A stretch of DNA of 64,000 bases from Marsupella aquatica (GCA_973895155.1 OZ316898.1:13171659-13235658); one strand, 5' to 3'. Numbered from the stretch's first letter, positions 1 through 64,000 are shown. The notes: generated by a model not told the origin, from the letters alone. Translations and numbers: made by a program.

Positions 1-459
1 TTAGTGCATAAACTTGTTCAATAGAGGTCGGAAAAGACTGGCTGCGTATATGTGATTTCTAGCACTGAGGTTTAATCTGACTTATCTCATGCAGTTAGTC
101 TCTAGTAGACATACCTGACTGTCTTTTCCTATGCATCCATTTCGGTGATCATTGAGAAGCTCTTACCAGCAATTCTTTAATTTATTGAAGTCCTTCTCCA
201 TGCATGAAATATCAATTTTGTTGCTATTACTTCTTCAAACTAATTCTGGGTAGCCACGTTTGATATGCACCAATTACTTGCCCTGTCTGATTCGCTCTAA
301 TTGCCAGCCCAGTGTGATAGATCACACGCACCAACGTGGGCACAAATAATCTATGATCGAGAACCTTAGAAACTCTACCCAAGAACTGACTTCTTTCGCC
401 AATGTAGCGGTCATTGTAGGATCTATCAAATATTCTGGACTTCTATCCCACGGTCTTCT

Positions 460-2781
460 TCAAACGTCAATCGTGATGAATTTGAATTTGATCCTGGTCT
501 CAACCGGGTCTTCCTTTCGGTACATAGGCACGAGAGTGATGACGACCTTTGAAGGGCCTGCTGGAGCTTCAATATCATCCAGTGTTTTGGAAATACTTTG
601 CTTCCAGTCCAAATCCGGCTTCCCTTCAGTAGCGGACCGGCTCTGGACCAAGTTGGTGAATCGCCCAGAGAATTCTGCGCATTTGGTTCGCACTGAATAC
701 TCGGCAGGGTTCACCCAATCCACAAACACGTCAAACCCTGTGTTCCAAGATCTGTCAAGTTTGATTCCGTCAATGGTGAGGAACTCTTCAAGGTCCTGTG
801 GATTGTCTGGTCTGTCTACTACTATTGTGAATGTCTTACCGCCTTCCAGATGGTAGTATCCTCCCGAGTCTTTGCTTGGCACTGGCAAGCTTTCGGCTTG
901 GGCAATAAGTTCGTAGTAGCTCACGTTATTGCACTTGGTAGTGTTGAAGAAAACCCATGGTGCATCATTAGCGCCTTGATAAACATATCCCAACTTTTTC
1001 GAGTCTAACGAGTCTGCTACCGTCACTCTTCTCAGATCCTTGTTTTCATCGTAGAACAGAAACTCAGCATTCAGAAAGTCAGGGTCCGAGTAGTCCTCAT
1101 GAGTCTGACCTAATACTGGCCCGATATCTTTCCATACCTGTTTTAAGCCAACCATGGACAGATATTAGATTTTAGGTGATGAAACTTCAACTTAATTCTG
1201 CAAGATTTGAAAAGTAGTTCACCAAAGAAATTAATCACATCAAGTATTCGATAATTAACTATCTCGAGCTGACTTATGTACCTGCCACATACGATCGATG
1301 TTGGAGTGATGAGAGTAGAAGGAAGGGTCACGGGCTGCGCGTGAAAGCTCGCCCATGTCGTTGCCTGGCGGGTCTGTTCCGATCCAGGAATGAACACCAG
1401 AGTGAGCACCAAGTTCTAGCGTTCCAGCACCTCCATTTGGGCCTCCGGTGCCTGTGAATTCAAAACCAATCAATACTTAGCCGACATCGTTAAGACTGCA
1501 AGCGCTCAAGACATGATTCGAAAAAGCTCTTCAGGAAGGAGTTAAATTGCTTGTCACGCTAGCTACGGAAAGTAGAGTTGGTCGTCGATCCAATTTGACT
1601 TTCAAAAGTCTTGTTTTCTTTATGGCTAACTTAAAGCAGTCACATTGGTGTATATACACACCTGACACGTTCCCTGCGTGATAAGGCCGACCCATGAAGG
1701 TTTCTTTCGTTGTTCCGCCGCTCACAAACGCTTGGTACAGTATGTTTAGATTACTTTCAATAATGTCTTCTGCAGATGCGTTGAAGAGGACCTGTGTTAT
1801 TGCAGGTTGGAGAGGCACGTAACTGACATCGGGGAAGTGCAGACGGCCATATCCCTTCGCACTCGCAGATCGATTGACATCGTATAAGGCGGAGGAAGTT
1901 TCGGCATAGAAGCCTGGGAAGTCATGTCCCTGTTTCAGGCAAGCTCCATGCTTGGAAGAGCCATCTCCAACACTATAGGGAGCATCCCAGTTCCAGTAAT
2001 TGAGGCTGAAGTCGGGGTCTCCTAGGAGGGACTGCAGGATCCTCTCGTGGAAGTACAAGTACCACCTACATTTATTGGATCGAACATTATTTTATGAGCT
2101 TCTCAGTGATCGAGATCCAATTCAAACTCCCTTGAGAATTGAAAACCTATCAGGAAACATTGTTGTAGCGACTACGTACACGCAAACATCGGTGAAACTG
2201 ACTGACAAATCCTTGAATTGAAACATTACAATTACATTTTGTAGAAGCTTGCTGAACGTTTCAAAGATAGGGTTTGTCTGGAAATGATCACATTGCTGTA
2301 GTCGTGCAGCTTATGATTTGACGTACCTGTGCCATGGAAAGAATAGCCAGCTCCAGTGGATGTCAATTCCCAGGGGAAATCCACTGCTGTTCACGGTCAA
2401 GAATGCACCCCCGCAGTAGGAGCAGTGAAGTTGCCATTGTTGAGCCAAGGAACGAGGGTCATCTTCTGGCAGCGCCCGCATCAACGCATATGCCTTGTCA
2501 AGCTTTGCAGCGTAAGCTGCATCCGTGCATTGCGCAGCCTTTCTAACTCTGATATGTGTCGTCGATACAGGAGGCGGCCCATTGACGATCGGCCTAGTTG
2601 GCATGACGGGACAGCACTGGATGGATTCTGTGGCAGTTAGGTTCCGTGGATCAGTGACGTAGGTTGAAGAACGGCAGTGATCAAAGGTTACCTTGATCGG
2701 GTCGCCGTCCACAGCTGCCGGGAACATGAAAGCCATGGAGATTGTACACCACACCAGTATACACAACAATGGGATCTCCAT
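460..2781 (-). CDS. PPO: Polyphenol oxidase (type-3 copper catechol oxidase/tyrosinase family), 4 exons, ~568 aa, N-terminal signal peptide
   Basis: Exons 2781-2327, 2065-1662, 1451-1282 and 1137-460 join in frame through GT-AG introns (1707 nt). Motifs: CuA HCSYC...HWSWLFFPWHR|WYLYFHE; CuB HSGVH...AARDPSFYSHHSNIDRMW; DWL-like DFLNAEFLFYDEN...LGYVY; KFDV-like GFDVFV. Confidence 0.95.
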
Positions 2782-5700
2782 TGCTCCGCTCCACCGCTGT
2801 GCCAGGGTTTACTGCAGGTCGTGGACCTCTCGGTTTTTGAGTAGCTCGCAACTGCTCTGTAGAGGCGGATGAATCTGCAGTTAAGACAATCGTTGAGCTT
2901 GAAGGAATGCTTTCTCCTCTGAGGAATAGATCTATTCACTGGAGGAAGCCTGACCTTAGCATTCACGGAACGAAGTATTCACGGCTCTTGGCTGGTGTCC
3001 TCTTTGAGATGCAGGCTAGAAAGACACACGACTCAGCCTGAAGAATTTTGCTCTGATTGACCACCAAAATCTTTCAATGAGAAGCGGCTTTTGTCAAAAT
3101 GGCCAAAACGAGGACCCTGTAATTCAATTCCATGAGCATTTTGCGTGTCAATCTATCTATGCTAAGACTAAACACACTGAAAAATCAAGGTGCGCAAGTA
3201 GTCTGTATGCATCCAGTGTAGTGAGCTGCTCAATGAAAGCTGCAATACCATCATAATGTACTTGGTCAAGGCAGAAGGATACGGTTCTCAGCAGAGGTCT
3301 GAGCCTTTAATAGCTCGACAGATTCTAAGCGGTCATTTGAGCCGGGAGATGCTAGCTTCGAAAAGGCGTGCATTACAGAGAGAAGACACGTTCCTTCAAT
3401 AATTGAGGTAACTCAGTGTCCTTCAGGGAATGATTAGAGTCAGCTAGCGTCGACATGTCCGACGTCTCTCCTAAAGGTTTGAGCAGCCACACATAACACA
3501 TTGGACTCTGCTACAATCGCCATTTGAGAGCCAGCTAGCATGTGAGGAAAGGGGCCCTTTGCACTCTCGACACTTTTGGGAAAAGTAGCTCTTCATTGAT
3601 TGATAAACAGTGGCCCTCAATTAGTGCTTCCAAACGGCGTGTAGTAACTATTTTGTTTTTATTGCCCTGCCGAACCAGGAGGCATCCTAAACGAGGGGCT
3701 CTTGGCATGGGGCTGTGGCAGCCTAAACGAAGACTATGATGACATGTTTCACTTTAAGGGCCACAAAAAAAAGGACCAATAACTTGCCAGTTGGGTCTGA
3801 GTTTCAGCACTGCCTACGCAAACGAAGGTCCCGGTAACCATCAAAATATGACGATGTATATTGTGTACACATCACTCCATACCATGCAAATCTTGTGATT
3901 TATTTTGAATCAATGAGTGCACCAGCATATTACCATATTTAGATGTGTGATTACCAGGGCACAAACAGTGTGTCTGCTCAATCATGCTCACCCACTGACA
4001 GGCTTCCCACCATTGATCAGCCACTCTAGTACTTGCACAATTTTTTACAAATGTTTTTTTAATATTTTCACAAATGTTTTTTACATGAAAAAATGTCAAT
4101 GCATGAAAAATCATTGTAGAAAAGGTGTTACACAAAATGATGTTGTTGTGAAGCACATGTTGACGGGCAAAACATGTTATAAGGGAATTGATGTTAGTGT
4201 GCAAAAGATTTTGTGAATGAAACTATGTTGTTGCATAAAAGGGATCATTCCACAAACAGGTTATTGCATTAAGGGTTTCATTGTATAAAAAGATGTTGCA
4301 AATTTTTTTTTGATAGGTGATAGATTTGAGCTAATGAAAGAGCTTCCCATCTACTTCCCTAAAGGAAGGAAAACCCCACCACAAGACATCAACCAGAAAC
4401 AAATGTAGTCTCCTACAAATTTAAAAAACAAACAAACCAAAAGAGTCCTCCTAGAAAACAATTAAAGTGGAAAAGTGTTTACTGTGAAGTGGGGATGGGT
4501 TTCCAAAATTAGGATGGACTGACGTTGAAATACTTGTAAGGCGCACACTTTTTACAGTTTTGATCAATTTGTGACCTGTAAATGAGCTTCTAAAGTTTTG
4601 TTTATAGCTGGTTTCAATTTGTTACCCAGTAGTACTTAGTGGTTGCTCCATTATGCCCAAACCACTCCCGACATCTTTCACAAAAGAGTAACAGGCTCCC
4701 GTTAACAGCTGGTTTCTAATATTGGATTAGTTTTGCAATTTTTCCTATTTTAGTTTTGTATTTTTGCATTTTCTTCTAAGTTTTGCATTTTCGTAATAAT
4801 TTTTGCATTTGCCATAAATGAACCAAGTAATCTCATAAAAATCTCAAAATCTATGAGTTCATATATTCATTTGAGAATATGCTTGCAGAATTGGAGATTA
4901 AACAAAGATCTAAGAGTTATCCCAAACAAATTATACATTTAAGTCTGTCAAATATCAAAAGCTTATAGTAGTTGGTTCCAAGAGATCCAAGAGACCTCTT
5001 GGCTAGGAATGGAGTCACTGATGCATCAAAGCAAAGCAGTCTTTTTTTAAATTGTCAAAGAATGCTTGTCATTTTTGGGTCAATCTTTTCATTCTGTTTT
5101 CTTGACTCTCTATCCAAAACTGTTTGGAGCAGCCACTATTATTCCTTAGATCATTGATTGATTTCAATTGCAAAAAGAGAAACATTATCTTGCTCATATG
5201 CATTATGAAAATAAAGTTGGGTTAATTGGACTGCTATATATGTTGCCTCCAACTATCCACATGGACTTGTGACAGGGGACAGATCATATTACACCTAATC
5301 ATGAGAACCCTGGAGACAACTCCACTACAAATGGATGGTAAATCTCTCATAAATTGTTTACCTCCATTTTTGTCCACTTCAAAATTAAATTGAGAATGGG
5401 AAATGATGCTCCCATGGACCTCAACGTTGGTCTTTTGAAACCCCCATGGACCACCTCTAACAAAATTGAGTTTAATTGTAACTAGTTGATGTTAATAAAT
5501 TCAAATAGTTTTTGGTTTTGAGGATGTGCTAGAGGAGTAGGTAAGCTACACTTCCGTCAAAGAGATAGTGAATTTCTGGGCAAGTTTGGTTAATTCCTTT
5601 ATCATGGAATGCGGAGGGGTAAATTCTACTAGATTAATTTTGATTGTGTTAATATGAAAATATGTTAGGGCTTGTGTTTTTTTCTAAATCTGACTCATTT

Positions 5701-6844
5701 CTCCTTCTTTGGTTGCCTTGCAGGTGAAAAACTAAAAATTATTTAAAAACTCATAATCATCAAGTTATAAACCCAAAATTCTCATGGACCACCAAAATGT
5801 GGTACTCAAGAGCATTGTGTCCAACATGGTGATCCATTTGGGCTTCAATCACTTTCTTGAGAATGTGAATGGAATGGACTAAAGGTGCACATTTAAAATC
5901 TCCTAATTTAATTTTTAATTTTTAATTTAAAAAAAAATTAAGGGGATATATATGAAACCCCCATAAAGGGAGGAGTCAGTCACAATAGTTGAACCCAAGA
6001 CCTATCAATCACTATTCAAGTGAACTACCACAAAGTCATGCCTCCTATAGCTTGCAGTGGCAAACTACGTACTCAAAGTGCTTCTTGTAACAAGAACAAT
6101 GCTCTAGGAAAAACATGATTTCTAGCAGCTCTGCAACAAAAACATACTAAGTCTTTGTAACAAGAGTAACTCTCTTTGAAAAATATGATTCAACAGCAAT
6201 ACTCCCCCTAATAAGATTAGAAAACTTAATCCGTGGACCCCCATGTTATTTTAGAGGCAGTTATCTAGAAAGTGAAGCCTAGATGGACCTCCAAATCTAA
6301 AGAAAAATAAATTAAAAAATGGACAAGTCAATGTTTGACACTTGAAACAGTTGCCAAACTTACCAAGGTTGCATAATTAACATAAATTACAAAATTTGCT
6401 GCAATGTGAACTACTGTTTAATGTGTGGGTAACTTAATTGCCCACTTCAGCAAAACGGTGCTCGACGGTTCCTCCACATTACCGTAGGGATGGCACTGGA
6501 TGCACTCAAGTTGCATCGAGAGTAATCACTTTTCAATTCCTACATGTAGATAGCCGAAGACAGAGAAGTCATTAGTGTCATCAAATCACTAACTTCGCCT
6601 AAATAATTGTTTAAGACAAAAAGTTTCATGCCTGGAAACAAATTTCCAATTGTGGAATTTGGAATCGATTGAAAGCTAGAGAAATTTAGAAACTCATGAC
6701 CACTTTAGTTATTGATAAAATCCCCCAATGTCACACTCAATCGAAAGCTAGAGAATTCGAACATTGGAAACTTATAATCTCTTCAAAACTCAACTAAATC
6801 TATCAATGTTAAGTTCATTAAAAAGCCAAAGAAATTCTAAAAAT

Positions 6845-7008
6845 TGTTATAACCAATGGTTTAGGTTAACATCTAGAGTTTAGGGAAGAGGTAGTTACCA
6901 TAACTACCCACCATATATGTATATACCTCTTGGACCTCTAATGGATATGATTATTCTTGCTGGTGTATTGGTGTGTCGGTCCATCATAAGGTTACCTACC
7001 TTGTAACA
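6845..7008 (+). repeat. 5' LTR of Bianca-like element
   Basis: TGTTATAACC...TTGTAACA, direct repeat of 12074-12239. Confidence 0.9.
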
Positions 7009-9349
7009 CGTTATCAACACGTACTACTACCAAATCGAGAAGGAAAGACTATGGAGAATTGATAAGGATCAAAGGAGATGGAAATTGAAATAATAATAAT
7101 AAATGAATCGAAGTAGATATGTAGAATACCAATGAGGAACTCTATACCAAGATGCAATAGATATTTTTTTTACAAAAGTGATTCAGCAATCAATCAAGGA
7201 AAGAACTGAAACTGAAGCGAACTGAAAGGAACCCGGTTCGGGGATAGAATTGACCAGGACTATAAGATTTATTCAAATTGAAGGTTCAGATTGAAAGATG
7301 TGGTATAGACGGAAGAACTAAAAGTGTCTATTTTCACTTAAAGACCAAGGTATCGGTCCCTTTAAGAACAGAATTGGATCGAATTGAATATTTTTATCCT
7401 TTTGAGAATTTTAGAGCCCCTTGCTCTCTATTTCTCTTACTTATTCTTAGCAGAAATAAACAAATCTATCAAAACACCAATACAAACAATTCTGAGTTAT
7501 AGATGGAGATAAACTTAGATTGAGATGATTTAATTATTATTTAATACTGCCACTCCTTCAGAAAGGATTATGGTCTTATTATATATAAAATGGTAATTTC
7601 CAACCACTCTCCAATCATCATTTCTTCAACCTATAATAACATTTGTCAGATGTAAGACTTCTGCTCACCAAGTCCAAAGTAACTTTTTGGTTATAAATGC
7701 AGAGATAAGCCTTAAGATGTCATCAACATGATTCGATTAAGTGTGATACACAACTTAAGTCAAATTCTAAGGTTTATTGCAGTGCATGGTAACGATACTA
7801 ATTTCCGTGAAAATGGAATTTTGCTTCTCACAATTACAACATTCATCCTCGAGTTGGCTAGCGAATCTCGTCACAACGAGTAAGCCTAGCAGTGAACTCG
7901 ATGTGAATCTCAGAAATTAATCATTAAACTCAATCACTACAAAAGAGTTTTGAATTTAATCACACTTCAAAATCAAAGTTTTACTTCCATACAAGACCTT
8001 GACTCTCAATGACTTGTTACAATGGAAGGAGGAACAATTAATCAGCAATCTCCATTACTGAATAATGGTTTGGACCCCTCATCAAGAAGTGACACTAAAA
8101 GACTTTATAGGTTTAGGGTCCTAACATAATGGTGGTAGGGAAGGTTATACCCTTTCGAGTCTAACTAAGCTTGATAAAATATAACTCTAATAGTAGGGTC
8201 CTACAAAAGCTAAGTTTGGGGGCGGAAATGACTAAGTGTCATTAGACTTTTCTGACAAAAAATAATATTTGACTATCTTTGCCTATTTTTAATTCCTAAT
8301 CCATAACACCCAAAATGCTGGTTTTCACACAATGGTAGGTGCTACCTTCAGTCTGCAAGCAGGCAAAATCTCAAACGTTTCTGAGTGGTTTAAGTACTTC
8401 AAAACAATCGGGCAAAAGTGCTATTGGATGAAAATACAGTCTAATCCTAAAATTTTCCAAGTGTCGGGAAGAAAAAGGTGGACGCTTTGCAAAGCGTCAG
8501 TGTCTTCTCTTTCTTGGGGCCGCGGACGCTTTCAAAAGTGTCAAGGTTTTCATCATCGTCAGTGGTGGACGCTTCATGAGGCGTCCTCTAACTGTTGGAC
8601 GCTTTCAAAAGCGTCGGCAGAAAGTAATAGATTAAGTTTTGGTACCTTATAAAATTCATAACTCCTTAACGGCTGGTCCGATGAAGCTCAAACTTTTCCA
8701 AGATGATCTCCTATATCTATTCCATTTACTACCAAGATTTCAGACATTTTTGATATCCTTATCAATTAAAATAAAATAGGAGAAGATTCAACTTCTTCAT
8801 CTGCATTCAACACTTGGAATCGGTGCAGAAACTAGTTTTCTTCACAAAGAAGTTGCAAAAATCCAAGAATAAGCTTGAGTTGAGGAAATTAAAAAAAATG
8901 TCCATCCACATAGCCCTCCACTCAAATTTCGCCGTGTCCTCACAAGAACTTGAAATATCTGAAGTCTTCTGAGCTTTTCTGATTCATGCTTAATTTCTTC
9001 AGTCACTCAAAATAATCCAGAACAATGCCAACTCAGTCGATATCCTTCTTCAAAAATACAGTCATGTCTGTTGAAGATCAAAAGGTTCCTCTGATAGAAT
9101 CAAATAGCAGTACATGGAGGCCAAGCTTCAACTAAAGGGAGCAAGACTAATTCTTTAATCTCTTGTCTTCCTTTAGTATGAGCTGAGACCATAAGCTGAT
9201 TTCTCTGAAGCTGTGCTCGCAATCTGACAAGCTCATTTTCATACTTGAAAGGAATGGCATAACCATCATGGGCTACCTATACATAGTGACGAGTTGGCCA
9301 TGGTCTATCTGGAAATAGAGGTGGGAGAGGACAAGAAGCTCTGCGAACT

Positions 9350-9551
9350 CCCTGGGCCCTCAGTGTTAACTGATATGGGAGGACGTGTGAACGCTCAAAG
9401 GGTGAATTTTATTCATTTGAAACTAATAATTATAATTATTACCGGTAACAAGGGGACTTTTTATAGAAAAATGAAAATAACAAGGGGTAAGAGGGAAGGG
9501 GTCCCGATTGCAGGGGGGTTCACTTCTTTTACTTGGAGTGAGGGTCCAGGG
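9350..9551. mobile_element. 202-bp MITE, copy 1
   Basis: TIR CCCTGGGCCCTCA / TGAGGGTCCAGGG; 8-bp TSD TGCGAACT; homologous to 12696-12897. Confidence 0.9.
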
Positions 9552-12073
9552 TGCGAACTGCATAAACCCAGCACCATATCTCATAGTCCAAGAATTTGTG
9601 CCATCTGTCCTTATCTATATAAACAAGGATAAGTGCAATATCTTTTTAAGTGCAATTCTTAACAAAGTGCACCTCATATACAAAGGATAATTTGCACTTA
9701 TAGAAAAACAAAGGGAAAACAAAACTTAAGTGCACCATTGCCATTTTTGCACAAACCTACACTACATGTCATTCTTGACTCTGAAACTCACATACATGTT
9801 GCATAGGTAATTTTCTCCGACAGAGCTTTAGTGTTAACAAAAAAGACTTAAAATTGCAAAAGGTCAACTTAATATTTCATACACATCTTACACTTAAGAC
9901 TTTAAGGCTAGAATATTTTTTTCAATCAAGCTCAACTTAACTTTTGCAAGCATGAATGGTTACTACAACATTCTACACCAAGTAATACTTACAAAATGGT
10001 TTTTACACCATTTTACACCTAATCACACCATTTACACTATGGTTTATATCTCATCATGAGGTTAATTCATGTTCAAATCCATGTTAACCATGTTAAACCA
10101 GATTACATATTTCACACTAGATTCCACCATAGGGGGAGTCAAGAAAATTGTATATACAAACATCCTAATGATACCTCATGATGAAGCTTCAAAGTAAGAA
10201 CACCATTGAAATATTACTTTGCTATCTCACTTATACCAATTTACATGGGTTTACACCCATTTAAAAGGACCTTACACCCTAATTAAGGGCTTTTATACTT
10301 ATGGTTTTCACACTATATTCACATCAGGGTTGTATACCCATTCCCAAGGAAAAGAGAATCTTTCTAAGACCAATTTTTTTTCTTGGAGTGAACTTTTTCT
10401 TAAGATCAAAGAGGACTAAAATAAGGGACTTCAGATGACTAACAACAGTAAAGGTAAAGATGACTTGACTATTAGCAAAGCCCCTACTCTCATCTATACA
10501 TGAGTTAATGAGGGATTAATATGGGCAAAGCCCCCAACCTAACCCCCACATTCTCTTGATCCTTTGGGAATTACTATTACACACAGACCTTATAAATTAA
10601 CTTGAATTGATTTGAGCCATATCTGATGGCAACTAAGACAATTGTACCACTGGAAAATAGTGGGTGGAATGAAGTAGACAAACTCAGATTGATTTCAACA
10701 AAATTACATTCGATGCATTGAGAGAAGGGACCAGACGGGAAGTACTTTTCAAAACAAAGCTTGAGAAGGCCAACACAGGAGACCAAAGAAACCAAAGGGG
10801 AGTTCCTCCCCAACTACTGCATGCTAATACACAGGAATTTCCTTTCATAAAGAACGGTATTAACTAGAAAAGGAAAAGAAGTATTTCTCCATAAAAGAAA
10901 TCACACTATTTCTTATGTCCAAAAAGCTTATAAATGTCTACCTTGCCCACCATGACATTTCATACAATGCCAAAATTGATTTAAGGAACAAACATATCAT
11001 GAAAAGGGAAGGAAAGACATAACGAAAAACACTTATTGGAAATTTCTCCACGCAAGAATTGCCCAATTAATTTCATAAATTCAGGGGGAGATATTTTCCC
11101 CAGGGTGCCTATTGCACATTAAAAGCTTTGTGCCTAATGCACGTGGAAGCAAATGGGTGCCTACTGCACACTCAGGCAGAAAGAAAAGATATTTGATAAC
11201 TTGAGGGGGAGACCTCATGAAAGGCTTGGCCCCAAGCAATAGAACCCATGGGATGTGCCTATTGCACAAATGCCTTTTTCACACCAATCAATATTTAAAA
11301 TGGAACTATGTTCTATGAGTTGGAACCATATGGCCAATTCTGAAAAATAAAGAATCTTTATACACGATTGGACAGGATGTTCACACATTCACTCACTAAT
11401 ATTGGATGACATATCATGACTACTAAATTTGAAAATAAAACAGACCTTATCATGATATGGTATCATATGATCATATGAGGTACGGTATCAAGTTATAAGG
11501 TACCATCGAGGGTACCATAAGGTGAGATATGGCATGATAAGGCACCATGAAAGATGGTGTGCCATATCTTAATAGAGTATCTCTATGATATGGATATGGT
11601 ATATATTATGGTGTGACCAGGTTATGCCAACACCCAATCTAGGATTGGACACTCCAAACAACTCCAAGGCCAAGGATTTCAACCCACCATATCATCTTCA
11701 TCCTGAACTAATACATTGTTTTTTCCTTGCATGTAATCTATGAACATCAAGGAGTCTCCATTACCAGCATGGAACGAGACGCATGATGTAGTCAACATTG
11801 CAAAGACCAACCAAGGAGGATCTTCCACAAGACCATAGTATTGACATAGACATTAAGAGACTTTGTATAAATCGCATACACACATTGTTTTTTAACTACT
11901 TAGTATAAAATGGTTCCATAACATATGGTGGTGGCACTCTTTCCCTCAAAAAGAGGTAGGAGGGTTTTAATGAGACCACACCAATGGCTACCATAGTAAA
12001 TACTTAATCCATTAAAGTTAGATGTCAACCCTAGTGTGGTTGCCTTATATCCTATAAAACAACCAAGGGGGAG

Positions 12074-12239
12074 TGTTATAACCAATGGTTTAGGTTAACA
12101 TCTAGAGTTTAGGGAAAAGGTAGTTACCATAACTACCCACCATATGTATATACCTCTTGGACCTCTAATGGACAATCATGATTATTCTTGCTGGTGTATT
12201 GGTGTGTCGTTCCATCACAAGGTTACCTACCTTGTAACA
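12074..12239 (+). repeat. 3' LTR of Bianca-like element
   Basis: Follows the PPT; direct repeat of 6845-7008. Confidence 0.9.
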
Positions 12240-12695
12240 AAAATCATATTAATCTCCTTAGTACTCATAAAATCTGTCAATTATAGGTTTATTCTAAAGG
12301 GGTCAACATTTCAGGGGTTGTACAACAAAGATTTCTATTCAATTAGAGATTACAAAATCATGGGTAAATTTTATTTTTCAAATAACTTAGTACTCAATTT
12401 TTATCTGTTAGGTATTGCTCTTAGTCTTGTGACTCTTGAACTAACCATACTTAGGCTACCTCAGGTTAGGACTTAGCTAAGGTTAACGGTAGTGCTATTG
12501 TGCATATAGCCAGGACTGGTGCCAGTCCTTGGTAGAATTTCAGTTCATTATTAGAGCTTAAACCCCCCTTTTAAGGGCCAATTTTAAAACTTTCCTCCAG
12601 GCTCTTTTGATTGGCTCTCCCCGGGCCAGGTGACCCGACACTTTAATCGATTGGACAGGGGGAACGGCCCCCTATGAGACCTGATGTACTGTGCG

Positions 12696-12897
12696 CCCTG
12701 GGCCCTCAGTCTTAACTAATATGTGGAGAACGTGTGAACGCTTGAAGGGTAGTTTTTATTCATTTTGAACTAATAATTATAATTATTACCGGTAATAAGG
12801 AAACTTTTAATAGTAAAATGGAAATAACAAGGGGTAAACAGAAAAAGGGCCCGATCGTAGGGGGTCTACTTCTTTTACACGGAGTGAGGGCCCAGGG
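12696..12897. mobile_element. 202-bp MITE, copy 2
   Basis: Perfect 13-bp TIR CCCTGGGCCCTCA / TGAGGGCCCAGGG; 8-bp TSD ACTGTGCG. Confidence 0.9.
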
Positions 12898-13463
12898 ACT
12901 GTGCGGGAATATTCCCAAAAAATAAGCTATTTTTTGGCCGTTAGTTAGAGATTCCAAGGTCCGAACGGTAATTTTTTCCGGTTGTTTTTGGAAAGGTGGT
13001 AGCTATTCAAGTTAGCTACAGGGTGCACCACTCCATTCGCAATTCCAACATCAATTGCCCATTCACATTTCAGAGGTGGTCAAAACGGGGGAGTTTTCCA
13101 TGGTTTTACCCACCCTGACCAAAATCTGAATAATTTTTTTGTCAAAATTTGTTTTCAATTTTTATTTTCAGTTTTGGACTCCTAGCTACATGGGCTACGT
13201 GGCAGTGTTGAGTTCTGAGTTTTATAAGAAGTTTAAAAAAAGACATTTTTTTGTGATTTTCTCATATGAGTGACTCGGAGGATACTGGAATCTGAATTGA
13301 TGTCGGTGGAGCTTCAGGTTCATGACGGTCAGATGAAGAGTCTGAGGAGGAGCTAGTCCCGTTTGAGGAGGAACAAGTATCACCGGTACGGTCACCGGTG
13401 CGGCATGCAGTGGAGGAAGTTGTTCTACTACCAGAGCTGTCGGTAGTTGGGAAGAAGAGAGAG

Positions 13464-15312
13464 ATGGCAAGATTTGGAGGAGTGAAGTTTGAGGTGGAAA
13501 AGTACGACGGCTGTACTGATTACTTGCTATGGGAGAAGCAAGTCAAGGGTGTTCTTTGTGCCATGGGCTTAGATCATCTGCTCTCTACGCGCGAGCAGTA
13601 TGATGGAGAGGAGGAGATTTCTATGAAGTAGTGGAGATAGGAGCAGGTAATTGTTGTCAATGTAGTGATGCTTTACCTCAAGCCGCATATCATCAAGAAG
13701 CTGGATGATTATGCGGATTGCGCATCACTCTTCAAGGCCTTCAGAGAGAAGTACTACCGGGAAGATGCATCAGATCGGCTGTACAAGAAGTCTCTCTTGA
13801 TGAGCCTCAGGCTCAAGGACGGGAGCAAGTTGTAGGATCACCTAGATGAGTTTGATAGCATGACGGTGGATCTGTCAAACCTAGGTAAGGGAGTTAAAGA
13901 TGAGGATAAGGCCTTGCTTCTGCTAAGCTCCTTACCGCCATCTTATCAGGGCTTGAACCAGGTGCTCTTGTACAGAGATCTGAAGTCTATTTTGTATGAT
14001 GAGGTGGTGAGCTCTCTATTGTCTGATGATGCTCAGAAGAAGCTGGGTCTAGCACAGACAACATCTTCTTCTGGTATTGCGTTGAACGTGAATCATGGAA
14101 AACCAGCGCAGTGCACGAATGGGCATAACAGATTTACATCTATGTCAAGGGGGAGATCTAAATCGAGAGGAAATGTGGCAAGCCAGGCCACATGAAGAGA
14201 GATTGTCGGGTAAAGGACTCTACCCCATCAGCTAATGCGGCATCTAGCGCACATGAGGTAGATTTACTCGATGATGACATTTTATGATGCCATTCCTTTG
14301 CCCTCAACGTAGTATCACATCAGGGAGATGATGGTTGGATACTAGATAGTGCTTGTACCTTTCACATTTGCTATAGGAGAGAGTTTTTCAGCTCTTACAC
14401 GGTTTCCAATGGTTCAATGTTGATGGGAAGTGGAATCTCATGCCAAGTAGTTGGACTTGGATCTGTGAGATTACAGATGTTTGATGGTGTTGTAAGAACA
14501 GTGCAGAATGTGAGAAATATTCCTAGCATGATGCAAAATCTCATTTCACTTGGAATGTTAGAAGCAAATGGCCATCAGTGGAGTTCTGCTAATGATGTTC
14601 TTCAGGTTTCAACCGGTACTAAGGTTGCGTTGAAGGGAAAGAGGCACAAAAATTTGTATGTTTTGGAGGGCAGAGTAGTATGCGATGAAGCCAATATAAC
14701 CTTATCTCATGAAGAGACGGCCCGGCTGTGGCACTTCCGGCTAGGTCACATGAGTGAAAAAGGTTTGGCTGTACTTCTAAAAAGAGGTTTGATTTCTAAT
14801 TTGTAGTCTAGTAAGTTAGATTTCTGTGAGCATTGTGTGCTTGGGAAGCAGCACAGGAAACCCTTTGGAGTTGGAACTCACACTAGCAAGAAGATACTTG
14901 AGTATGTACATAGTGATGTGTGGGGACCAACCCCTACTCCCTCACACTCAAGACGGTTATACTATGTCACGTTCATAGACGATTACTCAACTGAAGGTAT
15001 GTGTGGATCTACTTCCTCCACAACAAGTCTGATGTTTTTGCCACATTTAAGGAGTGAAAAGCCCAAGTTGAGAATCAGATTGGTAACAAGGTGAGATATC
15101 TTCGATCGGATAACGGCGGTGAATACGGTTCCGGGGAATTTGGAACGTATTGTAAGGAGCAGGGGATTACATGTCATCTCACAACAAGTTATACTCCTCA
15201 GCAAAATGATGTTTCTGAGAGGCTCAACCGAATACTATTGGAACGCTCGAGGAGTATGTTGAGTCAATCATGCTTACCACATGAGTTTTGGGCTGAAGCT
15301 GTCAACACTACA
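13464..15312 (+). pseudogene. Copia gag-protease-integrase (5' part), with stops and frameshifts
   Basis: MARFGGVKFEVEKYDG; DKALLLLSSLP; WILDSAC; LWHFRLGHMSEK; YVHSDVWGP; LRSDNGGEY; FWAEAVNT, where element A interrupts. Confidence 0.93.
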
Positions 15313-16202
15313 AACACGCTGACCGACCAAACGATAAGTGTGACGACCAAACGAGAAGTGTGTTTTGATTTTTGCAAAAAACAGCAAAAAATATCTTAAA
15401 TTGATATCAAAAATACAAATTCTTAGATGAATGCAAAATTGGATCCAACATCGAATTCCAAATTGAGATACTTTTTGACAAAAAATGGAAAATCATTAAA
15501 ATCTTGGATTTTAGAACAATTGATCCCATAAATATTTGTCAAACAGAAAACCCATAAAACAATGATTTTCAAGTCCTATTTCCGCGCACTAAATCAATTC
15601 GCCCGGAAAAACTTGAATAACACAAATCTCCATTTGACAAGCAAATCATTCAAACCAAAATGGGATACGCCGTATCCCGTTTCAGATTCATCCGTTGAAA
15701 ATCAAACAAAAACACGCTAAGTTGATCATTTGTGGCCTTTAGTTACCATATCGGGTAAACTAGATTTGAATGTTTACCAAAGGTAAAATGACGTACTGCA
15801 TAAACTTTACTAGTGACCACGGTCGACCAACGCAATCAGTTAAGTTAACTCAAGCAGATGGTTGGACATATTGTAGACCGTTTATTTCCCAACCGCCAAC
15901 CTCCATCTAACAAATTAGAGATATGAATACCAACAAGGATCCATGGATCCCATTTTATTTCCCAAGTCCAAAAAGAACTCAACCAAAAGTCGGGGTGAAT
16001 ACAAAATGGGATCCACGGATCCCATTTGGTATTCACCCTTCCAAATTTGCCATTGTCGAACCCCCGCGTTGCTAAATCAACGTTTGAATACCAATCGGGA
16101 TCCATGGATCCCATTGTCCGATCCAACTCAAGAAACAAACAATTTTGGAATACTCTTTTCTCTCAAAGATCAATTTTCTTCTCGTTTAAAGATTTGTACG
16201 AA

Positions 16203-16248
16203 CCAATGAATGGAAGCCACGTGGACACATTCCCCAAAACTATATAAG
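16203..16248 (+). promoter_or_regulatory. Putative transposase promoter: CCAAT, G-box (CACGTG), TATA
   Basis: Same three elements in the same order and spacing in B (35170-35215, minus strand). Confidence 0.55.
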
Positions 16249-16396
16249 AACAAGCTTGCATACGATTCTGTCTTCAGTTTTTACGACTCATTTTAGGTTC
16301 TCAAATAGTGAGTCTCTATTTTCCTAGATTGGAGTCACCGAAACGTTCCACTCCCCATAGGAATCCTTAGTCTTATAGAACCTTGATACTATCTCA

Positions 16397-18709
16397 ATGG
16401 CGTCTTCAGGTGACGAGTCTATTTATAGTTCTGATGCATCTTTGCCAGATGTTGTTCGCAAATTCATTCCATCTCGTTTGATGAAGGACCAGTTTCACAA
16501 AGAGTTTTGCCAGAGATGTCATTTTCATCAGATTCAGAGAGTTCAGGGTCTGATTTTGAGTCTGGGAGAAGTGTTGTTGGAGCTCCAACATCTTATTATG
16601 TTTCTCCAAGTAAACCACTTAAACGACGTTTGCTTGGGAGAAAGTCCACTGTCATACCCTTAGGTCAGACTAGTTCACCGCAAACCCCTCCAGATGCACC
16701 CAAACGTCGGCCTCGGTTTCTAATGCCAAGAACAATGTTGCCATGTAGGCCCGCCAAGAGATCTCCTCTAGTTTTCCTGATGTCGCGTCCTCCTGGAGTC
16801 CAGATAGCTTTGTCTAGTGTGCAATCGCAGTTTGAGCAAATAAGAAGTTCGACGGTGCTAGAAGTGCCGGCCGCACGAAGAATATCCAGAGGGATCCCTA
16901 CTCGAAGTTTGCGGAATGGAGAGCGTGCATTGCCAATTTCATCTCCTTTGCTACCAAATTCCATTAGTGGAATACCAAGTGGGATCCCACTTGGTATTCC
17001 CTCCTGGAATTTTACTAAATGGCGAGCCAGAATTGCAAATTGGGCGACCTTCGCCTACTGATTTGGTGGGAGGAATGCAAAATGGGATCCATGGATCCCA
17101 CTTGGTATCCCCTCCTGGAATTTTACCAAATGGTGAGCCCAAAATGCGAAGCGGACAACCATTGCCTGCTGATTTGGGGAGAGGAATGCGGAAGGGGATC
17201 CGTGGATCCCACTTGGTATCCCCTCCTGGAATTTTACCAAATGTTGAGCCCGAATTGCGAAGCAGTCAAACTTTGTTAGTCGCTTTGGGTGGAGGAATGA
17301 GACAGGGGATCCGTGGATCCTACTTTGTTTTACACAATGGAAAATTGTCAAGCGCTGCCATAGAACCACAAGTGGGGCAGCTCTCACTTCAAAGTCCAAG
17401 TGGACAAATACAAGTTGGGATCCACAGATCCCATTTCGTGTTCCCATCGGTGATTTCGCCTAGTGGTCAATCAAACGTCAACTTTGGGCTTCGAAGCCCT
17501 TTGGCTTGAATGCAGTGTGAGGTTGCTGGATCTTTGGTAGGACGACCACTTCAAAAGGGAGGAAGGAGATCAAGTGTCACAAATGCTACAGGTGTCCATC
17601 AAATTCCTCACAGATTGTTGCGAAGTGCGTTGCCACAAACTTGCCCAGAAAATTCAAGGCTAGAAGGAAAATTGAAGGTTGTTCAGAGACTATTCAATGG
17701 TCAGGATGATCCGTCTAGTCGAGAGACACCAAGACAAGGAGTACATTCTCAAAGACAAGTGGGGAATACTCCTGTAGAAGCAAGGAATATCGGTAGAAGA
17801 TTTCAGAGAAGAAATCTTTGGGTACCAATTTCTTTTCCAGAAGAATCTGAAGAAGAATCGGAGGTACCAGCCGATGCCGTAGAGGATGCCATAGGGACTG
17901 TTGAAATCTCAAATATTGTTAAAGAGATCCTTGGTCGCGAGAGTGCTCACGAATCAGTCTTAGAAAATGTAGAGAGTGAAAGTAATACTGGAGAAGATCA
18001 AGATACTTTTGTTTTAAGTTCAATGAGTCCCATGGAAAGTAGTGGAGGAGTGAATTCTCCCGACACAATACAGGATAGAGTAGAGGTGAGAAGACCAAGC
18101 AAAAAAATTAGAGACCAGATGATTCGAAAAGATAGGCTTATCAATACAAACTTGAAAAAATGAAAAATTAAAGATATTTTTAAGTATTCCTGTTGTGACA
18201 AGTTTTGCTTGAGGTCTTTAGGTCTAGAAGAATGTTGGAAACAACGTAAGTATTATTTTGGTCTCTCACACTCACAAAAAAACATTCTTTTGCGAGGATG
18301 TATTATGAGTAATTATAATACTTCCCGTGGATATAGTGTGAATGGACAAACTATTTGTAGAGGAGGTTTCAAGAAACCATATTCCATAGGGAATAATAGG
18401 TTGGCTACAATCCATGCAAACATGTTCACCAGGATTGAACGAGATACATTCTGTAAGGAAGACTCGCCTTCATTTCTCAACTTGGTGGAATGGTTGAAAG
18501 ATTTCTTTCAAAAAAACATGGATAGTCTTCCCCATAAAGAAATTCATCACTTGCCAGACAATTGGACAAAGCAAGAGATTCATGAAATTTTTCTCGCCGA
18601 AACAATCTTGCGGGAAGAGCAATATGTTACATATTCTTATTTCTTGCGCGTTTGGAAGAAGAAGTTTTCAAATGTTCGGATTCCCAAAAGGAGTCATTTT
18701 TCCACTTGT
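16397..18709 (+). pseudogene. Element A transposase, 5' part (interrupted by B)
   Basis: MASSGDESIYS start, 37-aa repeats, CCDKFCL...FSTC; homologous to B 35017-32866. Confidence 0.85.
17070..17445. repeat. Palindrome array type II (GGGATCC-N2-GGATCCC), 111-bp period, inside A transposase coding region
   Basis: Cores at 17084, 17195, 17306, 17417; equivalents in B at 34163, 34274, 34385. Confidence 0.9.
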
Positions 18710-19204
18710 AACACGGTGACGGACCAAACGAGAAGTGTGACCACACTTCTCGTTTCACCCGCGGTGAAAAAAGTTTCTAAGGCAAAAAAGTCTTGGATAC
18801 GGAATTAGTGTTCCCACTAAAAACTAGTTTTTCGAATTGAAAAAATGGGAAAAATTGACACGAATACGAAGATGGGATACGGCGTATCCCATTTCGGATC
18901 CAACCGCGGAATTCCCAAAAAACAAACGCAGTAAAAGTGCCGATATTGGTTTACCCGACAAGAATATTCCAAAACGATTCTTCTCAACGGTAACATTAAC
19001 CGACTTCGATGCAACTGTAGTCAAATACTAACCACGGTCAGTGAGAAAACTATAAATAGGAGATCACCTCTTGAGAATTTTACGCTCATTTTTTCTCGCT
19101 CTGTATACTCTTACTCTCGACGAATGCACACCGTCTATACAAACTCGTATTCCCCAAAAATCAGTTTTGACGAATAGGTGAGAATCTTCCTAAAAATGGC
19201 GAGG

Positions 19205-19430
19205 ACGAGTCCCAAATGGGATACGGCGTATCCCGTTTGGGATTCAACCCTCAAATTTCAAGTTTTCGTTTCACATTAGCTAAAAAAGGAGGTTGGATGC
19301 GAAGTGGGATACGAGGTATCCCATGTCGCATCCAACCTCCGAATATGAAGTAGCGTAGGTCTACTCTCAAATATCAAAACGTCAATGTTGAATGCGAAAT
19401 GGGATACGGCGTATCCCGTTTGGGATTCAC
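19205..19430. repeat. Palindrome array type I (GGGATAC-N3-GTATCCC) x3
   Basis: Cores at 19218, 19306, 19401. Confidence 0.9.
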
Positions 19431-19888
19431 TGACTCTTCAAATGTCCAGTTTTGATTGCCCATGTGGTATTTATGTAGAGTTTATTTGAATGATGGGAAA
19501 AACCTTATGGATTACTGATTGTTTCGCAGGCGAAGTTCAACTGAACTGTACGCACTGAAGCTCTTGCTGCCTTTCAGTGACCGACACCCACTCAAGCTTA
19601 AGCTTTCCTTGAAAAACGAAGTTTTCTCTTATGAGTCTAATGGCGGTTCAGAATCAAAACCTTGAGAAACGTGCTCATCGATTGTATAAGCGATTAGTTG
19701 CACTCAAAGTTCTTTGTCCTGGATTAGGCGCGCTATGGACCGGAGGCGTGGATCCACATGATAGTTTGAATCCACTCCTGTGACGCCGCCGGTACGGCGG
19801 TTAATGAGTGATTCGGTCTAACTGCGCTCGGCACGCGCGTTAGGAGTGTCTTAGACCGCTATTATTAGCATAACGATAGTATTTAGGT

Positions 19889-21005
19889 TATCGTGATACG
19901 GGCCTTGCATGAAGAAGAAGCTGGAGGCCATTTCGCGGCGGTCACGACAGCCCGAAAGATTCTGGACTCGGGGTATTGGTGGCCGACGTTGCATCGGGAT
20001 GTACAGCGCTTCATTAAGGGCTGTGACCTGTGTCAGCGGGCTGGGGCCCCGAGACGGGCTCATCATCACCCGCTCACATCTGTGCTCCCATTGGCACCAT
20101 TCAAAAAATGGGGAATTGATTATATCGGGCCGTTTACTCCCGTTACCCGAAGGCAAAGATGCAGGTACATCCTACTAGCTATTGATTACTCCACCAAGTG
20201 GGTCGAAGTGCGGGCTACGGTAAAGGACGATGCCGCAACCAGTGCCAGATTCTTATACAAACAGATTTTCACCCGATTCGGCCCGCCCTTAGAATTGGTA
20301 AGCGACCGTGGAACCCACTTCCTCAATGACACCGTAGCCGAGCTTACGGAGCGTTACCTAGTCAAGCACCGCAAGACTATCCCGTATCATCCTAAAGCCA
20401 ATGGGATGGCGGAGAGAGCAAATGGTATCATTGGGAAGATCCTCAACAAAACTGTAGCTGCGCACAAAACGGATTGGGATGATAAGTTGTACGCAGCGGT
20501 GTACTCGTATAATCTCGCTTACAAAACTACTACGAGTCACAGCCCGTACTTTCTCGTGTTTGGCCAACATTCGTTAGTGCCCGTCGAGTTTGAAGTACAC
20601 ACTCCATGAGTCAGCATTCGGGATCGCTTACCTGAATCTGAAAGTTCGTCAGACCAAGCTTATCAGATTGAAGCCTTGGAAGAAGCACGGCTACTAGCAA
20701 CTCGACACGCCGTGAAGAAACAGGCAACTTTGAAGAAGCAGCACGACAAAGGACTACGGAGGGTCGACGTCGTGGCAGGCGATCTAGTCCTTCTGTACGA
20801 TAGTAGGTACATGCAGTTTCCAGGGAAGCTTCATACCCGGTGGTTAGGGCCCTTCCTTGTCAATCAGATCTACCGTAACGGATCTTTGGAGCTTGCGACG
20901 TATGCCAGCGATTTACTCCCCACGCGAATCAGCTACGATTGTGTAAAAAAGTACCACCATCAAGATGACGACGCCGAGAGTGATGTTCGCGAGGATGCTT
21001 CATAA
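19889..21005 (+). pseudogene. Gypsy integrase fragment (HHCC, rve core, GPY/F region)
   Basis: HEEEAGGHF...CDLCQ; WGIDYIGP; SDRGTHF; YHPKANGMAER; WLGPF. Confidence 0.95.
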
Positions 21006-21020
21006 TTAAGCAGGGAGCTA

Positions 21021-24000
21021 TGTGACGCCGCCGGTATGGCGGTTAATGAGTGATTCGTTCTAACTGTGCTCGGCATGTGCGTTAGGAGTGTCTTAGACCG
21101 CTATTATTAGCATAACGACAGTATTTAGGTAATCATTATGGGTAGGATATCATTAGGCAATAAGGGGGAATTCAGGTTCGGACTGGCGGCTGGTCGCTAT
21201 TCGCACACCCGGGTTACAAGCGTGGAGGGGCCCCTCCCTCGGGTCCGTATAACGAACTTAAGGAAGCGGCCACTGACATGCGCTGACTCAGACCGGCGGA
21301 GTGGCCGGCACACCACAAGCATGAGCGGTTCAGCCTATGGGCGTCAAGGAGACGTCGGGGGATCGACAAGCCCTCAAGGTATAAAAGGGGAGCCAACCCT
21401 TTGTAGTGCACCAGTCCATCAGTCCACGCGCCAGCTTCGACCCCAACTCTCTCGTTCGCTCTAAGTCGCCACTACTATCTCCTTTGAATGTCGCACACGA
21501 TCCTCTCCAGCTCGGCCATTCGATTCTGGACGCAGTTCCTATCTACCGGAAGGCACTTGGCCGACTCATTGAAACACGCCAACCCGCGCCGATACGAAAT
21601 CGAACGCGAGTATGAGAGAGCCATCCGCCTAGCAGGACGACACCACTACATCCTTAACTTTGACTACCCGTCTCAGAGCAAGCTTTAGCGACCTGCAGAG
21701 GTATCCGGGTACTTCTTCAACGGAGACAAATATATCGGGTTTTGGGAAGCATTGCTTCGGCTTCCGAACGAGGTCTTCAATATCCCGGGTACGATCGACT
21801 TGCAGCGACATCACTTCGACCACATCCCTGCTCAGGTTCGGGCTATCATCAACAGCGAGTCTAGCACCACCCGTTGGACAAGGTCGTCTGCACTCGCTTC
21901 GGAGAACTTCTACCAGCACCTACAGAGCTTCATAGGAACTCGGCCAGCAACCAACATGACCAACTCAGTCGTACCCGTACCCGTACCCGTACAACCTCAG
22001 GCTCAGCTTCAGCTTCAGCCTCAGCCGCAGCCTAGCCAAACCCCACCACCGATCGCCCAGCCAGCACAAGTACGCTCCGTCATCAACGCTGTGGATCTTA
22101 GTGATGACGACGAGGCTACCCTACCCTTGACCAGGCGGCCCAGAGGAACAAGCGCTCAGGGGGCCGACACTATATCGTCCCCACCCCCTGCTCTGACCCC
22201 AGGAGCGGCCCCGGCAGACAACATGGTGACCATGGCCGACCCGGGCCCGTTACTAACGGCAGTAGCACTACCCAGGCCCGATCGGGAGGATGGGGAGGTG
22301 TCACCTTCCCCGAGCCAGTCACGGGGGAAGAAGAGGAAGGAATCCGACACTGCATTCGGGTTACCGTTGGCCACGGTAGCCGTGGCCAAGGTGACGATGC
22401 ACCGCATGGGGGAAAACGTTCACAAAAACATCCTCCATCCCAAGCATGCGGTGTACCTGAAGACTCAGGGATTCAAGCACCTCACCTCCCTCCCCTGGAA
22501 CACTTGAAGGTACTACGGGGAGGACATGACGGAGTTTAGCAGGAATTATGACGACGCGCGTCAACATACTCGGCTGCGGGGAAGGAGTATGTCCCTCACG
22601 GAAGAACGGCTTAGGATGATCTTCGGGTTACCCGAAGGTGACAATCAAGTCGAATCACGGGCTCACGGGGGCAAGGGAGCCAAGTACCAATCTTCAAGTT
22701 TTCCCTCAGAGGGAGCAGTGGACAACAGGTTCGTGATGAAGACCTGCCTCATCCCCGAGATAGCTGAGCGACTGGAGTTCCAGAGGTTCGCCCTCCACAT
22801 GATGGAACCCTGGGGGGAGATCTCCGCCGCCCAGGTTATCCAGGTCGAGAACTATCGACCTAGGAGGTGGGCGTTGTACTTCGCTAAGAAATTCCATGAA
22901 GAGATGGAGCGGCGAAGGAAGACGCTGTACATTGGCGGGAAGGCATATTTCGCTAGCCACATTGAGATCATTCTTGAGTGGTACGCCCGGTTTGATCGAC
23001 GAACCCTTCCCCGTGTCAACGTTACAAAGCTGGTCCCAGCTAGGTGGGTTTTTCCGGCCTTGGAGAGACGGCCCCAACCCGAGGCCCGAAGTCCAGCGGA
23101 CACGCCAGCTTCACCCACCCCACCTCCACAAGTAGCTGTAGTCATAACCGAGGAGGTACTGGATGGGTCGGGTGTCGAAACCGTTGATGCGACCCAACAG
23201 GCCTAAGTACAGAAGTCGGTACGGCGGAGGCCTTACCCGAGCCCGGTTCTCCCAAAGACCCACCGGTGGCTATTCTGGAGAACCGGACATTGCTACAAGA
23301 GGACGCTCCAGCCCCTTCCAACGTTACGTCCCCAGGGCTGGACGTCACTGCCCCGACCCCCGCGCGTGTTGACGTCTGCCCGTGCCCAACTCCGAACAGG
23401 CACAACCTGGACCACCCGAAACTCTTCGTACCGGGTACATTTCTGAACGGGCTTCTGGGAGATTTCTCTCATCAGATTGCCCGGGATACCGGGGAGTTCA
23501 TGGCCCGGAAGGTAGCCTGTTCTTCAATTAGGAGTTGGTTGCCGCAGTAAAGGCAGGTCGGGCCCAGTCAGAGGCCCTTCAAAGGATAGAGCGGTACCGA
23601 GTGGAGTCCGTGTACCTAAAGAACGAAGTTGCAGCTCAAGAGGCTGAGCTTTGGCAACTACGACCCAAGGTTGCAGCCGCCGATGAGTTGTTAGCAAAGG
23701 CGCACGCTCTTACCGCCCTAGCCGAACAGGCCAAAGCTGGGAACGAGGCCGAGATTACACGACTCCGGAACCAGATTGACAGTTTGAAGAATCAAACTGT
23801 CACCTGGCAGAAAGACCTGGAGGAGGCCGAGGAACGGGCCCAATGGGACACGGTGGAGATAGCCACGCTGCAGGCCGAGGTGGCGCGGCTCCAAACCGAG
23901 GCCGAGAAGCAGGACCAGCTGGCGGGTAAACTGACAAGTGACGCCCAGCAGTTGGAGGAGGCTTGTCAGGAGGCAGCAGAGGAGACGGACGCGGCGAGGC

Positions 24001-25016
24001 GAGAGAATGAATCTCTGCTGGACCAGGTCTAGCTCCTCAAGGCGGACAGTGACAGGCTTCAAAGGCAGCGGGATGGCCGCTCCCATTCAGGCGGCTCTGG
24101 CAAGCGTGCCAGGAATTAGCGGCGGAGTAGGAATAGATTAGGATTAGGACTAGCTTAGTCAGGCTCTTGGGACAGGCACCTGCCTTCGGTACAGCATTGC
24201 TGCCATGCTGTCCAGCCTGCGTAGATTAGGATCTTCTAATAAGACACAGCCATTTCCGGCCTGACTGTCAGCTTAGTTAAGACCTTAGTCAGTGAATCTT
24301 CGGCGAGAGGACACCCCGTCCCTCGGCCCTTAGTATTTAGTGCACCCCTCGGTAGAGGTAAGGGGGGGTTTTTAGTTGCAGAGTTGGGCGTCCGTGGTAT
24401 GTGCGGGGAGTCCCGACCTCTGGGAATGAAAGAGTACCAAGGGGAGGGGGTAGGACTAAGCTCGCCGAGCGAGTGCAGAGCCGGGCTCCGTTGTAGTGTG
24501 CACCCTCGGCCTTGAACTTGTTCATTCCGGGGCTGTCGGGTCAACTAAGTGTACGCATATGTTCCCTTTGTAGTAAAATTCTTTCCCATCATTTTCCTTC
24601 GTGTAAATCAAGATTGTATGCATGTGCGCGTGTATGTGTGTGGGTTTCTCGTATATGGGTGGCAGCGCCAGGCCGAACGCACTACCCGAGACGTGCACAG
24701 GGTGCAGCCTACGGGTAAGTGATTGCGAGCACAGGTTTAGGACATGTATCATCGAATCCGGATCGAAGGCAGACAGCACGAAGGCTTAGAAGCCCTTAAG
24801 CCGGGGTCGATCCTGCTATCGACTAAGGTACGTTCCGGCGGCGAAACACAAACCATACCTAGGAGGTGTCCGTATTTAGCAGTATGCGCACTGAGCGCTA
24901 GTTTACGAGAATAAGGTGCATTATGTGCTTCCCTTCCTGCCCGAACCCTCAGATTTACGAGGGATGTGCTCGTCTAAGCTGAAGTCTGAGTTAAGGCCGC
25001 AGCCGATGACGTGACA
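21021..25016 (+). repeat. 3' LTR of D (~4.0 kb, GC-rich)
   Basis: Starts with the same 110 bp as the 5' end, follows AAGCAGGGAGCTA, ends in CA before TSD ACTCC; TATAAAAGGGG at ~21380. Confidence 0.75.
21488..24141 (+). pseudogene. Long degenerate ORF inside the LTR of D (Pro/Gln-rich region, Athila/Tat extra-ORF-like domain, coiled coil)
   Basis: In-frame pieces 21488-21688, 21752-22507 and 22526-23206 are separated by single stops, followed by frameshifted 23266-24032. MTEFSRNY...LRGRSMSLTEERLRMIFGLP resembles 'plant transposon protein' domains. Confidence 0.6.
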
Positions 25017-26104
25017 ACTCCGAATAGAGTTTTGTGAAAAAAATGAGGATGGAGTTCCGATTTGGTCGAGGATATGTTTGAGTGGTTGTCTGCACTCTGT
25101 TAATTCTTCTTGTAACTATTGTCGTGATGCCCAAAACAAATATCATCGATTGGCATATTTTTGTTGTCGAATTTGGAATGAAGATTCTTGGATTAACTTA
25201 TCGCGTTGAATTTTCTTGATTAGTATGTAAGTGTTTAGGTGAACGTTCTTGGGTCAAACATTTTGTGAATATATTTTTATTTTGATCAAAGAAATAAAAT
25301 CAGTTTTTCCATCACTGTTTTGTAGGTTGCTGAGAAAGAGCTCACCATCTCATTTATTACTCTAGGTATCCACTCTTATTTTGAAATGGCAGTCACTGAG
25401 AACCCTGTCTTTACAAGGTTAGCGATGTCATTCGATAAAGAGAAGAAACAAATTCAACAAAAAAGTGGCCAAAGGGAATCCGGATGGAAAACCCCTTCAG
25501 AATGTTCATATTGAAGCTTTTGTTAGGATGGAAACACCGAATCTTCCTCCAATCGATTTCTTAGGTTTATTTTCAAGGTCTGACCTAAATTGATTTCAAG
25601 AAGACTGGCACAATCTTGAGAAAGATGAGCAAGCGAGGCTCTTCGAAATGTATGGGGAAGCTTCTAGTCTGGTTTGGAGCCATCTTGAATGGGCTCTTTG
25701 TAAAGACTCTTTTTAAGAATATCAACTTAGTTTTTTTTGTGGCACAATTCCGAATGAATAAAGAGTTACCCGATTCGCTATGCGTAAAATCTATTTGGTT
25801 GAATACAAGGACTTGGGGATATGCCTTATCTCTAGTCCCATCAAGAGAAAAAAATATACATAGACATCCGGACTCCAACCCTACGCTTTTGGATACACAT
25901 TATCGCCTGTGGATACGAAGGTGATAAAGTATAAATAGGAGTGTCTGGTCAGAAAATTACTCTCATTTCTTTTTCTTCTCAACTTTGTTTACCTCCGCGT
26001 TTTTCTCGGGCCGCAACATCTCTATAGCTTTTTGTATTTGCTCGAATCAAAACCAAAAAATAGGTAAAACTTGAAGAAACTCTCCCCTCCTCGTTTGGTT
26101 AATT

Positions 26105-26405
26105 GTTGAATCCTGAGAGGGATACGCCATATCCCCATTTGTATTCAACTCTATTATTTGGCCTTCTTTTCAATATTGAATACGAGATGGGATACCGCGT
26201 ATCCCATCTCGCATTGAACACCCTCTTTTTAGTCTTCCATCCGAACCTCCTCAGCACTCTTTCTTGACTTTGAATACGAACTGGGATACCGCGTATCCCA
26301 TTTCGCATTCAAGTCCCTCTTTTTCGTTAATTGCATCAGACTCTGGACATTTGTTGTTGTTGGATGTGAAGTGGGATACCGCGTATCCCATTTCGCATTC
26401 AACTC
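26105..26405. repeat. Palindrome array type I x4, upstream of B ParB-MTase start
   Basis: Cores at 26119, 26189, 26283, 26373. Confidence 0.9.
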
Positions 26406-26501
26406 CCTCTTTTCCGTTCTTTGCATCAGACTTGGCAATTGTTGATGTTGGATGCCAAGTGGTTTGGTCTGGTTCTAAGTGTATCAATCTTTTTCAGGAT
26501 C

Positions 26502-29500
26502 ATGTCGAACAAATCAAAGTCGTCTGGTTTGACCCAGTCTTCACGGACAGCCATCGTCGATGAGATTTGGAAGAAAGACCTTTACACGGAGGAGAAACTC
26601 GTGAGGAATAGGTGGTACTTCAGGGATGCTCGGGCGATGGATATTCACAGAGCCTATGAAGGTCCAGCGGTGTGGTTGGTTATCGTTAAGGGTAAAGACC
26701 ATTGCCATTATGGATTAGTCGTGGACACCGGGGAGGCGGATATCACCGACTCAAAAACAAAACAGCTGAAGAAGATTCCAATGTACCTTTGCATTCTTCC
26801 GAACAATGCCTTCACTGTAGTTGTCCTCAACTATGAGAAACTTGATCGGGTCTCGATGAACACATTTCCTGATGACCCGATCTGCTAGCTAATTTCGGAA
26901 GTGCCAGAGATTGAGGACTTTTCTTATTGGTGTTTGAAATTTGTCTTGAAGTCTTGGAGGGTTGTTGAGGATTTTACGAAGGTAGCGTATAGGTCCGTTG
27001 TTGGAGCCGACTTTGGCGTCAAAGAGCGGCCTTTGAAGTTGAAAGTGACGAAGCCTACCGATCCGGCTTCGAAGTCAGGGGAGATGTCTGGAACACCCTG
27101 GACAAAGGAGAAATCTGCCACAGTTTCTTTTAAGGAACCGGCAAAGAGGAAGCTTGCAGACCAACTCTCTGGGGAAGATTCTAAAGTAGCGGTGTCAGGA
27201 GAAGCTATTGTCAAGAAGAAATTGGATCGACGTGACATCCAGAAGCGCGCGCCTTCTGCACCAGGAAGTGTTGTCTCATCTTTGGTCCCACCAATTTCAC
27301 AGACACCTCAGATTCCTTCAACTTTGTCAGGTGGGCTTTCTTTATCATCTAGAGGAGCTGTTAAAGAAAAGAAAAATGATTCAACAGATATCAATACAGC
27401 TTTGCAGCGGGAAGAGACACTTGTGGTTCGTGAAGAAGTGTGTCGGTTGATGGAGACTAAGCGAGTTTAGAAGACAACAGTTATTCTGAAAACAACTAAC
27501 CTGCTTCTTGTTGACGATATTGACGACGAGAACTCAACGTTGGTTCGAACATCCAGACTTTGATGAAAATGAATCCGACAAATTTCATGATGCCATTTGT
27601 CTTGTTTGTGATCCCGGAAGACTGCCCGACAGTGACAAATTGGGACCCAGAAAAGGCAGCAAGCTGGAGATATCGAGTGATTGGAGGTAATCATGGTGCT
27701 CGGGCCAAGAGAGAATTGTATCAGGCTTATGGGAGAGAGATCTTCAATGAACTCCAAACTTGGGTGTATGCTGGTCTCACAAGGGAGGACATTCAGAAAC
27801 TTAGCATCCAACATAATATTGATCAAGAGTACAGGAAAAAAATGAACAACATTGATCAAATCCGAACAATGCATAAGATTTTCCTTGCCAGAGGAATGGC
27901 AAAAACCAAGGAGACTAGAGAAGCGTGTGCGATGGAGGTTTGCCTGCCTCGACGGGTTTTTTCCGGGGGACGCCACAAGCCTGAAGAAGCATGAGCCTCT
28001 CTTCCAAATTGCGTTTAGGTCGGGTAAGGTCTGGGAACTCCAAGACCAGATCTTTGAGATGTGGAACAAGTTGGAGATCAAAGGGCAGAATAAGCAGAAG
28101 TCACCTATCAAGAAACTCAAGAAAGGAAAGGGAAAAGCGCAGTTGATTCCAAAAGCTTTGAATAAGCTTGCAGGGGGCCTTACCTTGACACCTTGGAGAG
28201 CAATCTAGGGAATTGAACACGACCGATTTTTGGAGTCCCTTCTTCTCCGAGTGAAGGACCGGATGATATCTTTGGAGCAGATGGCAAAAAAAGCCGAGAG
28301 TTACAAGAAACTTGTGAAAATTAGCAAGCTTTTTGTTCAGTTGTAAGGGCAGCAAGACTGGGCGACTTGCAAACGAATGTTTCCGATGGAAACAGAATTT
28401 GCCGAGCTTGAAAGATGGAGTGGGAAATTGTCCGATGTGGTATGTTCTCCCCTTCCATTGATTGGACTTTTCTATTTGTTTCGCCATGTTCGGAGGTTTT
28501 CTTCGTGGATTTCTTGTTGGAATGCGAAGTGGGATACGAAGTATCCCATCTCGGATTCACTTGTGCTTATTTGATGTTGGTGATATTTCAATGCGGTTTT
28601 TTCTTGGTTGAATGCCAAGTGGGATACGCGGTATCCCATCTCGTATTCACTTGTGGTTATTTGAAGTTTGTGATGTTTCAATGTGGTTTTTGCTTGGTTG
28701 AATTCAAAGTGGGATACGCGGTATCCCATCTCGTATTCAATGTGGTTATTTGATGTTTGAGATGTTTCAATGTGGTTTTTGCTTGGTCGAATGCGAAGTA
28801 AGATACGGGGTATCCCATCTAGGATTCACTTGTGGTTATTTGACGGTGGTGATGTTTGACTGTGGTTTCTGCTTGGTTGAATACGAACTAGGATACGGAG
28901 TATCCCATGTCGCATTCGTCGTCCAGATTTGATTGTTTGAATTCCTAAATGGTTATCTCCCCATTGTCTTTCCTCCAGATTCTTTTAACAAGTTTGTGTT
29001 TGCAGTTGAAAGCTTTTTCGAAGAAGAAGAACAAGGATGCAATTGGTGCCGATGCGGTTGAGAAGCCTACGGAGGAGCTGACTTTGAGTGTTATTCCCCC
29101 AGGGTTTAAGAATTATGTTCAAGAAGCAATTGAGAACTACAACCGTCGTCATGGGATTGAAACGGTTGAAGCAGAGTCGAGTGACCATCGATGGAAAAAC
29201 ACTGATGGAAATTTTATCAGATATACATTGCATTGTGGAGATGTCAGGGCGCTGGATAAGTTTGTAGAGGAAAGGAATTACACACTTGCAATTGCAGATA
29301 TTCCTTATGGATTCAATGCGCCTGGCTCTGAAAATGATGAGGTCCCATTTTCAGAGAGTGATATTGTGGATATGGTGAATTATTTTGCCAAGGTGACAAG
29401 TTCAAAGATGTGGAGGTTTGTTGTGATTCACTCTTTGCAGCAAACTTGGTCTGTGATGAATGCTCTTGGACAAACTTGTAACGCAGGTGTAGAGGCTGGA

Positions 29501-30115
29501 ATTTGGGAGAAGCCAAATGTACATGCTCATCCTTCCGGGAATCAATTGGCTTGGGCTTTTGAAAACTGGTCAATCGGATATTATCACGAGAGTGGTATTA
29601 GGACCAGAGACATGTACAATTTTGAACATGATGAGAAAAGGGTAAACATCATAAAAGTCCTTTGTGTTACAAAGAAATATGTAACACCATTGGGAGAAAT
29701 AGTGAACCCTTACCAGAAACCGATAGCTTTAGCAGATTGGTTCGTTCAACATTTTAGTGAAGCAGGGGATTGGGTTGTTGATTTATGTGCAGGGAGTGGT
29801 TTGACCTCATGCGCTGCCTTGTTAGGGAAACGTCCGGTGACAGCCATGGAGCTCAGTGCAAGCCAGGTGGATTGTATCCGGACCCGACTTGTCACGCTTG
29901 ATGAATCGTGGGACTTGAATGATGAAGCAACCGAGGAGGGTACAGGACCCATGAGCTTTGAGGTTCAACCACCTATTGGTGGTACTACGAGCACCCTCAC
30001 CACTGGAACTTGCATTATTACAACTGCGGAGGAGAACGACAATGATGAGGATGAAGAGGATGAAGTGGAACATGAAGCTCCGGCACTTGATCTTGGCTCA
30101 TTCCTTGAGGTGTAG
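26502..30115 (+). pseudogene. Element B ParB-like + beta-class amino-DNA-methyltransferase gene (exons 26502-28439, 29006-30115; ~1000 aa); MTase exon open
   Basis: YRVIGGNHGARA (~27670); splice GATGTG|gt...ag|TTGAAAGCT in frame; DIPY (29297-29308) precedes YQKP and DLCAGSG (~29780), which is beta order; acidic tail. Confidence 0.88.
28517..28920. repeat. Palindrome array type I x5, 90-bp period, in B ParB-MTase intron
   Basis: Cores at 28531, 28621, 28711, 28800, 28890. Confidence 0.92.
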
Positions 30116-30215
30116 ACTTAAGTTTGATTAGTTCTCTCATGTTGTATCTATTGATCCAAACTTGTGAAATATTGAGGAAGATTATGATTGGACTATGTTC
30201 TTATTTCACAAAGTA

Positions 30216-31139
30216 ATGTCTTTGCAGGAACCAAAGGATGATTTTGTATTGAAACATGTTCTGCATAGATTCTCACACAATCCTTCTAGTGGATTTCTTT
30301 TGGACAATAAAACATTGAACCAACTTGAACCCGGTCAATATTTGGGTGATGAAATAATGGAATTTTACCCACAATTAATAACCGAGGAACATGGAGATCT
30401 GGCTCCTTCAGTAAACACATTATCCTCTTTTTTTTACCCTTGGCTTGTTTCAAGGATTGAAACAGAACCAGCTGAGATCTTGTTGGAATCAATTCAAAAG
30501 ATGCGGAATTATTACAAGCCACCATTTTCCCAAATTGAGGTCATTCTCATGCCAATTCACATGAGCATGCACTGGAGTCTGGTTGTAATAAGTTTGGATC
30601 GGATTGAATCTTTGATCAAAATGTATCATCTAGACTCTCTCGCCGGTCTACACTCAACCCATGCAATTGGATCAATACTGAGCAGGTACGTATATATTCT
30701 ATTACATTTTTTCAATTTGAATTTATTTATGTGGTACATAAATATAAACACTTTGGACTAAGAACTTTGAATGATAATTTGCAGATATTTTACAATGGAA
30801 TGGGAATTCTTTTTTGCAAAAGTTCCAATGGGAGTTGTGGAGATATACAATCCAATGGTAAGGATTTGAAAAGTTATTTCAACTTTTATTTAGTTCAATT
30901 ATTAAACACTTTGGACTAACTTTAAGATTCTTTCTTAGGTACCTCAACAACCAAACAATTCGGATTGTGGTCTATTTGTTCTTCAAAATATGGACGAAAT
31001 CAGAATTCAATGGCATATTACAGAATGCCTTGATGCACAGTCTTTATTTACTGAAAAATGGTACAATTGTAAAAGAGCATGTAACCTTAGAAAATTCATT
31101 CGAGATCAAATTCTAAAATTGATACATGTACCTGTTTAA
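30216..31139 (+). CDS. Element B Ulp1/SENP (peptidase C48)-like protease, 3 exons
   Basis: LEPGQYLGDEIMEFY; HWSLVV; HLDS; last exon 30939-31139 VPQQPNNSDCGLFV; GT-AG introns at ~30686-30784 and ~30857-30938. Confidence 0.85.
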
Positions 31140-31150
31140 GGACATCAATC

Positions 31151-34100
31151 TCAATCCTCTGAGTGTGCAGAACCTCTCTCTAATATAGCAGACTCTATAA
31201 TTTTTTTAGTTTTTGCTGCTATTTGATTAGTACTTAAAAGCGCAAAGTTGTATGCATACACCGTTGTTGATGATAGAACTAGTTCATCTTGGAGAAGTCG
31301 ATTAGATATATTATCTTTCTCTGGAAAATATTTCCCATCAATAGCAAACTCAGCACTTGCCTCAGTTGTGTACCATGTGATTTTGATTCTCTCAGGAATG
31401 TCTGCAGTTCTTGTCAAAATCTTTGACACCTTTGCCATCCAAAACAACTTGCCTTCTGGATCCTTGTGTGCCGCTACACATATCATGGACCACTTATTGT
31501 TAACTTCCATATCTCTGAAATCTCCAAATTCAGCTTGCTTTTGCCGAGGTCCGGAGTACATAATTCTCTGTGGTCCAGCACCTTTGTCAACCAAAGTTGG
31601 ATCAACACCTTCTTCAACAAGTTCATTTCTCACCCTTGGAAGTAGTTGTGCACCTTGATTTTGTTGCGGCCAAACCCACTCAAATAACCACTCACCTTCC
31701 TCTAGGTGGGTTTTGACAATATCTTTTTGTTTCTCAAAAAAACTCATCCACCAAAGTTTATCTTCATTGTCAAAGTAATTGAAACCTTCCTGGATAGCTT
31801 TTTCATATTTCACCAGAGTAGTTAATGCACCATCTGTATTGGAAGAATCATGGACATCATCCCTCTCAACACCTTTTGCTGACTTCAGTGACATTTGTGC
31901 AACAACCCACATTCTTGAAGTTGGAATGTAATTGACGAACGTCACTGCATCTCCCCAATCCTGGGTCGTGGAAAGATGTTTCCCGTGAAATTTTGTCTCT
32001 TCGTTTCCATCCTCCATGACTCGTTTGAATCTGAATTGCCTTTGAAAAGTTATGAGATTGAGATCTCTCAAGACTCTACCTGAGACTTGCTTCTCATTTG
32101 GCTGGTCGTTTTCATTGACAAATTTTTGAAAATCGGCTACTTCATCCACAAATATGATCAAAGCTTCAGGTGAATATGCTCGTCGAATAATATCCTCAAG
32201 AGTCTCCAAGCGAAATGCTTTGTGCTTGTTTAACCTAGATGAAAATTTACTAAACATCTGATCTATCTGGTCATGTGTATGACCGACCAACAAGAAACCC
32301 ACTTTAATCTTGTCAAAAATCTTCAAATCTACTAACATGTGAAGATAAGCCATCAAGAATTTATTCTTGTTTTCCCGAGTGGTATTATCTAATTGAAGAT
32401 ATAACACTCTTGGTAATGTCCCATCCCATGTATTCAATACATTTTGAATAACATGTATGGTCAAGTTTGCATCATTATGGATATTGGGATATGTCAAAAA
32501 TACTTTTGCTACAAGGTTCCTGTTGAAGATGAGACAACCTACAACATGTATTGGAATGAAATACTTTTCATCCATGTTCTTTGGACAACGAAGAAAATGT
32601 GGTAGCTCTATTTTCTTTTGATCCATACCATCTATACAAATACCCAAATACTTGTTAGGCTCATCATAGCATTTTTTACGATGCTTGACTAACTTCATCC
32701 TTTCCAATGATTGTACTTTTTGATGCTCCATAAGGGCATTGATATACTTTCCTGAAATGATACAATAGCAATGAATTAAAAATCAATAACTAAGGATAAA
32801 CTTTGATAAATATTGAATTACATGTCATCAAATTAAAGTTGAAGGTTATAGTTAGTGGAACTTACTTTTATCCTCTTCAGTTATTGCTTTGTCCCAAAGA
32901 GCCTTGAATTCAGTACAAGGACCACAAGTAGAAAATCGACTCCTTTTAGGAATTTGTACATTTGGAAACTTTTTTTTCCAAACACGCAAAAAATAAGAAT
33001 ATCTAACTTGTTGTTCTTCTCGCAACATTGTTTCAGCTTCAAAGATTCCATGTATCTCTTGCTTTGTCCAATTGTCTGGCAAGTGATGAATCTCTTTATG
33101 GGGAAGACTATCCATATTTTTTTGGAAAAAATCTTTCAACCATTCCACCAAGTTTAGAAATGAAGGTGAGTCTTCCTTACAAAAGGTATCTCGTTCAATC
33201 CTTGTAAACATGTTTGCATGGATTGTTGCCAATCTATTATTACCTAAAGAATATAGTTTCTTGAATCCTCCTCTACATATAGGTTGTCCATTTACACTAT
33301 ATCCACGAGAAGTACTACAGTTGTTCATGATACAACCTCGTAGCAAAATATTTTTTTGCAAGTGTTTAAGACCAAAATAATACTTGCGTTGTTTTGAGCA
33401 TTCGTCTAGACCCAGAGACCTCAAGCAAAACTTGTCACAACAGGGATACTTAAAAATATCTTTAATTTTGCGTTTTTTTAGATTTGCAATGGTAAGTCTA
33501 TCTTTTCTAATCATCTGATCTCTGATTTTCGTGCTGGGTCTTGTCACCTCTACTCTATCCTGAATAGTGTCGGGAGAACTTACCCCCCCACTATTTTCTA
33601 GTGAATTAGAATTTAAAACAAAAAGATTTTTTGTAGAGTTGTTTCCACTCTCCACATTTTCTGTAACTGTTTCATGAACAATCTCACCTCCCAGGATCTC
33701 TTCAACAACATTTGAGATTACAACAGTCTCTCTGTCATTTGCAGCCTCCTCTGATCTCTCTTCAGAATCTTCTGAAAATGTAATAGGTGTTCGGAGATTT
33801 CTAGTTTGAAATCTTCTAATGATATTTACATCTTCAGTCGGAGTACCGCCCACTTGTCTCTGAGACTGTAATCCCAGCCTAGGTGATTCTTCTTGACTTG
33901 AGGGCTCATCTTGACCATTGCTTAATCTTTGGACAAGTTTCAATTTAGCATGTACCCTTGAATTTTTGGGCCCTCTCTCCGGCAGCTCACTTCGCAATAA
34001 TCTCCGAGGAATTTTTTGGACACTAGATCTCTTCCCTCTTTCGTTCTGCGCTTGCTGTCCAATGGAAGATCCAAAAACCTCACACTGCATCCTCGCCAAA

Positions 34101-35017
34101 GGGCTTCAAAGTCCCATGTTGTTAGTTTTACCACTCTGAAATAACTGATGGGAATACCGATTGGGATCCATGGATCCCAACTCGTATTCGTCCTTTGGGA
34201 CTTTGAAGTGAAAACTTTCCCACTTGCTGTTCTGCGTCATGACTTGGTAATTTTTTGTTGCGCAATACGAACTGGGATCCGCGTATCCCATTTCGCATTC
34301 CACCATCGGAACTCGGGTTGGAAGTCCGTAAGACCGGTGACTCGGGCACAGGATTCTGCAAAATAACACGAGGGAATACTAATTGGGATCCATTGCAGGG
34401 ATTCGTATTTGACCCAAGGAATTTGGTACTGAAGGAGACGAAATAGGTAATTCGCGTTCACCGTTTCTCAACATTCGAGTAGGGAATACCAAGTGTGGTA
34501 TTTGACCCACCAAATTTGGCTCCGAGGCTGCCCCTCCCTGCAATTCCGGCACATTTGGACTCCTCATTCGCTCAAACTGTGATTGAACACTGGACACAGC
34601 TATCTTCACTCCCGGAGAACGAGACATTGGAAAAACCAACGGAGATCTTTGGGCGGGCCTACATGGTAACGTTGTTCTTGGCATTAAAAACCGGGGCCTT
34701 CGCCTTTGAAGATCTGTCGGGGTTTGCGGTGAACCAAGTGTCTCTGTCGTAGGAACTACATTAGGCTTCTTTACAAGTAGACGTCGTTTAAGAGGTTTAC
34801 TTGGAGAGACATAGTATGAAATTGGAGCACCCACAACACTCCTACAAGACTCTGAATCAGACTCTGATTTCTCAGATTCTGAGGAAAATGAAATCTCTGG
34901 CACTACTCTCTGTGAGGCTGGTAATTCATTCATCAAACGAGATGGAATAAATTTTCAAACAACATCTGGCGAAGATGCATCTAAACTGTAAATTGACTCA
35001 TCACTTGAAGACGCCAT
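31151..35017 (-). pseudogene. Element B transposase (Sola-like DDD); 34099-31151 open across intron 32865-32752
   Basis: In-frame splice EDK|RKYINAL; CGPC; ICIDGMDQ, LQLDNTTRENKN, GHTHDQIDQMFS; N-terminal extension from MASSSDESIYS (35017) carries lesions. Confidence 0.9.
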
Positions 35018-36165
35018 AGAGAATCAAACAAGGGTTCTATAGGAGTATGTATTCGTATCCAATAGAGAAAATTCAGATTACAGTATTCTATGAAAACAAC
35101 TACTCAATACTGAACGAACCTCAAAGTAATCGCAAGAAATGAAGATGAAAAACAGATGCGAGCTCTTCCTTTTATAGTTTTCGGGGGCATTGGACACGTG
35201 GCATTCCCTGATTGGTCCGTACGAGGGTTTTTTCACGTGAGAGTCTGTCTTTTCAAAGAATGCTGAAATTTAAATTGTAGATTTTCAAGGAAGTCACCGT
35301 GGATCCCAGTTGGTCTTCAAACTGGAATATCAAGGTATGCGATGCAAAAACTTCAAAATGTAGAGGTTGAATACTAGATGGGATCCATGGATCCCATCTG
35401 GTATTCATCCTCCTGTTTTCCCGATCAGTTTTTGGACTTGCGAAAAAAATGGGATCCATGGATATCAGTTGGTATTCATGTCGAAAGATCTCCTGATGCA
35501 AAGTTGCAAGTGGAAAACATTGAGGTTGAATACGATAGTGGATACTTGGATCCCATCTCGTATTCATCATGCGTTATGGGCTAAAAAGTTTCCGGACATG
35601 TCGTCGGGTTAACTTAACTTACTATGTGGTTCGACTGTAGTCCGCGGTCAGTTTTTTGCAGTTTTCAATTTTACCGCAGTCAAAAATTCAAACATTTTTA
35701 ACCCGAGGTTAAATGGAAGCGTCAAGAGAATGATTTGGTGTGGTTTTTGTCCATGTTCAATAGTTGAATCCAAAATGGGATACGCCGTATCCCATTTTCA
35801 GTTTGCCATTTTGATGGCGAAAATGAAATCTTGTGTTTTACTCATTTTGTTTGACGCTCGGATTTAGCTTTTAGAAGGATCACGTGAAAAGCATTGTTTT
35901 TCCAGGTTTTGGAATTTGCACTTTTTTAGATGAAGTGTATCGGAATTCTAGATTGTGACAATTCTGTGTTTTTTCATCGACAGTATCTCGATTTGAAATC
36001 CGATGTTGGATGCGATTTTGGATTCATCCTCAAAATAGCCTTTTTGATCTTAATTTTAGTGATTTTTTGCCGTTTTTTGCGAAATCAAAAACACACTTCT
36101 CGTTTGGTGGTCATACTTCTCGTTTGGTGGTCATACTTCTCGTTTGGTCCGTCACTGTATTTTGT

Positions 36166-37926
36166 GGTCCATGTACCGAATTCAAGGCTCTTTGAGACAA
36201 AGCAACGACAGAAGAAGATAAAAGTAAGTTCACTGTAACCTTACATTTGTGTCTAACTAAGATAGTGATAAGTTAGACACAATGATGAATAGGTAATTTA
36301 TTGATTACGCATGATTGTATTATTGCAGGAAAGTATATCAACGCTCTTATGGAGCATCGAAGAGTACAATCACTCGAGAGGATGAAGTTGGCAAAGCATC
36401 GAAAGAAATGCTATGATGAACCCAACAAGTATTTGGGTATTTGTATTGACGGTATGGATCAAAAGAAAACTGAGCTACCACATTTTATTCGATGTCCAAA
36501 GAACATGGATAAGAAATATTTCATCCCTATACATGTTGTGGGTTGTCTTATCTTTAATAGAAAGCTTGCAGCAAAAGTTTTTCTGACTTACCCCAACATC
36601 CACAATGATGCAAATGTCACCATTCATGTTATTCAAAATATTTTGAATACATGGGATGGGATACTGCCACGGGTATTATATTTTCAATTGGATAATACCA
36701 CTAGGGAGAACAAGAATAAGTTCTTGATGGCTTATCTACACATGTTGGTAGATTTAAAGGTTTTTGACAAGATAAAAGTTGGCTTTTTGTTCATTGGTCA
36801 TACGCATGACCAAATAGATCAGATGTTTAGCAAGTTCTCATCTAGATTAAACAAGCATAAAGCATTTCGCTTAGATACTCTTGCGGATATTCTACAACGG
36901 GCATATTCTCCTCAAGCAGATGTAATTTTTGTGGATGAAGTTGCGGACTTAAGAAAATTTATGAATGAGACCGACCAACCAAATGACAACGGAGTTTCAG
37001 GTCGAGTTTTGAGAGATCTTAACCTCATAACTTTTCAAAGGCAATTCAGATTCAAGCGAGGCATTGTAGATGACAACGAAGTGACCATGTTTCATGGGAA
37101 ACATCTATCTACAACCTCTGATTGGGGAGACGTGGTAGCATTTGTCAACTACATCCCCACTTCAAGAATGTGGGTTGCAGCATAGATGTCACTAAAGTCA
37201 GCAAAAGGTGTTGAACGGGATGATGATTTGATGGACTCAAATGGTGCATTATTCATTCTGGTGAAATATCAAAAAGCAATTCAAGAGGGATTCAATTACT
37301 TTGATGATGAAGATAAACTATGGTGGATGACATTCTTTGAGAAGCAAAATGATGTTATCAAAAACCACTTAGAGGAGGGTGAGTGGTTATTTGAATGGGT
37401 TTGGTCACAACAAAATGAAAGGCGTGGACTTGGTGGTGTGTCAACAAATCAGATTTTGAAGTCCAAAGATGTTGACCCAACTCTAGTTGATAAAGTTGCA
37501 GGACCACAGAGTATTATGTACTCAGGTCCTCGGCGAAAGCAACCTGAACTTGGGGATTTCAAAGATATGGAAGTGAACAACAAATGGTCAATGATATGCG
37601 TAGCAGCACACAAAGATCCAGAAGGCAAGTTATTTTGGATGGCAAAGGTGTCAAAGATTTTGACAAAAAGAGAAGACATTCCGGAAAGAATCAAAATCAC
37701 GTGGTACACAACTGAGGCAAGTGCTGAGACTGCAATTGATGGAAAATATTTTCCAGAAAAAGATAATGTATCTAATAGACTTCGTCAAGATGAACTTGTT
37801 TTGTCGTCAACAGCGATATATGCATACAATTTTGCGCTTTTGACAAATAACCAAATAACAGCAAAAACAAAGAAGATTATAGAGGCTGCTATTTTAGAGC
37901 GAGGTTCTGTATCTTCAGAAGATTGA
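36166..37926 (+). pseudogene. Element A transposase, 3' catalytic part (DDD, Sola/DUF7869-like)
   Basis: GPCTEF resumes after TSD TTGT; intron 36224-36328; ICIDGMDQ, FQLDNTTRENKN, GHTHDQIDQMFS; premature stops. Confidence 0.9.
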
Positions 37927-38871
37927 GTTTCATTTACTATGTAGACTCTATCTCTGATCACCTTTTGCAGGTGACATGCTTGTGTGGGGTTGTACCAATC
38001 TCTTGTAAATAAAGACTCTGCGGATATAGATTTTGAATTATTCCATTGAACTCTAATTTGATCCATGTTGTGTAGGACAAATAAACCACAATCTGTGGTA
38101 TTTGGTTGTTGTGGCACCTGAAAAAAACATGGTGTATTTTAGTATAATTCATAAATATGTTTTTCAATCCAAAAAGAATTAAAAATCAAATAAATCACAT
38201 ACCTTTGGATTCCATATCTCCATAACACCCAATGACACTTTTCCAAAAAATAGTTCTCATTCTATTGTGAAATATCTGCAAGTCATTGAAAGCGATTCCT
38301 TAGTCAGTAGCATTTATAATCACATGAATTAAATAATCTCATTTGAAAAACAAATAGTAGAAGATAAAGTTAAGTCTTTCACCTTTTCAGTGCCGATTCA
38401 ATTACACAAGTTTCATGTAGACCAGCAAGTAAGTCTAGATGATACATTTGGATCAAAGATTGAGATCGATCCAAACATATGACAACCAAACTCCAATGGC
38501 CACTCATGTGAATTGGCATAAGAATAACCTCAATCTTGGAAAATGGTGGCTTGTAATAAGCTCGCATTTTCTGTAAAGATTCTTTAATTAAGGGATTCAT
38601 GTGTTGGTTCTTTTTCAATCCTTGAAACCATCCAAGGATAAAAAAAGGAGGATAACGTGTTTACCATTGGAGCAAGATCTCCCTGTTCTTCTATTTGGGA
38701 CTCTGGGTAAAATTCCATAATTTCGTCACCCAAATATTGGTCGGGTTCAAGTTGTTCCAATGTTTCTTGATTGAGGAGATGACCAACAAAAGGATTGTGC
38801 AAAAATCTATGAAGAACACTTTTCAATTCAATAACCTCCTTTGATGGATCCTGCAAGGACATTATTGTCAC
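37785..38871 (-). pseudogene. Element A Ulp1/SENP (peptidase C48)-like protease, 3 exons, frameshifted
   Basis: YLGDEIMEFY, SSFFYPW, HWSLVV, HLD, PQQPNTTDCGLFV (H-D-Q-C catalytic set). Confidence 0.85.
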
Positions 38872-38932
38872 ATAAGAACATATAAATCTATTTCAATATT
38901 TCTGGAAGTTCATATACATTTTGGGGGAAATC

Positions 38933-41900
38933 TCAATTGCAGCAAACTAATCTCAAACTAATCTCTACACCTCGATCTGCTTCCTCTTCCTCCTGCTCCT
39001 CGTCTTCATCTGCATCATCATCATTCTTGGCCGTGGTTGTAATGATGCAAGGTCCGGTGGTGAGAGTGCTTGTCATACCACCAATCGGTGGTTGTATCTC
39101 AAAACTCATCGGCCCTGTACCCTCCTCAATTGCTTCCTCATTCAAGTCCCATGATTCATCCAGCGTGACTAGTCGAGTCTGGATACAATCTATCTGTTGA
39201 GCACTCAACTCCACAGCTGTAACATGTCGCTGTGCCAACAAAGCCCCACACGAAGTGGACCCACTTCCGGCGCATAAATCAACAATCTAATCTCCTTCTT
39301 CACTAAAATGCTTGATGAACCAATCTGCAAGGGCTATCGGCTTTTGGTATGGATTCACTACGTCCCCTAAGGGTGTTACACATTTTTTGGTAACGCAAGG
39401 TACCTTGATGATGTTGATTCTTTTCTCATCATGCTCGAAATTGTACATTTCCTTGGTCCTGATACCACCTTCATTATAATATCCAATGGACCAGTTCTCA
39501 AACGCCCAAGCTAGCCTATTCCCGGAGGGGTGTGCATGTACATTTGGCTTCTCCCAAATTCCTGCCTCAACTCCAGCGTTGCAAGTCTTTCCCAAAGCAT
39601 TCAAAACGGAGACACTTTGTTGCAACGAATGAATAACAACAAACCTCCACATAGGTGAAGTAGTCACCTCAGCAAAACATTTCACCATATCAATAATATC
39701 TTTCTCCGAAAATGGAACTTCATCATTCTCAGAGCCGACGACATTGAATCCATAAGGAATGTCGGCGATTGCAAGTGTGTAAGGCCGTTTCTCCAAGAAC
39801 CTATCAAGCGCCCGGACATCTCCACAGTGGAGAGTATAGTTGATAAAATTTCCATCAGAATTTTTCCAACAATGGTCGCTTGATTCCGCTTGAACAGTGT
39901 CAATGCCAATCCGACGATTATAATTCTCAATAGCTTCCTGAACCATATTCTTAAAACTAGGGGAGATAACATCCGAACTAAGCTCCTCCTCTGCCGTCTC
40001 CTCGCCATCATTTGACACTTGAACCATTTTGTTCTTCTTCTTTGAGAAGGCTTTCAACTACAAAACATCAAGGCACCAGTCAGATTTAAATGATAAAACT
40101 ATGCATTGAATACCAAGAGGGATACCGAGTATCCCATTCGGTATCCGACTAAATAAATCCGGTGAATCATGCTTCTAACCCTCAAGCTCCAACTTGAATC
40201 CCAAATGGGATACGGGGTATCCCATTTCGGATTCCACCTAGGGAAAATAAAAGAAACAACGCTAACATAGCCAAAACCCGAGGTCAAATCCCAAACAGGA
40301 TACGGGGTATCCCATTTCGGATTCCACCTAGGGAAAATCAAAGGAACAACTTGAATAGAGCCAAAATTGATTGTGAATCCCAAATGGGATACGCGTATCC
40401 AGTTTTGAATTCAACCTTTGAAAACACAAAATGAAAACATCCAATGCAAGCTGAATCAACTTACCACATCCGAGAGTTTGCCACTCCATCTTTCGAGCTC
40501 CACAGACTGCGTCTCCTTGGAAAACATCTGTTTACAAGTCGCCCAGTCTGGTTGGCCAGACAATTGCACAAATAGTTTACTAATCTTCACAAGCTTCTTG
40601 TAACTTTTGGCCTCTTTGGCCATCTGCTCTAGACTGATCATTCGATCCTTAACTCGAAGGAGAAGGGATTCCAAAAACTGGTCGTGCTCAATCCCTTGGA
40701 TCGCTCTCCAAGGTGTCAACGCTAGCCCATTTGCTAGCTTGTTCAAAGGTTTCACAATGGGCACGGCCTTTCGCTTGGACCCTTTTTTCACTATTTTCAC
40801 AGGGGATTTTTGTTTGTTCTGCCCTTTGATCTCAAATCTGTTCCACATGTCAAAGATCTGGTCTTGGAGGTCCCAAACTTTTCCAGATCTAAATGATATC
40901 TCGAAAAGTGGTTCGTGCTTCTTCAATGTTTTCCCAACCCTTGGAATGAAGCCATCAAGACACACCTCCGACGCACAGGCCTCTCTAGTCTCTTTCGTTT
41001 TTTGCATACCTCTGGCAATGAAGACCTTATGCATCGTTCAGTTTTGATTGATATTGTTCATCTTTTTCCGATACTCCTGGTCAATATTGTGTTGAATACT
41101 CAGTTTCTGGACGTCAGCCCTTGTAAGCCCTGCATAGACCCAAGCTTGAAGTTCGTTGAAGATTTCCCGACCATAAGCCTCAAACAATTCTCTCTTGGCT
41201 CGCGCTCCGTGATTACCCCCAATTACCCGGTATCTCCAGGTCGATGCCTTGGCCGGGTCCCAATCTTCAACGGACGGACAATCTTCAGGGATAACAAACA
41301 GCACAAATGGCGTCGTGAAATTTGTTGGATTCAGCTTCATCAAAGTCTTGATATTTTTGACATGCAAACGATCAACAGTCCAAACCAACGTGGAGTTCTC
41401 ATCCTTCATGTTATCGACCAGGAGGAGGTTTGTTGTTTTCAGAATGACTATGGTCTTCTGAACTCTTTTTGTCTCCATTAATCGAGATACTTCTTCCCTT
41501 AGAACTAACGTCTCTTCACGTTGTAGGGCCGTAGTCAGTTCATTCATTGAATCTTCCTTGCTCTCAACAATCATCGGACCCTTCCCCTTGGATGTGATGG
41601 ATGGCCCACCTTGTGAAGTTGGAGGAATCTCACCTACCGATCTCAGAGGCGAAGGAGGAGCTGTTGACACTACTCTCTTTTGGATTTCTCGTTGATCCAA
41701 CTTAGTCTTCTTTTTGGCAGGATCTTCTGAGACAGTGGCACCTGATCCTTCCCCAGATTTTCCAACAGATGTTGCTGGTGCTTTCTTCTTGTTCTTTGGC
41801 TCAAAAACTGCCTTCTCTTTTGTTGTGGTTGTCTCCGAATCCTCCACTGTCCCAGACGGATTAGTTGGCCTGTGTATCTTCAACTTCAATGGAGTTCTTT

Positions 41901-42423
41901 CCGGACCCTTAAAGTCTTCTCCAACCACTGAGCGATACGCAATTTTGGTGAAGTCCCGCACCACCTTCCACGACGTTAAGGCATAATTCAAGCACCAAAA
42001 TGAAAATGTATCCACATCAGGCACCTCCGCCACGAGCTGAGTGATCGAGTCCTCCGGAAATATATTCATGGAGACTCAATCAAGTTTCTCATAGTTTAGA
42101 ACCAACACAAAGAAGGTCTTGTCAACACCAATGCAAAGAAACATTGGTACCAACTTAACTTTCTTGGTTTTTGTATCAACAATGTCCGCCTTGGCTGTGT
42201 CAATCACCAATCCTTGGTGGCAATGCTCTTTACCCTTCACGACAATCAACCATAACGCTGGGCCTGAATATGCTCGATGAAGATCAAGCTCACGAGCATC
42301 ATGCAAATACCACTTGTTCCTGAGGAATTTCTCCTCAACATAGAGATCCTTTTTCCAGATCTCATGGATGATGGCTTGTGGGGAAGAGCCAGAAGAACCC
42401 AAAGCACTTGACTTGTTCGACAT
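38933..42423 (-). pseudogene. Element A ParB-like + beta-class amino-DNA-methyltransferase gene (intron 40464-40058)
   Basis: YRVIGGNHGARA; IADIPY; NPYQKPIALADWF...IVDLCAGSG; a few stops and frameshifts. Confidence 0.85.
40105..40415. repeat. Palindrome array type I x4, in A ParB-MTase intron
   Basis: Cores at 40119, 40207, 40297, 40386. Confidence 0.9.
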
Positions 42424-42499
42424 CCTGCGTAGAACAAACCACCTGTTAGAATTTCAAGCCTAATATGGTCCAATTAGGCAACAAGTCCATAATCCAATG

Positions 42500-42905
42500 T
42501 GTGAATGCGAGATGGGATACGCGGTATCCCTCTTCGTATCCAACCGCTCATATTCCGGCTCTTTCAGAGAGAAAGCATGAAATCTTGGAGATGAATGCGA
42601 AGTGGGATACCACGTATCCCACTTCGTATCCAACCGCTCCTATTCCGGCTCTTTCATAGAGAAAGCATGAAATCTTGGAGATGAATGCGAAGTGGGATAC
42701 CGCGTATCCCACTTCCGATTCAACCCCTTAGTTGCGCTGAGAAATATGAAAAACTTTGAAGATTTGCATGTTGAATGCGAAGTGGGATACAGGGTATCCC
42801 ACTTCGTATTCATCCCCAAATCTCAGTGCATTTTACTTCTCAAACAAGAATTTGGCCAAAGTGAATGCAAAGTGGGATACGCGGTATCCCACTTCGGATT
42901 CATCC
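42500..42905. repeat. Palindrome array type I x5, exact 90-bp period, upstream of A ParB-MTase start
   Basis: Cores at 42514, 42604, 42694, 42784, 42874. Confidence 0.92.
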
Positions 42906-44180
42906 TCCCACATTGTCTCAAAATGGAGTGTAGACTGTATTCTCACCTGGTGAAGGATTGTCTGCCGAGCGAATACGAATGTCTATAGAGATCGAGGATT
43001 TGGAAAGAGTGAGAGGTGGCGCAAGCGATAAGAAATGAGCGTACCTTTTTTTTGGGGGGGGGGCACTCTTATTTATACTTTTTCCCCTCACTATGTAACA
43101 AGGGAGTTAGTTACTCGCAATAGTCGCATGAAATACTCGCGGCAAATCTAGTATGCGTTACGACCATTTCATTTTACTATGTTTGAAGAATGTTTTACGG
43201 AAAAATATAGTGGGGTAATCCGATATGGGATACCCTCATTCGGATGCTATTGGCAACAAGAAACTAAAGGTTTGGAAGCCAGCCAGGGCAATATGTTGAG
43301 AATCTGAGTTTGGCCCAAAGATGTGCCACAAAAGATAGTAAATATTGATTCATGAAAAATATTTTTACAAGTAGCTCACCATGAGCACACCTAAACATGA
43401 ATGATAGAACAGGAATCAAGCTAACCCTCAAGTTTGTCCATATATTTCCACTAGGCTAGCTTGCTAATCTTTCTCTAGATTTACCCAGTCCCCTTGAAAT
43501 CGACTTAGTTCTAATGTCGAAAACAAACCAAGGAAATCAATTGGGGGAAGATTCAAAATTTCCATCCTAAAAAAGTTTGCGAGATGAACATTCTAAAGTG
43601 GGTCTCCATGGGGAACGCTATCAAGCAATTCATTTAATCCCTCAAACTGGCTTCGTGCTAGTCGTAGGAGACCCCATACTCGTGTACAAACTACAAGATG
43701 GTTCCATTTTTTTTAGGAGGATCCCAGCCAAATCATTTCTTTTAGTCGGTTGAGTCTATCTTCAGCCGAGATCTTGGAAGAATCAAATTTGTCCTCAATG
43801 CAAGAAACTTTCAAAATTGGCCATATGAATGTTTCAACAATCTCATCAGGTTGTCCATCCAAAAGTAGTCCGGATTCTCTTCGGCCCTGTTTCTGCTCAA
43901 TTTGTTTCTTCTTCTCTTTCTCAAATATGGTCGCTAACCTTGCGAAGACAAGGTTTTGAGGGACGGCCATTCCAAACCAGTTTGACAAAAAAAAAGAAAT
44001 ACCTGGAGTGATAGAGAAAATGGAGAAGTTCTCTTTTTGAAGAACCTACAAAACCGGGATCAAAAGATTCAATATATTACTTTATTTCTTTGATCAAAAG
44101 AAAAACATCATGTCTAATCTTTGTGAGCCAAGAATAATGAACAAGACTCCAAATATTTGTGAGCCAAGAATAAAAAAGAT

Positions 44181-44507
44181 TCAATGGGAAGAGTTAACCG
44201 AAGGATCTTCGTTCCAAATTTGACAACACAAGTATGCCAATCGATGATACTTGTTTTGATCATCACGACAATAATTACACGAAGAATCAACAGAATGCAG
44301 ACAACCACTCAAATAAATTCTTGACCGAATTGGAACTCCTTGCTCATTCTTTTTGCAAAACTCAATTCGGAGCGGATTGAGACTATCTCGAGGATCTACG
44401 CCTCCCATCCAAAGCGCTCCTAATCCAATAGGAAGCACTTTGAGTTCAACTAATCTCTTATACAATCGACGGGCACGTTTTTCTCGGTTTTGAATCTGGA
44501 CCGTCAT
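44181..44507 (-). CDS. Element A small Cys-rich ORF of unknown function (probably part of a multi-exon gene extending to ~43300)
   Basis: GCLHSVDSSCNYC...YLCCQIW; conserved in B at 19640-19778 + 25022-25209. Confidence 0.6.
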   Translation of the reverse strand: MTVQIQNREKRARRLYKRLVELKVLPIGLGALWMGGVDPRDSLNPLRIEFCKKNEQGVPIRSRIYLSGCLHSVDSSCNYCRDDQNKYHRLAYLCCQIWNEDPSVNSSH

Positions 44508-44684
44508 TGAACTCACGGTTGAAAATGTAAGTCTCAAAGAAAGCTAAAGCTTTAATAGTTCGTCACTCCAAAATGGCAGGCTCGAAGGAAGCAAGAGCTT
44601 CTATCAAAGTTGATCAGAACCTAGCCTGCAAAACCATTGTCAATACTTGAGATATCTTTTGCCATCGCAAAAAAGTTATTGCTG

Positions 44685-44980
44685 AATACCCGAAGGGATA
44701 CGCCGTATCCCACTTTGCATTCAAACTTCGCCTTTTGGACCTAACCTGATTGATATTTAGAGGTTGAATACCATATGGGATACCAGGTATCCCACTTTGC
44801 ATTCAACATTGAAATTTCCTGCATTTTTCAACCAAGAGCTTCTTATGTAGAGGTTGGATGCGAAGTGGGATACCCGACACTTGGCATCCAACCTCTTTTT
44901 CTCATGTTTCGTTATGCCATAACTGGATTTTTCAAGATTGAATCCCAAATCGGATACGCCGTATCCCATTTGGGATTCAT
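44685..44980. repeat. Palindrome array type I x4, upstream of A Cys-rich ORF
   Basis: Cores at ~44695, 44777, 44867, 44951. Confidence 0.85.
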
Positions 44981-45470
44981 CCTCATGATTTCCAAAAAGA
45001 TATATTACTCACCTATTTTTGTAGTCTGACTTGGGGGATACGAATATGCATACAGAGTGTGGATTCGTCGGGAGCAAGCGAATGCGGGAGCAAGAGGAAA
45101 TGAGACAAAAAAATTGAGTCGGGACTCTCCTATTTATAGTTTCCCCCCGACCATGGTCAGTTTCTAACCATAGTTTCGTCATAGTTGATTAAAAGTGACC
45201 ATTAAAAGGAATTCTCTAGGAATATTCTTGATGGGTAAACCGTACTCACCCCTTTTACTGCGTTTGTTGGTTTTTTTTTTTGAAAACTACGGTGGAATCC
45301 AAAATGGCATACGCCGTATCCCTGCTTTGGATTCAAGTCATTTTTTCCCATTTTAAAAATCTAAAATCTGGGTTATTAGAGGGAATACTAATTCAGTATC
45401 CAACACTTTTTTGCCTTACAATAGAATTTTTTTCCGCTGCGGGCAAAACGAGCGGGTCACTATGTTTACA

Positions 45471-46006
45471 GCTTATTTGGTAAATTTCTCTCCATCAAGT
45501 TCTATTGGATTCAAGACGCCATTTGAAATGAGGTACGGGTGTCCAGCAGATTACTCACATCTAAGGATTTTTGGATGTGATGCTTATGTGCTTACACCTT
45601 CCCAGCTTCGATCCAAGTTGGAGTCCAAGTCAAAGAAGTGCATTTTCCTTGGCTATCAAAAAGGTGTGAAGGGTTATAGGTTATGAGATCCAATAACCTG
45701 TAAGCTATATGTCAGTAGAGATGTGTCCTTTAATGAATCCATATCATCAAAGGAGGGGGAGAATTCTCAGGACTCCCATACTGACAAGGGGAAATCTCCC
45801 ATCCCGGACCGGGTTGAGGGGGAGATTAGTCATGATGATTTTTATGACAAGAGAGATGGAGAAGCTCCGGGCATGGAGCTAGTTCTTGTGATGGAACAAG
45901 AGGAGTAAATTGTTGTTGGGGTACCTCAAATTCAGCCAGCAGTAGCAGCAGATCAGCCTGAATCATCTACTAGAAGAACTTTCAGTCGTTCTATTAGAGC
46001 TCTTAC
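45471..46006 (+). pseudogene. Copia integrase C-terminal region between elements A and C
   Basis: AYLVNFSPSSSIGFKTPFEM...HLRIFGCDAY...KCIFLGY continues the frame broken at 15312. Confidence 0.9.
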
Positions 46007-46714
46007 ATCACTATTTTCATTAAAACTGTACTTTTAAAAGTCCAAAATATGAACCCTAAAGTTGTTTTTTTTGGGCCAAATTTCTTTTAAATCATTCCCA
46101 AATTTTATTTTATTTTAGCCCAAATATGCACTTTTGAATGCCCAAATTTTTGTTTTTTTCACCCAAATATTTAATAATAACTTAAATCATATATTCTAAT
46201 TAATTTATAAATTAAAATAAATTTGATTCAGTCCAAAAATCAGAGGCCAATACCACTCAAACCATAGATTAAAAATATCTATGATGATAAATCAAGGGTC
46301 ATAATGAGATTGATCCACAATATAATTAATAAATTGTCCAGTCCAGTGAGAGAGCCTCACACTAAGCATATTCTAATTGTTTACTTTATCCTACATGTTC
46401 CAAACATATCCTTTGACATAATATGAATGCACAATTCAGGGTAGGCACTAGAGCAACCCTATCTCCTAATGATCAAGACAAAACTCATTTGAACAAGAAA
46501 GTCTGCTTCCTGATCTATCATAGCGGATGTCACGGTTGCAAGTATCTCTCGCATGATGGTTCTTAAACTTATTGGTGAGATCCCTAGTTCTTAGAACTTT
46601 CCAAATAAAATGCCTTCTATTTTGTCTATGAGGACCAGAATAGTTGTCTCCAAGTATAGCATTTGCAATTTCTTCGATCTCATCCGTGGTCCACATTTCT
46701 AGTGGTGGGTAATG

Positions 46715-47515
46715 CTACACCTCCTCCTTTTCGTCCCAAGGAATCTCTTCAGGAGTCACATCCAAGATGGTTCCAAACTCCTTATGGATACAACAACAAT
46801 CTCCCCACTTCACCTCCAAAAGAGCATAGATGGCAACATGATCCTCCTTGCTTGTTAATAAATTGAACATAGACCACTTTGGATTGTTGATAGTGATATA
46901 ATGTTGAACACAGTAGGCCTTTCTCAATTTGCAAAGATACGGCCATAATATCTCGGGCAAAAAAGTGTCATTCAAAGCTGTGTGAGTAAATGGATTTGGA
47001 AACAATCCATTCAAGTCATAATTCAAAAATGCCTTCAATGGAGAATCATCAATAAGAACTGTATTAGAAGCATCATATTTTTCTGGAAAACGGTCCCAAA
47101 TGGTTTGCAGATTCTTCAAAAGTAAGTTGGCCTTCCCGTCTGTTATATCTGGCCTTTGGATGCAACTATCAAAGGTATCTTCTTGAGTAAAGACAAACTT
47201 GAACTTCTGTCGCTCCTCCTCAGTGAAAATCATCTCCATTAAGTCCATTGTTTTTGGCCTCCTCGCACAGGTCCAAATTGTGACGTCAAAAGCCATGAAA
47301 GCTGCATATAGCAATTCATGGAGGTAGGGGCGCTCCACATACATGAAATTAAACCCTCCACGTCTCCCCCAGTGCACACCACGTAAACTTGTCTGATTTC
47401 GCCATGGTCCTGAGCTTATGGTCTTAATGCAATCCCAACAAATCTTGTTAAGATCAAGAACCAAGAGCTTTCGCCGGATCGAAGAGTGTAGTATTGGAGT
47501 GAAGTCTGGAAACAT
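46715..47515 (-). CDS. Element C FCP1/SCP (NIF)-like HAD phosphatase domain
   Basis: KLLVLDLN; ERPYLHELL; VTIWTCA; LKNLQTIW; NTVLIDDSPLKA. Confidence 0.8.
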   Translation of the reverse strand: MFPDFTPILHSSIRRKLLVLDLNKICWDCIKTISSGPWRNQTSLRGVHWGRRGGFNFMYVERPYLHELLYAAFMAFDVTIWTCARRPKTMDLMEMIFTEEERQKFKFVFTQEDTFDSCIQRPDITDGKANLLLKNLQTIWDRFPEKYDASNTVLIDDSPLKAFLNYDLNGLFPNPFTHTALNDTFLPEILWPYLCKLRKAYCVQHYITINNPKWSMFNLLTSKEDHVAIYALLEVKWGDCCCIHKEFGTILDVTPEEIPWDEKEEV

Positions 47516-47918
47516 TAAAATAAGCCCTTAGTCAATGTGACTCAAAGTTTAAACAATTACTACCGAGGAAAAATCTCAAAATTTGAAATCAAACAAACTT
47601 TGTTATAACATTTGAAGGAGAGAGGAACGACCCTGGGGCGACCCTCCTAGAAAAACAATTATATTCAAAATTTGCTATTTTTTAGATCCAAGGTATACCT
47701 GGGTCAAACCCTTCCTCCACAGCAACGCTTTCCGAGGGAATGCCATTAAAATCATTTGAGGAAGGAGATTTTACGATGCAACTTTGGTCTGTAAAAAAGT
47801 ATATTATTACAAAATAAAGCTTAGATTGTCATTAAAATACCAAGAACCAAAGAAAAGGCTAATAATTTCCGATGTTAAAATGCCCAAATTCATCTATCGT
47901 TTGATCACCTAGAACACT

Positions 47919-50900
47919 CTATATCTCAGAGTTGATGCCACCGGGAAGTTGCTCTTCAAAGGATGGGGGTGCAAAAATTGGGCTCAATCTCAAGTTCATT
48001 TTTTTGTAATCTGATTTTTCCATTATCTTTGGACCTTCGTCTAGTGATTCTATCATTCCAACCTTTGGTCCATTTCTCCATATGAAATGAGTTGCACGAC
48101 GGACTGTTTTCATATATCTAGTCCTGCCTATCTCGGATCCAGAATTTTGTGAAAATGATAATACTACAAGGCTTCCTGAAGAAGCACTTGTAAAAACCAA
48201 TTTACTCCCTGATGAGCAATATAGAGGAGACAGGGGAGGAGTTGAAGCACCTGCCTTCTCTTCTTCATGTGCTACGGTCTCAGGCACTTGGCGATCATCC
48301 TCCTTTGCAAGTGCAATGTCTGGCATTTCTTCAAATTCTACTCCTCCAATATTGCCTAGATCACCTGCGGTTGCCTTCCATTGTGCGTCCAATGTGGACG
48401 ATGTAAGATCTGGGTCCGATTGGTGCATCCAATTCTCTACACCAGCAAAGGGATTTTTTGGTGGGTCGCCCTCAGGTCGACCCACAACATCTGTCAACCC
48501 CACACCAAAGTAGGGAGTACCTACCACTTGTGTTCCACGGTCATCCAAATTTCTGGTGACCCTGTCGTCTGTCGTGACCCAATTCTCCTTCCTCAATCTC
48601 ATCTTCACCCTGCTCTACGCCTTCTTTGGCGCCAACACGCTCGAAAACCACATCGCAGGATCTGCCAAATTTGGAACCACCCATCCCATGACTCGTTATG
48701 GAAGGAACCTTCTCGAAGAGAACCCTTCCATATGCTTGAGTGAAATCATATTCGTCCTCAGTGTCTGAATACGCAAAGCATTCTCTGAAACACAACAAGG
48801 ACACCTTCATAACCTGTCCTCCCGAGAAAAAGTCAAGGATAGTTTCCCCTTCAGTTAAAAAAAATTCAATAATACTCTGCAGTATACATTTTGGCTTAGC
48901 GTGAATATTCACAAAGCCACCTCTACTTCCCACCATCTCAAACATGGGAGCCTTTTGCAAGAAATCTCCAATGTGAAATGTCGCAGTTGACTCGGCCTCT
49001 GTCTCCTTACTTGTCTTACTCTTATTCTTATCTCGCTTCTCCATCTTGTCTCCCACTTGGAAATTAGGGTCTATCGCCAAATTGTAAGAAAATTGGCAAT
49101 TAAATCCAGGCCTGAACACTTGCTTCCAATCAAATTTCTCCTCAGTGGTGATTCCTGCAAAGATTATCTCCTCCATACCACAATTGAAAAGTAAGCCCTC
49201 TGGAACTGGTGTATCACTCCGTCGATAGCTCCCGTAATCAACGTGGATGTCCATTCCCTTTTCATGCTACAATTTCCTAAGGGCACTCAAAATGTTTGCA
49301 GCAAGTGGCCCCGGATGCACAGTCATGACAACAACAATTGTTGGATTTCTTGGAAGATCCACAATGTATTGCAGTAATGCAATAATTTCAGAATCAGTCC
49401 AAACATGTTGTCGGAGCCCCTACTGAAGTCAACAATGGCAAGAGGACACAAAGGCGAAGGCTCTTGTAGCATCTCCGGCCTGGTCGTCTTCATCAAATTA
49501 TCACTAAAAAATGTCAAGAAAGGCTCCATGCGGGAACGACCAATCCCACCAAATTCTTTACAATACAACCCATCTAGTCTAACCATCAGACTTTGCGCGA
49601 AACTCTCCTTGACCACGTTCTTCTTCAACAAATTGTTGAGGTAAACCTCACCCGTTGCTCTCCTCAACTTTGTCATCTCAAGCTCAGATTTCAAGGAAGG
49701 CAACAACGTCACTAGAGACTCCCAAGATGTGCCAACAGGAAACTTCTCACGATACATTTCCACAAAATAGCCAGTAATGATAGTTCTCAGTTTGGACATT
49801 ATCTTGATTGTAAGTGCCAAGTCTCTCATTGCGACAAGCTCTGATTTGTTGGTGATATCCTTCTTCATCAAGGCACGCTCCTCTTGAACGTCCTTCAAGA
49901 TCTCAATTATTTGTTCACTACTAATCTCTCCTTCAAAGCATCGAAAGGTATCGGGAACAATCGATTTTGGGGGTCTTGGCCCTCCATACCCACCAGCGCC
50001 ATCTTGGAGCTTCTCACTCAACCATTCTCCACACACATTCCGCCATAATTCAAAGAGCTCATCCTCGGCAAAAAGTAACCAATAAATGCTCTTCAAGCTT
50101 GACTTCCCCATTGTGACCTTTGCCAGGGAAAACCAATAAATTCTGCATATCCAATGGACTTGACATTAGTTTCAGGGTACAATGCATATGGTAGAAAGTT
50201 TATATCTAGATGTTTGAAACGGGCTAGGCCGCTTTGCCCTAAGGGCGAGGCAAACTTCTGCATCCAACCGCAATTGACAGAAATGGAACTCAAGCAATAT
50301 TCTTAGAGAGACTAGTCCAGGTTGCCTCACCCTCAGGGCAAGGCAAGCATTTGCTTTAATATTCTAACCAAGGAAAACAAGACAAGGTAGCCTCGCCCTA
50401 AGGGCGAGGCAAACCTCTACCCCAATCTTTAATCAAAGGGAATCAAGAATAGATTGCCTTGCTCAAAAATGTACCTGATAGTTTTTCCTGTCTGTATTTT
50501 GATTGGTCTCAATCCCTGGACGCGGCGGTTTCCCGCACTCCTCAAATTGCCTTCTTGCATAAACAATAGTCTCTAAAAAACAAGACTTAAATTGCAATAT
50601 TATTCACAGCGTTCGATAAACTTGAATGCTCAACCAAAATTGTCTTCGGAGTGAGGTCAGATAGGATCCTTTCTTTCCTATACTTTAGTTTGTTGGCTAG
50701 ATCTGTCAACTTGGCATCAGTGTCGGCCCACCCTTGGATCCATTGGGCAGCTCTTGCAGAATGCTGGCCACTGATGGCAAGGAATTGGATCTCCTGCTTC
50801 TTCACACCAATCAAAAACTCTTTCCTATCTTGAGGTGTGTTGTCATAATGAAGCAACTGTTGAGTGCTCTCATGATACGGAATCAAATCAGCAACTTGTG

Positions 50901-51967
50901 GTTCCTGTCCAGGGTTTTTCATCATAGACTTGGATATCTCCATTGCATGCGAATGATTGAACATTCGATATACAAAAACAGATGGCAGAATAATACTTTT
51001 GACAAGAATATCAAAAATTTCGCTGATGCCAAAAGTATAATATTGCTCAATATTACGCAAAACTTCTTGGCCTTTGAGCACATCATCTTCTTTGGGTCCT
51101 TCTGTTGGACACCTATCATCCTCTGGATGCAAGACAAAGTTTGATGTCAACGCTCGCATTGGTTTTGATCTTGCAACCTTTGCCTTCTTTGTCTGCTTTT
51201 TCTTTGGACCCTCATCGTCATCCTTTTTTGAAGCCATCTTCTTGCAGCGTGAAGTCCTAGATTGTTTCTCTTCTTGCACAACTGGCTCTCAAAGCTTCCG
51301 TTTCTTCTCTGTCTTTGATTGCGCGCTTCTTTCCATTGTCTTCTTTCTCTCTTTTGCCTTATATATGCTTTGCTTCTTTTTTCTTCATCTCTGAAATCCA
51401 CGTCCGGCACGCGGCCTCTTGAAACTCTGGACAAAAAATGAAACTCTTGTCGATTGCCTGCTCATATGAGAAATGTGCCTTCTCAATCATCCTTTGAACT
51501 CTCCAAGTAGACGGAGGGTCCACACTATCTGGATTGTCATGCATGTGTTTCTTTACATATAGAAATCCGAACACCAGGTCAACTCCACTTATTTGAGAAC
51601 GAGTCTTCTCAAACATCTGATCAATTGTTACCCCATCCGGGAAGAATCCCATATCAGCTACGCTTATCTCCAATCGAGCCATCCACTCAACATTAAGTAA
51701 AGTTGAGTAGAGTTTTATTGGCACAAGAAGTCTCATCCACTGGGATTTCTCACTGGAAATAATTGTTGCATTACGGTTGTTGTCTGTGTTCACAAGGATG
51801 ACAGGACCTAGAGTAACAATTGTCTTGCGGTCATTCAATGATTGACTTGTGAGGCCCCTGAAACAAATCAAGAGACTGCCTTCCACCGACACCCCAACTT
51901 CTAGTGCCCATCTAAATCCTAGAGTATCTTGGCCAGGGAAAACAAAGTCCTTGATATCCTCGTCCAT
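47919..51967 (-). pseudogene. Element C ParB-like + methyltransferase-like gene, fragmented
   Basis: FLAISGQHSARAA (50587-51279); LAIVDF (motif IV remnant); HAKPKCILQSIIEFFLTEGETILDFFSGG (motif X/I); acidic C-terminal part. Same order as in A/B. Confidence 0.7.
50231..50410. repeat. Element C palindromes GCCTCGCCCT-N-AGGGCGAGGC x3
   Basis: At 50231-50251, 50322-50346 and 50390-50410, in the non-coding gap of the ParB-MTase gene. Confidence 0.85.
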
Positions 51968-52023
51968 AATATTTAACTCTGGCTTCTCAAGATTTTTTCC
52001 TGATAAAAAACATTGAAAACAAA

Positions 52024-52989
52024 ATGGTCAACATCATATTTTTAACATTGAATATGGAAAACTTTGAAGGTGCCTCGCCCTTGGGGCCCCAGGATACTAT
52101 ACAGAACATTTGTCTGGGGGATAATCGAATTGGAGTATTGATCAAAAAGTGCTTTGAGGGATCGCGTCAACTTCCATTTCCTTCACTAAAATTTTCTACA
52201 TTGGCTGAGGTAGTTGACTCCTGCGTGATTTGGGATTGTGCATTGGCATACTTGGGGTCATCAACTCTTCGCCGAAGAATCAATGTCGATGATTTCTCTT
52301 TGGCTAGAGATGCTGGAAATGATAAATCCAAATCTGACGCGAGGGTTGAAGAGGAGGTGTTCAAGGAAGGAGATGAAGTTCAGATGTTCATTTTTGATCA
52401 GTTGGTTGCAAATGGAGTCATTTTCAAGACAAATCCGATGGATATTTGTCATACTGAAAGACTAGGTGTTGGTCGTATCAGTATACGAATATCTGATATT
52501 GTTAAGGGAAATCAAAAATTGCCATACTCGCACCTTGGAGCTGATACAATAGAAGAGGCCTTGCATACCTGGGTCATGTGGGATGTTGCACATGTTTCTA
52601 GAAAAGGCACTCTACAAGATTCTGGCGTGTCTGGTAGCGCAAACATATTCAATGATCTTCCATTAAAAGATTTTACACTACGTTCCAACTGGATGGCAGA
52701 GGAGGTTGATTTGTATGACGCTTCTCGTTGTTGGAAGGTTGCAACAGGTGTTATCACTGTCTCATTTGAAACAGGTGCCACTGATGATGAGCTTCTTGGT
52801 GCAGATCATGTGGGTGTTGCTGTTGTGACTATCAATGATCCTGAATTATTTCCAAATATCCGTGTTGGTACCCCCGGCTTGGTGAGGAGGGATACCATGG
52901 AATGTCAAGTGACAAAAAAACAAGTCATATCTTTAATCTCTTTGGGTGTAGAGAGGAGCAAGTCAAGAGAAAGGGATTTTTTGTTCTAA
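52024..52989 (+). CDS. Element C ORF with ~3 repeats of a Tnp1/En-Spm-like (DUF8039-type) beta domain; probable transposase N-terminus
   Basis: Repeated pattern VA.G...LG...I.I.......LP......T+.E......+WD. Confidence 0.5.
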   Translation: MVNIIFLTLNMENFEGASPLGPQDTIQNICLGDNRIGVLIKKCFEGSRQLPFPSLKFSTLAEVVDSCVIWDCALAYLGSSTLRRRINVDDFSLARDAGNDKSKSDARVEEEVFKEGDEVQMFIFDQLVANGVIFKTNPMDICHTERLGVGRISIRISDIVKGNQKLPYSHLGADTIEEALHTWVMWDVAHVSRKGTLQDSGVSGSANIFNDLPLKDFTLRSNWMAEEVDLYDASRCWKVATGVITVSFETGATDDELLGADHVGVAVVTINDPELFPNIRVGTPGLVRRDTMECQVTKKQVISLISLGVERSKSRERDFLF

Positions 52990-55422
52990 AGGGACGTGTG
53001 GTTTGTAAAGATGCATTTATTAAAATGCATGGGTTCAGTACAACAAAGTATTATGACTACAAAAATCAATACGAAGCCGGTTGCACAATTGGTTCCATGG
53101 AAATCAGGGACAACGGAAGACACGATCAAGCACTTTGCACACTCGCGCCTTGTTGGAGTCCATTTTAATCCAAGATGGGGAACCAATGCCACATCTTCCC
53201 TATGGTGGGTCCAACGGCACCGACACTATTGAATATTGGCTCCCATCTTGTTTTACTAAGAAAGAGATTTTCCAAGAGGTGTTTACCAAGATGGAATTAG
53301 ATGGGTTTGCTAAGGTTACTGAAGTTACTATGTACAACATCTGGAAAAACTCATTTGATAATTTTGACTTTCACAAGGGAAGTGCATTTGCCAAGTGCAC
53401 ATTTTGCACTGAGTTCAAAGATCAATTGATGTGGGAGAAGAGAAAAAAAGAGCGTGCAAAGATTGAAGAGAAAAGAGTGCGACATCTTTGTGAACAAATA
53501 TCAAGAAGATATGTTTACTATGCTCATAGGGTTCTTGCAAAGAAGGATCCTCAAAACTATCTTTGCATTATTCACAATAAGATGGATCAAGCCAAGACTT
53601 GGATTCCTAGGTTGGTCCCCACTTCAAAATCCCTCTCTGGTAGTGGTCAGCCTCTGCCTATTGCTCTTACTGGGATGTTAACCCATGGAAGAGATCCTGA
53701 AGTGTATGCACATTTCAGTTTGACTAAACTTTGGCCTGGAGATGCAGACTTTACTGTAACATCTTTGGCCAAATGCCTTGAGTTCGAGATTTGGAAGATT
53801 ACACAGGAAACAAAACTGGAGACCTTCTTGAAGGATTGAATTGGAATGCAACTAGGCAAGCAACTAGGCCAATATTTCAGTCCCTTCTAGACTTTGAAGC
53901 ATTTTTGGTCGGTTACTTGGAACCCAAAAATGTTTCAATTGTTCGATTTCAAGGCATTGAAGATGGTCAGGAGACTCAAAAATCAAGCACAGTGGATGTT
54001 GGTTCTAGGGATGATCTTGAGACTACTAGGGGCTCTTTCAAGCCCTTACCAAGGCACCTAACGTTGCAGATGGACAATTCAGGGAAAGATAACAAAAATC
54101 AGTATGTGATGACATTTTGCACTGAGCTTGTTAGCATGGGGGTGTTTGAAACTGTGCAAATGTCATTCCTCATGGTTGGCCACACCCATGAAGATGTGGA
54201 TGCATTATTTTCTCAAGTATCCAAACAGGTCAGATACAAAGAGGTTGCTACCCTCTTGGGGTTGATGGCTGACGTTTGGGAGTGTGAAAGCATTCATCAT
54301 GTACCACGATTGATTCAAGAGGTTGCATCTTACAAGGAGTATTTGAAGACTTTCCAGGTGAAAGAGATAGAAGGTCACTCAAAACCAATAGCATTTCTTT
54401 TCTCCATGAGGGATAATGTGCCAGTGTATCAATATAAAGCACATGTCAAGCAACCTTGGCTTCCGGCAATGGGGAGGTCCATTTGGAGAACTGATCCCAT
54501 CACAAATGCGCTCATTTTACCGGAAGGCCAACCATTTGCAAAACCTATATCTGGGGATGTACAAAAGAAGGCCGGAGAAATCATCCCATTCCTTAATCGC
54601 TATATTGATTTCTTGAAGAAAAGTTGTAAGGATGAGACCTCTACAGCATATCGAGAGAGATTTCCTCTGGTCAAATATTGGGAGAATCTTGTGCAAGCAC
54701 TGTCCGAGAAACTTACAATAGAAGGGGAGGGGGAAAGACAATTGCCATTGACAACTGATTTTTGGCCAAAGACTAACCATGGCACAGGTTACAAGATGAT
54801 TTTGGGGACATCTCAACCGTCAAGTGAACCTTCTCAAAATCCAGAGATGATGGACCTTCAAAATGAGTACATGGAAGAGATGGAAGATCAAGCTGCACCC
54901 TTTGTTGGTGCACGACAAGAGCGAGAACCTGCACGTTGGATTCCTCTACAAGATATTCAAGAAGGTCACTTTGTATTTTTACATCCAGAGGATGAATGGG
55001 AACAGGAAAATGGCAAAAGGCGTTTCTGGTTGGTTCGAGCTTTGGGTGGCATGGATCCAAACCATGAGGTTCCCTCAACAGAATTTCAACATATTGAAGG
55101 GTCTTTGTCAAAGTCTGTTCAAAGCATTCCTAAGAGGAATGCTCCTATGTTCCAAGTACAATGGTGGAGGCCTAAATATGGTAAGCATGATGCAAAGGAT
55201 GATGTTCGATATGAATGTTGCTTTCAGACCACTAAGACTTGGGAGCTGGATCCTGGGTTTGACAATGTTGCTCAAAGTTGGCAGTTTGCAAATTCTACAA
55301 TGTATGGGTTTAAGTCAGGTGCTAAAGAACAAAATATTATGGATAGAGGTTTGACAATTCCCAAGAATGTTTTGAAAACTCTCAAATTTACATGGAAGGT
55401 ATTGATGAGTAGATTGATATAG
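52985..55422 (+). pseudogene. Element C transposase (Sola-like DDD), frameshifted
   Basis: FAKCTFCTEF; CIIHNKMDQAK; LQMDNSGKDNKNQ; FLMVGHTHEDVDALFS. Confidence 0.88.
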
Positions 55423-56036
55423 CAGGTCACAAGTCTCCACTCAAATGACTTGTGATTAGAGGGTTGAGTTGATTTCCATGAGTTTGTCTAAAGTGAGAGA
55501 ACAAGTCTGACAATCAAATTAATATTCTATGATCTCTCAAAGTTATTGAATTATGGACTTTAAGTTATTGAATGAACTTTCTTATAATTATTATTTTATT
55601 TGTCTTAGTACAATTTAATTCTAGAAAATGATGCCATTGATATCATTCCTTCTAATAGGTTGTATATCATTCTAGTTAACTTTGTCTAGACAGTATAGTC
55701 ATTCTAAGACAAACTTGCTTACTTAGTTAGATATCTTACCCAAGCTAAATGTCTTTAATATAGATGCTATCCAAGCTTATATGTTATTACTAGATTCTAT
55801 CTATTTTCCAGCCAAATGAACACTTTTGTCACCTAAATGTTTTTTAATATCATCCAATTTAATATTTAATTTTCCCAAAATTTCATTTTTTATCCCCAAA
55901 TTTATATTTAATGATGCTTGAATTTTCATTTTTCATCTTCCAAATTTACAATTTTCATACCTAAAACTATGTTTTTAAATCTCCAAATTTCCCTATATCC
56001 TTTATAATTTCAGTTTTAATGAATATAGTGATTTAC

Positions 56037-57714
56037 CAGGCATGGTCAATGGGCAGACTCATCTAAGCTAGATGACATTGACATTGCATGCACCTGATGA
56101 TGATGATATGGCTTTGATCTTGGAAGAAGGAGAGCCTTGTTCGTACTATGAGGCTTGTGCTTTAGAGTAGAAGCATGAGTGGAATACAACAATACAGAGA
56201 GAGTTACAATCTTTGAGTGACAACAAGACATGGGAGCTGGTGGAGTTTCCAAGAGGTCAGCAAGTGATGGACAGCAAGTGGATTTACAAGTTGAAGGAAG
56301 TCCTTCAGAGGGTGGAGATAAGATCTACAAGGCAAGGCTTGTTGCCAAGGGATTCACTCAGGAGAAAGGAGTGGATTACAATGAGGTATTTTTATCGGTG
56401 GCTAAGTATTCCACAATTCGGATCTTGTGTCAACTTATTGTGTTTTTTGGTCTGGTGATGGATCAGATGGATGTTGTTACTGTTTTTCTCTATGACAACT
56501 TGGAAGAGATGATCTTTATGAGACAGCCAAGTCTAGGCTTTATGAAGAAAGGCCAAGAGAACTTAGTTTGTAGATTGCTCAAGTCCTTGTATGGACTAAA
56601 GCTGTCTCCCAGACAGTGGAACAAGGGGTTTGATGATTTCATGCTTACTCAAGGTTTTACAAGGATGGTGTATGATCCTTGTGTGTATACAAAATCAGTC
56701 AAGAATGATGTGTTTGGTTTCATCATTCTGGTTATCTATGTGGATGACATGCTGATTGTGGCTAAAGATCAATCTGAGGTTGACAAACTCAAGGCAAAAT
56801 TGAGTTATGAATTCAGGATGAAGGATCTTGGTACAAGGCCAAGAGGATCTTAGGGATGGAGATTTTTAGGAACTCTGATACTGGATAGTTGTGTTTGAGT
56901 CAAGGCCAGTATGCGAGGAAAGTACTTGCACGATTCAACATGGAAAACTGTAAGCCAATGAGTATTCATTTAGCTTCACATTTCAAGTTATCATCGGCTT
57001 TCTCTCCTACGGATGCTATGGAGAAAGGTCTGATGGCTGAGATTCTTTATGAGAAGGTAGTAGGCAGTCTGATGTATTTGATGACTTATACTAGGCCTGA
57101 CTTGGCCCTAGCGATGGGCAAGGTTAGCAGATTCATGTCAAACCCAGGGAAGGTACATTGGGAAGCTGTGAAATGGATTCTCAAGTATGTGAAGAGAACA
57201 CAGGACTATGGATTACTATTTGATGCCAGATCAGATAGAATGATAGTTGGCTATGTAGATTCTGACTATGGAGGCGTCTGGATACAAGGAGGTCTACAAC
57301 TGGGTTTTTTTCTACTCTTGGAGGAGGATGTATCAATTGGAAATCTACCTTAAGTTGCATAAGTGTATATCTCAGTCTACTATAGAAGTAGAGTATGTTG
57401 CAGCAGCAGAAGCAGTAAAGGAAATAATTTGGTTGGACAAGTTGATCGCGGAGATGGGTTTAGAGCATGGCAAAATGACTCTAAACTGTGATAGTCAGAG
57501 TGCTCTTCACTTGGCTGCTAACCAGGTGATGGATAGCAGAGTGAAGCACATTGATATCAGGTACCATTTTATCAGGTAAACAATGTCTAATAAAACTTTT
57601 GAGCTAGTCATGCAAGATTGATGGAAAGCTCAATCCCGCTGATGCCTTTACCAAAGTGATTCCTTTGGAAGTTTCTCAAGACACCGTGCTACTTTGCAGG
57701 TTTTGCAGTTGTAG
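56037..57714 (+). pseudogene. Copia reverse transcriptase-RNase H, degenerate
   Basis: YKARLVAKGFTQ; QMDV; SLYGLK; IYVDDML; GYVDSDY; EYVA; CDSQSA; KHIDIRYHFIR. Confidence 0.95.
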
Positions 57715-57771
57715 TGCAAGTAGAGTTATTTAGCAATGTGTGACTATTTGTATATGGATTACTCATTCCAG

Positions 57772-57881
57772 TTTGGCTACGGCTTAGTTGTAGTTAACCC
57801 TAAACCCTAAATTTGGCTACGGCTTAGTTGTAGTTAACCCTAAACCCTAAATTTGGCTACGGCTTAGTTGTAGTTAACCCT
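57772..57881 (+). repeat. 40-bp tandem repeat (~2.7 copies) containing telomere-like CCCTAAA units
   Basis: Unit TTTGGCTACGGCTTAGTTGTAGTTAACCCTAAACCCTAAA. Confidence 0.9.
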
Positions 57882-58000
57882 TAGTTAACCCCTTGTGGTT
57901 TTTAGGGGGAGACCTGTTTAGGTGATTTTCTAGAACTTCTCGCTGAGGATTCCATATGGTAGCATTTAGTCCAGTCCCCTAGACAAGAGTCAAGGGGGAG

Positions 58001-58345
58001 TGTTAGATATTGCTCTAGTCTTGTGACTCATGAGCTAATCACAGTCAGTCTAACTCGGGTTAGGACTTAGCTAATGTTAGCAGTAGTGCTGTTGTGTATT
58101 AAGCCATGACTGATGCCAAACCCTAGGTGGAACTTAGGCTCATTGTTACGGAGCTAGTTGAGAGATAGGGAGAGCTTGTGCTATGGTTGCTTGGTATGGC
58201 CGGTCGGCCTAGAGTGCAGTAAAGCTCTTGTGTGTTCCTGTGGACGTAGCTTCATGTGGAGGTGAACCACGTATCTCTTTGTGTCGACTATTGTACGTTG
58301 GGTGGTTCATGGGCTTGCTGTTGCGAATATCGTCTATGCTCAACA
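58001..58345 (+). repeat. 3' LTR of the large Copia element
   Basis: TGTTAG...CAACA, between the PPT and TSD TTATC. Confidence 0.9.
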
Positions 58346-61300
58346 TTATCAAATGGTGACAATGTTGAGCTCATCAGGATCGTCCCTTCAAGATCTTTCC
58401 AACGTCATATTATACGTGAGTATTTTTTCATTATGATTTGACTCAACAATGTCAAATAAAAAATTGCTATCGTGAAAATTTTATATTTTGAATAAAATCA
58501 AAATGTAAATAAAACCGTTATTGGGAGTAGTTTTGCCTCAATTGTTCTGTCTTTTGATTTGCATGTTAGTTTTTAAATTTTTTTTTATGACATGGCATCC
58601 CAGTTTTTACAGCAAAGTTGTCACAAACATGAATATAGAAGTTAATTTTATCCAAAAACAGATCTCTTCCTGTTTGCAACGTGCCATGATGACATGGCAC
58701 TCTATGGGAGTCTTGAATTTTTGAAAGGACCTCTAATGGGGCCAATAATGACTTTAACCTACATTTACCTAAATTGATGTGATATTCCATGATTCTTTTT
58801 TCCAAGCAACTCTGAAAGTTTATGATTGTGGTACTCCAAGGGGCCGTACAAATGTAGGCCAGATTTGACCATGACCATTGTATTTATATGGGAATCTTTC
58901 CTACTGGGGTGAACTGGTCAAACGAGGGAATTAATAGGTGACCGCCCTAGGGAAGGACATGTGTGCAGCCTTTGAACTCCAATCTCAAGGCACAAGAGAT
59001 AAAGAAGTGTGGAGTTGCCAAGCTGCGGTTGCACCGTTGTAGTCCCTGGGCCTCTCTGCATAATTAGTCTGGGATCCATTTGCGATCCATGCAAATGGAT
59101 CGAGTTCATTTTTAATCTAAATTTGAAATAACAGTTAATATATATATATTTGTTAATGAAATAACAACCCCTGCTATATCGGCTGCCCAGTTATGAAGGT
59201 ACTTTTAAAATGTGACAGTCAATAGGCCAATGGTCCATTAGTCCCATAATTGGTGCACATCGCACACAGGCATGAAGAGAGTCGGGTAACATTTATTCTG
59301 GGCATTTTGAATGGGGGGAGGGTGAGGGGTCCGTGTAATTATTTGGGTTTAGGGGCCGGTGCCACCTAAATTGCACCTTTTGTCCCTTGGACTTTTAAGG
59401 GCACACGATGTGGCAAGAGCATGGATCCATTTCTAAGGTGACAACCCTACTAGATTGGACGTTGTCAAATCTAACAGGACATTAAGGGGCCCAACCGCCG
59501 AGGCAAGGGAGGCAGGGGGAGGAATGGGCTGGACCAAGTTGCCAAATTTTGTTGGCATTGTCCAGTCGTATATTCCCTCTCAAATTCTGTTAATTGTGGT
59601 GCGAGTGAAAACAAGTCGAATCGAAGATCTATGATCAAATTGAGGTCTGGCTCTTTCCAGAGGACCGCATTCCTGGCGATTGTTGGCGACGACTGCCACC
59701 AAGTAGAGTGGTATACAAACCCATGCTAGCTGATTCACTTCCAGCTCTTCGTCTGTACTTCGTCTTTGATTCTGATGCGCGCAGACAATCACACTTGCAA
59801 GTGCATTTACTTTATAAAATACGCTTTTTATAGGACGACTTGGCTATGCACGTGCTACTCGGTAAATTGGTTGACTCAGGGCCCGACTCAGTGCCTCGGA
59901 TCTGACCTTTTCTGTGTTTTCGTTGCCATGTGGGTATGTAGACTTTTAAAATATTATATATAACGCTACGTTGCCTAGCTAGTGTAACAGTCGAAGTTTG
60001 GACGCCGACGAGGCTCACTCGATACCATTTATCAAATTGGTCAGATGACCATTTCAAGGAGTGAGAGCCTGTCCAGCCCGCGAGCCTGTTGAAGGACCGG
60101 TGCCCAATCTAGTTTAACGACCTTAACAAAAGCAGGTCTCAGAGACCAATCAGAACAATCGATCTCAGAGACCGATGAGAACAATCTCCGAAACAGTTGC
60201 AAGGCTGACAGTGCAAAATCATCTAATAATTGAAACTTTTCAACTTTCCAATACATCATAGTGTCATTGTGCCCAAATTAAGGCAGAAAACACGGAAACT
60301 GGAGACATGATACCAAAGGCAACGCAACCCAATGAAATGGAGGGAAAGAGGGGGAAGGGTTTTAGGTGGTCTGTTTCGATATGTACGGTTAGAATGATCG
60401 ATCGATCGGCGCTACTGTACGTACTTAAACAATGTTTCATGCCAGCAGGGCGATACTTGGCGAATCGTAGGTAGTATGAATACACTAGGATACACAGTCA
60501 GAGGGAGTGGATTGTTTGGAAATGAGATCGTTAGGAGTCAGAGGCAGTAGGTGAATTGGTGCTGAGAAAGGCGAATTCTGGCCGGCCTGCATGAAGCAGC
60601 AGTAGATGGGTTCAAGCTGAGAAGGTAGATCTCTATCCGCCTTAGACTTTTTCTCTGATCGTCCCTCGAGTTTCGGAAATTGAGAATTGGTATGATCTTG
60701 AGTCTATAGAAGACTTGGTGCAAATGATTGGCCTCGTTTGACCTTTAAGGAATTATTGTTTAGAATGCAAGGTCCATATATGTATAAATTCTAAAATGAA
60801 GGTCTCATTTTGACCCGGGCCTGTCTGCATTTTTATATGATCTAAAAATTTGACTGTGATAAAATATTAAAAGTGAATAACTAGGTTTTCGAGAAAAGGA
60901 TGGTAGGATGCACGAACACATGACGCCATGTTAAGTTCCTCCGTATGTATGTAGGAGGGACTGAACATACGGAATGGATGAGCACATGAAATCATTTCCA
61001 GGGGTGACTGAAAATCCACGAGAAAATGGTAAAAATTGTGGGACCAACTCATTTAGGGTGACGGTGGGTATCTGATTGGCTCGTACTAGTCCTGTATTCC
61101 TTCCAGAAGGCCACCGTAGAGTCCTTTACACCTTAGTTTGCGCCTTCCAAACCCGCTATGTCCAATCTTTAGCTCCCTCCACGGGTTGCATAATTGCTTG
61201 CAGCTAGCAATGTTGCTTGTAGCTCTGAAATTGAGCTACTGTCGCTGTCATTTTTCTTTCAATCTACAACTTTTTCAGCGGCAGATTGGAGTTACGTAGC

Positions 61301-63559
61301 TAGACGATTGCAACAAAAGCAATCATGTGAATTGAACGGGACCGAATGAAAATTCAAAATTATTTTCATTGTGACTATTAATATTAGAAAGCAAATTTCA
61401 CATTCGATTCACTGCTAGATACATTGCTGATTCTGTAGGGTCCAGATTGAAGACATTACGAATTTTGTGTCTGCCAAATCTTGGTCCATTTAAAGGATCA
61501 GAATTCAGCCTCAGAATATATAATTGAGCATTGATTGAAGAATAAAATAGCTACCTCAAGTCCAAGCTACAAGTGATGACTCCTAACCCTCCATTTGTCC
61601 AACTGTGCCCCGACTCGTGGGGAAACATAGCTGTCCATGTTGCAGCTGAACTGCGTTTCTGTAATTCTTCAGTTGGAAGGAATGGGAGCCTGTTACTTTA
61701 TGTAATTAATGAGTATCACTCAAAATTAGTATCACACATACTAGCTAATTACTATGTAAGACTTTTTGTTGTTGTTGCAAGTGACACCATTTACTATCAC
61801 CCCTTGTTTCTAGAACCAAAACAAATTACAAGTAACACACTAGGCAATAATATTTTGCCAAGAGACCTAGTAAAGACAACCCTAAGTGGCCAGTTTTGGC
61901 GTGGCTGGTAACATAAATTGCATTTTTCCTTGTGTTCTTTGTTTGGCTAGTGGTCAGACGTGTGAAAGAGTGAGAGATGCAGAATTTGCTTCACTCATTG
62001 TTTTACCATAGTAAGTACTAAGAGAAGAGAAGCAATGCTTCAAAATGCTATTGTTGTCATTAGTAATGTGCTCCATAGCATGTTTTGCTCCTTATTTTTC
62101 CTTTATTGCATTCATATCTTGTTTTTGTAAGCAATTCAAGTTCTTGTCTAAAAGACGGCAGAAACAATCAATGCTAGATTGTTTTGTTGCTACTGGATTA
62201 AAATCATTCTCCAATCCTGGTGTTGTTATATAGTATTGACAAATGCGTCAATGAGCTGCCTTCAAATCAGCCAGGTTACCATAAGAAAGACATTATTCTG
62301 TAATTTCAGTTCTCTGCTCTTTCATTGAGCCCTTACAATTCTTTTTATGATTCTCTTGTTCATTCAACTAAAACATAGCCTCAATCATCTAGTACTGATG
62401 GTAAGCATAATTCTCAATTGGCAAGTGACTTTGTAGCTTAGGCAAACAATTCAGTTAACCAACACAAGATGTCTAAGGCACAAAAGTCATGATTGATCAG
62501 AACATATGGTCCGTGGATCAACTGAAGCCTGAACTCAATACACTATTTTCGGCATTGCCCAAAACTTGCTAACCAGGGAAACTAGAATGTGTGAGTAAAT
62601 GCTGTGACGAGTGTCAGTATTGCTCAAACCATAATCTAAGTAAGATCTATGTTTGAATAAACACTTTCAAAGAAATCCTAAAACAGGCATCATTATGTAG
62701 GACACCAGTTTGTTGTTCAGTAGATCATTTCTAGTTGTTGCGGACCCTCTGGCTTTTTGGGGTACAGCTTTTTACTATCCTGTCCCCCAAACTAGCCGAA
62801 TTTCATAATTAACCTGCCCCCCAAACAAATTAAATTGCTAAGTTGCCCCCCATTCCGTAGATCCGTTTAGGCATACCCAGCGGGATACCCAGTACATGGT
62901 CCCCGGTGCCACATGGCAAGTCGCCACTGGTCTGGGCTAAGCCCCGCCCCCCTCCCCCTTCCCCATCGAGGCGCTCTGGTCAAGGCGCTCCCATCACCGG
63001 CCCGAACAGGGTTATTCGTGGCCATGTAGGCCCTCCCGCAAATGACCCATTTTTGGAGGAGAAAGCCTTTACTCAGAAGAAAGCCGCCCATGCTGCCGAG
63101 CCCTCGTTTTCTACTCCAAAGATGATGCACATTTGCTTCAAACTGTTAGGCACCATCTTCGCTGCGGGGTCGGGCTTCAGCCTTTTGCCTTTGCAGTGTC
63201 ACCTTCCATGAATCCAATCAGATGGGCCACGCAGAATCCAATAGCCTAAATAGACTGTACAGGGGTTTACGAAGACAGCAGCCAACACTTTCAATGTAGA
63301 CATGGGACTTGCGCTTGCAATCTCATCCCAATTGTCGTGAGTGCAAGGAGGAAGGGTGAACATTGCAGAGGTCCATACTCAATTGCAAAGCTAGTGTGTT
63401 GCTATTGCTGACGTGCAAGTAAGTTTTGACATTGGGGGCTCGTTTCCATTTCTTGTGAGAAACGAATGTGAAATTCTGACTGCGAGCCTACAGTACAAAT
63501 TGATTCAATTTGTCCTCTTCATTAGTGGGAATTTATAAGGATTTTGTGTGTTTTCAGGA

Positions 63560-64000
63560 ACCATGGATCCCCAGGAAGACCTTTGAGAATTGGGAGGATT
63601 TAAAGAAAGTGATTGTCAGTGGATGAGGGAGTGAAAATTGAGAGAGTCCTTGTCACCCAAAAGAAGGACCACATGAAGTGGAGGTAAGGTGCAGAATGAA
63701 TCATCCAAGCAATGAAAGGCAGTGTCTCTGGAAACTGTCAAGGGCAACAAAGAAGTCAAGAACTAAAAGTATAACCATTACTGTTGCAAACTTGGACCAC
63801 TCTTGTGAAGCTACAGATCACTACCAGCGTAGGATGCATTCCAATCCGTACAGGCTTGCTGATCTAATATTGGACATTATTGGTAAGAATCACCAGACCA
63901 GAGCTTCATTCTTGAGAGATTCTGCCCAAGCATTAGTCCATCCAAACATAAAATACTGGCACACTGCATATTCTGCAAAGCAAAGATGTTTGAGACGTTT
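63560..64000 (+). pseudogene. MuDR/MULE-like transposase N-terminal zinc-finger fragment, running off the window
   Basis: TFENWEDFK...VRCRMNHPSNERQCLWKLS...LDHSC...YWHTAYSAKQRCL (C..C..HxC WRKY/GCM1-like pattern). Confidence 0.55.

Follow-up and report, generated by a model that had tools for sequence, protein, structure and literature searches.

The Sola superfamily, with its Sola1 DNA transposons, was reportedly described by Bao et al. in 2009. In a brown alga, a Sola-1 element carries a ParB-like/methyltransferase gene on the opposite strand, and both self-binding and self-marking have been proposed for it (Genome Biology 2025, PMC12477816). Sola1-1_Ec32 has a 4-bp TSD and AACCG termini, and its best blastp match is Sola1-1_PPa (PMC12477816). 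Plavaka elements (CMC/EnSpm) of red algae bear the accessory genes PAG2/PAG3 (Petroll et al. 2025, bioRxiv 10.1101/2025.02.11.637652).

Here we describe a 64,000-nt window of Marsupella aquatica DNA (the window being the whole stretch analysed), which contains three large cut-and-paste transposons of the Sola1 type (A, B, and C), all damaged. These elements are decayed copies from two deeply diverged giant Sola1 lineages. We consider it fairly probable that, in these three decayed Sola1 copies, the ParB-like part of an accessory protein binds the element's own palindromes and its methylase marks element DNA.

Results

As stated in the preliminary description, each element is bounded by TIRs and a 4-bp TSD; the TSDs (TACA, TTGT, and TTAC for A, B, and C, respectively) are perfect on either flank (Table 1). 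The TIRs are ~12, 35, and 22 nt long: that of A is short, with ~9/12 bases matching (AACAYRSTGACC), whereas 32/35 bases match in B and 21/22 in C (ATCACTATWTTCATTAAAACTG). The termini of A and B begin AACAC, as do those of two loci on metagenome contigs (L001 and L002). Based on self-BLAST, B sits inside A in the opposite orientation and thereby splits it; the insertion point falls in an intron of the A transposase gene. B itself measures ~12.2 kb once a 5.6-kb Ty3-type insert is removed; this fragment is foreign to the Sola1 family, and the corresponding place in A spans only ~390 bp. All three elements do carry the ParB-like/methylase gene on the strand opposite to the transposase gene, as previously noted; however, that description of the layout requires a correction, since the gene arrangement is convergent in A and B and divergent in C.

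Table 1. Positions of the elements and their features in the window.
Feature	Position	Strand	Remarks
Element A	15313-45466 overall; 15313-18709 + 36166-45466 = 12,698 bp	+	TSD TACA 15309-15312 / 45467-45470
A left arm	15313-18709	+	Left TIR, type-1 palindrome (n=1), type-2 palindromes (n=7), transposase 5' half
A right arm	36166-45466	+	Transposase 3' half, Ulp1, ParB-like/methylase gene, palindrome arrays, right TIR
A transposase 3' half	36301-37926	+	In-frame stop 37183-37185
A Ulp1 gene	~38881 to ~37850	-	Triad motifs
A ParB-like/methylase gene	42075-38936	-	In-frame stops 41038-41040, 39287-39289
A right-arm palindrome arrays	40119-40313, 42514-42890, 44695-45322		
Element B	18710-36161, 17,452 bp	- (transposase strand)	TSD TTGT 18706-18709 / 36162-36165
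Ty3-type LTR retrotransposon fragment within B	~19430-25017	+	GC-rich; integrase 19893-20609
B ParB-like/methyltransferase gene	26421-30115	+	N-terminal + ParB-like part 26421-28343; methylase exon 28949-30115
B Ulp1 (Peptidase_C48) gene	30195-31139	+	Exon 1 30195-30761; exon 2 ~30939-31139
B transposase (Sola1/DUF7869)	31151-34099	-	Catalytic ORF 31151-32731; upstream exon reaches 34099
Further B ORF	34379-34936	-	A vs B dN/dS 0.27
Element C	46007-56032, 10,026 bp	+ (transposase strand)	TSD TTAC 46003-46006 / 56033-56036
C NIF/FCP1-like gene	46466-47515	-	DLNKI replaces DxDxT
C ParB-like/methylase-like gene, divergent	47919-51967	-	ORFs 51359-51967, 50587-51279, 49323-50111, 48541-49254; tail 47919-48608
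C palindrome GCCTCGCCCTNAGGGCGAGGC, 21 bp, n=3	50231-50410		Differs from A/B palindromes
C transposase (Sola1/DUF7869)	53081-55422	+	MDNSGKDNKN, VGHTHEDVD

All three elements encode a DUF7869 transposase (Pfam; 2e-46 for B and 8e-38 for C), and the motifs D..DN..NKN..GHTH..D, previously reported as common to the three, are present in each. The catalytic blocks read IDGMDQ, LDNTTRENKN, and VGHTHDQID in B, and MDNSGKDNKN and VGHTHEDVD in C. In each element, D-G-x-x-Q is followed by DN-x4-NKN and then by GHTH-x3-D, which is also the order in the curated transposase of Sola1-1_Ec32 from Ectocarpus (MDGANQ, VDNTVAENKN, and VGHTHIQID), and every block has its counterpart there. Together with the TSDs and TIRs, these matches support the earlier assignment to the Sola superfamily and, more narrowly, to the Sola1 type, with the tie to the Repbase Sola1 references running via Sola1-1_Ec32. 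At the left arm of A, homologues of ~900 aa align to 18188-18748. Within the B transposase, an AT-rich, stop-filled segment of ~100 nt (~32735-32855) is missing in the homologue and reads as a short intron. The C transposase has ~260 nt between 53782 and 54046 without homologue coverage, which marks this as the place of an intron or an insertion. The 111-bp GGATCC repeats are located upstream of the portion of the transposase covered by homologues; the statement that they are written into coding sequence is therefore unsupported.

In the cargo gene of B, the reading frame shifts near 27940-27990 and meets a stop codon at 28206-28208; both lesions break the ParB-like part. The intron of this gene (~28400-28948) contains five palindromes. 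In its methylase exon, motif IV reads IADIPYG, 160 aa ahead of the DLCAGSG of motif I, which in full reads VVDLCAGSG; based on this order, motif IV before motif I, the C-terminal part of the accessory protein is classified as a beta-class DNA amino-methyltransferase. Pfam N6_N4_Mtase matched the B ORF at 4.6e-6 and 27.2 bits, barely over the curated cut-off of 26.7, and homologues cover the full model (best 7.6e-18). When the methylase family profile was aligned against PDB, it matched DpnA (5e-17), MboIIA (1e-14), CcrM (5e-14), and N4CMT (5e-6), as well as RsrI; the N6-adenine enzymes score 8-11 orders of magnitude better than N4CMT. Across the family, the methylase motifs are D-x-P-Y-G and DLxSGSGT. 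Because of the D-x-P-Y-G motif and because DpnA, MboIIA, CcrM, and RsrI are nearest, the specificity of the A/B-type methylase is most likely adenine-N6. A and B depart from the canonical tetrapeptide (D/N/S)-P-P-(Y/F/W) in that the first proline is missing: the motif is D-[IFLAV]-P-Y in A, in B, and in the majority of streptophyte homologues (DIPY, DFPY, and DAPY in plant-type copies), and DPPY(G) in intronless relatives. Since this proline is missing in plant-type copies, methylase activity is not assured.

AlphaFold modeled the N-terminal ParB-like domain with a pLDDT of 82.6. Foldseek ranks 1-26 were all ParB, Noc, Spo0J, KorB, or sulfiredoxin (E 0.03-0.8, probability ≤0.99; top E 0.03-0.1), and an independent VIA search returned ParB/Srx-type chains as its top seven, with modest Z scores (6.9 to 5.0, <8). 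In ESM Atlas, 12 of the domain's 30 neighbours belong to the ParB_N family set. A Pfam search with 13 full-length family members gave no ParB_N match at E ≤5, and a PDB sequence search gave no ParB match at E ≤10; DUF6551 gave a single weak match to the ParB-like part (E 0.019). In place of the arginine-rich GERRxRA of ParB, the family reads V-x-G-G-x-H-x-x-x-A (GGNHxxxA). From the model and the structure searches, the N-terminal part of the accessory protein is predicted to adopt a ParB/sulfiredoxin-type fold with helices after it, an arrangement shared with ParB, Noc, and KorB; the likeness is one of fold, with modest scores.

The palindrome arrays recorded in the preliminary description comprise 27 type-1 and 12 type-2 copies in A/B and three copies of a separate palindrome in C. 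The type-1 palindrome (GGGATACNNNGTATCCC) has 27 matches versus 0.16 expected, none of them in the window outside A/B. For the type-2 palindrome (GGGATCCNNGGATCCC), 12 of 13 matches lie within A/B, confined to the interval that separates the terminus from the transposase gene on that gene's side of the element. The composite A/B palindrome is TGAAT-N7-GGGATAC-N3-GTATCCC-N7-ATTCA; its columns are conserved, in two blocks, and covariation is not in excess. Arrays occur under both termini, 5' of the accessory gene, and within its intron, and the C palindromes sit between the ParB-like and methylase-like ORFs, a position that matches the A/B intron array. On L001, L002, and a third metagenome contig (L004), the palindromes again differ from those of A/B; the palindromes are lineage-specific.

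In hAT, CACTA, and Mutator elements, subterminal arrays are binding sites of the transposase. The palindrome arrays described here could equally be subterminal transposase sites, with the ParB-like/methylase protein acting independently or on host DNA; arrays under both termini, type-2 palindromes restricted to the interval from terminus to transposase gene, and two conserved blocks that could suit two proteins are all consistent with this explanation. However, many palindromes are distant from both termini, 5' of the accessory gene or within its intron (28531-28906 in B, 40119-40313 in A, and 50231-50410 in C), and perfect dyads of 14-17 bp are the type of site bound by dimers of ParB, KorB, and Noc. 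The same association has been noted for ParB-bearing Plavaka elements (bioRxiv 10.1101/2025.02.11.637652). We regard this explanation, taken as a whole, as rather unlikely.

In C, ORF 50587-51279 contains the blocks MKNP and ISGQHSARA, and the motif I region, with IHAKP and ILDFFSGGQ, lies in ORF 48541-49254; the candidate motif IV, IVDFSRG, was placed by eye in ORF 49323-50111, an exon that hhalign left unaligned. The ParB-like part of C gave a weak match (hhalign P 0.0014, probability 17%), the match of the methylase-like part is limited to the surroundings of motif I (E 2e-4), and N6_N4_Mtase (Pfam) fell under the cut-off (0.005, 17.2 bits). C has DFSRG (the by-eye motif IV) and FFSGGQ where DPPY and FxGxG are expected.

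A third gene follows the methylase gene, as previously described: Ulp1 in A and B (Peptidase_C48 in Pfam, 9.4e-12 for B) and an FCP1-like gene in C (NIF in Pfam, 3.7e-15 for 46715-47515). The His-Asp-Cys triad and the oxyanion Gln of Ulp1 are intact in both A and B (MHW, LDS, and QQPNxxDCG); in B, exon 1 provides the His (MHWSL) and Asp (LDSL), and exon 2 provides QQPNNSDCG with the catalytic Cys. The NIF-like protein of C has LDLNKI instead of the catalytic DxDx(T/V); among its homologues, two extend to this motif, with LDLNKI and LDLNGV (65% and 46% identity, respectively). A break isolates its C-terminal 76 aa (46466-46696) from the main ORF. These genes lend no support to the earlier label of a de-modifying enzyme, since Ulp1 belongs to the SUMO-type proteases and the NIF-like protein, with DLN replacing the catalytic DxD, would act on proteins if at all. 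As read from their motifs, both the methylase-like and the phosphatase-like sites of C are degenerate, and the accessory protein of the C lineage probably only binds.

These substitutions bear on a different explanation, in which the land-plant accessory protein has ceased to be an enzyme and, as a pseudo-methyltransferase that binds DNA, serves as a reader or adaptor and acts with Ulp1 or the pseudo-phosphatase on chromatin proteins. It would account for DFSRG and FFSGGQ in C, for DLN in the NIF partner and in both homologues that reach the motif, and for the missing first proline of motif IV in A/B. However, most of >100 homologues in the A/B clade retain SAM-binding motif I as well as four residues of motif IV (D, P, Y, and G) under strong purifying selection, as expected of an active pocket, and intronless relatives retain the canonical DPPYG; we find this explanation rather doubtful, albeit worth keeping in view.

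Between A and B, dN/dS is 0.06-0.22 for the ParB-methylase gene (0.06 for the ParB part and 0.11 for the methylase exon) and 0.12-0.27 for the transposase; across all cargo exons, it is 0.06-0.31, with dS ranging from 0.6 to >2. These ratios show equally strong purifying selection on the accessory gene and on the transposase. The transposase and ParB-methylase pair recurs on three independent, unrelated metagenome contigs (L001, L002, and L004), and loci are grouped congruently by transposase and by methylase. Overall, the gene pair is known from Chara-like and other metagenome contigs and from Ectocarpus. These loci show, at the level of sequence, that the accessory gene accompanies the transposase in distant relatives. 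The view that the cargo is old and conserved is borne out by the A-B ratios, which are not near 1, by the three contigs, and by the congruent grouping. Chance capture of the Pack-type kind, with extra genes that have no role for the element, would agree with the broken state of every copy in the window and with Ulp1, which plant MULE and CACTA elements often carry as a passenger; set against the dN/dS and dS values and the recurrence of the gene pair, it is very improbable. The term "autonomous" finds no support in this window: A is dead because of stop codons and the B insertion, B is broken, and C is probably broken as well, and no copy among the three looks fully intact.

Discussion

According to the reading that we favor, binding and marking of the element by its own protein, a dimeric ParB-like part would bind the composite palindromes of the element and, once bound, would deliver the methylase to element DNA, which it would mark, most likely at adenine N6. 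As to the purpose of the mark, we can only guess: it may keep element genes transcribed despite host silencing, or it may tie transposition to replication via hemimethylated sites. In bacterial elements IS10 and Tn5, Dam methylation links transposition to replication in this way, via hemimethylated sites. In the C lineage, with its two degenerate active sites, the protein would probably do no more than bind. We infer self-marking or anti-silencing from these sequence features, as the preliminary description did. A more complete version, in which the ParB-like/methylase protein and lineage-private palindromes provide transposon self-recognition, the element writes its own 6mA (for escape from silencing or for excision timed to hemimethylated DNA), and both enzymes of the C type are dead binders, is tentative and, taken as a whole, improbable.

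If true, that more complete version would make this family the first worked case of a eukaryotic transposon with its own writer plus cognate sites. Transposons with their own DNA-modifying enzyme and binding sites could reveal the ways in which mobile DNA manipulates epigenetic control in its host. The family is good test material, as it combines a defined 17-41-bp site, a ParB-fold binder with a probable adenine methylase, and strong selection, and its natural variants include active sites that are canonical, altered, and dead.

Among known systems, Sola1-1_Ec32 shares with these elements the three catalytic blocks, a 4-bp TSD, AAC- termini, a length of >10 kb, and, based on its published description, an opposite-strand accessory gene of ~1000-1100 aa with ParB-like and N4C/N6A methyltransferase domains. 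In contrast to Sola1-1_Ec32, the elements described here have a streptophyte host, intron-bearing genes, a third conserved gene (Ulp1, or NIF-like with DLN), documented palindrome arrays, and a motif IV that reads D-x-P-Y and is degenerate in C. Because the design was published in 2025 for a brown alga, we consider the family a plant variant and not a new system; of the novelty initially claimed, the combination of Sola-1 with a ParB-methyltransferase and the idea of self-marking were already in print (PMC12477816), whereas the plant variant with added partner genes stands.

The red-algal Plavaka elements differ in having a transposase of another superfamily, a ParB fused to a 2OG oxygenase, and an N6-adenine methylase housed separately, in a SET-domain protein. 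Fusions of ParB-like and N6_N4 methyltransferase domains in phages and plasmids have the same order, a ParB-type N-terminus and then a beta-class methylase, and one such protein of an Anaerosphaera phage, which bears the annotation ParB-like partition nuclease, matched the methylase domain (hhalign probability 98.5). KorB, Noc, and ParB are known to bind palindromes of 13-16 bp as dimers, a mode comparable to the one proposed here; however, identity is ~25%, in the methylase domain only, and the eukaryotic proteins are 2-3 times longer. Unlike ParB/Noc/KorB-type proteins, the accessory protein is borne on a eukaryotic transposon and lacks the GERRxRA CTP-binding motif. Marchantia DN4MT1 and bdelloid N4CMT are likewise prokaryotic-type beta-class amino-methyltransferases in eukaryotes; to our knowledge, neither a ParB part nor a transposon context has been reported for them. 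The link to these two enzymes drawn in the preliminary description is not supported, as DN4MT1 has TSPPY whereas the Sola1 accessory family has D-x-P-Y-G, and the PDB relatives of the family are adenine-N6 enzymes. The design is known from brown, red, and green algae; the present family widens its range to Chara and Ginkgo, based on named homologues, and contributes two recurrent partner genes.

Structure and insertion history of the elements

Comparison of the window with itself identified two inverted homology blocks (15320-18709 against 36133-32924, and 18778-32927 against 45418-36162), and the sole arrangement that explains this pattern is one in which element B is nested within element A in the opposite orientation. 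Boundaries read at the junctions gave the sizes, ends and TSDs of the three large transposons A, B and C (see the table), all of which had been claimed correctly in the preliminary description. The insertion point of B is the start of an intron in A's transposase gene. One Ty1/copia retrotransposon hosts the insertions of both A and C, and B contains a GC-rich Ty3-type fragment with integrase domains; the remaining ORFs of this fragment had no Pfam match except coiled-coil noise. Elsewhere in the window, two direct repeats starting with TG probably represent the LTR pair of a younger retrotransposon. CCCTAA-rich stretches resembling the tandem repeat at 57772-57891 also occur at 9115-9363 of L002, a metagenome contig with a related element.

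In A and B, the accessory unit (ParB-like part, methylase part and Ulp1) lies tail to tail with the transposase gene (convergent); in C and in the related metagenome contigs L001, L002 and L004, the transposase and ParB-methylase genes lie head to head (divergent).

Coordinates of the elements and associated features in the window
Feature	Position	Details
Element A	15313-18709 + 36166-45466	12,698 bp; TACA at both flanks; TIRs ~12 nt, imperfect
Element B	18710-36161	~12.2 kb minus the retrotransposon insert; TTGT flanks; TIRs 35 nt, 32 matches
Element C	46007-56032	10,026 bp; TTAC flanks; TIRs 22 nt, 21 matches
B transposase ORF (-)	31151-32731	Pfam DUF7869, 2e-46
C transposase ORF	53791-55422	Pfam DUF7869, 8e-38
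A transposase, stop	37183-37185	gene also divided by B
A accessory gene, in-frame stops	41038-41040, 39287-39289
B accessory gene, frameshift	near 27940-27990
B accessory gene, stop	28206-28208
Colinear with accessory homologues	B 27545-29977; A 41787-39023
Gap in homologue alignment	B 28506-28918; A 40119-40430	falls on palindrome array
B C-terminal accessory exon	28949-30115	intact
C ORF, motifs IHAKP and ILDFFSGGQ	48541-49254
C ORF, motifs MKNP and ISGQHSARA	50587-51279
Ty3-type fragment in B	~19430-25017	5.6 kb; 52-59% GC
Ty3-type integrase domains	19893-20609
Direct repeat in Ty3-type insert	19779 and 21021	119 nt
Ty1/copia host	12400-15312, 45471-46002, 56037-58100
Ty1/copia gag	13860-14195
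Ty1/copia pre-integrase	14417-14806
Ty1/copia integrase core	from 15091	interrupted by A
Ty1/copia RT	56230-56853
Ty1/copia possible LTR pair	12422-12524 / 58016-58118	83% identity
Direct repeats, TG start	6845-7008 and 12074-12239	95-97% identity; 5.2 kb apart
Tandem repeat	57772-57891	three copies of 40 bp; terminates in plant telomere-type unit CCCTAAA

Transposases and assignment to Sola1

The named homologues of the transposases are all annotated as "DUF7869 domain-containing" (Riccia sorocarpa, Ceratopteris, Adiantum, Chara and Branchiostoma), and the closest are those of Riccia, ferns and Chara (34-40% identity); none of the papers searched uses the name DUF7869. The catalytic blocks of the A/B transposases (IDGMDQ, LDNTTRENKN and VGHTHDQID) and of the C transposase (MDNSGKDNKN and VGHTHEDVD), which shares 25-38% identity with those of A/B, have equivalents in identical order in the curated transposase of the published Ectocarpus element Sola1-1_Ec32 (MDGANQ, VDNTVAENKN and VGHTHIQID; PMC12477816 supplement). 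Sola1-1_Ec32 has AACCG at its termini and a TSD of 4 bp, and its best blastp match is Repbase Sola1-1_PPa (PMC12477816). A and B begin with AACAC, as do the L002 TIRs and, in L001, the innermost gapless block of the TIR. Based on the shared blocks, the TSD length and Repbase match of Sola1-1_Ec32, and the AACAC and AACCG starts, A, B and C can be filed under Sola1, as predicted members placed by comparison with the Ectocarpus element.

Methylase part of the accessory gene

Full-length homologues of the A/B accessory protein were gathered by an exhaustive HMMER search (E up to 0.001); the resulting 378 proteins include Chara braunii GBG86584 and GBG66685, Ginkgo Gb_37443 and intronless metagenome ORFs (789-995 aa). 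The gap in their alignment to A and B is read as a putative intron. All exons were searched singly, and the ~1000-aa accessory product is predicted from these separate exons. GBG86584 (P0125, 1825 aa) contains two tandem ParB-like/methylase units (residues ~104-600 and 1037-1710), probably adjacent element copies fused by gene prediction.

The N6_N4_Mtase match of B's C-terminal exon barely exceeds the cut-off; the homologues cover the entire model. A PDB profile search with 13 full-length members identified DpnA (5e-17), M.MboIIA (1e-14), CcrM (5e-14) and M.RsrI (1e-10), all beta-class adenine-N6 enzymes, whereas rotifer N4CMT reached only 5e-6 and M.PvuII 0.004. Motif I (DLxSGSGT) is retained, and motif IV is D-x-P-Y-G throughout the family, as DIPY, DFPY, DAPY, DLPY or DVPY in streptophyte-type members and as canonical DPPY in intronless ones. 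The Asp that begins motif IV and the ranking of the PDB matches point to adenine as the predicted target. Marchantia DN4MT1, in contrast, has TSPPY where the accessory family has DxPY. Based on this motif difference and the profile scores, we rejected the accessory methylase as either a descendant or a source of DN4MT1 or N4CMT, which leaves the link to DN4MT1 suggested in the preliminary description unsupported.

ParB-like part

ParB_N had no Pfam match in single ORFs or in the 13 full-length members, PDB profile searches with the accessory family returned no ParB match, and hhalign of the family against phage ParB-methylase aligned the methylase half alone; a single weak match to DUF6551 appeared in the Pfam search of the homologues. 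A first fold, of B's own 156-aa ParB-like ORF (16-row alignment), had a pLDDT of 62 and yielded only Foldseek noise, and it was replaced by residues 120-300 of the intact L001 homologue P0133 (20-row alignment; pLDDT 82.6). The top 26 Foldseek matches of the latter model were to Caulobacter ParB, Noc, Spo0J, KorB, Myxococcus ParB and sulfiredoxin (E 0.03-0.8, probability up to 0.99), with alignments of ~175 columns that span the ParB N-domain and the subsequent helical DNA-binding part. A VIA search, which is independent of Foldseek, ranked PadC, sulfiredoxin, KorB, pNOB8 ParB-N, serine kinase SerK, Spo0J and human sulfiredoxin first to seventh (Z 6.9 to 5.0), with helical noise at 4.4 and below, and ParB_N clusters accounted for 12 of 30 language-model neighbours. 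The evidence for a predicted ParB fold in the N-terminal part is thus modestly positive. The conserved motif Y-x-V-x-G-G-x-H-x-x-x-A occupies the position of ParB GERRxRA but lacks its arginines, so a CTP-dependent clamp would not be expected.

Palindromes

The type-1 palindrome of A/B, GGGATACNNNGTATCCC, occurs in 27 copies against 0.16 expected, all within A/B. Some lie under the two ends; others sit in the accessory-gene intron or form a cluster of four to five, spaced 90 bp apart, on the upstream side of that gene. The 12 copies of the type-2 palindrome, GGGATCCNNGGATCCC, also within A/B, are restricted to the stretch that separates the terminus from the transposase gene; because they precede the homologue-covered portion of the transposase, a coding role is at most putative. 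Alignment of the 27 type-1 copies identified a composite dyad of ~41 bp, TGAAT-N7-GGGATAC-N3-GTATCCC-N7-ATTCA. Pairing within copies exceeded that predicted from column frequencies at one position only; on this ground a hairpin or structure-only reading was rejected, and the dyad is a candidate sequence-specific protein site.

Other elements carry different repeats, with three copies of GCCTCGCCCTNAGGGCGAGGC in C, ~15 of GTGCGAAAATATTTTACAAGC in L002, ~7 of TTGAAAATATTTTCAA in L004, and, in L001, ~7 repeats of the GACCGATAGCG type that lie in both orientations, one of them forming a dyad. Such lineage-private sites match what would be expected of a co-evolving binder and site, the candidate binder being the ParB-like part or the transposase.

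Cargo of element C and third genes

The opposite-strand gene of C is far more divergent from A/B than is its transposase. The ORF with IHAKP and ILDFFSGGQ matched the family profile around motifs X and I (HMM E 1.6e-4, hhalign E 2e-4, Pfam E 0.005), and in the second ORF MKNP and ISGQHSARA aligned to the family's MKxNP and VGGNHSxxA (hhalign P 0.0014, probability only 17%). By eye, IVDFSRG was picked out as a candidate for motif IV, in an exon that hhalign left unaligned. C also shares with A/B the order of parts, the strand, and palindromes between the ParB-like and methylase-like parts. We accept the gene as a putative homologue of that in A/B, with degenerate active-site motifs.

The Ulp1 of A/B retains His, Asp, Gln and Cys. 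The NIF-like ORF of C (Pfam 3.7e-15) has LDLNKI in place of DxDxT; LDLN is also present in both NIF-like homologues that reach the motif (65% and 46% identity), and a DDSP block downstream is invariant. This pattern points to a conserved protein whose phosphatase chemistry has probably been lost. Neither Ulp1 nor the NIF-like protein de-modifies DNA, contrary to the "de-modifying enzyme" that had been proposed.

State of the copies, selection and recurrence

The frameshift and stop in B's accessory gene are lesions rather than introns, since A is continuous at both places. Excision of a short AT-rich intron (~100 nt) may leave B with an intact transposase, and in C breaks or introns interrupt all three genes. 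A search for sequencing runs of the stretch listed six, none of them recorded as RNA. With stops in the accessory genes of A and B and a frameshift in that of B, the claim that these elements are autonomous is wrong or unproven.

Coding DNA of A and B is 76-83% identical. Nei-Gojobori estimates of dN/dS between them were 0.12 for the transposase catalytic exon (dS 0.80), 0.19 and 0.27 for the upstream transposase exons, 0.11 for the methylase exon (dS 1.37), 0.06 for the ParB part (dS saturated), 0.22 for the N-terminal region and 0.31 for Ulp1 (86 codons). These low values indicate that selection kept the cargo while both lineages diverged, and that decay occurred only after insertion. Between A and B, dS in the ParB-methylase gene (1.4 to >2) was roughly double that in the transposase (0.73-0.82), possibly reflecting module exchange among lineages or a difference in mutation regime.

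Independently, a DUF7869 gene adjoins an opposite-strand N6_N4_Mtase gene of 789-995 aa in L001 (8.9 kb), L002 (9.9 kb) and L004 (8.8 kb). The L001 proteins are closest to Chara braunii. Transposase and methylase alike group B with L001 and L002 with L004, a congruence that, among these few taxa, fits co-descent of the predicted pair. The preliminary description was right on transposon class, cargo and cargo conservation, as borne out by the Sola1 blocks, the dN/dS values and this recurrence.

The TSD of L002 is imperfect (CTCT against CTAT), and the ends of the L001 element lie beyond its contig. L002 holds a full element (630-8026) with an extra left-TIR copy inside, at 7592 (7592-8026), along with a derivative of 1.7 kb (8089-9782) that has lost internal sequence and bears the same TIRs, AACACTGATTTCG; this suggests that the family generates short non-autonomous copies.

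Comparison with published elements

A literature search for land-plant copies found no paper. The observation of three cargo-bearing elements is confirmed, but its design is not novel: Sola1-1_Ec32 of Ectocarpus (21.5 kb) already has it, and the same paper proposes that its ParB-like/methyltransferase proteins bind and modify their own element (PMC12477816). A preprint on Bostrychia links ParB-bearing accessory proteins to adjoining inverted-repeat arrays (bioRxiv 10.1101/2025.02.11.637652). Relative to the published case, the elements described here add a streptophyte host range, a conserved third gene, defined composite sites and a series of active-site variants.
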